Shown here: one piece after another, positions 1-64,000 of the stretch
Position numbering within the stretch: the stretch's first letter is position 1
Layout of the letters: each line of letters begins with the position of its first letter
NCBI GenBank assembly: GCA_001179505.1
Contig: CDMY01000290.1
Span: 62,001-126,000, forward strand
Length of the DNA: 64,000 nt
Source: Vitrella brassicaformis CCMP3155
Taxonomy: Eukaryota; Protista; Chromerida
Direction of reading: 5' to 3'
Notes under the pieces: model-generated
Told to the model about the DNA's origin: nothing
What the model saw: only the letters and a program-made list of their open reading frames with translations
The model's database searches: none
Program-made: the position numbers and the translations under genes

Positions 1-2313
1 TACTGGAAGGCAAGGGCCACGCGGGCCAACATGCGAGAGGCGAGACGAAAGTCCAGTGTCGCACTGGGCCTTTTGAGGTGCCAGAGCACCGTGACAGTCA
101 ATCAGGCCGACCTGATGATGCTGAGAGTGGCTTTCGGAGCCTGGTCACAGCACCGAGATAGGCAGCGGGACCGCCGGAGACACGCTGCATACCTCTGCAT
201 GGTCATGGGCGGCCTCATGTGCCGGCGGATGAAGCGAAGTGGGTTCGCGTCCCTCGCCCGCCGCCTGCACCATGGCCGCTCCGAACAAGTGGTGAGCGAG
301 TCCGTCCACTCACATGTTTTCTTCATGTGTGTGTGTGGTCAGATGGACAGGTTGCGTGAGCATCGGAGGCACTCTGCTATCCATTCACTTACCAAGACAC
401 TGGCCGTCTTGCCACCGGACCAGCTGCTCCCGAACTGCTTCAGAGGCTGGCTGTGGGTGGTCCAGCAGCAGAGGACGGAGGCCAGGGCTGTCACGAAGCT
501 CACCAGGTGAAAGGGAAGAGTGCCTGGTCTCGTCATTTGGTATTTGCTTGCTGCACATATGCCTCTGGCTGAAGGGTGCTGCTGCACCGTGCATCGAGCG
601 CCTTGAGCCAATTGCGACATCTAGCCAGGGCCGAGAGACAGCGGACGCACGCCATGCAGGAGGGCGCAGCTATGGCCCATCGGCGGTCGACACTTCGCCA
701 GCTCACCATGTCGCTCGACGCATCAGCCATGCAAGTGAGGCAGCCCTAGTACATGCACAGATACATAAACGGATGGCCTTGAATTCAGGTTGACGATGAT
801 TTGCGGAGGAGGGCACTCGGAGGCTGGAGACGCGCTGTGGCCCACCAGCGCAGGAAACACCGCGCTGCCACCGCCATGCTGAAAGGCATCCACCGAATCA
901 CCCTTCGGCGGGCGGCAGCAGCACTCGGTGGTCTTCGCAGAGGCCTGGACCGCGGCGATTTCCACTTGCACTCGAGGGTGCTGCAGCAGTCCATGGGGTG
1001 CTTTGCCCTTTCATTTCTTACCACCGGCATCAGGAGACGGAGACTGGGGGCTGCATTCCAGCGGCTGGCAAGGTACGAATGTCACGTTGCTGGTGACTTC
1101 TCTGCTTGCCACTCCTCTCTGTCCATTCAGCCTGGAGCAGCTGGCGAGTGTCCAGACATCCCACTGCCAGCTGCTGGAGTCAACACACACGAACCGACGC
1201 CTGGTTGCCGCCTTCGACCGATTGAAAGGTCTCGTGTATCGACGACGCCAGAAGGCGGCCCGCAGGCGGCTCCATGACGCATTGGAAGCCACCCGCCTGC
1301 TCAAAATCGAGAGGCGAATGCTGACCAAGTGGCGGGCCGCCCTGAGCCGCCGTCGGTCTGTCGCCCGCGGGGTCAACCAGGTGGACAGGGCATTGAATCG
1401 GTGGATGCGCCGGCTGGCGCATGACGCCCTGCAAAGATGGTGCAAGGCGGCGGACAGGGGTCGGCAGACGCGTGAGTTGGGTGCCCGGCTGAGACATGAG
1501 AGGCGCATGGTGGTGGACAGGATGGCGGTGCGGCAGAGCGAGAGGGGCGTTTGGGTGTCGATGAGGTATGTGTTGGCGCTGTGGCGGCAGGTCACCAAGG
1601 TCAAGAAGGCCTCGCGAATCCTCAAGTACGCTCGACAGCCGGCTGCATGTAAGATGGCAGCCGTCGTTTGTTCTGTCGCTGGGTTGTGTGTAGGGTGACG
1701 AGTTTCTGTGTGGCCGTGTCGCGAAGCCGCCGGGAAGCACTCAGATCAGCATTCATGGTCGGTCAGAGAAACACACGAGACACACATGCATCCCTTCGTC
1801 CCTCCCTGCTTTGATGTCTTACATGTGTCGCGTTGTCGTCCAGCGTCTTCACATCTTTGCGTTGGAGGAGGTCATGGTCGAGGAGCGCCAGTCGTTCGAG
1901 ACACACCTGGCCAGGACACACACACTCGAGTGCAGCACCCTAGCGTACGTGCAGGAGTGTCTCAGCTGCCTCACGCAAACACTGCAGCAGGCCCAGCAGC
2001 AACAGGCCGCCGAGGCCACCGACGTGGCTGCAGACGTGCAGTCGGCACTCGAGCAGGTAGGGAGTGTGCAACTCCAACCAGACTTCAACATGTCGCTCAT
2101 AATATTCAGGTGCACACATCCCTGCTGGGGCTGCGCAAGACATATGGAGAGATGCGTAAGGCGCGTGCGTCGCCGATCAGTGAGACCGCGTTGGATGGGG
2201 GCAGCTGCCCCAGGTGTCCCCTAAGCCTGCCCCCATCCACCCTATCGAGCCCCCTGCCTATTCCCCTTCACCATCTATACCAGGCGACAGACACCAACAG
2301 CACCATTTCGTAG
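1..2313 (+). CDS. Multi-exon basic helical protein with Sfi1-like Trp-periodic repeats (5' end outside window)
   Basis: Exons give repeated F/L-x-x-W motifs in Arg-rich helices (VAFGAWSQ, CFRGWLW, LTKWRA, LQRWCK, LALWRQ). GT-AG introns. Last exon VHTSLL...STIS* ends at TAG 2311-2313. Family call by eye. Confidence 0.5.
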
Positions 2314-2577
2314 CACACTGGCGCGCTCGCCGATTGATTTGTTGTTCTCCGTGGTGGATGCGAATCACGTCATCGCTTTTTGTTTGAGTGTCTGTTGTAC
2401 TCTTTATCATCGTAATGATGAGAAATCAATGGATAAAGCAATAAGATGTACCCGTCAGTCAGTCAGTCAAAACCAGCACGCGTCACACGTACTTGCCCGC
2501 CACAGAAAAACCATCCTCTCAGATCCTGAAGGAAGGTGACCTGCCTCTATCTCCTCTCTCATAGCTAGCCATGCATC

Positions 2578-3589
2578 CTATGCCTCCCCACCACCACCCT
2601 CCCCACCGCCTCCGCCTTCGTCACCCTCCCCGCCACCACTGTCACGGTTTTTCTTGAAGTCCTGAGGCACATAGACACATAGACATATGCGCATGTTGTT
2701 CGTGTGTGGCTCGGGTCGGCTTGCCTTGTCGGGTGCGACGGAGACGGTGAGTCCCGAGCGTTGTAGCCCCACACAGTAGCGCTCTGCCCTGTCCTTCCAG
2801 GTGGCCGTGACGGTCGCCACGCCGTTCTTGTGCGCCTCCACTGTGATGGTGTGCGCCTTGGCGCTGCTGATCTGCGGGATCACCTCTATGATCGAATCAG
2901 TCACGTAACGAAATCTGCACACGGAGAGAGTGGCAACAAGAACGCAGCCATGTTGATGTGTGTGTGTGTGGGTGCTGTGCTCCCCGTGTGCAGTCCGTCC
3001 GTGGCGTACGTGTGGATGTCGTCGTTGTGCAGGAGGACTCGCCAGTCCTTGATCTGTTTGGACCTCTCCTCCTGGTCCTCGTCGAGTTCCTCCTCCTCTT
3101 CGTCCTTGGTCTCCTCTCGGTCCAGCAGCCGCACTGCCGCCTTCTTGACCTCCTTGATCTTCTCCATCTGAGTGCCGTCGGCACTCGTCGACATCGACAG
3201 CACACACAGGGGCATTGCCTGGGTGACAGACAGACAGGGCATCATCGCACACGAGATGAATCATCGACCACTCACAGGGAGGTGCATACGCGTGCCGGAG
3301 TGATCTGCGTGACTGACCTTCCTCCTTGCTGTTGAGATTGGCATCCCGCGAGCAGTCCGCCTGGGAATGGCAGATCGGTGCCTGCCGCTGCCTCCGATAA
3401 GGCGCATCTGCACACAGACACGCAGGCACACGAGGGGATGAATGGTGGGACGGCGGCGTGGTGCTGATGTGCTGATCTATGCATTGTCATGCTCACCCAG
3501 GATGCAACGTACGCCTGCCCGCATCGAAGCCAAGCAAGGCACAGCACACATATGCCCAACAAATGCATCATCACCTGCCTCATGGCCAA
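2578..3589 (-). CDS. clpS: Plastid-targeted ClpS N-degron adaptor
   Basis: Spliced core WRVLLHNDDIHT/FRYVTDSIIEVIPQISSAKAHTITVEAHKNGVATV matches ClpS (N-D-D and H pocket residues). N-terminal signal peptide ending CGQA-Y, acidic linker, Gly-rich tail. Confidence 0.88.
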
Positions 3590-3633
3590 CAGGATTCTCG
3601 TGTCGTCATCTGCGAGCTTAGAGCTGCGAGCTC

Positions 3634-5040
3634 ATGTCTTGGAGGAGAAAGAAAGAGGTTTTGTCGTTGATGTGCCCTGGTGACCATCTGTACACGAACG
3701 TGAACGCCTCAGACGCTGTTGGAGGTATGGAGCCCAAAGGTGATCCTCGCAGCACTCCTGCGGCAGATCCACGCTTTGATCCTGTCACACGGTCAGATAC
3801 ACGAAGCGCACACTCAGTCAGACTTCATCCATTTATCTGTTTTCGCTTTGTGTGAGTCCACCAGGCAGCCGCACACAGGGTGGCTGTCCCCCGAGCTGCT
3901 GCTGGCCGCCCTCCTCATTCTGTGCCTCTCAGAAACCGTCCTCTCGTCGGCGCGAGGCCACCAGCCAGGCATCATCCTCGGCGCAGTGCTGTTTGTCCTC
4001 AGCGGCATAGCGCTGCTGGCCGCCGCCTTCCCCCTCAGGTGCATCTCGTCGTCCGGCTTCAATCTGGCGGCGTGCATCACGTGCAAGGCGGACAACAAGG
4101 TGCTGAGGTACGGCGGGCGGACGCTGCTGTGGATCTTGGTGGTGCTGGTGACCTTCAAGCTGGTGATCGGCATTGCGTGCCGCATGGCGGCGCCCAAGAT
4201 GCTGTTCCCTGACGCGTGTGAGGTCGATGGATGCACCAGGTGGGTCGGGTGAGCTGACTGACTGACTGGATGCATCAGCGGCGGTGGACAGACAGGTGTA
4301 GGTGTGTGCATTCATTCATTCGTCTGTGCGTGGTGTGGTGTGTTTGGCTATGTGTGGCCCGCCCATCAGAGTGAGCTATCAGTCTGCCCAGCGAGGTGAG
4401 GGTCTGAAGCCCCTCCAATACAGTGTCGACATGACAGCTGCCGCGTAAGCCACACCCACAGAAAACACGACATGGTCCGGCAAACCGTGTTTTTCATGTG
4501 GGCTGTGTGCCATGTGGTGCGTATCCTCAGTGACATCGTGAAGCGATGGATAGAGGGTGAGCCAATGGGTTACTTGGAGAGCGAGAGCGTGGTGCCATCG
4601 CCCACACCCGGATCAGCAGCACTCGTCCAGACACTACTGCACGGCAGGTGCGTCACGTCCACCTCTGTCTGCAGCCAGGCGCTCGACACAACACGGCACC
4701 CTGTCTGTCTGTGTGCTGAGCCTGGCCTGTCTGTCCCTCAGGTTTCTGACCCGCTGGATGGGCTTCTCTGACGACCTGTTTGTGCTCCTGCGGTGCTCAA
4801 ACGAAGCACTGCTCGTCGAGGCACAAAGGCAACCACACACACAACACACACACACACAGACGGATGCACATCATTATTCCTTCCTCTGTCTGTGTGTGTA
4901 GTTCGTTGCGTGTGGGTCGGGACGACTTCGGAGTCAACGAGCAGCGTGTGCGTCGGCTGTGGGGCCATCTAAAGGATGAGCTGCCCACCCTGCCGCATGC
5001 CAAGTGCCCACCGGAGAGCCAAGACGCCATGCACAGATAG
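3634..5040 (+). CDS. Membrane protein with C-terminal DUF1499-type domain
   Basis: Three hydrophobic segments, then FLTRWMGFSDDLFV...EAQSSLRVGRDDFGVNEQRVRRLW, which matches the DUF1499 C-terminal signature. Start codon uncertain (3634, 3670 or 3727). Confidence 0.72.
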
Positions 5041-5876
5041 ACACACACCCACATGACATGACATTAGGGTCCCGGTGTGGTGTGGTGTGGGTGTCAAGCA
5101 CTCACTAGGTGGGTCTGCCACCTGGGTGTCTGGTTGGCTTCCTTACTGTAGAGGTGTGCGTACTCATCCGCTCACGTCACGTACGGCATTTGTTTGTATC
5201 TGTCTGCAAGGCGTAAGTAACAGCGGATTGGCGGCCTGAGGGGGGTGGGGTGGGGTGGGCTGGGTTGGTGTCTTGTTGATCGCTGCCGTCTTGTCCTGGG
5301 TCGACGACCGACCCACCGACGTGATTTCATGGGAGTACGGTAAGTACGGGCGCACGTCCCACGTAAGTAAATGCGCCCGTGGATTGATTGGTGATAAGAA
5401 TGAGCGCTGATGGCGACCCGCTCAGCCTTTTTTCGGTGTTGTGCGACCGACCGGCTGACCGGCAAGGCAGGAGTGACTGAGTCTAGTTATTTGTCGGACA
5501 GCAAGGAATATCTCTTGACTGAAGCACTCATTCACAGCGAGCGACCCGGGTCTGGTCTCACACGCACACACAGCAAGGGCAACAAATCGCATCGCACGCT
5601 GAGCATAGGTGAGTCGAGTCGAGTCGAGTCGAGTTGATCGGTTCTTGACCCTAAAAAACAGGCATGCAACACCCCACCCATTCCATTCATTCAGGCCCTC
5701 TCACCCCACGTAACATTACACGCTCCTCCCTCCCTCCCTCCCTCCATGGCATGGCACAGCACACACGGGGCGGGGCTGTGAAAAAGGCCTGGCCGGGCAA
5801 GGCAACCTCAGGCTATCACACCGGCCAGGCCAAAACACCGACCGACCGAGACAGACACGGTGGTCCCTCGGGTCAC

Positions 5877-8608
5877 TCAGCTGCCCTCGACGCCAAACTG
5901 CTCTGTGAAGTCGGCCTGCTTCTTGAGGTCCTGCTGACCAACCGTCGCACGCGCATTCTCCAACACAGCCTCAAAATCCCTCTGCACGCACACACCACAG
6001 CACAGCACAGCACCAGGTCTATGGATGCAGGCATCTGTGGGCGGGTGAGGGTGCGGTGTTTATGTTGTGTTGGTCATCCCCCCCCCCCTCTCCCACCATT
6101 GAGAGGTCGGTGGGCATGAGTTCGGCGGGTGGCACGTCCATGAGGGCCATCTCCTTCTTGGAGGGGTCGGGGTCGCCAGGCGAACACGGAGTCCAAAACT
6201 CCTTGCCGTCACGACTTATCTGCACGCACGCAACGCAACGCACGGAGATTGGAGACAGACAGACATGTGTGAACGCACCTCTCAGTCAAGCAAGGTGTGT
6301 GTCGTGTTGTTGTGCCGTGGCATGCATGGCTCACCCGTTTGAAGTGTGTGGCGGATCTGCAGATTCTGACAGGCTCAAACAGGGCGTCGCGCACCACCAC
6401 AGAAATGTCGGCACCAGAGAAGCTGCGTACAAGGACGGACGTATGAATGCAATGCCGCAATACAGAATATATTGTCGGTGGATGTGTCTGTACGTACGTG
6501 GCAATGTATGTCACTTACCCCTCAGTGCATTCGGCGAGTCGTTGGAAGTCTGCGTCATTGAGGCTGTTGGGCGTCTTGCCCACGTGAAGCTCAAAAATCT
6601 GATGCACACACATAGATCGATAGGCCATACATGCGATGCGATCGATGGCTTATCTTCCACTTCCTGGGTCTGGTCTCATCGTCTCGTGTGCACTGCACAT
6701 TATATGAATGTATATGTGTGTCGTGTCCGTACCCTTTTCCTGGCCCTGACGTCTGGCAGTGGAATGTAAATGCGGCGCTCGAACCTTCGCCGAATGGCCG
6801 CGTCCAGCTCCCACGGCACATTCTGCCACAGACACAGACACAGACACAGACCAGCGAACAGACAAACAGACACATCACATGCAGCCAGGTTCAGGCAGAC
6901 AAGCGACCCTTTCTGTGTGTGCGTACGGTGGCCCCGAGGACCAACACGCCATTGTCGTCCTTGCCGACACCTGATGCATCCATCGATAATGCATATCGAG
7001 ATGTGCCGTTCATGTGTCAGTCAGCGTGTCGTGTCGGTGCTGTGGTGTCAGTCAGTCAGTCAGTCTGCTTGCCTTGCATTTGCACGAGGAACTCAGTCTT
7101 GATGCGCCGCGATGACTCGCTCTCGCCGTCAGAACCACGACCTGCAGCGCACACCAAGACACAAAGAGATAGAGGCGCATGAATGAAATGGATGCGTACG
7201 CTTGCATGGTGAGCCCACTCCCCTGACCGCTGCACAGTGAGTCGACTTCGTCGATGAATATGATAGACGGCTTGGAGGCACGCGACATCTCAAACAAAGT
7301 GCGAACCAACCTGCAAACACGCGGTGCAGCATTGGTGGTCTGGTCGTTGCCGGCTTGTTGGCTCCTCGCGAATCTCATCTCACCGCTCGCTTTCGCCCTG
7401 CCACTTGCTGACGAGGTCAGAGGATGACACTGACAGACAGGCAGACAAACAGACACCACGCAGCGCACACACACGATGAGGCAGGCAACCAATCGTGCGA
7501 TCGATCGCTCGCTAAGGCACCCACCTGAGAAGAACTGTGCGGATGCCTCGGTGGCGCACGCTTTAGCCAAATAAGACTTGCCCGTGCCGGGAGGCTGCAC
7601 ACACATTCCAACACATATGCTATGCCACTCACCCAGTGGCCTGGCCATGTGTGTTCGTTGGTGCTTGTTTTGTGCTTACGCCATAGAGTAGAATTCCCTT
7701 CCAGGGTTTTCTGTTGCCCGTGAACAGCTGTGGGAACCTGGTGGGCAGGATGACGGCCTCCTGCAGCGACTCCTTGGCCGACTCCAGACCTGATGCGATG
7801 CGATGCAGGATGGGATGGTGCGGACACATCCATCCATCCATTCATACAAATGTACGGCGGTGATCTATCTATCGATCGATTGATCGACTTCCTTGGTTCC
7901 TACCAGCCACATCGTCCCACTTGACGTTCGGCTTCTCCGTCACAATCGCGCCTGACAGACAGACAGACAGACAGACACGCACAGAGGGACGCAAACACAA
8001 TCGATGCAAAAGATGACTGACGGCTGTGCTGCAGTGCACTCGCACGTACTTGTGAGTGCGTTCTTGAGTTTGTCCTTCTCTTCGGCGCCGTCCTTCTCAC
8101 CGCTGAAGCCAAGCATGATCCACAGACAGACACAGCAGACAGGACAGGCACATCCATCTCTGGTGTATGTATGTATCTATCGCTGTGTGTGGATAACTTT
8201 GCTGGCTGCCACCGTCCGTACCCCTCCTTGTGGTCCTCCCCGCCAGCGGGCAGCGGTGGCTGTTTGTTTTCACTTTTGGCAGCCAGGTACTCCTTGATCT
8301 TCTCGGCTCGGGTCACGTACTCCTCCATCTTCTTGTACAGACGCTGCTTCAGCACCTCGTTCGACTGATCTGTGTGGTGGCCATTCACACACACACACAC
8401 ACAGGCAAAGATCTCTCTGCAGTCTGTCTGTCTGTCACTCCTTGTTTGTGAGATGTCGTCTGTGGCGTTGATTACATTTGCATACGAGTGACCAGTTGTC
8501 GAGTGAGAGTTTGTACAGCTCGAGTGCCTCCTCGTACTGGCCATCCTTGTCCTTCTGAGCCGCACTCTGCGCCAGCTCTATCGCGCGACGCAGACGCTCG
8601 TCCTCCAT
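5877..8608 (-). CDS. VPS4: VPS4 AAA+ ATPase with N-terminal MIT domain
   Basis: MIT helix [58 protein letters not shown], Walker [15 protein letters not shown], Walker [18 protein letters not shown]-terminal [10 protein letters not shown]. Confidence 0.96.
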
Positions 8609-8866
8609 TGGGCCGCAGATGCTGCCGCTCTCTGTCTACGCCAATTTCCTCTCTGATGCAATCAACTCTCGCTCCTTCGAACTTCGGGATTTGCGCGCTC
8701 AGGCTCGCAGAAGGGGGAGCGTTTTACGAGCGATCGGCAGCGCTGTGTCGTGGACAAAACGAGATGAATTCACTCGAAGGACTCATCCCAGGCACTGCTC
8801 GCCAGCCGCCTGTACCGCAGCAGAGAGATCTTCATCCATTGTCTGCCCTTCGCCTGATCTCTCGAC

Positions 8867-10429
8867 ATGATGCAGCTGACGACACTGGTTGCAGGTGCGC
8901 ATGAGATGCCATCCCATGCATCACGCAGAAAAGAGCGTGGTTTGGTGAGTCATCCCTGTCCGGTCTGTCAGTTGTGGCCCTGGTGATCCAGACGTCGACT
9001 GTCGGTGCAGCGGAGGTGGCCTTCGTCGCTGTCCATGGGCCGCCACTCATGCGCACCCGAGCACAGCACCGCCTTGCGGGTCCGGCTGTGAGGAGGAGCC
9101 AGCCCATGCGTCAGGGGCCCGTCATGATAACAAGCGACAACTTCATCGACAGGGCGTTCAGGCTCGCCCGCAGTGTGATAGGTGGCACCGACAGACTCTG
9201 CCTGCCGTTGCGCTTTGAGTTAACGTTGTCCCCCCCTGTGATAGGTGGCATTCTCCTACGCATCGAGGACCCAGAAAAGCTCATCGAACAGGCCGTCACA
9301 GGTAGTCACAGGCACACGCAGTCCGTGGCGGATGCATCAGGGTGACTGACCGCCGTGTGTGGTGTGTCCATCCATCGTCAGACATGCAGAGTGACCTCGG
9401 CCGCATCAAGCAGAGTTATGCGGAGGTGACGTCGACCCAGCGGCGTGGCGAGCGGCAGCGGGAGGCTTTACTGGAGCAGGTGCAGGAGTGGGAGAGGCGA
9501 GCACAGCTCGCCGTCAGCAAGGTGGGTGCGTGTGGCTGCGCTTATGTACGCATCGATGTGCACACGCTAATCGTGTGTGTGTGTGTGTCTGGATGGCGCA
9601 GGGCCGTGATGACATGGCGAGGGAAGCACTGCAGCGCCGCGTTGTGTTGACGACAAAAGTGCAGGGTCTTGACGAGCAACTCCGAGTGAGTGATCAACGC
9701 CGATTTCTCACACAACAAACCACACTTTCCTTCCCGCGTCTTCTTTGCAGATCCAGAAGGAGGCGTTGTTGCAGCTTCGCTCTTCGATGAGGACGCTGGA
9801 GGGCAAGATTCTGGAGGCCCGCAGCAAGAAGGAGCAGCTCATCGCCCGCGCCCGCACCGCCAAGACGGCTCAGCAGATCCAGGATATGCTGGGCGGCCTG
9901 GGTGCAGTTCCCACATCCCTGCAGGCGTTCGAGAGGATGCGAGAGCGCGTTGAGGCCCTCGAGGCCAAAGTGGAGGTATGCATGATCGCTGACTAACCTT
10001 AGCGTGCTTACCATACGAGAGTGTCTTTGTCTGTGCGTGCGTGTGTGTGTGTGTGTGCAGGTGAGTCGTCAGATGAGTGAGAATGCGGGCAGCCTCGAGG
10101 AGCAGTTCCTGTCGCTGGAGTTTGGGGGTGAGGTTGAGGAGGAGCTCTTGCGGCTTAAGCAGCAGCAGGGCATCATCGACACTACTCCCCAGGAGCGACA
10201 GATACCCATCCAACCGGTCGGTGTGCGGACGGACAGAGGCACGAAAGAGGGTCGGATCCTTCTGCGCGCAGCTCGAACAAACATTGTTTCTGTCATGTGT
10301 GTGTGACGCATGTCATTTCAGCTTCGCTTCTCGTCACCCGAGACAGTGGAGAGAGAACTGATTGAGTTGAAGCGCGCCAAGCCGCCTGCTGCTGAAGAGG
10401 AGCGAGCTCCCACCAGATACACGTCGTGA
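8867..10429 (+). CDS. VIPP1: VIPP1/IM30 (PspA/ESCRT-III superfamily), plastid-targeted
   Basis: Signal peptide plus AF motif. FIDRAFRLARSVIGGILLRIEDPEKLIEQAV, AREALQRR, LEGKILEARSKKEQLIARARTAK, AFERMRERV. C-terminal extra helix TVERELIELKR is typical of VIPP1. Confidence 0.92.
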
Positions 10430-11316
10430 CCTGACGACAAGACACACACACACACAAACACACACACCGTGCTCCAGGACGGCCCTTCCGTGAAGGCGGC
10501 ATTCGCGATGCGCAAGAGGGACAAACATACACACGTGGCGGCTGAGGATGTAGGCTTGCTGCCATTTCTGCCACTCATGTATTTTCTGGTCATTGATCCT
10601 TCCGCGTGCTGACTGTAATCCGTTTGTGTGGATGTATGTTCGTATGTTGGTATGTGTGGGTGTGTTTTTTCGGCCCATGTATGTATGTATGTATGGTGTG
10701 TGTGTGGCGTCCACCGCGGACTTGAGGCAGATAAGTACTGCTGTGCATAGGATAGCATAGCAGAGGATAGCATAGCAGAGGGGGAGAGGAGAGGAGACCA
10801 CGTGTCTGTCCGTTTGAATCAGTCAGCTGCCATGGGATTGATCAATACGATCGATATGCACACACACCCCTACACACAAGTGGACACCAAAACGGCCGAC
10901 ACTCACTCGGGTAAGTCTATACGCACCCGCACACACGAGCCACGTACTGACACAAAACACGCACGAGTCACGAGCAGTGGATGACCGATCGCTCAGGGCT
11001 GCCTACCCACTCCTACACACCATGCAGAGACACTGACAGAGAGAGATAGCTAGACATCAAGAAAGAGGAGGGAGGCTCGCTAGCATTGAGACAGGTCAAA
11101 CCACACCGCCCGCAAACACCGGCACGCCGCAGCCACCAGTCAGTGTGTCGGGTATGCAATCGATCAGTCAGTCAGTCAGTCAGTCAGCACGAGGAGCACC
11201 TACCTGGCAATCCATTCATCAGTCGAGTCGTCCAATCCACACATCCAATCCACCATTCGAGAGCCCTGAGGTGCTTTGACCTCAGCGCCACAAACACCCA
11301 CCCATCCGTCCACCAT

Positions 11317-12315
11317 CTAGTCCTCCGCCGCGGCGGCCACCGCCAGGATGTCCTCGTCCAACTCCACCTGCTCCTTGTCCAGCGCATCAGGCAGGAACGC
11401 GTTGATGATATCAATCAGGTTCTCCTCGAACGAGAAGATCAGCAAGTCCAGCGCCGTCTCGCCAATGTCAATGTGCTTCTGCGTCTGCTCCGTGAGGAAC
11501 GACGCCACATTCTCGGGCGCCCACGCGTTGGCGATGATGCCGACTGGGCCGGGGCCGGGCTGGATGGGGACCAGCTCCTTGAACTTTGCCCTGTCCTGGG
11601 GGATGAGGGTCTCGTTGATGGCCTTGACAAAATTATCGATGGGGAACTTGCTGAGAGGCTTGATGTCCACGCCATACACAGGGGACACTTTGTCATCGCC
11701 ATCCTCGTTGGGGAACTTCTCGGCGAGGTCCTCGGTGAGCTTCTCGAGGCGGTAGTTGTTGAGGTTGACCAGCTCCAGCCCCGCCGACACCGTGCCAGCC
11801 GTGTCGCTCACATGCTCCAATGCGCTGTCGATGATCTTCTCGGGGTGCAGTGACTCAAGCGTCTTGTCCACTGCCGCACCGACAGCCTTCGTGGCGACAA
11901 CATCGACAGCCCCAAGAGCGCCCTTAGCAACGTCGCCGGCGGCGGCGACCTTGCCAGCCGTGTCGCTCACATGCTCCAATGCGCCGTCGATGATCTTCTC
12001 GGGGTGCAGTGACTCAAGCGTCTTGTCCACTGCCGCACCGACAGCCTTCGTGGCGACAACATCGACAGCCCCAAGAGCGCCCTTAGCAACGTCGCCGGCG
12101 GCGGCGACCTTGCCAGCCGTGTCGCTCACATGCTCCAATGCGCCGTCGATGACCTTCTCGGGGTTCAGTGACTTAAGCGTGGTGTCCACTGCCGCACCGA
12201 CAGTGGCGACACCATCGACAGCCTTGCCGGCGGCATCGAGGAAGTCAGCGACCTCACATTGCGCCACCAGCAAGGCACTGGCGACGACGAGCAGCGTCAG
12301 CGCCGCACGGGCCAT
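11317..12315 (-). CDS. Intronless secreted protein (332 aa) with 53-aa tandem repeats
   Basis: Signal peptide MARAALTLLVVASALLVAQC. Ala/Val/Gly-rich repeat, acidic C-terminal domain, open frame to TAG. Confidence 0.85.
   Translation of the reverse strand: MARAALTLLVVASALLVAQCEVADFLDAAGKAVDGVATVGAAVDTTLKSLNPEKVIDGALEHVSDTAGKVAAAGDVAKGALGAVDVVATKAVGAAVDKTLESLHPEKIIDGALEHVSDTAGKVAAAGDVAKGALGAVDVVATKAVGAAVDKTLESLHPEKIIDSALEHVSDTAGTVSAGLELVNLNNYRLEKLTEDLAEKFPNEDGDDKVSPVYGVDIKPLSKFPIDNFVKAINETLIPQDRAKFKELVPIQPGPGPVGIIANAWAPENVASFLTEQTQKHIDIGETALDLLIFSFEENLIDIINAFLPDALDKEQVELDEDILAVAAAAED
11803..12202. repeat. 159-bp coding tandem repeat, about 2.5 copies
   Basis: gtcgctcacatgctccaatgcg starts at 11803, 11962 and 12121. 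The first two units differ at 1 of 159 nt. Confidence 0.95.
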
Positions 12316-12626
12316 CGCTGAAGAAAGAGATAAATGAATCGATGTGGCGAAGTCGGCGCAGGAGGGGAAGGCTCGCGCTCCTGCGGCGTCAGGGATGGTC
12401 AACAACGTCGTCTTCCTGGCGTTTTGCCGCCTTCCGAAACCCAGCACTGTAGCCCGTACGGGTTTACAAATTTACACATCCCTTCTCATTCTGGCACACG
12501 TCTCACCCACGCTCTCCCAAGAGAGGGATCAAGCGCAGGAAGGGAGAGGCCGTGGTTTTGCGTGGAGGCGACAAAGTGCCCCTGGCTTGCCTCTCACTGA
12601 GGCTCTTCAGTGTGTGTGTGTCAGTG

Positions 12627-14122
12627 ATGATGAGAGCGGCAGCGTTGATCTGTGCGTGCCTCGTGTCGTCATGCTGGGCACAGCTCCTCCCGAGAGGCCG
12701 GGCTGGGGAGGGTATCCTGGGAGGCCAGAAACGCATCAAAGAGTCCCGGTACGTGTCACTGCCATGCCGCGCATTACTCCCTCTTGGCTGCATGAGCTGC
12801 TGTCCATCTGTCTGTGTGTGCAGGAAGGTTGATATGGCCAAGTGGGGCATGCCAGGAGTGAAGATCGGCATCGACGAGATGATCAAGAACGGGCCCACCT
12901 TCAACAAGCTCAAGGAGATAGCGGAGCTGCCATCGGACCAGATGTTCGACGCCCTCGCGTCGGAAAGGGGGCAGCGGCTGGTGAGCAGCCTGTTCGAAAA
13001 CCTGAGGCCACAGACGGCTGGCGACATCGTCTCGCAGCTCCTCACTCAGACCACACCCGAACAGGCCGAGCAGGTCAGTCAGGCAGGGCCCTCAGCTGTT
13101 GTTTGGGTGCGGCATTTATCCACTGGCTGTGCGCGTGTGCAGATGGTTGAGACGGTGATGGAGAAGCTGGAAGACGAGGAGACGCCCCAGATGCTGGAGG
13201 AGCTCGTCGACAGACTCAACGAGGAACAACTGCAGGACATTGTCGCCACTTTCGTCGAACGGGTGAGTGAGCTCACGGCAAGCACGCATCACAGTGCGGC
13301 CATCACCCCCCTGTTGTGGCGTTCCGTCAGGTCCCGTCAGAGCCTATAGCCGAGTTCGCCAAGGCGTTGGCATCCATTGATGAGGAGAAGATCGAGAAGG
13401 TCAGTCAGCACGAGCCAGCCAGGGAACACGCATCCTCACCGCATTCGTCACCTCTGTGTGCGCCAATGTGTCGTGTCTGCAGAGCGGTTTGGATCCCGAG
13501 AAGCTGAGGCCCATCTTGGCCAAGCTCCTCGACAGTATCGATGATGAAGACTACAACAAGCTCGCCGGCGCCATCGAGGAGGCCCTCCCCCCATCCAACC
13601 TTGGGGGCGTCCTGGCGGCCACTCTCCCCTCTCTTCAGACCAACTCACTCCTCTTCGAGCGCACTCTGCGCACCATCTTCTCCGCAGAGGACACACTCGA
13701 GCGGTCGGCACCCGCCACGGCTGACGCGGATGAGAGCAAGAATCCGCTAGAGAGGACTCGCAAGATCCTGGAGGAGACGCTGCTGCAGGCACCGAGCAGC
13801 ACGGGCAACAAAGTCGTCGCCTTCATCCTTGAGGACTCGAAGCTCGACGCCTTTGCGACACCAGCAGAACGTGAAGAGTTTGTCAAGTGAGCCAAGAGAG
13901 GGAAGAGTGGGGACACAAAAACCGGACTGCACTGATGAGAGCCGTTGTGTGTGTCGCAGGGGGCTGATCGATGACATCCAGACGAAGAACAAGACGCTGG
14001 CTGGCGAGCTGCGGGAGCTCCTGGACGAGGAGGACACAGACGGCAAGACAGCCAGCATTTTGAGCAAAACGAACAGCACCACGAGCGCCAGCAACAGCAC
14101 GGCAAAGGACGAGAAGCGGTAG
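12627..14122 (+). CDS. Secreted acidic alpha-helical protein of unknown function
   Basis: Signal peptide MMRAAALICACLVSSCWAQ. About 6 exons with canonical splice sites. E/D/L-rich helices; stop TAG 14120-14122. Confidence 0.75.
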
Positions 14123-14250
14123 CCGAGAAATGCGAAGAGTGTGGGTATCGTACTGGCATGTGTGTGTATGTATGGGATGCATACAATGAATGCATCGACT
14201 GATATAATGAGGCAGTCAGGCCTATAGGCCTCCCGGCCCAGAGATGAGAT

Positions 14251-14316
14251 CCTTCCCTTCCCTCTCCCTTCCCTCTCCCTTCCCTCTCCCTTCCCTCTCC
14301 CTCCCCTCCCCTCCCC
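14251..14316. repeat. Polypyrimidine minisatellite (CCCTTCCCTCT)n
   Basis: Directly visible tandem 11-mer-like units. Confidence 0.85.
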
Positions 14317-15239
14317 CGCTTCATGTCTGCCTCCCCCTGTGAGGGAGTGTGTGTCTCTTGACAGGCAGGGCCGGTTTTACGTGACGTACGTGAGCGTTTG
14401 TTGATGGGACACATGAGAGTATGTATGTAATCTGCGTCCATGTGTCGTGTCAAGGTCTGTGTATATTTGCTAGCCTGTTTTGGATGGGAATAAGAGTAGG
14501 AGGGAGGGAGGGGTGGTTGATGGGGTGGGTGGTGGAGAGAGAGATGGATGCGCCGGCCCCCAAAGTGGGAGCTAGGTAGAGCATAGCACACATTCGATCA
14601 TTCAGGGCGCATCGACTAAATACTAGGCGTCTATCATTGTGAGGGGATGGCATATGAGTGGGTCCCATGGTGTGTCTTCGTGTGTGTACGGATGTATGTA
14701 TGTGATTGAGTGGGTGTCTTGAGCTGAGCTCGTGTGGATTCCGAATGAATGGACACGACACGTTGCATATATTTTTGTGGATGGATGCTCATTCGTGTTC
14801 ATAGCAACAAGAAGCCTTCCTGTCGCTTTCATAGCCATGCACACGTCTGTTGTCCCTAGGCTGCTGCGACATAGCTGCCTACATGTGTGTGTGTGCTGCC
14901 GTGGCCACATCATCACCACACGCACCAACATCTCCAAGCTCGCTAAGTGTGATCGAACTCAAAAGCTGCCCTTGCGGCGTACGAACCGAGCGGTTCGGAT
15001 AGGGGACGACGGGCTGATACGCTGGAAAGTTCGGGCAAGAGCGCGTATGCCTGGTGGGCCACAGATTGCTGGGAGAGCGCTCATGCCCCTCCTCCCGAAG
15101 CTGCTCCTCCCATATGAGCCGCAGAGCATAGGCGTCGGCAAGCGGCGCTGGATGCACAATACATGTGAATCGTGGGCAAACGACACACCTTGGGTTCCTT
15201 GTCCTTGTAGCACACGAGGACGTCCGTGTAGCCATCAAC

Positions 15240-16100
15240 GTCTTCGGGAGGAAGAGGGCCCTCTCCACTCGGGCGGGAAACCACGTGGCGGGCATGGCAC
15301 GGGGCATTGGCGGTGAAAGGCAGGAGTGCAGCGAAACGTCGCCTCTGCGCCTTTCGATTTTCACGTGAAGCCCTCCCACATCAGCGAGGCCACTGCAGAC
15401 AATGTAGATGCCGGACAGCCCGCACATCGGGGGCGGTGCTGGTATGGACAGGCGGAGCGGCCTGGCCGTCCATGGAGTGGAATGAACGATCAACAAAGTA
15501 ACTGAAGCGATGGCAACAGCCACCACAACGACAGCAACCGCTACACCTACACCAACGCCGCACACAGCACACACACAGCACAGCACCGCAGAGCACAACA
15601 CGTGAGTGAATGCTTATGTGAATGTGTGTTACCTCAGATGATACCTACTGCGTTCGATGGTCTCAATCGTGCTGTACAAAGAGGCCGGCGGCTGAAAAGT
15701 ATGCGTGTGTGATGCGGTCATGTGTCGTAGGTCACCGTGTAGCACATTGAGTGGGCTCTCTCGTGGGGCCGGAAGCAGCTGGGCGGAGCTGCAGTTGTCG
15801 CGAAAACACGGGTCAGTGAAATCTGGACACACGGAACAGGGAAATCAGTGTACGGTGACAGCCACCATGAAGCCTGGCTGGTTCGCCGACTATGACGTGG
15901 AGTTCATGGACGTGGACGGGTGGCTGTACATGCCATGCCATGTGGACATTGCTTGACGCGATATGAGCAGGGAAAGGGCCCTCTCCACTCGGGCGGGGAA
16001 ACCATGTGGCGGGCATTGGTCGGGGTCAAACACGTCACGGTGAAAGGCAGGAGTTTCGATTTTCACGTGAAGCCCTCCCACTTCAGCGAGGCTACCATAC
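15240..16100 (+). pseudogene. Two decayed copies of an unknown coding segment
   Basis: Segments near 15255-15390 and 15973-16093 share agggccctctccactcgggcggg...ttcgattttcacgtgaagccctccca. The conserved reading GPLHSGG...FDFHVKPSH.SEAT is broken by frameshifts and stops. Confidence 0.4.
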
Positions 16101-16631
16101 TTAGACGCTGCGGCTCTGCAGCCTGCTGCACCGTCCTTTGTTGTCGCTCATTGTCGTCGCTCACCAAGAGCTGCAAAGAGGAAAACCAAGCATAAGATAC
16201 ACCGGATGAATTGCATGATTGAGGGTTGGTCGATTGACTGCCTGTCGTTGCGCATCTACTGAAACAGGAGTGTGTACGAGCACATCTCGCTCTTCTCTCC
16301 GTCTTCTCCCGCCTTCTCTCGCTTGTTGAAACATGATGATGATGAGCCACTCACTGGCCAATCTGCACAATACTTAGAGGCAGGAGCGAAAGCTGCAAAT
16401 TGTTCAGCAGCAGATTTTCATCTCGAGGTGCGAGCTGCTATTCGGCCCACTGTAACGACGCATTTTTCCGCTCTCTCCCGTCTTCGAAGGACAGCCCCTG
16501 AAACAGCTTCCGAGGAGCAGGAGCAAGTCCGACGGAGAGACTGTTCTGCGGCGCGGCGTGAGTTGTGATTCTCACCCTCTTCTCGGGGTGAAGGTGCGTT
16601 GAGGAGAGGCAGGTGGCGGCATCGTCTCAGA

Positions 16632-19600
16632 ATGGGTACGGTGGAGGCGGTCGAGGGGCCCATGCCGCCAACCAAGGCCGCAGGTGCGGGTAGCCAGCCA
16701 CCCAGTGGCCGAGGGAGACCGCGCGGCTGCACTCTGGTGGTGCGCAGTGCCACGTGGGGCAATGACAGCCACGGCCTGTTCGACTACGAGTCGAGGAACC
16801 TTCACAAGAAGACCTTCAAGGTCACCGGCACAGGTGCGTACGGGAGAGTCAGGGAGGGAGGGGAGTGGACGTGTGCACCCGCATGCATCTGCACCATGAC
16901 GTGCATGCAGCTAGCTCACGGCAGGCAGGCCAACGAGAATCGGTGTCCACCTGCTGGCACGGCGCGGTGACCTGCTTGCTTCTGTTTTCCTCTGTGTGGT
17001 TGGTTTGATCAGGTCCGTGTTTATCGTTTCGTGCAGTGCGTGTCGGCACCGATGTGCAGCTGCTGTCAGAACAAGAGGTGAGCCATAGGGAGACAGACTG
17101 CTGTACACCAGCCACCGTGAATGAGAAAGAAGAGGACACTCACTCACTTTTGTGTCGCTCTTTTTTATGCAGGCGATCGAGCTGGCCCAAACAGAACGGA
17201 CCAAGACCCTCATGAGAATAGCGTGGGAGGACGGTGAGCATGCCGCAGACCGATGATGGGAACCACATTTAAAGTTGCTCTTGTCTGTCTGTGTGTGTCG
17301 TTGTTTGTTTCAGGTGCGTACTCCATCAGCCAGGCCGACAAGGGCAGCGGTGGCGGGGGCAGCGACAAGCTGTGGATGGTGGTGCGGTCCCTCAAGACAC
17401 AGGGCGTCAAGCTCACAGAAAACGACGTTATCAAACTCGGCAGATTCAAACTCAAGTACCGACTCGCTCACACACACACACACACACCACCCCCAAACAC
17501 TGCACACCGCCTCCTCATCTCATTTCGTTTCGTCCCGTGTCATCCATCGATCAGGGTCAAGGAAGTGGTGGCCACGCCCAGTCAGGCCGACGCGGCCATC
17601 GCCCGCGCATCACACCGGCCTGACGACGACGAGATCGAGACCGTGGCACCCGCCGAGCACGAGCACGAGGAAGAGCCCAGCGGCGGCCACCCCGAGGACA
17701 TGGAGGCACATAGCTCCCTCAACCCCTCCCCGATGGTGCGAGAGCCGCCACAAGAGACTTCAGACACCGAGCAGATGGACGCGGCGCCCGACAGGGACAG
17801 GGATGAGGGTCAGGTCACCCACCGGTCGGCCCACTCGTCGGCGGCCTACTCGTATCTGTCGGTGTCGCCCGTGGCTGCGACGACCTTCACGCCGATGAGC
17901 AACGCCAACACGGCTGTGACGGCCATGACCAACGTGACGGCAGTGCCGCCCACCAACCGGGCCGAGGGGGAGGACGTCACGCCCGTCTCGACGCTCGGCG
18001 GCCAGCAGACCACGGCGGGGGGCGATGACAGCAGGAAGGCCACCAATGACGAGGAGGCCGTGCAGCTCGTCAGACTGCTCGGGTGGGTGAGAAGGGGAGG
18101 GTCTGCAAACGCACCTCATCAGACGGCCGCAAAATGCAGTGCAATGCGTGTGTGTTTTTGGTGTCTGTGTTGCGTGTGTTCAGTGCGCTTCCGACGCGTC
18201 GTTCTCCGACGAATGGGCAGGCGAACATCTGCCGCATTTGTTTGTCCGAGGGCGGTGAGGCGGGGAACCCCCTGATATCGCCATGTCGATGCAAAGGCTC
18301 CATGCGATTCGTCCACCTACACTGCCTTCGGACCTGGATGGAGGGGCGACTCAACATCAGACAGGTCAGTCAGCTGACTGACATGAGACGAGAGAGACGA
18401 GATGGCCTGGATGACCAGGCAGGCAGACCAAGGCAAGGTTGGTTTGTGTTGGTGTGTGCAGCAGGACGGCACCCATGCGGGCGCAATCTTCTGGCGCACA
18501 CTGGACTGCGAACTCTGCAAGACGCCATACCCAACATTTGTGGTACAATCCCACGCGCACATAAAGGGACAATGGTCGATCTGTCCGTGTGTGGGTGTGT
18601 GTGGGTGTGGGTGCGTGTGCAGGAGGCTGACCACAAGAGCATCGAGCTGTTTGCCATCCCGCGGCCCGAGTACCCCTACCTGATGCTCGAGGTCATGATG
18701 CGACACAGGAACCCTCATACCGGACACGCACAGGCCGGCAGGGGACTGCACATCATCTCACTCGCACACAGAAAAATCGCCAAGATGGTACACTACACAC
18801 CCACACGAAGACGCCCACCCTCACGCGAGCAATCAAGGCATGTCTGTCTTTTGTGTGTTGTGTGTGTTGTGTGTATAGGGTCGTGGTCACGACAGCGAGG
18901 TGCGGATCAGCGACATATCGGTGTCGCGGTGTCACGCCACCCTCCGCTTCCACCGCGGCTGCTTCATACTCGAGGACCATTTTTCAAAGTTCGGCACACT
19001 CGTGGCACTCAAGAAACCATTCAGGCTCGACGTCGGCAACACCATTTCTGTCCAAGTGGGTGTGGTGGAGTGAGTGGGTCACATGTGAGTGACACGCAGG
19101 GCGCCGCATGTGTATTGCGTGTGTGCAGGTCGGTCGGACGGTGCTGACGGTCCAGGTGAAGCGGTCGTGGCGGCTGCTGCCCGGGTGCTTCAGGAGGACT
19201 CATGGCGTGGGCACAGGTGAGGAAGCCCCAGGCAGGGGACGGACGCACTGCACCAGCCAGCAAGCACTCACTGGATGGGTGGAGTGTGTGGTTTGTGTGC
19301 GTGTCGTGCAGATGTCGTGACGACGGATCAGCCGATCGGCAACTTGGCGTCGAACGATGCTGCATCGGGGCAGCGGAGGCACCTCTTTGCGCCGCCATAT
19401 CGATTCAACGGGTGAGGAATGAGCCATCCCAGATACATCTCTTGCACACCGAAATACTGCCTTTCTCTTTCAGAAACGGTCGCGCGGTGCCATTCTTCAA
19501 CAATCGTCGCCGGGCGCCCCAAGCAGAGGACCCCACACCAGACGACGATGACGAGCAGCAGCAGGAGCCGGCCCCCTTCCACCAGCAGCATCCCCTCCAG

Positions 19601-19951
19601 CTCGCCCTCCCTGCCGAACCAATCATGCCCATGCCTATCATCCACCACCCCCACCCTCCTGCTGACGCCACGCCCCCCACCACACACCACCTCGCCCACC
19701 AGAACACGGCACACGACGATCTGCACCTGGGCACCATGGCGAGGCTGCATCTGGCTGACGAGGATGAGCATGGCCATGATGACGATCAACAGCATCAGGG
19801 TGAGGGAGAGGGCGAGCATGAGAGTGGAGATGACGAGGGGGATGGCGTGGCGGCCACTCCGACTGGTTTCACGCCCATGGCTGCGACGGCTGTCATGCTG
19901 GCGATGGAGAGCATGGGCAGCAGGGGGCTGCGGGATGCTGTCAGCCAGTGA
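16632..19951 (+). CDS. FHA - RING-CH (RINGv) - FHA protein, putative E3 ligase
   Basis: C4HC3 ring CRICLSEG...PCRCKGSMRFVHLHCLRTW...CELCK. C-terminal FHA GRGHDSEVRISDISVSRCHA...SKFGT. N-terminal FHA-like region ending VIKLGRFKLK. Confidence 0.88.
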
Positions 19952-20313
19952 CTAACGGAGGGAGGGAGGAGAGGGAGGGCAGGGAGGGTGTGGGTGTAAT
20001 ATAAGGGGCCGGGGTAATTGGCGGTTACTAGTTGAATGATCAATGATCTGAATTCGTGGCTTTGTATTGTTTTGTCTGTCGTCTTGTTCTGCTATGAAGT
20101 GTGGGTGGCGGTGGGGACGGCCGTGGGGGGCGGTGGGGGCTGGCTCGCTTTTGCTTCTTGCATTGTCTTGTCAGTCAGTCAATGCACAGAACAATCGGCA
20201 CAACGTGCACAAATGAATCCCTGCATCGATGCGGGCAGTGGCGGTCTCCTTGTCTGTCTTTTTTTCCTCCTCTTCTTTCTACCACTCCTGCCCCCCTCCC
20301 CCCTCCCTCCTCC

Positions 20314-20613
20314 NNNNNNNNNNNNNNNNNNNNNNNNNNNNNNNNNNNNNNNNNNNNNNNNNNNNNNNNNNNNNNNNNNNNNNNNNNNNNNNNNNNNNNN
20401 NNNNNNNNNNNNNNNNNNNNNNNNNNNNNNNNNNNNNNNNNNNNNNNNNNNNNNNNNNNNNNNNNNNNNNNNNNNNNNNNNNNNNNNNNNNNNNNNNNNN
20501 NNNNNNNNNNNNNNNNNNNNNNNNNNNNNNNNNNNNNNNNNNNNNNNNNNNNNNNNNNNNNNNNNNNNNNNNNNNNNNNNNNNNNNNNNNNNNNNNNNNN
20601 NNNNNNNNNNNNN
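20314..20613. other. Assembly gap (300 N)
   Basis: Run of N flanked by C-rich low-complexity sequence. Confidence 1.
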
Positions 20614-21788
20614 CCAACCTCTCTCGCCCCCCTCCCTCTCTCGGTGGGCAGCTGTCAGAGCACCCCCACCAATCCCCTGTGGGTGGGCGGGCGGGTTTAT
20701 GTACACCGATCGGTACCTTTTTCCCTCTCTAATCGCACCCATTTGGGGGTGGATGGATGGATGGATAAGTGGGTTGGTGAGTGCTTTGCTGTCCTCTGTT
20801 GCGTGGGTGTGGCTGGGTGTGTGTGTGTGTGTGCGACCGACGTGTTGCATGGCATTGCCAATCAGTGGGTGGATGGATGGATGGATGGATGGGGATGGGG
20901 TACATTGCATTACACACACGGCTTGGCTGGCTTGGCTGCCATGATGCATGGATGTCTCGACACACACATACAATACAGTGGGATCGACCACTCACTCACT
21001 CAGTCACTCATTCATTCACGCCTTTCTTTACAAAGGTGGAAAGGCGTCACCCATTCATTCATTCTACCCATCTCACTACCAACAATGATTCAGTCAGTGC
21101 ATGTGTGTCCCTCCCTATGTCAGTCAGCCCTAGCCTTGCCCTGCCCTGCTGCCCTGCCCTGCCCTGCTGTCTGTAGTCTCTCCCCCTCTCTCTCTCCCTA
21201 TTGTTCCCTTTCTTGCGCCTGTCTGTCTATATCTGGCTGGCTGGCTGGCTGGCTGTCTGGCTGTGAGTGAGTGAGTGATCCCTTTCTGGGCCCCCTCTTT
21301 TTGCATGGCATGCAGGACAGGCACGGTGTGTGGGTGCACGGCTGGCTGGCTGGCTGGCTGGCTGCATGAACGTGGTCTATTTAACCCGACTGACTGACAT
21401 GGTGTCCGTGTGGTGTGTGTGTGCGTCCGTGTGCATTTCACATGTGCCACCCGCCCGCCCACCAGCCCACCCACAGGCAGGGGATTTGGTGGGGGTGCGT
21501 TTATTGATTGTTATCATTCTTTCGTGCATTGATTGTTATTGTATGACGAGACCAAACGTTGTGTACGCTCAATGAGATTTCTTTGTACGCACAACACATA
21601 ATGGATCGGATCTATCATTGATCGGATCGGCACACATACGCCACACACACACACACACGCCACACGCCACACGCAAATGCCAAGGTCCAATGTCCACTGT
21701 CCACACACACTAAGCCCTTCTCAACAAACAAACACACACTCTTCTTCGTCCATTCATCGCCTCGGCTCTGTGAGGCCTCCGTGGCTAT

Positions 21789-23001
21789 CTACCTCTGTAT
21801 TACGACTGACGCAGACGCACGGGGCGGCGGCTGTGTGGTCATACGACGGGTATCGGTGGGGTGCATGCCATGTGCCTCGAACAGCTTGTCATCGAGCATC
21901 GCGGTCGACTCCTCCACACACTTGGCCACCATCCTCCAGTAGCCCACCCACTGCATCACCTGCGTGTCCGCCAACACTATGTGCTTGGCCGGTGTTGGGG
22001 AAGGGGTGGTGCTGTGTCCGCTGCTCCCGGTGCTGCTGGCCTGCATCATATCCTTGACTGTCGTCTCTGCTGCTGGTGTGGGTGTGAATGCGGGGGCTCC
22101 AGGCGGCCGCAGAGGGATGACTTGGTACGGGATTGGTGTCGTTGTTGCTGTGGGTGTTGCGGCAGGCGCGCTCCCGGTTTGGTGGAAGGCGGCCGCGAGT
22201 TCGAGCTGCATCTTGCTAAGGGTCTCGGAGCAGGTCTTCGCCATCTGGTGCAATGCTGCAGTGCAGTGCACCACACATCACATCACAACACAGCACAGCA
22301 CAGCACAGCAGACCACACAGTGTCAGAGCCCACACGGGCTCTCTCCTCTCCTGTCCGTAGGCACCCACGCACCCACCTTGTCCTTCCGACTCCTGGAAGA
22401 AGACGAATGCGGCGCCCTTGTGCTGCACGGCAGCTGACGGTGTCGGTGGCACTGTTGTCGTAGGACCGACAGTGGTGCTCCTCATCGGCCCAGTCGCCGC
22501 GCCATGTGGGCCAACGCTGGCGGCGTAAGCCTTCGGGCCAGGGCCCGTCTCCTCATCTACGGTAGGAGTGGATGCATTCGACGGCCTCCCCGTCGTTGTC
22601 GGCTGCGGGAACAGCGGCGTGGGCAGGGGGGTGGTGGTAGTGGTGGTGAAGAGGTCATACAACGGCTTGAACACGCTCGATGCGGTGGTGGTGCTCGGCT
22701 GCTGTGTAGTAGTGGGTGGGGCGGAACTGCTGGCCGCCGCGGATGTGTTCATGGTCTGGCCCGTGGCAGTGGGCGAGGGGCTCATGGTCGTGGTGGATAA
22801 ACCACCCGCAGCGGCGGTAGGGCCGGATGGGGTGCCATACGGCGATGGCGGCGATGAAGTGGTCACCTGGGAGGGATCTTGCGCTGCTCGAAGCCTGATC
22901 TGCTTACGCACGGCACCTGGCGGCCGCTCGTCTGGCAAAAGATCGCTGCGGTGGGCCGTTGTCGCGGCAACGCTCAGCAACAGCAGAAAAATGGAATACA
23001 T
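21789..23001 (-). CDS. Secreted mucin-like Thr/Pro/Ser-rich protein (2 exons)
   Basis: Signal peptide MYSIFLLLLSVAATTA and T/P/S runs. A phase-1 intron joins ...ESEGQ to ALHQMAKTC.... Confidence 0.75.
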
Positions 23002-23174
23002 CGCGCTGGGGTGAACACGCATTGACTCTGCATGCATTCACGTTGCAATGACAAGGCAATGACGCGTTTTACGCTCGGCTCTAAGTCGTAAGTCGACGAA
23101 GTGGCAGCGCGAACCAACTGCACAGCACGAACTCCGTGTATCCATCTGATTCATCCCGTCTGCAGATCACGAAG

Positions 23175-24897
23175 ATGAGTCTGTTCGCCGCCGTCTTTGC
23201 CGTCTGTGCCTCATCGATGGCAGCAGCTTTCATCGGGCCTGTCGGCGTCCACCAAACAGCACATTCTCTTTCTCCTTGTCAGCGCTTACGCATCACTAAC
23301 AAGGCGCCAGGGCGGCAACTTATCCCAATCAGGCAAGTGCCATGTGCAAGCATCGTATCGTCCTTCATTCGTCTGTGTGTCTTGTCTTGCCTTTCTGATG
23401 CCAGGGCATCATCCTCATCGCCGGGCGATGGCGAGTACTCATCGAGGGACTGGGACAGCATCAGAGGCGGAGATGACGGCACAGCAAGCTCACCAAGGCG
23501 GGGCATCATGTCGTCCGTCGGCGACACAGATGTGATCGTGACCAAGTCTAAATCAGGTGCAGATGTGTTCATGCCGCCGATGCCGTCAACCGTTGCCCCC
23601 ACCGCCGTTATCCACTTCATCGGCGGCACACTGGTGGGGTCGGCACCGAGGGCAGCGTACGGTCCACTGCTTGAGGGCTTGTGTCGGCTGACGGGCGCCG
23701 TCATCGTGGCCACCCCGCTGCCCCTGGCGACTTTTGACCACTTAAGGGCATGTGTGGAGGCCAGCTTGCAGGTGTGTGGGGCGGCAGGGAGGGAGCGGGG
23801 CACTCGCAACGCCAAGCACATGGCGTGTGAAGAACGCTGTGTGTGTGATTGCAGTTTAGCGAGACTGTGCGTGAGGACTTGGGAATGACGGAGTCCTCCG
23901 TGCCAATCATCGGCATCGGACACTCACTAGGCAAGCCGCCCAATCAGACCCCAGACCACCCATCGATGACACACTGGAGCATGCTGTCTGTCTGCCTTTC
24001 TTTCCTCTCTCGCAACAGGGTCCAAGGTGCTGATGCTGCTGGGCGCCTTGCCCGCCGACAGCAAGGAGCGCCTCAGCCTCATCACGCCCTCCAGCAACAT
24101 CTTCCTGGCCTTCAATAACTATGGCGCGTCGCAGTCCATCCCATTTTACAGCCAGTTGCGGTCTGCAGGCCAGCAGCTGGGCGGCCTCGGACCGTACGGC
24201 GACGTCCTTGGCGAGCTTCTTGGTGGCGGTCTGCAGTCGCTCGATGACTCTTACGGCGGCCGGCTGGGCCGTCTTGGGAGGTCCTTCCTGCGCGAGATGG
24301 GTGTCGGCGGCCCGCAGGCCGACAACATGATCAGCAACCTGCCATCGGCGCTCGCCAACCTGCCAGAGGAGTTTACGCCTGATCCCGCTAGCACGTGGAG
24401 GATACTGGAGTCGTCTTATGGGGTGGAGAGGAACGCTGTGATCAAGTTCACGCGGGACGGCATCGATGAGAGCGACAGGCTGGCGGGGCTGCTGGTGTCC
24501 AAGATGGACCCGAAAGGAGGCAGCACCGACTTCATCACGCTGCCAGGTAGAAACCAATGGCACACAAGAAGGATTGATGCACACACATTTCTGTCTGACT
24601 GTGTGTGTGTGTTTCTGTGTGACTTCAGGTACACATACGACGCCCAATGACTCGAGTGCTCAGCAGCAGACGGGCAGCCTTGCCGTCACGACGTCGGCGG
24701 CGACGGCCGGGCAATACGGAGGCCCCCCAGCGTATGACGGCGGTCCGTATAAGGCGGGTGCGAGTGAGCCTGAGTTGGAAAAGCTGACGTGGGAGATGGC
24801 CGGGATACTGAGGAGGTTTATCAAGATGAACAAGGACAGGCGAGAGGTCAGCCAGGGGGGTGACTCAACTGAAGAGAACGAAGAGAATGAAGGGTAG
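23175..24897 (+). CDS. DUF1350-family alpha/beta-hydrolase-like protein, plastid-targeted
   Basis: Signal plus AAAF motif. AVIHFIGGTLVGSAPRAAY, VIVATP...FDH, GIGHSLG, NIFLAFNN. Confidence 0.85.
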
Positions 24898-25470
24898 CCA
24901 GACAGGCAGGCAGGCAGGCACGCGATGCGTGTCGAGTGAATGGGGTCTCGGCGGCCTCTGTCTGTGTGAGGCGTGTGGATATTTGTCTGTGTGTTGGTGT
25001 GACGTGACGAAAGAGATACGATAGATAGATGAGAGTGTCCGGTAGGCAGGCGGTTTATTCGTCGTGGCTGAGGGAGGGAGGGAGGGAGGGAGGGAGGGAG
25101 AACTCAATACGTATATTGATGTGATGTGTGGTCAACGAGGTCCTCTGCGCACCTTTCGCTCACAATCACAATCACGATCACATTCATCGAAGGGTCCATC
25201 AATCCAATCACGCACGGGTGGACTGAACGTCCACAGAAACAGGTCACATTGATTGATTGCCGTCGTTGCCTTCTTTGCCACACACGTGTGCATTGATTGA
25301 GTTAAATCTAGTCACATGCATCATCAAACCCACCAGCTCAGCATAGCCCAGCATCGTCGAAAAAACGAGGGCCCCCGAGGGACCATACCCGCCCCCACCG
25401 GCCCCGAGCAGCGACCGTTGCCGCCGCCACGAGATACTAGCACCCCCTCCCCCGCCCCTCCACACATGCA

Positions 25471-28400
25471 TCAGCTCTCCCCAGCGAATTCATTGATGTA
25501 GGGCGACAGCTCCAGCAGCTCGTCGGCCTCATCGTCGGCACGCAGCAGGGGGGGCGAGTCGACGATGGCCTTGCTGGTGGCCAGTACGGACGAGGCGGCG
25601 ATGTGTCCGTATAGGAGTGCGAGGACGCGCTCGACAATGCCGTGTGGGAAGGCGAGCGAGCGGCAGACGGTGAGAGCGACCCGCTGGTCGCGCTGCCTCA
25701 GGGCGGCGAACCACTTGTTGGACGTGAAGATCCCCTGAGATGTCAAAGTGAACTCGATCAAACGACGCAATCTACTCACACACACAGGTGCAGGTGTATG
25801 TATTCCCGGATTGTCTTGGGTGTTTGGCAGCTTGCTGACCTCTCCCTGACGGAGCATATGGGGTGGTCTGTCCGCCACCCCAAAGCCAACGCCTTGGCCT
25901 TGTTGCCCTTGACCGCCGCTGGCACACCAGCCGTCGCCTTCTCGCCCTCACCCTCACTCTCCCCGGCCCGGAACACGAATACCTCACTGGTGCCGTTGAC
26001 ATGGTCCCCACCGGCCGCAGCTGCCGAACTGGACGCGGCGGGTGGCTGCTGCTCGGTGGCGAGAATGGGGGCAAGGCATGCAGCGGGCGCCGCACACAGC
26101 GCCTCCAACAGCAGCACACGACTGAAGAAACAGAAAGCAGAGAGGAGAAAGGTGGCAATGGTGTGTGTGGTATGCTGTGGTGGTCATGTCATCGCATTAT
26201 CGATACCTACCGGTCGTGTGTGAAGGGGTATGCCATCTTGACCTTGACGGATGATCTGGAGCGACCAGCAGCAGCAGCAGCGTGTCGTGACATGGCAGGA
26301 GCGGGCGGCGGGTTGTTGGCGTTGTGGCTCACAGGGGGAGGGATGGCCGAGTGGGGGAACAGCACCGCCTTGGGCACTCTGTACGTGTGTGCCTCGTCCT
26401 CATCCTCATCGCTCTCATCTGCGGTGGCGTCGGTGGGCTGTGGTGGCGCGGCTGCCGCTGCTGCTGCCGCGGCTGGCGCATCGCCCTCATCTTTCCCATC
26501 CTCACTACTGTCGCCCTCCCCCTCCTGGCTGCTGCCCTCCTCCGGCTGGTTGTGGGTCTCCTCAGGCACGTCCTCATCTGCCTCATCCTCCTCTGCGTCA
26601 GGTCCATCGCTATCGTCGTCACTCAGTGTCAGCTGGGTGGCCTGGGGTGAAGCTTCTTGGGGCGTGTCTGTGTCCGCTTGTGGTAGTGGAGGCTCCTCTT
26701 GCTGTGTGTCGAGGAGGGCCAGGAACGGGGTGACGGGCCGCTCGCTGATGAGACGGGCTATCACCTGATCAAGCAAAAGTATCATGGCGTTGTGGGCACT
26801 TCGGGTGTTTGTGGTTTGTTTGCGGACCCTGATGAGTTCTCTGGCGAGGTGTTGTATCGTCTGTGAGTCAGCCGGGATGGCCGTCTGACCGTCCTGCCAA
26901 ACAAACACCAACCACAACCACAACCACCCTCTCGTGTAAGCGTCTCAGGCTCGCCTCATCCCTTCGGCGCTCACCGTGGCCTGCCACAGGCGCCTCGCCC
27001 ATATCAGATCAGTCGTCAACACCAACGCTGCACATAAAGGAGCCCACGAAAGAACGTCAAATGAATGCGGCTCGCGCTCCCTCATCCTCCGCTCACCCAG
27101 CAAATGTGGCTCTCTCTCGACCTTAGCTTTGGCGCCGTCATCCGTCGGTGCGGCAGCAGCCGATGAAGACGACGACTGGCCTGGCGCGCTCTCGCTGGCA
27201 CTAGCCGCCGACACAACGGTGGGCCGCTGGAGGGATGTGGTGAGCTTGGCTGCCAGGTCGGCCGCCAAACGCGACACACGCCCGTAGTCGGCCGTGTGGC
27301 GGTGGTACACACTGACGGACGGCGGACGGAAAGGCAGTCAATGAGTGAGCCTGTCTGTCTGTCTGTCTGTGTTTTCCTTGTGTATGGTATGTCTGCCAGT
27401 GCTCACGAGCATCCGAGCGCATACACCTGGAACCGCAGCCAATCCCTGACGGACGACACGGCCACACACACACATGGGTCCATGGGCGCACACACATGAA
27501 CACACGACACACGTACCACCTCTCAACGGTGCCGAAGAGGCTCTGTTTGTATGTCCGCACCGCCCTCTCCACCAGCCCAAGCATCCGCTCATGCGCAGCG
27601 CGGGTCGAGTCGGTAATGGGGATGCGATCCAACACCAGCGCACACAGACGCACCGCCCCCTCCATCCGCACCAGCCTCTCCTTCTGCTGCTCCCGCCGCC
27701 CCTGATCGTTCTCCAGACTCTCCACACGGGTCGTCACGAGGTCGGTCAATTCGTCAAGGTAGCGGATGGTGCGAGGGTCGGGATTGTCGCACGCGAGAGC
27801 GAGGTAGTACATGGCCTTCCTCTCGGCGAAGGCCTTGATGGCGTCGATGGAGTGCCTGCGCGGGTCGATGAGCTGCAGGCCGCCGGTGTTGTGCGTGGCG
27901 GTGGACGAGATGTCGGGTGTCATGGTGGAGATGACGAAGAGCGAGAGGGACAGCATCCGGTGGGCGATGTCGTCGTACTCGCGGATGCACGTGGCGCTGC
28001 GGATCGTGTGGTGGATCAACTGCATGGACGGACGCAACACACACATCCTGCCGGCCTGCCTGCCTGCCTGCCTGCCGGCGGATGTGTGTGTTTATCTATG
28101 GGGCCTCGCTCACCTGTGCGGTGCTGACGGTCATTTCTGCATTTTCCATCGAGTCGAAGAAGAGCTGTATGTGGCCCTCTGCCCTGATGCGGGCATATAG
28201 AGACTTCTGCCGCATCAGATGCGCCACGAAAAACGTCGACACCTCGTCGGTGAACCTAGACACACATCAAGTGGTGGATGGCCTCGACACACTGCTTAGC
28301 TGATATTGACGTGCATGTGTATGTGCACCATCTGTCGAGTAGGATCCTTGCGAAGTTGGAGTTGAGCAGCGAGGGCCAGAAGGTGTCGGGCGGGCCGTTC

Positions 28401-28795
28401 TGCGCCAGCACGATCAGCAGCCCGATGATGGACGAAGCGCCATCATCCTCCTCCTGCACCCCATCCCATTCCCATTCCCACACACATATCAACACAACCA
28501 CCACACACACACACACACACATGAGCTGCTGATTGCTGTGGTACTCTGATCTGACCTCTCCGAAGCTCTGCAGTGACTCGACGAGGAAAGCCAGCATGTC
28601 ATGCAGCGTGTCTGCCGCGAAGAACTGCTGCCGCTTGTTGTCGTCGAACTGCAGACTGAGCGTCAGGTCGTCCACACTCTCTATGAGCTCGGCGATGTTG
28701 CCGTCCTCGAGTGCGTGCCGCAGGTCGGCCAGAGTGGGGAGGTCGCTGTCGTCACTGCCCGCATCCAGTGGGCCAGGGAACATCGACACAGACAT
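25471..28795 (-). CDS. Large multi-exon helical (ARM/HEAT-like) protein with acidic low-complexity insert
   Basis: ORFs 28533-28795, 27201-28046, 26945-27310, 26207-26923, 25776-26117 and 25471-25878 can be joined by phase-compatible GT-AG introns (e.g. HDR/RVLLL, VRE/RLRR). Function unknown; could be two genes. Confidence 0.55.
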
Positions 28796-28940
28796 GAGAT
28801 GAGTGAATCAGAGGGGGGTCGCACACGGATGGATCACCGCTGCCGAGCGTAGGAATTCGCAATCAATTGGGTAGAGATGCTGTCGAGCACCTCAATAGGC
28901 AACCACGATGCTTTAAAAATGATGCTTTCTTCCGTTTTCT

Positions 28941-28964
28941 CGCAGCGGTTTCAGGGAGCACCCT
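28941..28964 (+). promoter_or_regulatory. Recurrent 24-nt promoter motif, copy 1
   Basis: cgcagcggtttcagggagcaccct is identical to 55751-55774 and lies in a bidirectional spacer. Confidence 0.6.
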
Positions 28965-29112
28965 AGGTGGCCTGACGGCCAAGTCCCCTTCCGTTTTCTC
29001 GAGTTGCGAGCTTAGCTGGCCTTACGCCTCCGCGCTGTTGTGGACGTCTCCGGTAATGGGCAGATAGATCATCAATCAAAAGATCCCAGCTTGCGGCAAT
29101 CACATCACAAGA

Positions 29113-30293
29113 ATGCCTCGTCTGACGTTCATAGCTCGTGCGACGGACGGTTTGATCTTGGTAGAGACCTGGGACGACATCAACAACAACAAGAGCCTGC
29201 AGACGTTCAAGCAGCAGGCCAAGCAGCTGCTCAAGAAGCTCGACCAAGCCCCGCCCAGATGCTCCGTCGACTCATCCACACACACCTTCCAGTGAGGCAG
29301 GCAGGCAGGCAGGCACAGGCGACACACCACACACCTGACACAACACAAGCACCGAGAATTGTCTGTCTGTCTGTCTGTCTGTGTGTGCTTTGTGTCCTGT
29401 TGCGATTTATTGAATCATCCCATCAGTTACTTGTGTGACAGCGGCATCTGTTACATGACGCTGTGCGAGAAGTCCTACCCCAAGAAGCTGGCCTTCTCCT
29501 TCCTCGAGGAGATCCACAGGGCCTTCCAGGAGGAACTCAAGCGGGAATTCGGCACACACTCCGTCGACTACCGCTCCCAGATCGAAACCGTCGAGAAACC
29601 TTACTACTTCATCAAATTCGGTCAGTCACACACTCACACACAGACACACACACACAAGGAAACTGGGTGCTCTTCCTTCCCATGGCGTCGCTGTGACCGT
29701 GGTTGACTGACGTGGTGTGCTGTACGGGTGTGGTCAGACCGAACGATTCAGCGGAAGAAGATGGAGTACCGCGACCCCCGGTCGAACAAGGCGCTGCAGA
29801 AGCTCAACGACAGCCTCACTGAGGTGGCCTCCATCATGAGACAAAACATCGACGAGGTCCTGCAGAGGGGAGAAAACCTTGAAGGTCCGTCCGCCAAGCA
29901 GCACCACACACACAGCCGCACACGGGCCATCCATCATCCTGCGTACTTTTCTGCATGTATGTCTGATGTCTGTCTGCTTGTGTCATTCCTTCATTCAGAT
30001 GTGGGGAGGAAAGCGACGAGCCTCAAGTACGAGTCCGACAAGGTACAGTACACGTCACGTGGGGGATGCAAGGAGGGAGGCTGTAGGGTGGTCGACACAC
30101 GACGGTCGTGTTGGACAAAACCCCTCGGGACCTGCTGCTGTCTGTGGCATGTGGCATGTGTGTATGTCAGTTTCGGAAGGCGGCCCACACGTTGAATCTG
30201 CAGGCACTCGCCCGGCAGTATGCGCCGCTGCTGGTCATCGGTGGGGTCATCTTTCTCTTCATTGTATACAAAGTCTTCTCGTGGACCAGATAG
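29113..30293 (+). CDS. SEC22: SEC22 longin-domain R-SNARE
   Basis: MPRLTFIARATDGLIL, YMTLCEKSYPKKLAFSFLEEI, NIE-like segment IETVEKPYYFIKF, SNARE helix with LQRGENL, C-terminal TM. Confidence 0.96.
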
Positions 30294-30695
30294 CCAGCCC
30301 AAACCAGCCAGTGTGATGTATGTTTTTCAGTGTCGTCTGTTCGTGTGGTGCTTTTCTCGGTATCTCCCTCCCTCCATGCCATGGGTGTGCTTGTGCGTCA
30401 TGTCATCTGTGCATGGCGTGGTGCGTGCGTGTGTGTTTTAAGCTGTGTGTTGATTGATCCGGTCAGACAAGTGCACACACTGACGATCGACCCTCGAATG
30501 GTGTGTAACTCGGTAATACTATGCAGTTTGTTGTCAGATCTACTACTATGCCGGCAACCTACGAGATGGAGCAGCAGCTCGATGCTCGGTCAGCTTCATG
30601 CAGCACTCGAACCCGCAAGACACCCACCGCAAAGCATTGTTACCAGACAGGAATCTCGTCCTCAGCCATACACACCGCGCAGCGCAGTCCCTCGA

Positions 30696-33600
30696 TCACT
30701 CGCCCCCCCCTCCACCCTCTCTCTTCCTGCCAGCGTTCGACAGGTGGGCTATCTGCTGCAGAATGTGCCTCTTCCGCCACTGCCCCGCCCAGCTCTGTGC
30801 ATGCCGGCCCTCAGCGTCAATCCAGTCTCGCTCAGACACACAGATCACCTGCCACCCCAGGGCCCGCAGCGCATTCAGCTCGGCGAACTTCTGTGCCGTC
30901 ACCAGGTGGCTCTTGTACTTGTGTCGGCCGAACTGCCTGACGGCCGGCCCCTCCCAGTAGAAGTCCCAGTCATGCCACAGCAGATAGACCAACACGTGCT
31001 CCTCAGGGGACGCTGCGCTCGGGGTGCTGCCAGTGGAGAATGGTTGGGAGGGCGGGGCCGCACGCACTCGTCCTTCGCCGAGTGATGATGTCTTCATGTC
31101 TTCTTCTGGTGCAGCTGATGGGGGTGGCTCCTCCTCTTCTTGGATGGTCGGCTTGTGTGACTCGTTTGTCGTGTGTGCCGGGCTGTCGATGGACGGTCTT
31201 TTGGACCGCCTCCCCCTCCCTCCCCTCGTAGCAGCTGCCACTGGAGGCTGGCTTTCCTTGTCCCTGCCTGTCTCCAGCTCATCCCCAAGCGTCATCCAAT
31301 CATTCGTCGAGTCCTCCTCTGACGCATCGGCAACCGTGTTGCCGCTGCGGCAGCTCTCCTCGCGCTCGCCGTCGCTCTCCTCTTCCTCCCTGTCTCCTTT
31401 CCCGAAGATGCCATCCTCCGTATTGTCTTCCCCCTCCGACGATTCCTCCGACATCTCCAGCGGCATCAGTGGGTGCTCGCGCAGGTGTCTGGCGAGGCTC
31501 ACGAGGCTGACGGCAAACGGCACCACTAAGGGCCCCACACGGACGTCCTCCAGCACATGCACTCGCTGCCACGACCGCAGCTCCCGCCTGACGCGCTGGG
31601 GGAAGCTGTTGCTGACCAAGGGGGACACGTGGCGACCGCCACACCACCGAGCCGACAAACCAGAGTCGAGCTGAGAGGCCTCCACTGGTGCACGGTCCCT
31701 GTCACGTAGAGGGGGAGCGGTGGGGGCCGTGCTGTCCGGTGAGGGGTCTTCTGGCTGCTGGTTTGCATTGTGTGTCCTGGTCAGTGATGGCGGCAGGAAG
31801 GTGTCTGCGTTGGGTCTGAGTGGGGGTTTGGCGCTGTACATGGCGGGGAGGTCGAGGGATGAGGTGCGGCGGTGGTGGGCGGCCACGGGCTGACACGACC
31901 ACGTGCACTCGTGGAAGAACTGAATGAATGGATGGAGGCACAGACAGGTATGGCTGCTGGCTTTCTGGTGTGAGGGGTACCTTACCTGTTTGACGGTCTC
32001 CGGGCACTCGTCGAGGATTCTCGAGCAGGCGACGAATCCCAGCGATGTCCGCTCGTCTTCACTCAGGGCATCCCTCTGAATGAATGAAGGTAAGGTAGAA
32101 GCGGAACATCACACCACCACAACCATGCCAGCATGCTCATTCTGTTACATTGTGGAGGACGTATTGAGCGACGGGTGTCATCATGGCTGGTGTGAGGCTC
32201 TTTGGCCGCGACGAGAGGTCGAATATGGCCGCAGCCAGCAGCACCGACACTGCGTGGGTCGTCTGGGGCGGAGCAGGCAGCGACACCAATGCTGTTTGTC
32301 TGCACCTTGTCCGCCTGCGTGGTGTGCATACCGATGAATAGGTCAGCGTCGACGCCAGAGGGAAGATGTTCAGCGCATCAGCCTACACACACGCATCAGT
32401 CGATGTATCCCTCTCCCCCCATTCTCCCTCCCTCTCCCTCGTCTCCGTACGTACCACAGTGGGGAGTACCAGTCTGGCCAGTGAGCCCGCCAGCACTGTC
32501 AGGGCGGCCGGCGATGCCACGGGCATCTCATCGTCCAAAGTGCAGCACAGCGACGCCCACCGACGATCACGCACACCCAGACGAGCAAAGATCCACGAAG
32601 CACGAGCAACTGTCTGCAGCCATGACAACACAAACAAACGGAACACCACACCACACCCAGTCGCCCACACCCACCAAAGACGGCTTTCCCTCAACGACTG
32701 ACTCACCATGGGTGCGTGTGGGGCCTTAGTCATTCGTAGGTGTTTGACAAGGTGGGCGGCCAGCTCCCTGTGCGGCCCCAGCCGGAAGCCTGACGGCGAG
32801 GCACACAGCGTCTCGCCCAGTGCGAGCATCTCCTCCACACTCAGCAGCGATAGGCCGTCGCCAACCATCAGACGCAGACACAGGTCCGCCTCCAGCCCGG
32901 GCAAGATCGGCCTGCCCTCAACCTCCAGCCCCTGCATCTCGTCGATCGGCTCCAATGGGGCCTTGTCCACTGTCAGGTCGGTCGGCCGCTGGATGCCGCC
33001 GATGCGGGTGTCCATCGGGAGAGGGGCGAAGGTGTCCTCCGTCGTCGCGACACGCCCCCCAAAGGCCGACCGGTCCGCCCATCGCTTAAGCAAGTGGAGC
33101 ACCTGCAATGCCTGGTCGCCCTCCAAATCGGCCACCCGGTATCTGAGCTCCTCCAGCACTCTGGCCTTGACGACGCTGTCGATGGCCGTGGGGGGGATGT
33201 CTGGGAAGGTGCTGAGCAGCTTGATGAACTCAGGGCCGCGCAGCTCGAACAGCACGTTCTGCAGTTGACGCGTCACCTGCCGCAGCAGCAGGAAGGGGAC
33301 CATCCCGGTGCCGGTGTCTAGGGGCGACGGTCTCTTCTTCTTGCCCAAATGCCGGCCATAGACCTTCCTCAGGGCTCTCCGCTCGTCCTCATCAGCGGCC
33401 TCCTCCCACTCCTCCTCACCAGGCTGGGGCTCCTCCGTTCCCTCCCCCTCAGCTGCTGCTGGTGGCGGTGGTTTGTCGCGTCTGAAGATCTGCTGCATGG
33501 AGAGGAAGAGGAACATCAGGTCGGTGGACCGGAACTTGTGTAGGTGTTTGGACGCCTGGTCCAGCAGCAGCTGGATGAGCGCTCGGTGCGGCAGACCATC

Positions 33601-34826
33601 GCCAGCCTCACTCTCGTCAGAACCGCCCTTGGCGAACCGGATGGGCTCTGATGCTGATGCAGCGTCGCGCAAGACGGCCGCCTCCGGAGTCTCTGCCTCT
33701 GTGGCTGAGGGGCCGACCGGCGCACCGCCGCTGTCGTCTCTCTTGTTGCTGTGGAGGAATGAGGCTCTCTTGGTGAAGGGCACCATGTGTGATGGGGGGA
33801 AGGTGAAGGCGTGGAGCAGCAGGCTTAGGGTCAAGGGGTTCTCGAGCTTCCTTATCCGTGGGGCGATAGCTGCAGCCACCCTGTCGAGCACCGCTTGTCG
33901 GCTCGGCCCGTCGATCCGCACATAAGCATGGGCAAGGACGGCTATGTCCTGTGCGTCAAGGACAGACAGACAGACAGACAGGCAGACAGGCAGACAGGCA
34001 GACAGGCAGACAGGCAGACAGGCAGACAGGCAGACAGGCAGGCAGGCAGGCAGGCATAAGAAAAAAGTGACGATAGGATCCTCCTCCTTGCCATGTCACC
34101 TTCGGTGGCGCCTGTGGCGTTAATTTCTTATAGATGACCGGCAGGGCGGCCTCGACGAGGAATCTGTCCTCTCTCCTCAGCTTGCACACACTCACCAACA
34201 GAAGGGCCAGGTGGCCCAGCCGGAAATTGTGCAGCCGCCCTCGCAAACCCTGCACAGTCCACATGCACAGCAGACAGACACAGACAAAGCCTCCTTCGTG
34301 GCGGTGTGTTTGTTTGTGTGGCCCACGTCGAGCATGTAGTCGAGGAATGAGTCGACCCGTTTGCCGATGGTGGCGAAGCAGTGGATGATCAGTGTGGCGT
34401 CGGCCACCTTCATCTGCGACCGCAGCACCGCCGCCCTGTACATGTAAGCCTCCCACACCTCACGGTGGCGGTAGTGACGCCGAGTGGTCTCCTGGATCGA
34501 ACGACGCAGCGCCGTGCCGTCCATCTGGTAGATGCGCTTCTGCAGGACAAACAAATCAGACACACACGGACACACATTCACGAGATTGATTCATGAATCA
34601 GATGAACTTGGCTGTGATCTGTCTGCCCATGAGTGTCGATGCCTACCAGTGAGGGAATGGCGGGGTTGTGGCCCTTGGCTGTCAGCAGTGAGCGCCCCTG
34701 GACACTCTGCCGCCTCTCGTCCATCGCCGTCATCATTACTGGAGCTGGGAGGGCGCTGTTTTGCCACGGCAGACCTCTCTGCACGAGCCCCCCTGCCGAA
34801 GGCGGCCTTCTGCACGTCTGAATCAT
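30696..34826 (-). CDS. RAP-domain protein with helical (HPR/OPR-like) repeats, probably organellar RNA-binding
   Basis: C-terminal LRALGWQVICVSERDW RAP signature. Helical repeats DATLIIHCFATIG, HLALLLVSVCKL, DIAVLAHAY, TDLMFLFLSM. Arg-rich N-terminus. Confidence 0.8.
33960..34056. repeat. Intronic compound microsatellite (GACA)n-(GGCAGACA)n-(GGCA)n
   Basis: Directly visible; typical of the introns throughout the window. Confidence 0.9.
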
Positions 34827-34874
34827 GAGCAGATCTTTCTAGCTCGCCATCGCCAAGCTCGCAGTGAGGATTCG

Positions 34875-37800
34875 CAGGAATACGACGTGTTCCGAGTGAA
34901 TTGAGACTACCATGTCAGCGGCCTCCCTTCATTGAGCCGAGATCTGGCCATTTTGCTGTCCGGTGCTGCACCGTGGTAACCGTCTAACGCATCTGCGTCA
35001 TCGCACGTCATCTCTGCGTCTGACAGCCGCCAGGGAGAGCCCATGAGCAAGCCGACGTGACGGCAGCAGCAGAAGCGACGATGGCGAGTGAGCAGATCCA
35101 CCCCCCTGGCGCCTCACCATCAGCAGCCGAGGAGGGCTCTCGGGCTCCAGCTATGCAGGCGGGCGAGGCGGCCGCTCCATCAACAGAAGCGCGTCAGGGC
35201 GGCCATTCATCTGTCCCTGCTCAGCTGGCTCATTCGGGCCCTCAGTGTGGTGCACCAGCCAGTGGTGCAGCGGTGATCCAAACCGATCTCGGAGCAGGTG
35301 ACATGGCAGCAATGCAGCCGGCCTCGTCGACTACTAGCCTGTCTGCATTGCTGGCGGCCGTCGTCACCCCCAAGCCCATCCCCGCACACCCACACCAACG
35401 CTCACACCCACAGGGGCAGCAGGGCGGTCAGACCCCTCCTGCCGGCCATGACCTGCTACTCAATCGCGGTGGCAAGCGGCAGAGGACCGGTCGGGGCCGC
35501 GGCCGGCGGTCGGCGGGAGAGGTAGAGGGTCAGGAAGAGTACACGCCCGAGAACGACTTGGCTGCGGCGCGGCATGAGGCGAGGGGTCATGCTGGTAGTC
35601 GTGGCGGTGCTGCGGAGGACCACCAGGCCCTCAATCCAGCCACCCACATGTCGCCCGAGGAGGAGGGCAAACACGTGAGTCAGAGGGGGAGAGAGAGGGA
35701 GAGAGAGGGAGAGAGAGTCCCTGCCTACACACACAACAACCCAATCCCGTCTGTATGTGTGTGTAGATCACCGAGTGTTTGAAGGAGTATCTGCCCAAGA
35801 AGCCCAACGGCAGGCCGGCCCCCCTGGGCCTGCCAATGGTGCAGGGCAAGGGCGTCCGCGTCCAGCTCTACCACCCAAGCGTCGGCGCCCTCTGGGGACC
35901 CACTCGCAACTTCGAGCAGCTCAATTCAGTCAGATCCGGCTTCAAGGCCGCCTGCGAAGACCGCGAACAGGTAGGCACACACATACATACAGACACGTCC
36001 CCGTACGCATTCTGACGCCAATGTGAATATGTGTCTGTGTGTGTGGTTGATGGATGTGTGTGTGTATCAGTTTGTGCGTGACATCTGGGGTCCGAAGGGC
36101 GAGGCCCACCAGCTCCACCTGCTGCCCGGCTGGGAGACGGTCGTCGACGACTCACCCCAACCCGCCACCACCCTGGCCATCGCGACCGACCGGGCCGAGC
36201 AGGTGCCTCAGCAAGGGCCACCGCAGATCACGACAGGCGCCCACTCATACGCACCCCCCGCCCCAGACCCACCGGCACCAGGACCACCACGCGACTTCAT
36301 TACCACGGCCGGCGCGGTGTAGTCATGATCGACGTGCGGCGGATCAATCTGCAGCCACAGCCGACGGACAAGCATGACGCCGACAAAGGCACGAGTGCTG
36401 GTGCGGCCTCCAAGGGTCCGGCACATGACGGCAGGGAGGCGGATGTGTGTGGTGTTGGGGGCGATGACGACATGGATTGGGCTGATGACGTGTCTTCGCG
36501 TGACGGACAGCCGGGGCACAAGGCCGGCAAGGCTAACACCGTCTGCCGCAAACGTGCCGAGCATCAGTCAGCCGTGCAGGGCGTCCACTGGTGTGAGCGG
36601 GGTCAGTACTGGCAAGCGAACTGGTACGACAAGGGCGACGGCAAGCAGGAGCGCAAGCGGTTCTCCGTCAAGGAGCATGGCTTCCACAAAGCGAAGGTAC
36701 CGACGTCGCATCGCAGCACCCTGCCTCCATCTCACTCTCTGTTTCCCCAAACATATGGATCAGGAGCTGGCTGAGCACCATCGTCTCGAGATGGAGCGCA
36801 ACGGCCGGGCAGTTGTGAAGAAGCGTTCGAAGCACCAGAGCGGCGTCAGGGGCGTCAGCTACTCCGAAGGATACAAGAGCTGGGTGGCCGAATGGCGTAA
36901 GGGCGGCAGGAGGAAGACCAAGGCCTTCTCCGTCAAGCAGCTGGGCTACGAGGAGGCCAAACAGGCGGCCATCGCACACAGACGGGAGATGGAGCAGCGG
37001 CACCACACGTCAGAGGGCGGGGCGACGAGAGATGAGAGCCGTTCCCACAACCCCCCCAATGATGATGATGATGATGAGATTCTTTCGCCGCGCCGCCACG
37101 GCCCCCCCAGCAGCAGGCCAGATTTGGGTGGGATGGAGGGCGGCGACCTGGCTGCTGCGCTCGTTGAGGTCCTCAGCAGCGACGGGTAAGACAAGACAAG
37201 GGAATACAAGGAAGGGCCCGATTTGTCGCGTGTGTACATGTGTGTGGGATGGATTCTTTCGGTCAGGTCATGCGGGTTGTGTTGGCAGGACGGCGGCTTC
37301 CGTGTCCGTCTGCCGTCCTCCGAGGGGGAAGATGGCGAGGACCGCATTGTCGATGTCCCGGTGGTCGACCTCAGCTCCCGTTCGGCCGTTATCGCCGCTT
37401 TTCGCCGCGCCGTCGAGGAGCTCAACCGCCTGAGCACTGCTAGTGAGGGAGGGGCCGCTGCACCCCTGGACATCAGCTGGCTCGATGACATCAGCCCCGA
37501 CGGCTGCGATCGACCTCGGACGCGCCGCCGCAGCGGAGCGAGGCGCGAGCCCATGCCGCCCCCGTCTCTGTCTGAGGGCCCCAGTGACCGTCCACTTTAC
37601 AACGATGACCCCATGGCGCCCCACATTCAGCGCCGGCGCCGCCACAGAGGCAGGTCGTCACCTCGTGTCAGTGAGAGGCCAATAGCCGACTCGTCCAGCT
37701 CCGAGAACGAGCTGCTCATCGACCGGCCAGCAGCCAAGCGCCATCGTGAGGACTCGGGCGGCGAGAGGGAGCGCTGTGTGTCGGCGAAGCTGAGTGAGGC

Positions 37801-39370
37801 GGGCGGCAATTCTCTGGCGGCCAGCCTGGTGGAGCAGGCAAAGCCTCAGCTGGCGGACCTAAACCGAGACGATGCCGACGGGCAGCAATGGAGCGCATCG
37901 AGACCAGAGGGTTCGACTCGTGGCGGGTCATCCGACCACAACCCCTCTCGCAAGCAGCGCCGCAGACATACGGCTCTCGCCAGCAGGAGCCCATCCACCA
38001 TCGAGGGGCGGATCGGACACCGGAGCGGCGTCAAGAGCGTCAGCTACGACAAGAGACACAACTCATGGGTGGCCCGCTGGAAGGAGGGGGGCAGCAGGAA
38101 GAGCAAGCACTTCATGGTCGAAAGTCTTGGCTTCGAGGGTGCTAAGGAGGCCGCCATCGCACACAGACGACGGAAGACGGAGCGATTGCACACGTCAGAG
38201 GGAGGGGCCAAGAGGCATGGCGACCAAGCTGACTCGAGAAGTGCCGACGATGGCGACGATCCTCTGCCCGTCAAACAGCGACAGGCGCCTCAGCTGCGTG
38301 ACGGTGGTGTGGGGGGCGGTGTGCTTCTGCACCCTACGGCTCGCCGTGACACCAACCGACCGCGGCGCCGCAGAGACGACCGATTCGAGTGCAATCCCTC
38401 ACCTGCAGACATCGAGGCCCCCAGTTGGCTGCGGGAGGGCCCACCGGCAACGCCGCCGACACACCACACGGCCAGTCGCGGCCCTCGTGTGTCGCCGGTG
38501 CAGAGGGGGCATCTGATTCGCCACTTCTACCAGCAGCTGGAGGCACTCGGCCGAGCCCATCCCGACACGCCCCTCTGTCTGCGGTTCAGGAGTGGGTCTG
38601 CCCTGCCACAGCTGGCCGTCGAGGTGGTCCTGCCCGGCACCCCAGTGCAGTCGGTGCCCCTCTCAGCGGCCACCAGGGAGGCCATGGGGGCGGCCGTCGA
38701 TGCCGCATGGGCATGCCGCCAGCAGGAGATGGACATTGACAGTACTGAGGACCAGCAGCCCATGATACACGCCCAGCGGATGGTCCTATGCCGTCTGTAT
38801 GGTCAAGTGGGTCACAACATTGGGGCGATGCTGGCGGCCGTCCCCTCTCTGAGCTTTGCGTCTATCGACTTGTTTGTGCGCCATGGGCTGCCGGCCATGG
38901 TGGGGCAGCGTGACGGCGAGGACCTCAAGGAGGCCGCCAGTCGATTCATCAAACAGCTTCACCACCTCGGTAACCAGCACACCACACCAGCCATGTCCAA
39001 GCGGCTCAAGGCGGCAGATGACGAGCAGCTGCCGAGTGGCCATCACCGGCTGGCCGATATCGACATGACGATGCGGCCACCACTCCATCAGCGCGTCAAT
39101 GACCCGCACCCACCCAATGTGCCGCAGGAACGAGATCCGAATGAGGCCGATCGCATGGCGGATGGGGAGGTGGGCGGTGGGCGGGATGGTGAGCGCGACG
39201 ACGGCAATTGCGAGAGGGAGGGCGAGATGATTCCGTTCGATGAGCTGACGAAGGGTCGGTCAGCTGGTGGAGCTGCTCAAGGCCCACCCATCACCCGACA
39301 TGCGACACTTAGCCGACAGCATCATGGTCAGCTCACCACAGACACATGTGAAGGCAGACGTGGTAAATGT
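34875..39370 (+). repeat. Segmental duplication unit 1 (promoter plus AP2 gene body)
   Basis: Aligns by eye with 42212-48448, from caggaatac through the intron motif gtgaaggcagacgt, with internal indels. Confidence 0.9.
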
Positions 39371-39985
39371 GCGTGTTGTCTTCTCTTGTGTGTGTGCAGG
39401 GATTGGAGGTCTGTCTGGCGGTGAGTTTGCTGGACATGTTGGATGACATCGACAGTGTGGCGGCGGGTGAGGACATCGGCCGCGACCTCGGCCTCCACAA
39501 GGGCATCGCACTCGTCATCATAGTGCAGCTGCGGCGCTTCCTGCAGTCACTCAAGCGGCGGGGGGCCGTCCAGTGGCCACCTGGGGATGGTGTGATGGGT
39601 GAGGGAAGCTTGGCTGCCGGTCAGTTGTGGGACTCAGGTCGTCTGGTGTCGGCCGTCGAGCGTTCGATGGGCGTCATGGCGGCCGACAAGAAGGAGCGGC
39701 ACGGCGACAAACTGCAACACGTCATCGACAATATCAAAGAGGTCAGCCGGCACACAACACACAGAATACGCACATGACTTCCGTCCGTGTCTGTCTGTGC
39801 TGTGTGTGCAGTATGGCATATCAGGCATGAGCATGTCACTGCTGGTGGAGCCGCCCCAAGACAGCGGTGCGTCTGATGACGGCAGGGTCGAGGCGGCACT
39901 CATCGATGCGGCCCGAGAGACCGTCTTTGGGGGCATATCCGACGTCGCATCTATCCGCCGCACCATCAACCGACAAGACGAATGA
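35081..39985 (+). CDS. ApiAP2-type multi-domain protein, paralogue 1 (3 canonical AP2 domains, SAM-like C-terminus); late frameshift
   Basis: AP2 domains HQSAVQGVHW..., HQSGVRGVSY...AKQAAIAHRREME and HRSGVKSVSY.... A GGTC duplication at 39254-39261 shifts the frame. Continuity at about 36320 needs a 38-nt intron. Confidence 0.8.
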
Positions 39986-40125
39986 GCCACCGATCGGCGA
40001 GGCTGATGAGCATTTGTGTGGCAAGCAATCGGTGTCCATCGCACTCTACCGGCGTCTATCGCAGTCTATCTGTCAGCGAGACGCGATAGACGAGACATAT
40101 AATGTATCGCATCTGTCCACACATG

Positions 40126-40225
40126 CGTTTTTCCGGCCATATGCGAGACATACCCGCACTTTTTTCATCTTTTTTGCTATCGCACACGGTCGTTCGGATG
40201 CAAGCATCACTCGTTCCTAGAGAGG
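40126..40225. other. Conserved non-coding block, copy 1
   Basis: 98/100 identical to 49309-49408. Confidence 0.85.
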
Positions 40226-40681
40226 AAATGGTGGGACGGCCATGGCCTGCTGATGATGTTGATGTGAGTCAGTCAGTCAGTCAATGGGAGAGACTGCCCT
40301 TGGTGTGTGCGTGTGTGTCTTTTGGGCCATGCCATGCCATGCCATGCCATGCTATGAGACATTTGCATAGCATGGCATGGCATGGTCATCACGCCTGTAT
40401 GGTCGGTCATTGTGAGACGACGGATGGTCGGTTTGGTGTGCATAGAGAAGGGAGGATGGCGTACGAACGACCTTGACAGCATATATAGCATCCATGGGAC
40501 GGGTCACCAAGCTACACACTTCCTTCCCCACAATGCCCCTCTTATCGACCCACCATCAATGCCTCTCCAATCCCCCTGTCCTGTCTGTCAGTCTGTTGGT
40601 CGAGCTACCGCCTCTTGGCCATCAATAGATAGCTAATTAACCTGCAGGTAATGAAAACACACGTGACAAGATGTCTTTTAC

Positions 40682-42129
40682 TCATGTCCCACCTCGCCCC
40701 ACATCATCGCCCCCGTGGCCATCTCCCCCGTTGTCCTGGTTGGGGTCCTCACCGTCGAATATGATGGGCGCGATGGGGCCCAGGACGGGGCGCGCCAGGG
40801 CGGTGGTGAGCGGGAAGCGGTGCTTGAAGGGCGCACTCTCAGCCACACCAGGTGCAGGCGTCTCGCTCGTCTTGACGGACACCAACACTGCAGACACACA
40901 CCTCTGTTTTCTCACGTCATGTGTCCCGTCTTCTCTGTCTGGTTTGGAAAGGCCCTCTTCTCATTATGTACCATATTCGTCATCAACGGTATCGCAAAGT
41001 TGTAGCCATGCGATGAATGGCTGGTCGTAGGCCGTCAGCAGCAGCTGCACGTGGTACATATCGGGTGCCTGGTATGCCGTCACTGCCGTGGTGCCAGCGA
41101 CCGGCTGATGGGGCGGCCGATCGATGAGGCCAGCCAACACACCACCACGAGCATCGCTGCAACACACCAACATATGAGTGTACCCATGCATGAATCGGTG
41201 TGTCCCTCGTGTCATGCTGACCGGCGGACGCTTCTCCCGACGTCCTTGACCTGTTTGTACGGCAGCAGGGTGTTGATGATGAACCCCGAGAAAGACGCAT
41301 TGGTCCAGGGACCATCAGCCGCCGACCAGCCATCGCCACTCAGTCCGATGCGATGACTGACGGGGGGGTTGTGGGGCAGGGCGTTCTGCTGGATGGGGTT
41401 GTTGGCGGGGAGGGGAGGGGTGAGGTCTATCGCATACGCGGCGTCGTCTTCAACGGCACGCAGCCCGCCGCCAGGCTGACCGAACAGCTCGACTGTGCCG
41501 TTCTTGGCGCCCACGTGGCGGCCGACCATCTTCCACTGAGCTATCACACGGGGCTGAGCCATATACGCCTACACGACACAAGGCATACACACACAGAGAT
41601 GAGTGCCGCCCACCATCCAATCCACGCCATCTGTCTGTTCTGTGTACCTGTTTGCTTTGGTGCTTCTCGAGGTCTTGCTGTGTGATGTTGACGGGCAGCT
41701 CACAGTAGGTGAGCTGACGCGCCAGCCGCAGTGCGTCGGCCACCTCGTCCCAACTCTGATCCTCAACCAAGTACATGGCCTATGTTGACACAGTGGAGCA
41801 TGCCACCCATCCCCCAGGCCATCTGTCTTCCTTCTGTGTACCTGCAGCAGCAGCTGGTCCTCCAGTTGTGCGTCATCGAACGTCAGCACAGTGTCCAGCG
41901 GCGTCCCGTCGGCAAGTGTCGTGTCGTGCAGGGCGCGGGCGAGCCGTCGGCGCAGCACGTCGGTCTCAAAGTCGACCTGCGATAGGAAGAGGGCGGTGGA
42001 TCTGAGGACGCCCAAGTCCTTGAGCTTGTGCAGCCTGTCCCGCTCTTCTCGATGGATGAAGTCCGGCTGCTGGCCGCGGATCGATGGCCAGTGCTCGTCG
42101 TTGCTTCTTCTGCTCACATTACCACCCAT
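40682..42129 (-). CDS. Lineage-specific multi-exon protein with MGxxxS N-terminus
   Basis: MGGNVS start. Exons join into ...FKHRFPLTTALARPVLGPIAPIIFDG.... No recognisable universal domain. Confidence 0.7.
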
Positions 42130-42163
42130 TTCCTTCTCAACTCAATCTCGGCTTGACGGGCCT

Positions 42164-42186
42164 AGGGTGCTGCCTGAAACCGCTGC
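42164..42186 (-). promoter_or_regulatory. Recurrent promoter motif, copy 2 (reverse orientation)
   Basis: agggtgctgcctgaaaccgctgc is the reverse complement of the motif with 1 mismatch in 23. Confidence 0.6.
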
Positions 42187-42211
42187 CCGCTAGCTCGCGT
42201 TGTGAATCTCT

Positions 42212-45200
42212 CAGGAATACGGACGTGTCCGAGTGGAATTGTGACTACCATGTCAGCGGCTTGCCTTCCTTCAGCCGAGATCTGGCGATTTTGCTGTCCG
42301 GTGCTGCACCTGGGTCACCGTCCAACGCCGCATCTGCGTCATCGCACGTCATCTGTGCGTTTGACAGCCGCCAGGGAGAGCCCATGAGCAAGCCGACGTG
42401 ACGGCAGCAGCGGAAGCGACAATGGCGAGTGAGCAGATCCATCCCCCTGGCGCCTCACCATCAGCAGCCGAGGAGGGCTCTCGGGCTCCAGCTATGCAGG
42501 CGGGCGAGGCGGCCGCACCATCAACAGAGGCGCATCAGGGCGGCCATTCATCTGTTCCTGCTCAACTGGCTCATTCGGGCCCTCAGTGTCGTGCATCAGC
42601 CAGTGGTGCAGCGGTGATCCAAACCGATCTCGGAGCAGGTGACATGGCAGCAGCACTGGCGGCCTTGTCGACTACTGGTCCATCTGCATTGGCCGCCGTC
42701 GTCAGCCCCAACCCCATCCCTGCACACCCACAGCCACAGTGGCAGCAGGGTGATCAGACCCCTCCTGCCGGCCATGATCAGACCCCTCCTGCCGGCCATG
42801 ACCTGCTGCTCAACCGCGGTGGCAAGCGGCAGAGGACCGGTCGGGGCCGCGGCCGGCGGTCGGCGGGAGAGGTAGAGGGTCAGGAAGAGTACACGCCCGA
42901 GAACGACTTGGCTGCGGCGCGGCATGAGGCGAGGGGTCATGCTGGTAGTCGTGGCGGTGCTGCGGAGGACCACCAGGCCCTCAATCCAGCCACCCACATG
43001 TCGCCCAAGGAGGAGAGCAAACACGTGAGTCAGAGAGAGGGAGAGAGAGACCACCTACATACACACACAACAACCCAATCCCGAGCACCCCGTGTGTGTG
43101 TAGATCACCGAGTGTTTGAAGGAGTATCTGCCCAAGAAGCCCAGCGGCAGGCCGGCACCCCTGGGCCTGCAGATGGTGCACAACAAGGGCGTCCGCGCCC
43201 AGCTCAACCACCCAGGCGTCGGCAAGATCCGGGGACCCACTCGCAACTTCGAGCAGTTCCAGTCAGTCCGATCCGCCTTCAAGGCCGCCTGCGAAGACCG
43301 CGAACAGGTAAGCATAAACATACACACGCACACATCCCCCCATTTCCCACGCCAATGTGATTTTCTGGTGGCTGTGTGTGTGCATCCATCAGCTTGTGCG
43401 TGACATCTGGGGTCCGAAGGGCAAGGCCCACCAGTTCCAGTTGCTGCCCGGCTGGGAGACTGTCGTCGATGACTCACACCAACCCGCCACCATCGAAAGC
43501 GACCGGGCCAAGCCGGTGCCTCAGCATGGGCCACCGCAGATCACGACAGGCGCCGCCGCCCCACAGACTCACCACCCAGACCCACCAGCACCGGGACCAC
43601 CACACGGCAGCACACTGTCACGCGAGGGGACTCCGCCACCTGCCGGCAACAGGCAGCAGACGTCGAGCCGCCAACCGGAGCTTCTTCTGGGAGCGCTGCG
43701 CAAGAAGCGGAACAAGCACCAGCCCGAGTACGAGGGTTTTGAGTTCAGTGTGGCCGACGAGGGCGACGGAAAACGGTTTATGGTGACGGCCTGGCGGGGG
43801 GAGGGGGGAGGGACCGACCGGCCGCCGGTGTGCGTGCGGGCTGACGTCACTCGTGACCACATAGGGAGGGGGTGGGACATGAGCATGCTGAGCGACCTGC
43901 TGATGGCCGTCCACAACGGCACGGCAGACAGTGACGATCGCTTTGAGAGTGTGTCTGATGTCATCGATGGCCTCGAGCGGACCGTCACACAGTGGAAACA
44001 ACCTGCTGCAGGTAAGAGACTGGAGAGGGGAAACAAGGGAGGCTGGGGGACTTTGATGCACATCATTGTGTGCGTGCTGCTGTCTTTTCGTATGTGCAGG
44101 GTTGATTGGCGTCCCTCCCCCTGTCAATGATTCACCGCCCGCCGGTGCCCCCGGTCCCTCGTCCATGACCCTCGCTGCTCCTGCTGCTGGTGGCGGTGGG
44201 TCAGCCGACCCACCTCACGATGAGCGACCCGACGACAAAGGTAGGTACCTGCAGGTGACAACCATATCAGCCGAATCGTCGATCGACACACATTCATTCA
44301 TCGTGTCCGCCCTGCGTTGCCTTCTCAGGTCTCATATCAGCCAGGAAGCCCGCCAACCAACGTGGTGGCCGCAGGCCCCGCTCCTCTGCGAGGGCGGGGG
44401 AGGAAGTGCAGCAGGGAGGCCACGGGCGTGACGAGTCCGTCGACCGCAGCCCGTCGCTGAGGCATCGCCACACACACCCTCTCGGCAGCTGCGCCCCAGC
44501 CCACGAGGAAGCACCGATGCCCGACGCCAGCGAGGGCAGCTACCAGTCAGACGTCCGTGGCGTCTTCTGGGCGAAAAAGGACAAAGCGTGGAGGGCGACT
44601 TGGTGCGAGAGGGGGGACGCCAAGAACAAGCATTTCTACGTCAAGGAGCACGGCTTCGACAAAGCAAAGGTACTAAAGACAAGAAGCACGGCGACAAAGC
44701 TAAGGGGCAAGAGACAAGAAAGAGCACAGCCCGCACACGTGATGGTGATGCTCCTGGCTTCCTTCAGGCTTTGGCCGAGCAGCATCGTCGTGAGATGGAG
44801 CGCAGCGGCCGGGCAGCAGTCAAACAGACATGCAAGCATCAGAGCGGCGTGCGGGGCGTCAACTTCGACGAGAGAAACAAGCGCTGGGTGGCCATTTGGC
44901 AGGTGGGGGGCAGGAGGAAGAGCAAGTGCTTCCCCGTCAAGCAGCTTGGCTACGAGGAGGCCAAACACGCCGCCATCAACTACCTCCGGGCCATCTTGGA
45001 GAGGCAGTCCAACACGCCCGAGCGAGCGGCGGTGCTGGATGGCGACCCGGCTGACGCGAGAAGTGCCGACGATGGCGACGATTCTCTGCCCGTCAAACAG
45101 CGACGGGCGCCTCAGCTGCGTCAGGGTGGTCTGAGGGGCGCTGCTCCTGTGGATCCCATTGCTCGCCCTGACACCAAGCGCCAGGACCGAAGAGACGGCC

Positions 45201-48200
45201 GACCCAACCGCAAGCCCTCGCCTGACATCGAGAGCCACGGTGGGCTGCGGGAGGGCCCCCCTGGTCATCTGCAGGAACATCGCACGGCCACTCATGTGAC
45301 GCCACTCCAGCGGCAGCGGCATCATAAGTCAAAAGCCGACACCCCGGGAGATGAGAGCCTTTCCCGCAGTCCCCCCAATGATGATGGTGCGATTCACTCG
45401 CCGTGCCGCCACGGGCCCCCCAGCTGCGGGCCAGGTGTGGGTGTGATGGAGGGCGGCGACCTGGCCGCTGCCCTCGTCGAGGTCCTCAGCAGCGACGGGT
45501 AGGGAAAGACAAGGGAAGACAAGAAAGGGCCAGATTTGTCACGTGTGTGCATGTGTGTGTGGGATGGTTTCTTTCGCGCAGGTCATGCGAGCTGTGTTGG
45601 CAGGACGGCAGCTTCCGTGTCCGTCTGCCGTCCTCCGAGGGGGAAGATGGCGAGGACCGCATTCTCGATGTCCCGGTGGTCGACCTCAGCTCCCGTTCGG
45701 CCGTCATCGCTGCTTTTCGCCGCGCTGTCGAGGAGCTCAACCGTCTGAGCACTGTCAGTACGGGAGAGGCCGCTGCACCCCTGGACATCAGCTGGCTCGA
45801 TGACATCAGCCCCCACGGCCCCATTCGTCCTCGGACGCGCCACCGCAGCAGCAGAGCCAGGCCCAAGCCCATGCCGCCCCCGTCTCTATCTGAGTGCCCC
45901 AGTGGCCATCCACTCGACAACAATGACCTCATGCCGCCCCACATTCAGCCTCGCCGCTGCCACAGAGGCAGGTCGTCATCTCGTGTCAGTGAGAGGCTGA
46001 GAACGGACTCGTCCAGCTCCGAGAACGAGCTGCTCATCAACCGGCCAGCAGCCAAGCGCCATCGTGAGGACTCGGGCGGCGAGAGGGAGCGCTGTGTGTC
46101 GGCGAAGCTGAGTGAGGCGGGCGGCAATTCTCTGGCGGCCAGCCTGGTGGAGCAGGCAAAGCCTCAGCTGGCGGACCTAAACCGAGACGATGCCGACGGG
46201 CAGCAATGGAATGCATCGAGACCAGAGGGGTCGATTCGTGATCAGTCATCCGACCACAGCCCCCCTCGAAAGCACCGCCGCGCTCTCGCCAGCAGAAGCC
46301 CATCCACTATCGGAGCGGCGGAACACCGGAGCGGCGTCAAGAGCGTCAGATACGACAAGAGATACAACTCATGGGTGGCCCGCTGGAAGGAGGGGGGCAG
46401 GAGGAAGAGCAAGTCCTTCTCCGTCAAGTAGCTTGGGTTCGAGGAGGCCAAAAAGGCCGCCATCGCACACAGACGGAAGATGGAGCGATTGCACACGTCA
46501 GAGGGAGGGGCCAAGAGGCATGGCGACCCGGCTGACTCGAGAGGTGCCGACGATGGCGACGATCCTCTGCCCGTCAGACAGCGACGGGCGCCTCAGCTGC
46601 GTGACGGTGGTGTGGGGGGGCGTGTGCCTCTGCACCCTACGGCTCGCCGTGACACCAACCGACCGCGGCCCCGCAGAGACGGCCGATTTGACCGCAATCC
46701 CACGCCGGCCCCCAGTTGGCTGCGGGAGGGCCCCCCTGGTGGGCTGCAGGAGCATTGCACGGCCACTCGTGTGTCGCCGGTGCAGAGGGGGCATCTGATT
46801 CTCCACTTCTACCAGCAGCTGGAGGCACTCGGCCGAGCCCATCCCGATACGCCTCTGTGTCTACGGTTCAGGAGTGGGTGTGCCCTGACCCAGCTGGCCG
46901 TCGAGGTGGTCCTGCCCGGCACCCCAGTGCAGTCGGTGCCCCTCTCAGCGGCCACCAGGGAGGCCATGGGGGCGGCCATCGATGCCGCTTGGGCATGCCG
47001 CCAGCAGGAGATGGACATTGACGGCACTGAGGACCAGCAGCCCATGACACACGCCCAGCGGATTGTCCTCTGTCGCCTGTACAGTCAAGTGGGTCACAAC
47101 ATTGGGGCGATGCTGGCGGCCGTCCCTTCTCTGAGCTTTGCGTCCGTCGACTCATTTGTGCGCCGTGAGCTGCCGGCCATGGTTGGGCGGCGTGACGGCG
47201 AGGACATCAAGGAGGCCGCCAGTCGATTCATCAGACAGCTTCAGAAGACCAATCAGCAGAACACCAGGCTGGGCTACGAGGCTGCTATGGCTGCCGCCAC
47301 CCCTCACAAACGGGCCGTGATGGAGCAGAAACCATGTGAGCATCAGAGCGGCGTGCGGGGCGTGTATTTCGACAAGGCACACAACGCATGGATTGCCAAC
47401 TGGTCGGAGGGCGGCACGAAGAAGACCAAGGACTTCTCCGTCAAAGAGCTCGGCTACGAGCCTGCCAAACAGGCCGCGATCGCGCACCGCCGTGCGATGG
47501 AGGAGAGGCACTCGACCCTCTTCGGCAGCGACAGGCAAGAGGGCGGCCAGTGTGATAAGTCTGTCAATCGCAGTCCGTCTCTGAAACACCGCTGCAGAGA
47601 CCCATCCGCCAGCAGCAGCGCATCCGCCGTCGAGAGGCGACAGAGACCCAAGGGCAGCAAGACAGCCGAGGCCACCAAGGGCAAGACGGCCGCCATCCGC
47701 AGACGTGCCGAGCATCAGTCAAAGGTCGTGGGCGTCTCCTGGGATGGGAAATTCCGGGCGTGGACGGCGTCATGGTATCCGAAGGACGGCACCAGGCAGA
47801 AGAAAAAGCACTTCAAAGTCGGAGAGCACGGCTTCGACAAAGCAAAGGTATGCAAGACCTACATGGCCTGAAGCAAAGGTGCTTATGGACCAGTCGTTTT
47901 CCTTCTCTCTCTCTCTCTCTCTCTCTCTCTTCGCCTCAGGCGTTGGCTGAGCAGCATCGTCTCGAGATGGAGCGCACCGGCCAGGCAGTGGACAGGGGGC
48001 GAGTCAAGCGCCAGAAGGGCCACCGGCTGGCATCAGCCATATTCGAGCGGCTCAAGGCGGCAGATGACGAGCAGCTGCCGAGTGGCAATGAGCCGCTCGA
48101 TATCGACGTGACGCCGCAGCGCATGAGTCGAGACGCGGCCGATGTGGTCCCGCAGACGCAGTCCCCCTCGCCAGCCAATGGCCCGCACACACCTGATGTG

Positions 48201-48448
48201 ACGCCCGATGCACGAGATCCGGCCGCTGCCCGTCGCATGGTGGATGGGGCGACGCACGGAGGACGGGATGCTGGGCATGGCGACGGCAATGGCGAGAGGG
48301 AGAGCGGGATGATTCCGTTCGATGAGCTGACGAAGGTTCAGCTGGTGGAGCTGCTCAAGGCCCACCCATCACCCGACATGCGACAGGTTGCCGAGAACAT
48401 CATGGTCAGCACACCACACTCATTTGTGAAGGCAGACGTCATAAATGT
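42212..48448 (+). repeat. Segmental duplication unit 2
   Basis: Homologous to 34875-39370, with extra exons and extra AP2 modules. Confidence 0.9.
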
Positions 48449-48927
48449 ATGTGGCCAACTGTGTGTGTGTGCGTGTGTGTGTTTCAGTTGGTTGAGAAGT
48501 ACGCGCCTCAGCAGCTGTTCACTGGTGGCGGCCACACTTTATCTGAGCCCTCGCACGCCCCGCCGCCCCCCGCCCCCAACACCGCCAAAGACCACGACTA
48601 CAGCCCCCCCATCAACACTGACAAGCCCACCACCAAGGTCAGTGTGTGCCCAGTCACACAGGCGACAGCCAACGGTGCCCTTTGTGATGGCATTGATTGC
48701 AGGTGACGCTGCGGCTGCACACGGGGGAGCAGGTGAAGCTGACCTTCAACAGCGCCATGGCCGTCAAGGAGCTGTACGCGGCGGCCTCCAAGGCGAGCAA
48801 CATCGGTGTGGCCAGCTTCCGGCTCTTCTCGTCGGCGGCTTTCCCTCCCAAGCCGCTGGACGACCAGGCGCAGTCGCTTGAGGAGGCGGGGGTGATGGAG
48901 TGCCTCGTCACGCAGAAGCTCACATGA
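42422..48927 (+). CDS. ApiAP2-type paralogue 2: five AP2 domains fused to an SHP-box + UBX tail; one in-frame TAG
   Basis: AP2 domains near 44545, 44835, 46323, 47341 and 47710. All introns are phase-compatible. TAG at 46429-46431 sits inside AP2 #3. Final exons encode LFTGGGHTL and a UBX-like domain (VTLRLHTG...FPPKPL...SLEEAGV). Confidence 0.75.
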
Positions 48928-49308
48928 ATGAATGACAGACAGACGGGGAGATGATTCATTCGTGCAGGCGAGGGAGGTGAGGCTGCTGTTTTGTGTGTCT
49001 GAGGTTTGAGAGGGGATGCATGGAGTAAGGTGTGTGTGTCGGTTGACTGACGATGGGGCCTCATAACATAACATACGCACTGACTGAGGTGTGTCGATGG
49101 AGCTGGGTGCGGTGCGGTGCGGTGCGGTGCGTTGCGTTGCGTTGCCTTTATGTATGTGCTTACTCGTGGTGTCGGCTGGCCTGGCCGGGATCTTGGATCG
49201 GTCTGTCGGTGTGGTGCCTTACCTGAATGCCTTTTTGAAGTAAAGACCATTGATAGATACCAGGTTGGTGATGCTTTGGATTGCATGCATTCGTCAGTGC
49301 CTCACATT

Positions 49309-49408
49309 CGTTTTTCTGGCCATATGCGAGACATACCCGCACTTTTTTCATCTTTTTAGCTATCGCACACGGTCGTTCGGATGCAAGCATCACTCGTTCC
49401 TAGAGAGG
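49309..49408. other. Conserved non-coding block, copy 2
   Basis: 98/100 identical to 40126-40225. Confidence 0.85.
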
Positions 49409-50048
49409 TCTTGTCTGCATCGTCGAGTCGATGTGTCGTGTTTTGAGTGGTGGGACGGCCATCGCATGCTGATGATGTTGATGTGAGTCAGTAAGTCAAT
49501 GGTACAGTAGAGACTGCCCTTGGTGTGTGTGTGTCTTTTGGCGTCCTTGTGTGGCTGTTCGTTTATCGGTGTACGTACCATCGAGCAGCTGGCCATGGGC
49601 GCCAACGACCTAGGTCCCTGTGTGTGATGACTTCCCTTTGTTTTTTCTCCTCTTTTTTGGCCGTGTGGCGGTGCATACGATACGGCTTTACTCACGGCTG
49701 AGTTGACCGGTTCGGCACGGGGTGGGGTATCTATGTTTCTGTTCGTTTTGTCTTGACAGACACATGTCGGGATTGAAGCAGTGAGTGGCACATGGCATGG
49801 ACATACAAACTGATAGACAGACAGACAGACAGGAGACAAGAAGATGTGATGCGGTGGATTCGCGCACACGCTGCCGGAACGCCGTGTGATGGAGCGAGTG
49901 ATAATATGGATACTAACGGCCATGTGGTGGGTGTGCGGCCGCGTGGCTGTGTGCATGAGACGGTTGACTCATGGCATGGACGCCCATGGCTGGTGGGGAT
50001 GCTGTCTGCAATGAAATGCCCGCTTCAATCAAACAAACAAGTCTCACC

Positions 50049-50099
50049 AACACGTAACACGCAACACGCAACACGCAACACGCAACACGCAACACGCAA
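50049..50099. repeat. Heptamer tandem repeat (AACACGC)n
   Basis: About 7 units directly visible. Confidence 0.9.
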
Positions 50100-50723
50100 G
50101 AGGGCAGAAGCAGGCCGGCCGATAGGCACATATGTACAGTATGTCTATTCGCCCGGCATTCGTGTCTCCGCCAGCCAATGCAAATGGACCGATGAGATCA
50201 GTCGCACACACATACGGCACGGCCTCAGCACCAGCACCAACACCAAGACAGAGATGAGTGCAGGGCAGGTATGGCGGCAGGGAGTGAAGGGGCGCAGAGA
50301 AGACAGTCAGGCAGACCGCACCGCACCGCACACCCACGCCGACGACCACAACTCCCTCCCCGAAAAGTCACTAGAGAAAACACAACACACCCCATGCAAT
50401 TCTGGCTGGACTGGACGGAGGTGCCCAAGTTGGGCCGCAACCGTCAAATCCAGTGAATAATGAGACCCACTACACTGGCCAGCCACGGCAATCACTCGAC
50501 AGACAGAACCGCCGATATATGCCGTCACGGTTGGCTGCAGTGCACAAGGCGAGTCAAGTCGTCTTCAAACACACACATACACCACTCACACCCACAACCG
50601 ACACACAGCGTCATGAAAGGGACAGAATCGACCCACACAGATCGAGACCTCACGCACACATCGCATCGCATTCGGACCTAGGAAAATAACTAAAGATGAC
50701 TGCGCTCTCGACAGCCCGATGAG

Positions 50724-51314
50724 TTAGTAGTCAGAATTGTATTGAGAGGCAGCACTGGACACCATGGCGACTTGGATGATAACAATGATGAGCACCAGGA
50801 TGAGCGTGACGCTGGCCGAGATGAGGCAGCGCCAGGCCCACTTGCGCCTCTCCGACCCCTCCGGGGCGTCCATGTTGAAGCAGAAGGCAATGCACCCGAC
50901 GATGGGGAAGAATATCGACAGAATGCACGACACCTGACATCAACATACCACACACACGGGGAGGGCAACGTATGGGCGACTGACTGACTGACTGGCTGTT
51001 TCTCCCTGCCTGCCTGCTCGTCCAGATAAGTCACCCACCTGTGCGCAGCCGAGCATACACGCCTCATCGTCGTATCGGCGATCCACCACCACTGCCTGCG
51101 GGACGTGAATGACGTGTGCACCACCCCCATACTGTGCCGGAATAGCCTGTGGCTGGACGTACTGCGGCTGCTGAACGTACTGCGGCTGATCACCGCCCTC
51201 CGGCTTCCCAGCTGTGTTTGTCGCTTCCAGCGGCTGGCCGACAACAACCGGCTGCACTTCGTATGCCGGTGCAGTGGCGGGGACTACGTTCATGGTGTGG
51301 TCGCTTTGGGTCAT
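50724..51314 (-). CDS. Small Pro/Gln-rich protein with two C-terminal hydrophobic segments
   Basis: QPQYVQ repeats, then CILSIFFPIVGCIAFCF and WAWRCLISASVTLILVLIIVII. One intron. Topology resembles CD225/dispanin (by eye). Confidence 0.7.
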
Positions 51315-51554
51315 GACGTGGCGGACGAAGATCTGGTTGATTTGGCGGAGGTTTCGCTGAAGGAAGTACCGTGAGGAAGGAGGTATCAGCACCGACCGAA
51401 GAAGGGAGGGGAGGGGAGATGAGAGAGGGAGGGAGGGACAAGACGGGGAGGGAGGGAGAGGGGAAATGGAGGGGAAGGGTTTGATGGTCTGGGTTTCTGG
51501 TTTCAAACCCTTTCGGATTTCAAACCCTGCAGCTCCAGCGTCCTGGTGCGGATA

Positions 51555-54500
51555 ATGGAGAAGCTCACAGCCGACCTCACGGCCTCCTTTCCCAAGCTGT
51601 CGCCGCAGACCATCTCTGCGGCGCTGTTTGCCTACTGTGACTCATCCAAGGCGAATCGGCAGACAGATCTCGCCAAGGGGCTCACGCAGCTGCTGAGAGC
51701 ACATGACGGCGACAAAGTGATGGTTGGCTGCAGCCTGCTGGCGGCGCTGGGAGGCGGGCTGGTGGATGTCGAGGCTCTCATGGGGAAGGCGCTGACGCCC
51801 GAGTGCATCGAAGGGTGGCTGCAGACGCTCTCGGCAACACTCAAGAAGGTCTGTGTGTGACGATTGTGTGATTTCGATGAATGCCTGTGCGTGTCACTTA
51901 TGTGTCTGTCTGCAGGAGGGAGACTGGGTGTCCACATTGGCCGCCATCGAGGCGTCTGTGGGCGTGTTTCATCTGTGCGAGCGACTGCCCGTCGACACGC
52001 GCCATCGCCTCGTCCGTGAGGGGGCGGCATCAAGCACCCGAAACCTCATGGCCGTCCTTGACGCCATTGACCGCCACGCAGCTGTGCCGACGATCCTGGT
52101 GAGGCGAGGCGACCAACCGACGACAGACGAACGCTGGTAACATGTTCGTGTGTGTGTCTAGGAGCGTGGCTGCCGTGGTTTGTCATCAGTGCTCTTCCGG
52201 TCTTCCTTCCCTCTCTACCAGCTCATGGGTAAGGCTGTCCACCTGATCTCCACGTTGAGACCTGCCTCTCTTCTCGTCTCGTTGTTCTGGAGGCCGGCTG
52301 CGTGCCTTCTTCCTCAAGGTCTCACAGCACGACGACGACACCCTCGCAGAGGTGAATGAGGACGAAAGCACCATAGAGTGGCTGCGGTTACAATGCCAAT
52401 TCTCATGACGTGGTGTTCTGTGTGTGTCGTTCACCGATTGGTTCGTTCAGTTGTCGCGCTGCTCACTATGTCGGCTGAGCTGGATCGCCAGCAGCAAGAG
52501 GGCGCCCAAGACCGACGGACCACAAGCAGCAGCAGCTGCGGCTGCATCCTCTGACGAAGGCAAGATGGGTCCGGCGTTCAGTGAGCACCTCCTTGCTCAA
52601 ACCACCAATGACCTTAATGCAGGCAAGACACACACACACAGGCAGGCGGTGGACGCACCGTACCATCAAAGCAATATAACCTGATGAGTCTGTTCATCGT
52701 GTGTGCAGTGCTGGGTCTCCTCAAGGATGGCAGTGTGTCGGGCAACACGACAGCGGCCGCCCTGTGGCACCGCGCCACCCGCCTCTTCCAGCTGCTCACA
52801 GCCCTCATTCTCCACTCGGCAGGCGGCAGGATGCGCCAGGGGCTGGGCACTGTTGAGCTGAGCCCCGCCACACACAGCATCGTTGTCATACCCGTGCGCG
52901 AGCTGCTGCAAGTTGTTCGTGTGGCCGTGGGTGTCAGCAGGGGAGGCGGGATGGGGGGCGGTGAGGGGGATGGTGCAGCGTCGGTGGTCGACCAGAGGTG
53001 TGTTGTGCTGATGGGGGCAGCATTGGAGGTCCCGGTGGCCATACTAAATGTGTAAGGGAAGACAGGAGGGTGCAGACGAGAGACTCTCTTCTGCACCTGT
53101 TGTGGCTGTATGTTGTTTTGAATTCAGGCTCGGCAGCGGGGCTGTTTCGGTCTACAGCCAGCACTTCATCACCATACTGGACGAGCTGTGCAGGTAGGCA
53201 CACCATCATACACACAAGCCAAGCCAAGCCAAGCCACAGTACCCGTTTCTTGCATCTTGATGTGCCGCCCTCCCTTGTCAGTTTCGAGAGCGACTCCATG
53301 GCGGCCCTCCACGCCTTCGCCTTCTCATCCCCCATCCACAGCTACCTATTAACCCTCGCATCAGCCATCCCCGCCGCCCTCATAGCCTCCAACACATGGA
53401 AGACACCCTTCGAGTGGGCAGTCGCCGCCATCAGCCACATGCTCACCCCGTCGACCTTCCCCTCCCTCTGCCGGATGGCTGCACACTCGGCACACGTCTC
53501 AGAGGCCGAGTATACCGCCGACACTAGCGAGCTCTCATCCATTGCGGGTGGGAGGGCGACGAAGCGACGCCGCGGGAGGTCCAGAGGCGGCGGTCTGTCG
53601 GACTATGGGTCATGGGGAGAGTCGGCGGGGGACCAGGATGCCGTGGGGCTGATCAGAGCGCACAAGACGCAAGAGATGGCCGTTCCGGAGATGCGGATCG
53701 CTTTTGCAAAGGTCTTTGTAGATCTCTGCGGCTCACTGACGGCTCTTCTGACCGGCGTGGGGAGCTTCCTAGGAGCCACCGAGAAGGCGCAAGCTGAAGA
53801 GCTCGCCATCGGTGTGCTATTCCACGGCCAGCAGCCCGAGACGCTCAAGAAGAGCCCCGCCACGGCCGTCCTCTGCGGCCGGCCGTCAGCCGTGCTGGCG
53901 GTGCTGCGGCTGATGGAGGCATCTCTCCTCGGCCCCTCTCCCCTCCCCAGTGCGACCCTCCACGCATCCATCGGCCTACTGAATGTCACGGAGGCGACGG
54001 CAACTGACGGCGGGAGAGTGGCTGCTGCGGCTCGTGCGCTGAAACGGAAGCTGCTGGCAAGAGTTGGCGGTGGGTCCATTGGCCGTGAGAGCGATGAGGG
54101 CATCTTCCTCCAGGCCTACGGCGAGTCCCTGAGGGAGGCGCTGCACGAGTATGTCGACACTGGTGAGGCGCCTGCCGATCAGGAAGGCATGAATGGCTAT
54201 GGAGAGGCGTCGGCCATGGAGGAGCCCCCGGCTGCAGCTGCCGCGGCAGCCGCGGCAGCTGCCGCAGCCTCAGCGTTCGACCAGCCGATGGGGGCGGCCG
54301 CTGCCTTGGCAGATAGGACCCAGCAGATGGAGCCACCACCGCCCGAGCCCTTCGCTGTCCTTGACGGACCGGTCCAGCAGGAAGGAGCTGACCTGGAGAT
54401 GACGGCGGCCGAGCAGGGAGAGTCTACTTCTGATGGGAGAGGGGCAGGCGAGGCGCCAGCGGTACCGCAAGAAGCGAGCCCTCCTGCCGCAGCTGCTGCC

Positions 54501-54733
54501 GCCGCCAGTGCGAGTGCCGCCGCTCAAGGGAAGCAAGTCAATGCGCTGTTTTCTGTCGGTAAGGAGATGCGGAAGCGGGCGGCTGGTTGTCAGTGTCTGA
54601 GTGTCAGGGTGTTGTGTTGTGTGTATTGATTGATTGCAATGGTTCAGATATGAGCGACATGGCGGCCGCCGAGGCCTTTGTGCGCGACAATCTCAACATG
54701 GATAGCCCGTCGGGCGGGGAGGAAGAGGACTGA
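51555..54733 (+). CDS. Rix1/PELP1-like helical protein (tentative)
   Basis: Long Leu-rich helical exons, VIPVRELLQVVRV motif, basic NLS TKRRRGR, Ala/Glu/Pro-rich tail ending LNMDSPSGGEEED*. Family call by eye. Confidence 0.5.
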
Positions 54734-55078
54734 CTGACTGACTGTCGGATGGATGGATGGATGGATGGATGGTGCATTCATGAATTCATGGTCAGTGAGG
54801 TCATGGTGTTGACACACCTTCCTGTCCCATCAAGCAGCTTGGCCGCAAGTGCAAGTAGGTCAACACAAGACATACACGTACACTGGTACCAAACCACAGA
54901 CGCACAGAGACGAAAAAGAAGCATCGCATGGCACGACAAACGAGCTCGCTCGTATCCCTTATCCTCCCATTGATTTGACACACGGCGGAAGCACAGCACC
55001 AGAAACCGACACCCGAGAAAAAAGTCGTGCAGCACGACCCACCCCCTCCCCTCACTCGCTTGGAGTGAAAAATCACCT

Positions 55079-55664
55079 CTACCAGTCTCCTCCCCAGCCG
55101 CCGCCATCATCCCCGCCCCACCCGTCCCCCCCATCATCCTGACCATTGTCGTCCTGACCAGGCCATCGAAAGGCCTGATTGGGATCATCCCCCCAGGACC
55201 AGCCGGAGTCAGCGGGGTTCTGCTGCGCGTCGGACTCACTGCCCTGGGAGGGAGGGGGAGGCTGGGAGGCCTGTGAGGGGTCCTCATGCGTGTGATGGAC
55301 CTCCATCTGGCGCGGACCAAGGAAGGAGTCCATCAGCCGCATGCCCATCCCCCACCCCAAACCATGCGCCATCCCATCCATGATAGCGCCGAAGATGCCT
55401 GGCCTCTGGTACTGGGCGGGAGGCTGATTCTGATACTGCTGCGGCGCGTACTGGCCTTGCTGTTGCTGTTGTTGCTTGGCCTGTTGTCCTTGACCGAACC
55501 ACGAGAAAGCTCCCTGTGACGGATACGGCCCTTGCTGCTGCTGTTGAGCCTTCTTGGTGGCATGCTTCATGATACGGGCACCTGCAGCCACCACACAGAG
55601 CATGCAGTAAGGCAATCCGCACGTCGGCTGCTCGCGTACCTTTTTTCAACACGTTGCGCGTCAT
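55079..55664 (-). CDS. Mix17/CHCHD2-like protein lacking the CHCH domain
   Basis: Basic N-terminus MTRNVLKK/GARIMKH (58-nt intron 55582-55639). Central GIFGAIMDGMAHGLGWGMGMRLMDSFLGPRQMEV. Gly/Asp/Trp tail; no Cys. Confidence 0.65.
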
Positions 55665-55750
55665 GTTGGCTCGACGACTTTAATGAAGGGGAGAGGGAGC
55701 ACCAGACTTCGATGTCGAGCACTTTCACCAGAAGTTCGCCAGGCTTCGCA

Positions 55751-55774
55751 CGCAGCGGTTTCAGGGAGCACCCT
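55751..55774 (+). promoter_or_regulatory. Recurrent 24-nt promoter motif, copy 3
   Basis: Identical to 28941-28964; lies 46 nt upstream of the ATG at 55820. Confidence 0.6.
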
Positions 55775-55819
55775 CGCCAGGCTTCCTTTTGCGAGCTTTT
55801 AGACTGGGGGCCTGGCCAT

Positions 55820-57954
55820 ATGGCGAGCTCGGGCAGAAAACCACCACAGATGGTATCCATGGATGCGTCGACTGCACGGTGTCGCATGATGCAAATTCAT
55901 GACCTCGGCTTGGTGCTTAAGAAGCTGACTGATCTCACAGCTGTGACAAGACTGGAGGTGGGCAACAACCGGCTGAAGGAGATGCCGTCGCTTCAGGCCC
56001 TCCCCAGTGTGCAGCATGTGGATCTTTCAATGAACTTCATCAGGTGTACAGACCGTGTGCGAGTGTCCGGGTGGATGGGCCGGTCGTGTGTGTTTGCAGC
56101 TTCCTGGATGGAGCGGCGGTGCCGGAGCAGGTCACACATCTCAACATATCCCACAACATGATCAAAAACGGCAGCGCACTCCCTGCGTCTTCCAAGCTGA
56201 CGGAGATGGTGAGCTCGTATGGGCTCCATCTGTCTCCTGGTGGCTCTCATTTCCGTGCCCTCACTGCAGGACATCAGCTTCAATCGGCTGGCGACTCTCG
56301 CACCCCTCAAGCTGCAGTCGCTTTCTGAGCTTCAGTCGCTGGTAAGGTCAACCTTTGTGTCTTCCAGTGACAGCTGATGCTCCCATTGTGTGTGGGACAG
56401 AACTGTTCCTTCAATGCGCTGCGCGACATTGGAGGACTCGAGGGTCACCCCTCGCTCACACACCTATTTCTACAAGGAAACAAGATCGAGGTCAGCGCTA
56501 GTGGAGGATGCGATGTGCCGTTCATTGCGGTGGTCTTGTGGGCAACACACATGCAGGACCTTCGGGCGCTCACCAGTGCCGAAACAGCTTTTCTAGCGTT
56601 ACAGGCACTCGACATTTCAGCGAACGCAATTCAGGAGGTGAGATGCTGGCAGAAAGGTAACCTACGGGGCTCCACTGCCTCTTTCGTGTTGACAGGACCA
56701 GTATCTGGTGTTGTATCACTTCCTCCCAAGGGTCGCGCCAAAGTTGGTAGAACGAGACACACACCTGGTCTGAAGCGCCGAGCAGCCACTCTTCCGACTG
56801 TTTGTTCCATTCTCAGGCTGACATCTTCATGGGGGCGAACCCCTTCGTCAATGTATGTAGACAGACGACGGGCTACATGACGTCTGCCAGCGCACTGTCT
56901 CCCCGTACGCAGAAACGAGCCAAGGACTACGCCCTCCTCCTCCTGTCGACCAACGAAAAGCTCAAGCGAGTCGACGGGGCCCGTGCCACTCCGCATCTGA
57001 AAGGGATGCTCATGGTAGGTGCAGCTGGTGTACTCCTGACTGATGCTGACACACGTGTCTGCTTGCAGAAAAGGATGACTGATGCCTCCGTCAAGGATCT
57101 GATCGACCACACAAGTGAGTGAAATAGATCAAGAAGAAGACGCCATTGATTGCACCAATGCCGAACCTTGGCCAGGAATGCTGTACGAGACTGATTGCAA
57201 GGTGACTGATTGTAAGTGCTGGGCTAGAATTCAGCTGCATGGTGTGTTTGTCGGCTGCATCAGTGGGAGAAGCAACGCACGAACATGCAGCTGCGGCTGC
57301 TGCAAGACCTGCACAAAAGGGTTCTCGAGAACATGTCTGACTATGAGAGTGAGATGGAGAATGATCTGCTTATCAAGGCGCAATACCTCAAGAAAGAGGT
57401 GAGCATGTGTGACAGCCACGGAGCTGGGCGTCAGCGAGGGCCTGCCCGCGCGTGTCTGCAGGTGGAAAAGCCTCTCAACGAAGACACGATAGAGGTACGC
57501 TCATAACATGGCACCTAAGTGACACATCGTCGTCTGATTTGTTGTGCAGAAGCTGCAGCATGACTGGAAGGCACGGCTGGAGGAGATCCGACAGATGGAG
57601 CAAGCTCACCGAGCCGAGGAGAAAGACCAAGAAGTTCTCGCCATGGAGCCATCCACACAGGGGTACGGCAAGGGCGCACATTGATGATGGCGGAGACACC
57701 CCTCCGCATGTGTGTGCAGACGGGTCCAGAAGCTCGTGCTGTTGCGTAAGGAGGCCGTGACAGCCACAGAAGAGTGGCGCAGGAAAAAGAGGGAGGCACG
57801 CGAGGCCATGCAACAAGAGGCAGCACAAGAGAATGTCAGTGCCACCCAACAAGAGACGGCTCCCGACGAGGAGAAGCCGCCAGAGGAAGAACAAGTCGGT
57901 GAAGGCGTGGACGAAGGTGAAGGCATGAATGAGATAGAAAGCGAAGGCGACTGA
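55820..57954 (+). CDS. SDS22-type leucine-rich-repeat protein with C-terminal coiled coil
   Basis: LxxLxLxxNxL repeats (LEVGNNRL, LDLSMNFI-like, LNISHNMI, LFLQGNKI, LDISANAI), LRRcap-like LKRVDG, Glu-rich coiled coil. Confidence 0.8.
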
Positions 57955-58176
57955 GTGGCTCACTGCACTCGAGTGGCCAATAAAACGGCAAGAGAACTGT
58001 CTTGATTGACATTCATTTAGTGAATGTGACTTTCTCATGTACACAAATGTATACAAAACGTGTACATGAAGACACAATCAGAGAGGCCGAGCGACGCAAA
58101 GCACTCGGCACACTGTGTGTGTGTTTGAGTGAGCGAGTGACGGCAAGCGACAGTGAGTGACCGGCACGAGCGAGCG

Positions 58177-59874
58177 ATGGAGAGCAGGGAGGTGATAAAG
58201 GAGCCCGTCCGTGAGTCAGACCGTGAGCACCCTCTGCTCCTCGCAGACCTCACCCGACAGCAGGTACTGTATGCACACTCTGACTGCTGGACAGGGAGAC
58301 AGAGGGAGCAGAGCACTTGGTTGCTGCTTGGCTGCTCATGTCTCTGTTCGTTCCTTGGGTCAGTCGTTCGTCAAGTACTCGCCGGTTGTGTTCATCGCCT
58401 TCCTCTTCGGAATCATCTACGTCGCACACATGCTGTCAGTGGACTCAGTCCACCCACCATGCCAGAGAGAATGGCAGAGAGGGAGGGAGACATGTGAGTG
58501 TGTGTTGTTTCAGCTATCGCATCTTGCCGCTGCTGCAGCTTGCGTTGCCCGCCAAGATCCGCAACCACGACATCGAGACGCGTAATAGGAAACCACACAT
58601 CGTGATGACCATTCTGATGGAGGTCTCTCTCTCTGTTTCTCCTTCTGATGTGCAGAGGGCTGGATTGAGTCGGTTGTGCTGCACTTTCTGTTAGGGATGT
58701 TTGTGTGGTCGTACGCCCGTGCCGTGTTGGAGGACGCCGGCTTCATTCCCAGCCGCCAGTGGTCGACAGAGCCGGCAGACGAGCTCGTGATGGAGCGCAA
58801 GGAGAACGGCGACAAACGATTCTGCAAATACGAGAAGCTCTTCAAACCAGGTGTGGGTGGGTGGGTGAATGAATGTGTGCACAGGTCACTTGTATGTCGG
58901 TTGGCATGTTGTCCATTCATCAGACAGGGCGCACTACTGCCGTCCTCTCGGCTGCAACATCCTCAAGATGGACCACTACTGCCCGGTTTGATCTCACACA
59001 GATCAGTTCCAGATGGACCGGTGAACTTGTCCCTCCGTGTGCCATGTGTCTGTCTGCAGTGGATCGCCAACTGCGTGGGATTCAGAAACCAGGCACGAAA
59101 CACACAGTAAAGGACCAACCACACATGCATTGCATTGCATGTGTGTGTGTGTTTCATGCATGCATCCATCAGAAGTACTTCTTCCTGTCTCTGCTGGTGA
59201 GAGGGAGGGAACGCAGAGAGGGACGGAGGGACGATTGGCACCTTGTTGTCGTGTCTCTTCTCAGTACGCTGTGTGCGTGCTGCTGATGGTCGATTTCACA
59301 CTCACGCCGAGATTTGCCGTCTACGCCGAGGACCCTATGAGCACATACGGTGAGCGAGACAGGGAAACAGTCAGTGAGGCATGTAGATGATGTCTCTCGT
59401 GTCGGACTGCAGGGACGTTGATCATCGTGCTGTTTGGGATTGTGCTGTCGTACATTCTGACGTTGGTGGTTGGCGGGTTCTTCCTCTTCCACTGCTGGCT
59501 CATCTCCCACAACATGACAACCATCGAATTCTGTACCTACAACAACGACCGACACACACATCAGTTGACATCGGTGTGTATGTCTGTCTCATGGATGGAT
59601 GGATGGATGTGTGTAGGTGAGAAGCGCCGCAGAGAGGGTCAGCGTCCCAATCCATACGACATGGGCATCGTCGAGAACATCATCCAAGGTCATCCACTCG
59701 TGTGCACACGAGAAGGAGATGGATGGGTGGATGGGGGCATCCATGTGTGTGTGTGTTTTGTGGCAGTGCTGGGCGAAGACATTGACAAAGTGCTCGTCCC
59801 GCTGCCCCTCCCCAGTCAGCGCTAAAACCTGACTCTGTGGATGTTAGAATGAATGAGCGGATCGTCTCTCCCTC

Positions 59875-59905
<31 letters not shown>

Positions 59906-59991
59906 CAGCGAGCCAGAAGCGTCGATTTGGGTACGGCACTGTGTTCCCACGCGTCGACAGAGTGACCGGCCGGCAGGTGCAGGTCGCCTGA
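58177..59991 (+). CDS. DHHC-family palmitoyltransferase with DHYC motif
   Basis: DAG (DPG-like), KPDRAHYC...[27 protein letters not shown] (TTxE), NPYDMG, terminal GYGTVFP. Four TM segments. Confidence 0.92.
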
Positions 59992-60586
59992 GCGAAACCG
60001 CCACTGACCGACCAACCAACACACAGACCGACACACCGCGACATGCGACAGGAATGAAATCGCTGACAGACAGACAGCCAATGGACTGACAAACTGAACA
60101 ATCATGAAATGTATGTCACACGCACTGATCGATCACAGTGCATTCATGATCAAGAAAGGGGAAGGATCACATCGACCTCGAGGCTGGTGCTGATGGTGAG
60201 AGAGAGGGAAAAAGAAACGGACAGATGGACACATGCTTGCAGTCTGAGAGACGCACTTCAAAGGACGACTGTAAAATGAGGTATGTGATGCGATTGTCCG
60301 TCGACTGGTATCCATCCATCCATCCATCCATCCATCCATCCATCCATCCATCGGTTTGGGCACGGATGGATGGATGGACTGGGGGGCGACGAATGCGAGC
60401 TAGTAGATTGTCTCGATCGCGAGATCCCGCCGTAGTTTTGTTCTGCGCGTGTGTGCCCTCTCTGTGAGCATGCCTGTCCAGTATAGTCAGCCCATGCCCT
60501 TCTGAAGGCCTCCCGCCCACCCATTGCCATCGTATCGACACCATAGTATCGACATCGCCCGGCAAAGCCAGTGGCGGCAAAGGACC

Positions 60587-62684
60587 ATGCCGACCGCCGC
60601 CAGTCTTGAAGATAAGGCCGCCGACGCGCACCTTGCCCCGCCGTGCCCAGCCAGTGACCAAAAAGGCAGCAGCATCCCAGCCGTGGCGCGGCAAGTGGCG
60701 CGGCTGACCATTTTCGACTGGGACGACACCCTCTTCGCCACCACGGCCATCATGACGGGGCCGCTCTCGGTGAGAAAATGGCAGATCTGCCGTCTGCATT
60801 GTACTGGGGAGATGTTTGCACTGGTGGGTGGGTGATGAGATGGGTGGGTGGGTGTGTTGTGTGGTGTGTGCAGCATGGTGGTGAGGAGAGCGCGATTCGC
60901 AAGGCCCTGAAGGCGTTTTTCAAGAAGGCGGGCCAGCAGATGGCGGCACTGGACGCGGCGGCCAGCAAGGCCATGGAGAGGGCCGTGGCCGAGGGGAAAG
61001 TCATAGTCATAACCAATGGCGAGACGGTACGCCCGCATGACGCGCCAACCGACCAGAGAGAGACACACACACAGAGAGACACCATCCATCCATCCATCCG
61101 TTGTGTGCTTTGTTGCGTTGTGGGGATCAGGCGTGGGTGAGGTTGTCGGCTGGGTTCATGCCGCTGCTGCAGAAGGTCATGGAGAACAACACCGTCCGAG
61201 TAGTGTCGTCGCGCGAGGCCTTCAGCAAAGACTACCCAAACCGATCGGATCTGTGGAAGGTCAGATCACCACACACACACCACACCACAAGAGGGGGAGG
61301 GGGCAAGGAGAGAGGCGGAGAGAGGGAGTATGTCCATTTTGTGTGTTGTTGGGTGTGGGGTGTGGTGTGCGCAGATATACACGTTTGCGCGCGAGATCGG
61401 CAAGATGCGGCCCCTGGACATGGCCATCACCATTGGCGACGCCCCACATGACATGGACGCCCTCAAGAAATACAGGTACGTACGTACCTCAGACACATAT
61501 GGCATGGACGAGCCGAACATGTGCAAACACCTGACCTGCACCCTCTCTGTGTGTGTGTGTGTGTGTTCTGTTTTTGTGTGTGTGTCAGGGGCAAGGGGTC
61601 AGGGGCGGTGGCCAAGCGCTATGTCCGCTTCACGGGGCTGCCAGAGCCGCCGACGTTGACCAAGGTCAGAATACAAGACAACACAACACTCACACGAACA
61701 GAGACACACGCCTCACATCAAGGCGGTGCATTGGGTACATGTGTGTGTGTGTGTGTGTGTGGAATGGTCATCAGGAGTTGGACAAGTTGACTTCGCTGTA
61801 CGACGAGATCATCCACCCCGCCACAAAGCACAAGAACTGGGACATGGACGATATTCTACAGGTAACCTCACACGGCACGGCACGCACACAACAAACACCC
61901 CCCCTACCCAACACAGGACATCTCTTTTTTCTGCTCTCTTTCATATTGAATGCAGCTATCGCTCCCGGAGGATTTCGAGTACCTCCCAATGGACGGTATC
62001 ATCAACCCACCCCCACCCTCACCCTCACCCCCACCCCCACCAGCCAACGGCACTCCCCCAGGCACCCCCGTCGTATCCACACACACACCGAAGCGCGGCC
62101 GCTCACCCTCTCCCCGCCTCCGCCGCCACAACAACAACAACAACCACATGCGGCCCGCATCGCCACCCCCACGCAAGAATGGCGGGGGCAAGCGCAAGGT
62201 GGCCGACAAGACCAGTAGTGCCGCTGCCGATGAGGACGATGAGGGTCCGTGCCCGATGGACCTGTCAGAGGACATCGAAGGCGTGGACGAGGTGGCGAAT
62301 GATCGGAGCAAGAAGGCCAAGAGCAAGGCGAAGGGCACGGGAGGTGGGATGGGCAAGACACGTGAGGTGGAGGGGGACGAGGTGGTCGTGGCCGGGGATG
62401 AAGAGGAGGGAGAGGGGGGCCGCGAGAGCGACGCCACGCCCCAGCGGCAGCTCAAGAAGCTCCGCCGGCTCACCCAGCAGCGGGCCGGCGTGATCCGCAT
62501 GAGCATGGGGGGTGGTGATGGTGCCGACGAGGGCAGCAAGACGCCCCAGTTCGGCGCTGCCACCCCCTCTGCCGGCGCACGGTCGTCGTGCCGCACGCCG
62601 TCGCCGTCGAAGCGGGGCAAGACGCGGCTGGGCGATCCCCCCGCCACACCGCGGTACGACTTCCGCCACAAGCGGTCGTCCTAG
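60587..62684 (+). CDS. HAD-superfamily protein with Pro-rich/basic disordered tail
   Basis: Motif I IFDWDDTLF, motif II VITN, motif III LWK, motif IV IGDAPHD, spread across exons. Confidence 0.8.
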
Positions 62685-63701
62685 ATAGCGAATTTCGATA
62701 GTATACCATCATGATATGATACAGGCAGGGAGGCAAGGCGGGAGGGAGGGGAGGGGAGGTCTGTGCATATGTGTGGGTTCGTGTGTGTGGCGCGTTGTGA
62801 TGTTGAAGGCAGCTACCTGAATGAATGAATGGATGGATGGATGGATGGAGGGGGGGAGGGAGGGAGGAAGGGGTGGATGGGGGAGTGCAGGCAGCCAGGC
62901 AGGCAGGCGGGCGGGCCGAATCTCACACGAGAAAGATATGATAAGAGAGGAGGCGCTGCGCTGCTCCGCTGCTTTTCGCTCAGCTTCCCAAGGTATAGCC
63001 GTCTGTCCGTCTGGCCGTCTGTTTGTCCTCTGCCGGAGCTCTGCAAGGCTCATGCATTGCAATGCATGATGCCCATGCATTGCAATGTCTCCCCGCTTAC
63101 TCTTCGCTTCCTTTTCTTCTTCTTTCTTCTCTTGCACATCTAGCTGCATTGGCTGTGGTGTGATCGTGTTGTCTTGTGTTGCGGAGGAGAGGGACATGAA
63201 AGGCACAGAGAGAGAGGGAGGGAGGGGGGGAGGGGGGGGGAATATGTGATGGTGTCGTGGTTCCATCCATATGTACAAACGTTGGTTGGTATGACACGAC
63301 TGACTGAGACACGGGCCACATGGTTGAAAGCCGAGTCGTTTCATCCTTCGATCATGATGCTGTGTCGACCGATTTGAGCGTCAACACCGCGATAGTCAAA
63401 CGAATGACCACGATAGTCTAATTCATATGCACACACGAGACACATCCAAGGGAATTGAGTGCATTGCCGTCTGCCTCTCTGAGCGTCATCGTGAGGCGGG
63501 GCTGCGATGAACGCCAAGACATCGCAGCCCGACATCCCGATCACGCTCAGAAAGGTACAAAGCAACACAGTCATTCGACAACAGGTCTGAATGCACAACA
63601 TACTCCAAAGCAAGGCCATCTATGCTGTACACACGCGCACTATGCCCACAGTACGACGTCCCTCCCCAGCTGGCTGCCTCCCTCAGTCGGTGACAGACAA
63701 C

Positions 63702-64000
63702 TCACAGCGTCCAGAAGAGCAGCATGAGCCCTCTGAGGTACTGCATGACCTCCCCCGCCCCCAGCTTGGACGAGCCATAGATGCGGTCGACGAAGGTGAT
63801 GGGGCACTCGGCCACTGTGTAGCCCATCTTGGTGGCCCTCGTGATGAGTTCCATCTGGAACACATAGCCCCTGCTGACCACACGCGAGATGACCTCCTCG
63901 AACACCGCCCGTCGATAGAGCCGAAAGGAGCCCGTGAGGTCCGACACACCGGGGCTGAGCATCACCTGCGCCAGGTAGTTGGCCACACGGCTGGTCAGGA
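63702..64000 (-). CDS. DPM1: Dolichol-phosphate mannosyltransferase, final exon (5' part outside window)
   Basis: SDLTGSFRLYRR...SRGYVFQME...ECPITFVDRIYGSSKLG is the DPM1 C-terminal signature. Confidence 0.95.
   Translation of the reverse strand, partial: LTSRVANYLAQVMLSPGVSDLTGSFRLYRRAVFEEVISRVVSRGYVFQMELITRATKMGYTVAECPITFVDRIYGSSKLGAGEVMQYLRGLMLLFWTL

Follow-up and report, generated by a model that had tools for sequence, protein, structure and literature searches.

The question raised by this locus is why one and the same word of 23-24 nt should recur between divergent, unrelated genes. The window, i.e. the whole 64,000-nt stretch of Vitrella brassicaformis DNA that was analysed, contains the word three times, and a reading made from the sequence alone had interpreted it either as a composite cis-regulatory or core-promoter element or as a tiny mobile-element relic at promoters. 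Our analyses argue with high confidence for an origin of the latter kind: the motif is very probably the antisense form of the last 23 nt of an R2-like, early-branching RLE LINE of V. brassicaformis that homes to the word TGCGAGCT, and the short stubs are 5'-truncated relics of this element.

The occurrences within the window were verified individually. The two identical 24-mers were both exact on the plus strand, at 28941-28964 (copy 1) and 55751-55774 (copy 2), while the near-copy on the minus strand (copy 3) was located at 42164-42187 with 2 mismatches over 24 nt, corresponding to the single mismatch over 23 nt originally described. The proposed extension of two copies to ...CCCTAGG was borne out for copies 1 and 3. 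As had been claimed, all three copies lie in short spacers between outward-facing ORFs with ATG starts, at 28795(-) and 29113(+) around copy 1, 42129(-) and about 42250(+) around copy 3, and 55664(-) and 55820(+) around copy 2, each copy pointing toward the nearer start. No match to the 24-mer occurred in 100 dinucleotide shuffles of the window. The 72.7-Mb genome, for which only about 1.5 Mb of transposable elements have been reported (PMC4501334), contains the 23-mer 114 times without mismatch and 376 times when up to 2 mismatches are allowed, and the reversed-word control gave 0 copies genome-wide.

Inspection of 90 perfect copies showed that in all of them the motif is the sharp end of a longer repeat, with a common boundary at the GCAGCGG end and a point at which homology stops that differs from copy to copy. 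Homology measured from the shared end ranged from 23 to more than 520 nt, exceeding 4 kb in one copy, and step-wise walking along the long copies extended the repeat over more than 2.2 kb and then into a coding region. The length series is continuous (23, 28-43, 53-137 and 148-523+ nt), and does not contain a second discrete class; genome-wide, it also includes copies of less than 23 nt and thus spans about 20 nt to over 4 kb. Very short copies prevail, 31 of the 90 measuring 23-26 nt and half of them 36 nt or less. About two thirds of the copies carry an additional GCA, which produces a 26-nt end, and the long copies are 97-100% alike.

The inserts are bounded by target-site duplications (TSDs) of 9-17 bp, and TSDs of 11 bp or more were found in 17 of the 90 copies versus 1 of 90 in a shifted control. 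TSDs of at least 7 bp were undetected in 39 of the 90 copies; RLE elements commonly lack them. The genome-wide scan thus returned a longer repeat family with TSDs, the very outcome that the sequence-only reading had named as incompatible with a promoter element.

The same anatomy was recognised in the window, where the TSDs of both perfect copies were confirmed independently. Copy 1 represents the LINE 3' end as a 5'-truncated relic of 46 nt (28942..28987, sense strand minus), whose first 23 nt on the plus strand are the motif; family homology begins at its GCAGCGG end and is lost after 28987, where the TSD starts. The C at 28941, with which the 24-mer opens, is a base of the duplication and lies outside the repeat. 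The left TSD, CTTCCGTTTTCTC, occupies 28929..28941 and the right one 28988..29000, positions 28929-28942 being 100% identical to 28988-29001, a duplication also found by a separate script (L021). The last G of the matched stretch overlaps the first base of the insert, and the TSD measures 13-14 bp accordingly. The target word TGCGAGCT follows on the plus strand at 29005..29012, 4 nt past the right TSD and 101 nt before the ATG of the SEC22-like gene at 29113.

Copy 2 is an extreme case of 5' truncation (L022), a 27-nt insert consisting of GCAC and the 23-mer (55748..55774, sense strand minus). It is flanked by a left TSD, (T)CGCCAGGCTTC, at 55736..55747 and a right TSD at 55775..55785, with 55736-55747 matching 55774-55785 at 100%; the TSD counts 11 or 12 bp, because its first T coincides with the final base of the motif. 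Here too TGCGAGCT lies on the plus strand 4 nt past the right TSD (55790..55797), and the LRR protein, which showed an LRR_4 match, has its ATG at 55820, 22 nt after the word. A variant of the target word, GGCGAGCT, occurs after it at about 55823. Repeat comparison also detected a second, 10-nt piece of the motif, AGGGAGCACC, at 55694..55703, 69 nt upstream of copy 2, which may be the remnant of an older insertion into the same promoter. Double hits within a single promoter were also observed at four other loci (L041, L042, L060 and L062).

Copy 3 (42161..42187, sense strand plus) is a subfamily variant with CAGGCAGCACC in place of CAGGGAGCACC. No TSD was found around it and its geometry is non-canonical, as a one-mismatch variant of the target word, CGCGAGCT, lies on the minus strand at 42192..42199, on the 3'-end side of the copy and not on its 5' side. 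The G-to-C variant of copy 3 is also found at seven other loci adjoining TGCGAGCT. The sequence-only reading had described the flanks of the three copies as non-homologous, which holds between the window copies only and fails against the genome-wide family, to which copy 1 is homologous through 28987. It had also listed a shorter version of the motif upstream of a fourth gene. This 13-mer, CCCTGAAACAGCT, does exist at 16496..16508, but its strand and side relative to a TGCGAGCT at 16429 do not fit the family geometry, and neither a TSD nor further family homology was found; it is probably not a member, being either a chance occurrence or a very old relic.

The long copies revealed the nature of the parent element. 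A reverse transcriptase domain (RVT_1, E 1.8e-9) was detected at L106:5917-7362 on the strand opposite to the motif, and a 312-aa endonuclease ORF, with a CCHC motif and a PD-(D/E)XK domain, stops some 680 nt short of the motif end. This ORF and the motif occur in the expected order, on opposite strands, on at least 7 contigs. The motif is thereby placed at the 3' terminus of the element, since both the reverse transcriptase and the endonuclease are encoded on the other strand. The 312-aa ORF has 1958 homologues, and in long proteins the domain is C-terminal to RVT_1; in seven of these long proteins, which are relatives and not the Vitrella family itself, RVT_1 was the only Pfam match, an APE endonuclease upstream of the reverse transcriptase being absent from them. 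Residues C90, C93, C107 and D173 of the endonuclease domain are invariant, while H103, K207 and E228 are nearly so. Its AlphaFold model reached a pLDDT of 88.5, and comparison of the predicted fold with the PDB returned R2 retrotransposon proteins as the best six matches, with probability 1.00, followed by PD-(D/E)XK nucleases. A phmmer search of the reverse transcriptase piece against the PDB retrieved retroviral reverse transcriptases weakly and no R2 protein at E <=1; the link to R2 is therefore based on the endonuclease fold and on the architecture. RNA folding of the 3' end of the element gave no signal beyond that of shuffles (z = -0.06). With a repeat of variable length, TSDs, and a reverse transcriptase and an R2-like endonuclease in the long copies, the suggestion of a mobile-element relic at promoters proved right.

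Other classes of element were considered and rejected. An R2 element proper does not agree with targets that are dispersed promoter spacers and not rDNA, Rfam having detected no rRNA near the copies examined, or with the missing R2 match of the reverse transcriptase. A SINE should have a common 5' end, while the apparent ends at about 377 and 607 nt are truncations, each with its own TSD, and Rfam found nothing over the 3' 2 kb of the element (L105, L110). A MITE or DNA transposon is contradicted by the single constant end, the lack of TIRs and a TSD length varying from 0 to 17 bp.

The position of the stubs was explained by the target. In 43 of 84 copies (51%), the 45 nt that follow the far end include GCGAGC on the same strand, as compared with 9% on the other side and 1.1% of random windows, a 47-fold enrichment over the latter. 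The logo at the target reads T-GCGAGC-T with unconserved flanks, and TGCGAGCT is offset from the far TSD by 4 (+/-1) nt on the motif-bearing strand. Of the 17 copies whose TSD measures at least 11 bp, GCGAGC is positioned at +4 to +6 past the TSD in 11, so that the full word starts 3-5 nt after the duplication. In the remaining 6, the TSD either encloses the word or is followed by a one-mismatch variant at +5 or, immediately, by the word in reverse orientation. Genome-wide, 43 sites were on the same strand and 5 on the opposite one (controls 0). An exact GCGAGC is missing from the vicinity of about half of the perfect copies; one-mismatch or reverse-oriented variants take its place in some of these, and nothing recognisable is present in others. 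TTGCGAGCT occurs 2246 times in the genome versus 197 for the reversed control, and TGCGAGCT, about 11-fold over-represented, lies 30-110 nt before the SEC22 and LRR start codons. The stubs are located in promoters because the element prefers TGCGAGCT as its target, and since this word sits just upstream of start codons in the orientation of the gene, they accumulate in short divergent spacers and appear to point at a gene.

Target-primed reverse transcription, as established for R2, offers a basis for the putative mechanism. A protein of the element, acting directly or via a host factor on TGCGAGCT, would nick the strand that carries the word, about 4 nt to its 5' side, and the freed 3'-OH would prime cDNA synthesis on the 3' end of the element RNA, the new strand beginning with (GCA)GCAGCGGTTTCAGG.... 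Synthesis would usually abort after a few dozen nucleotides, leaving a stub of 23-60 bases, and cleavage of the second strand 0-17 bp away would generate a TSD of variable length. The excess of tiny copies is probably increased further by selection against long insertions in promoters.

How the word is recognised can be answered only tentatively. With slightly less than even confidence, we propose that an R2-like lineage, comprising at least two families with related tails, reads the 8-bp TGCGAGCT directly, nicks 4 nt away and homes to hundreds of single-copy promoters, its aborted insertions continually seeding identical 20-60 nt sequences into promoters throughout the genome, some of which may be recruited as regulatory modules. 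Another LINE family, whose tail differs (GAGCGGTTTCACGGA, 333 copies), adjoins the same word at several sites. This would easily be explained if the mechanism were the same but specificity came from a shared tether to a host protein bound to TGCGAGCT, with domains of the element that do not read DNA; Ty3 with TFIIIB and Tf1 with Sap1 are precedents, and TGCGAGCT is a strongly over-represented host word. However, placing the nick to within +/-1 nt is what direct recognition typically achieves, R2 being an example, and related families may simply share an inherited DNA-binding domain. A tether is a serious explanation, though less likely than not, and the observations agree with either mode of recognition.

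Doubtful to a greater degree is the idea that the stubs were copied from a separate short RNA, which the LINE protein would mobilise in trans and which could be a minimal, non-autonomous tail-only retroposon or a fragment processed from a 3' UTR. The pile-up of very short lengths would suit it, as would the fact that only about a dozen copies keep the endonuclease ORF versus hundreds of stubs. Yet the lengths form a continuum that includes copies below 23 nt, and neither a common 5' end nor a pol III promoter, a tRNA-like or an Rfam-like head was found.

A selected cis-regulatory or core-promoter element, or in a weaker form transposon-derived stubs since co-opted as binding sites, is less probable still. 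The number of perfect copies of so long a word, their location in promoter spacers and their fixed orientation relative to the downstream gene do speak for it. However, the motif never stands free but invariably forms the end of a longer repeat; its TSDs already refute the strong form, the copies form a continuous length series with one common end, and the parent element encodes a reverse transcriptase and an RLE. Targeting to TGCGAGCT accounts fully for position and orientation, and perfect identity is predicted equally by recent insertion because the long copies are nearly identical. The cis-regulatory origin put forward at the outset is thus unsupported: the stub marks promoters, and a regulatory role of the stub itself is putative at most. 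Finally, it is highly improbable that insertion is essentially random and only copies landing by TGCGAGCT survive, since the fixed offset between TSD and word, the strand specificity and the enrichment described above oppose such a retention bias, and the neighbourhood of a promoter word is not obviously the least harmful site. What speaks for it is a compact, gene-dense genome in which intergenic spacers are among the few tolerant places.

The identification of the motif as LINE debris removes a false lead and illustrates how, by its location, orientation and perfect identity, transposon debris can be mistaken for a regulatory element. TGCGAGCT is a better candidate than the 23-mer for a real promoter signal, although an ORF-based test of this role did not discriminate in so GC-rich a genome. 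The insertions provide independent, strand-specific evidence that TGCGAGCT represents a discrete DNA signal accessible at Vitrella promoters, so that both the word and the protein reading it can be tested directly. The practical appeal of R2-type proteins with short, new targets lies in site-directed insertion. If direct reading by the lineage were true, the element would represent a natural short-target relative of R2, of interest for targeted-insertion technology, and its insertions would serve as an intrinsic marker with which to map a chromerid promoter signal not yet described.

Comparison with known systems places the Vitrella family close to the RLE LINE clades (R2, R4, CRE/SLACS/CZAR, NeSL/Utopia and HERO), with which it shares a reverse transcriptase followed by a CCHC knuckle and a C-terminal PD-(D/E)XK domain, a predicted fold matching solved R2 proteins, the lack of a poly(A) tail, frequent 5' truncation, variable or absent TSDs and sequence-specific integration, putatively by target-primed reverse transcription. 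Site-specific LINEs are thought to persist by using multicopy genes or repeats as targets (PMC4640811). Unlike these clades, the Vitrella element targets an 8-bp word before hundreds of different, apparently single-copy genes of a compact genome, which is unusual and, if the word is read directly, would define a new target class for site-specific LINEs outside the multicopy "safe haven"; unlike R2, its reverse transcriptase has no detectable sequence match to R2 in the PDB. Insertion at a fixed short distance upstream of transcription units, leaving the coding sequence undisturbed, recalls Ty1/Ty3 and Dictyostelium TRE, which insert upstream of pol III genes, and Tf1, which inserts at pol II promoters. 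Ty1, Ty3 and Tf1 are LTR elements with an integrase and protein tethers, while TRE is an APE-type LINE, and none of them is known to have as its target an 8-bp DNA word nicked about 4 nt away. The relict spliced leaders at the 5' ends of dinoflagellate genes, a parallel that was rejected, are similar in being an identical sequence of about 22 nt upstream of unrelated genes in an alveolate, derived by retroposition, but they are the 5' end of trans-spliced mRNAs and arrive with the retroposed gene by mRNA recycling, whereas the Vitrella sequence is the 3' end of a LINE, antisense to the gene and bearing its own TSD, with a resident gene downstream.

The 24-nt word was found twice as an exact match on the plus strand of the window (28941-28964 and 55751-55774), and a third site on the minus strand (42164-42187) carried two mismatches to it, one of which falls inside the 23 nt originally recognized; 100 dinucleotide-preserving shuffles of the window returned no match. 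All three copies sit between outward-facing open reading frames (ORFs) with ATG starts, as the sequence-only reading had stated, the starts being 28795 (-) and 29113 (+) around copy 1, 55664 (-) and 55820 (+) around copy 2, and 42129 (-) and about 42250 (+) around copy 3. The ORF at 55820 gave a weak LRR_4 match, and the start of the ORF at 29113 resembles SEC22 as judged by eye. An independent repeat finder showed that copy 1 is a 46-nt insert (28942-28987) between direct repeats at 28929-28942 and 28988-29001, and that copy 2 is a 27-nt insert (55748-55774) between repeats at 55736-55747 and 55774-55785.

The whole assembly (72.7 Mb, 1064 contigs) was then searched with the 23-mer, which returned 114 perfect copies and 376 with at most two mismatches, the reversed control giving none. 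The anatomy of the repeat was derived from 90 perfect copies (L001-L090) oriented on the motif. On the 5' side these copies were unrelated to one another even immediately next to the motif, the sole exception being a GCA directly 5' of it in about two thirds of them. On the 3' side they shared from 23 to more than 520 nt, with an end point that differed from copy to copy; half of them were 36 nt long or less, and stubs terminating within the 23-mer also occur genome-wide. At the end of homology the sequence preceding the motif often recurs, forming a direct repeat of at least 11 bp in 17 of the 90 copies and in 1 of 90 when the probe was shifted by 60 bp. Target-primed reverse transcription leaves just such a pattern, in which one end is constant, the other varies and the target-site duplications (TSDs) differ in length; the motif is accordingly the antisense of the 3' terminus of the element.

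Some stubs are themselves part of larger duplicated units: at three loci (L010, L080 and L086, on contigs C214, C745 and C872) the flanks agree over about 100 nt on either side, and two others 5.5 kb apart (L011 and L012, C217:112631 and 118153) have a common upstream flank over at least 1 kb. These shared flanks indicate that a few "copies" derive from segmental duplication instead of insertion.

The walk outward from the motif met apparent ends at about 377 nt and at about 607 nt, as a SINE of either length would have; this reading was rejected, since every such end proved to be a truncation that bears its own TSD, and other copies continue over at least 1600 nt and reach coding sequence. 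The longest copy recovered (about 4.2 kb) lies in locus L106 (G000:C376:444500-454398), with its sense on the plus strand of the locus; the end of the contig cuts it off some 245 nt short of the motif. Its reverse transcriptase (RT) ORF matched RVT_1 with an E value of 1.8e-9. A second ORF of 312 aa (8526-9461 of the locus), whose end lies some 680 nt short of the element end, had no match in Pfam and none by sequence in the PDB (phmmer); it was identified solely by an exhaustive HMMER search, which returned 1958 relatives, and by fold comparison. In long relative proteins this domain lies C-terminal to RVT_1, and an alignment of 34 members showed an invariant C-x2-C...C and Asp, with nearly invariant His, Lys and Glu, residues that combine into a CCHC knuckle and a PD-(D/E)XK nuclease. 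The AlphaFold model of the ORF (pLDDT 88.5, pTM 0.86) had R2 retrotransposon proteins from Bombyx, zebra finch and turtle as its six top predicted fold matches in the PDB, each with probability 1.00, followed by Cas4, cap-snatching and restriction nucleases.

On at least seven contigs the motif is accompanied by the endonuclease ORF, which lies on the opposite strand and in the expected order, and about a dozen copies retain the ORF at 76-100% identity. In L106, the RT region at 6500-8500 is almost exactly duplicated across a 300-N gap (7363-7662), which looks like a scaffolding artefact; this duplication separates the RT ORF from the endonuclease ORF, two frames that relatives carry fused. 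Elsewhere in the genome the endonuclease domain had about 100 more matches at 25-49% identity (for example on C656, C559 and C630), some in open frames of 1200-2200 aa. By these matches, Vitrella harbours several distinct, related families of LINEs with a restriction-like endonuclease (RLE), in a genome for which only about 1.5 Mb of transposable elements was reported (PMC4501334).

The minimum free energy fold of the 3' end contains a GGCC-tetraloop-GGCC hairpin immediately within the last 26 nt. The fold being no better than that of shuffles (z = -0.06), the hairpin was dropped as evidence, and stalling of the RT on a structured 3' end is no more than a possibility. A known RNA gene was dismissed, the window and two loci with longer elements (L105 and L110) giving no Rfam match at gathering thresholds. 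A spliced-leader relic of the dinoflagellate type was set aside, as the constant end is that of a LINE 3' terminus, antisense to the gene and with its own TSD.

The junctions of the LINE copies also revealed a preferred target. In most well-defined copies the far TSD is followed by four unconserved bases and then by the 8-bp word TGCGAGCT. Among the 17 copies with a TSD of at least 11 bp, its core GCGAGC stands at +4 to +6 after the TSD in 11, the variant TGCGATCT stands at the same offset in one, and a reverse-oriented word directly follows the TSD in two; in the remaining three the word lies within the TSD, because target words occur in tandem. A same-strand GCGAGC was present within 45 nt of the far, truncated end in 43 of 84 copies, as compared with 1.1% of random windows and 9% on the other side of the copies, and the target logo reads T-GCGAGC-T with flat flanks. 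Genome-wide, TGCGAGCT follows the motif core within 3-33 nt at 43 sites, while its complement does so at five, two of which are the palindrome TGCGAGCTCGCA; reversed controls gave none. In L106, AGCTCGCA immediately precedes the start of the RT-homologous part. The exact word is absent from about half of the perfect copies, so the specificity is strong and not absolute. As read from the junctions, the first nick would fall on the strand bearing TGCGAGCT, about 4 nt to the 5' side of the word, the 3'-OH of that strand would prime cDNA synthesis, and a second nick would fall at a variable distance of 0-17 bp.

Window copy 3 (42161-42187) belongs to a subfamily with a G-to-C change, a variant that adjoins TGCGAGCT at seven other loci. 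No TSD was found around this copy and the target word with one mismatch is on its 3' side; age or rearrangement may account for this. The 13-mer at 16496, which had been proposed as a shorter version of the motif, is out of line with the family geometry relative to the target word and was not retained. A partial second motif (55694-55703) occurs in the spacer of copy 2, tens of nt from the full stub, and similar pairs are found at L041, L042, L060 and L062, which suggests repeated hits on one promoter.

The host genome is strongly enriched in the word TGCGAGCT, with 2246 occurrences of TTGCGAGCT and 197 of its reversed control. In the window TGCGAGCT lies at 3611, 3625, 16429, 29005, 45586, 55790 and 60394 on the plus strand and at 34856 on the minus strand, and precedes the starts of the SEC22-like, LRR and FHA genes by 30-200 nt. 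A same-strand ATG-ORF follows all eight sites; since the DNA is GC-rich and an ORF of at least 60 aa lies within 250 nt of 66% of random positions, this test has no power for a link between TGCGAGCT and gene starts. Given that candidate link, the fixed geometry of insertion with respect to TGCGAGCT explains the spacers, the gene-ward orientation and the non-homologous flanks of the motif copies. The excess of tiny copies is probably due to abortive reverse transcription and to selection against long insertions beside a candidate promoter word.

Pairs of TGCGAGCT 10-40 nt apart are highly asymmetric, with 188 tandem and 11 back-to-back sites (controls 1-2). Facing TGCGAGCT...AGCTCGCA pairs at the same spacing number 119 genome-wide (controls 1-2), and many extend to TGCGAGCTTAG...CTAAGCTCGCA, thus forming longer inverted repeats. 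In 18-23% of L001-L090 the insertion site has AGATCT, often as GCAGATCT or AGATCTGC, no more than 100 nt away, as compared with 1.8% of random 100-nt windows; AGATCT may be a second promoter-region word. GCAGATCT was also tried as a second motif of the window and rejected, showing no enrichment within the 64 kb.

A second dispersed short repeat with the related end GAGCGGTTTCACGGA was present in 333 copies with at most one mismatch (control 12), for example at C33:172163-172206, C69:116973-117022, C193:161935-161990 and C358:42032-42078. It has the GCGGTTTCA core in common with the motif and is also wedged beside TGCGAGCT; this repeat probably represents the tail of a sister LINE family that shares the target.

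By its architecture, fold, TSD behaviour and site specificity, the element belongs with the RLE-type LINEs. It cannot be counted as R2 proper, since it has a different target and no similarity of its RT to R2 was detected in the PDB. The genome paper (PMC4501334) describes neither this LINE family nor TGCGAGCT, and in the open-access literature no paper joins Vitrella with a restriction-like endonuclease. Published sequence-specific LINEs have multicopy genes and repeats as their targets (PMC4640811), whereas the Vitrella element uses a dispersed 8-bp word in front of apparently single-copy genes; as far as the open-access literature shows, such a dispersed, promoter-associated word is a new kind of target.
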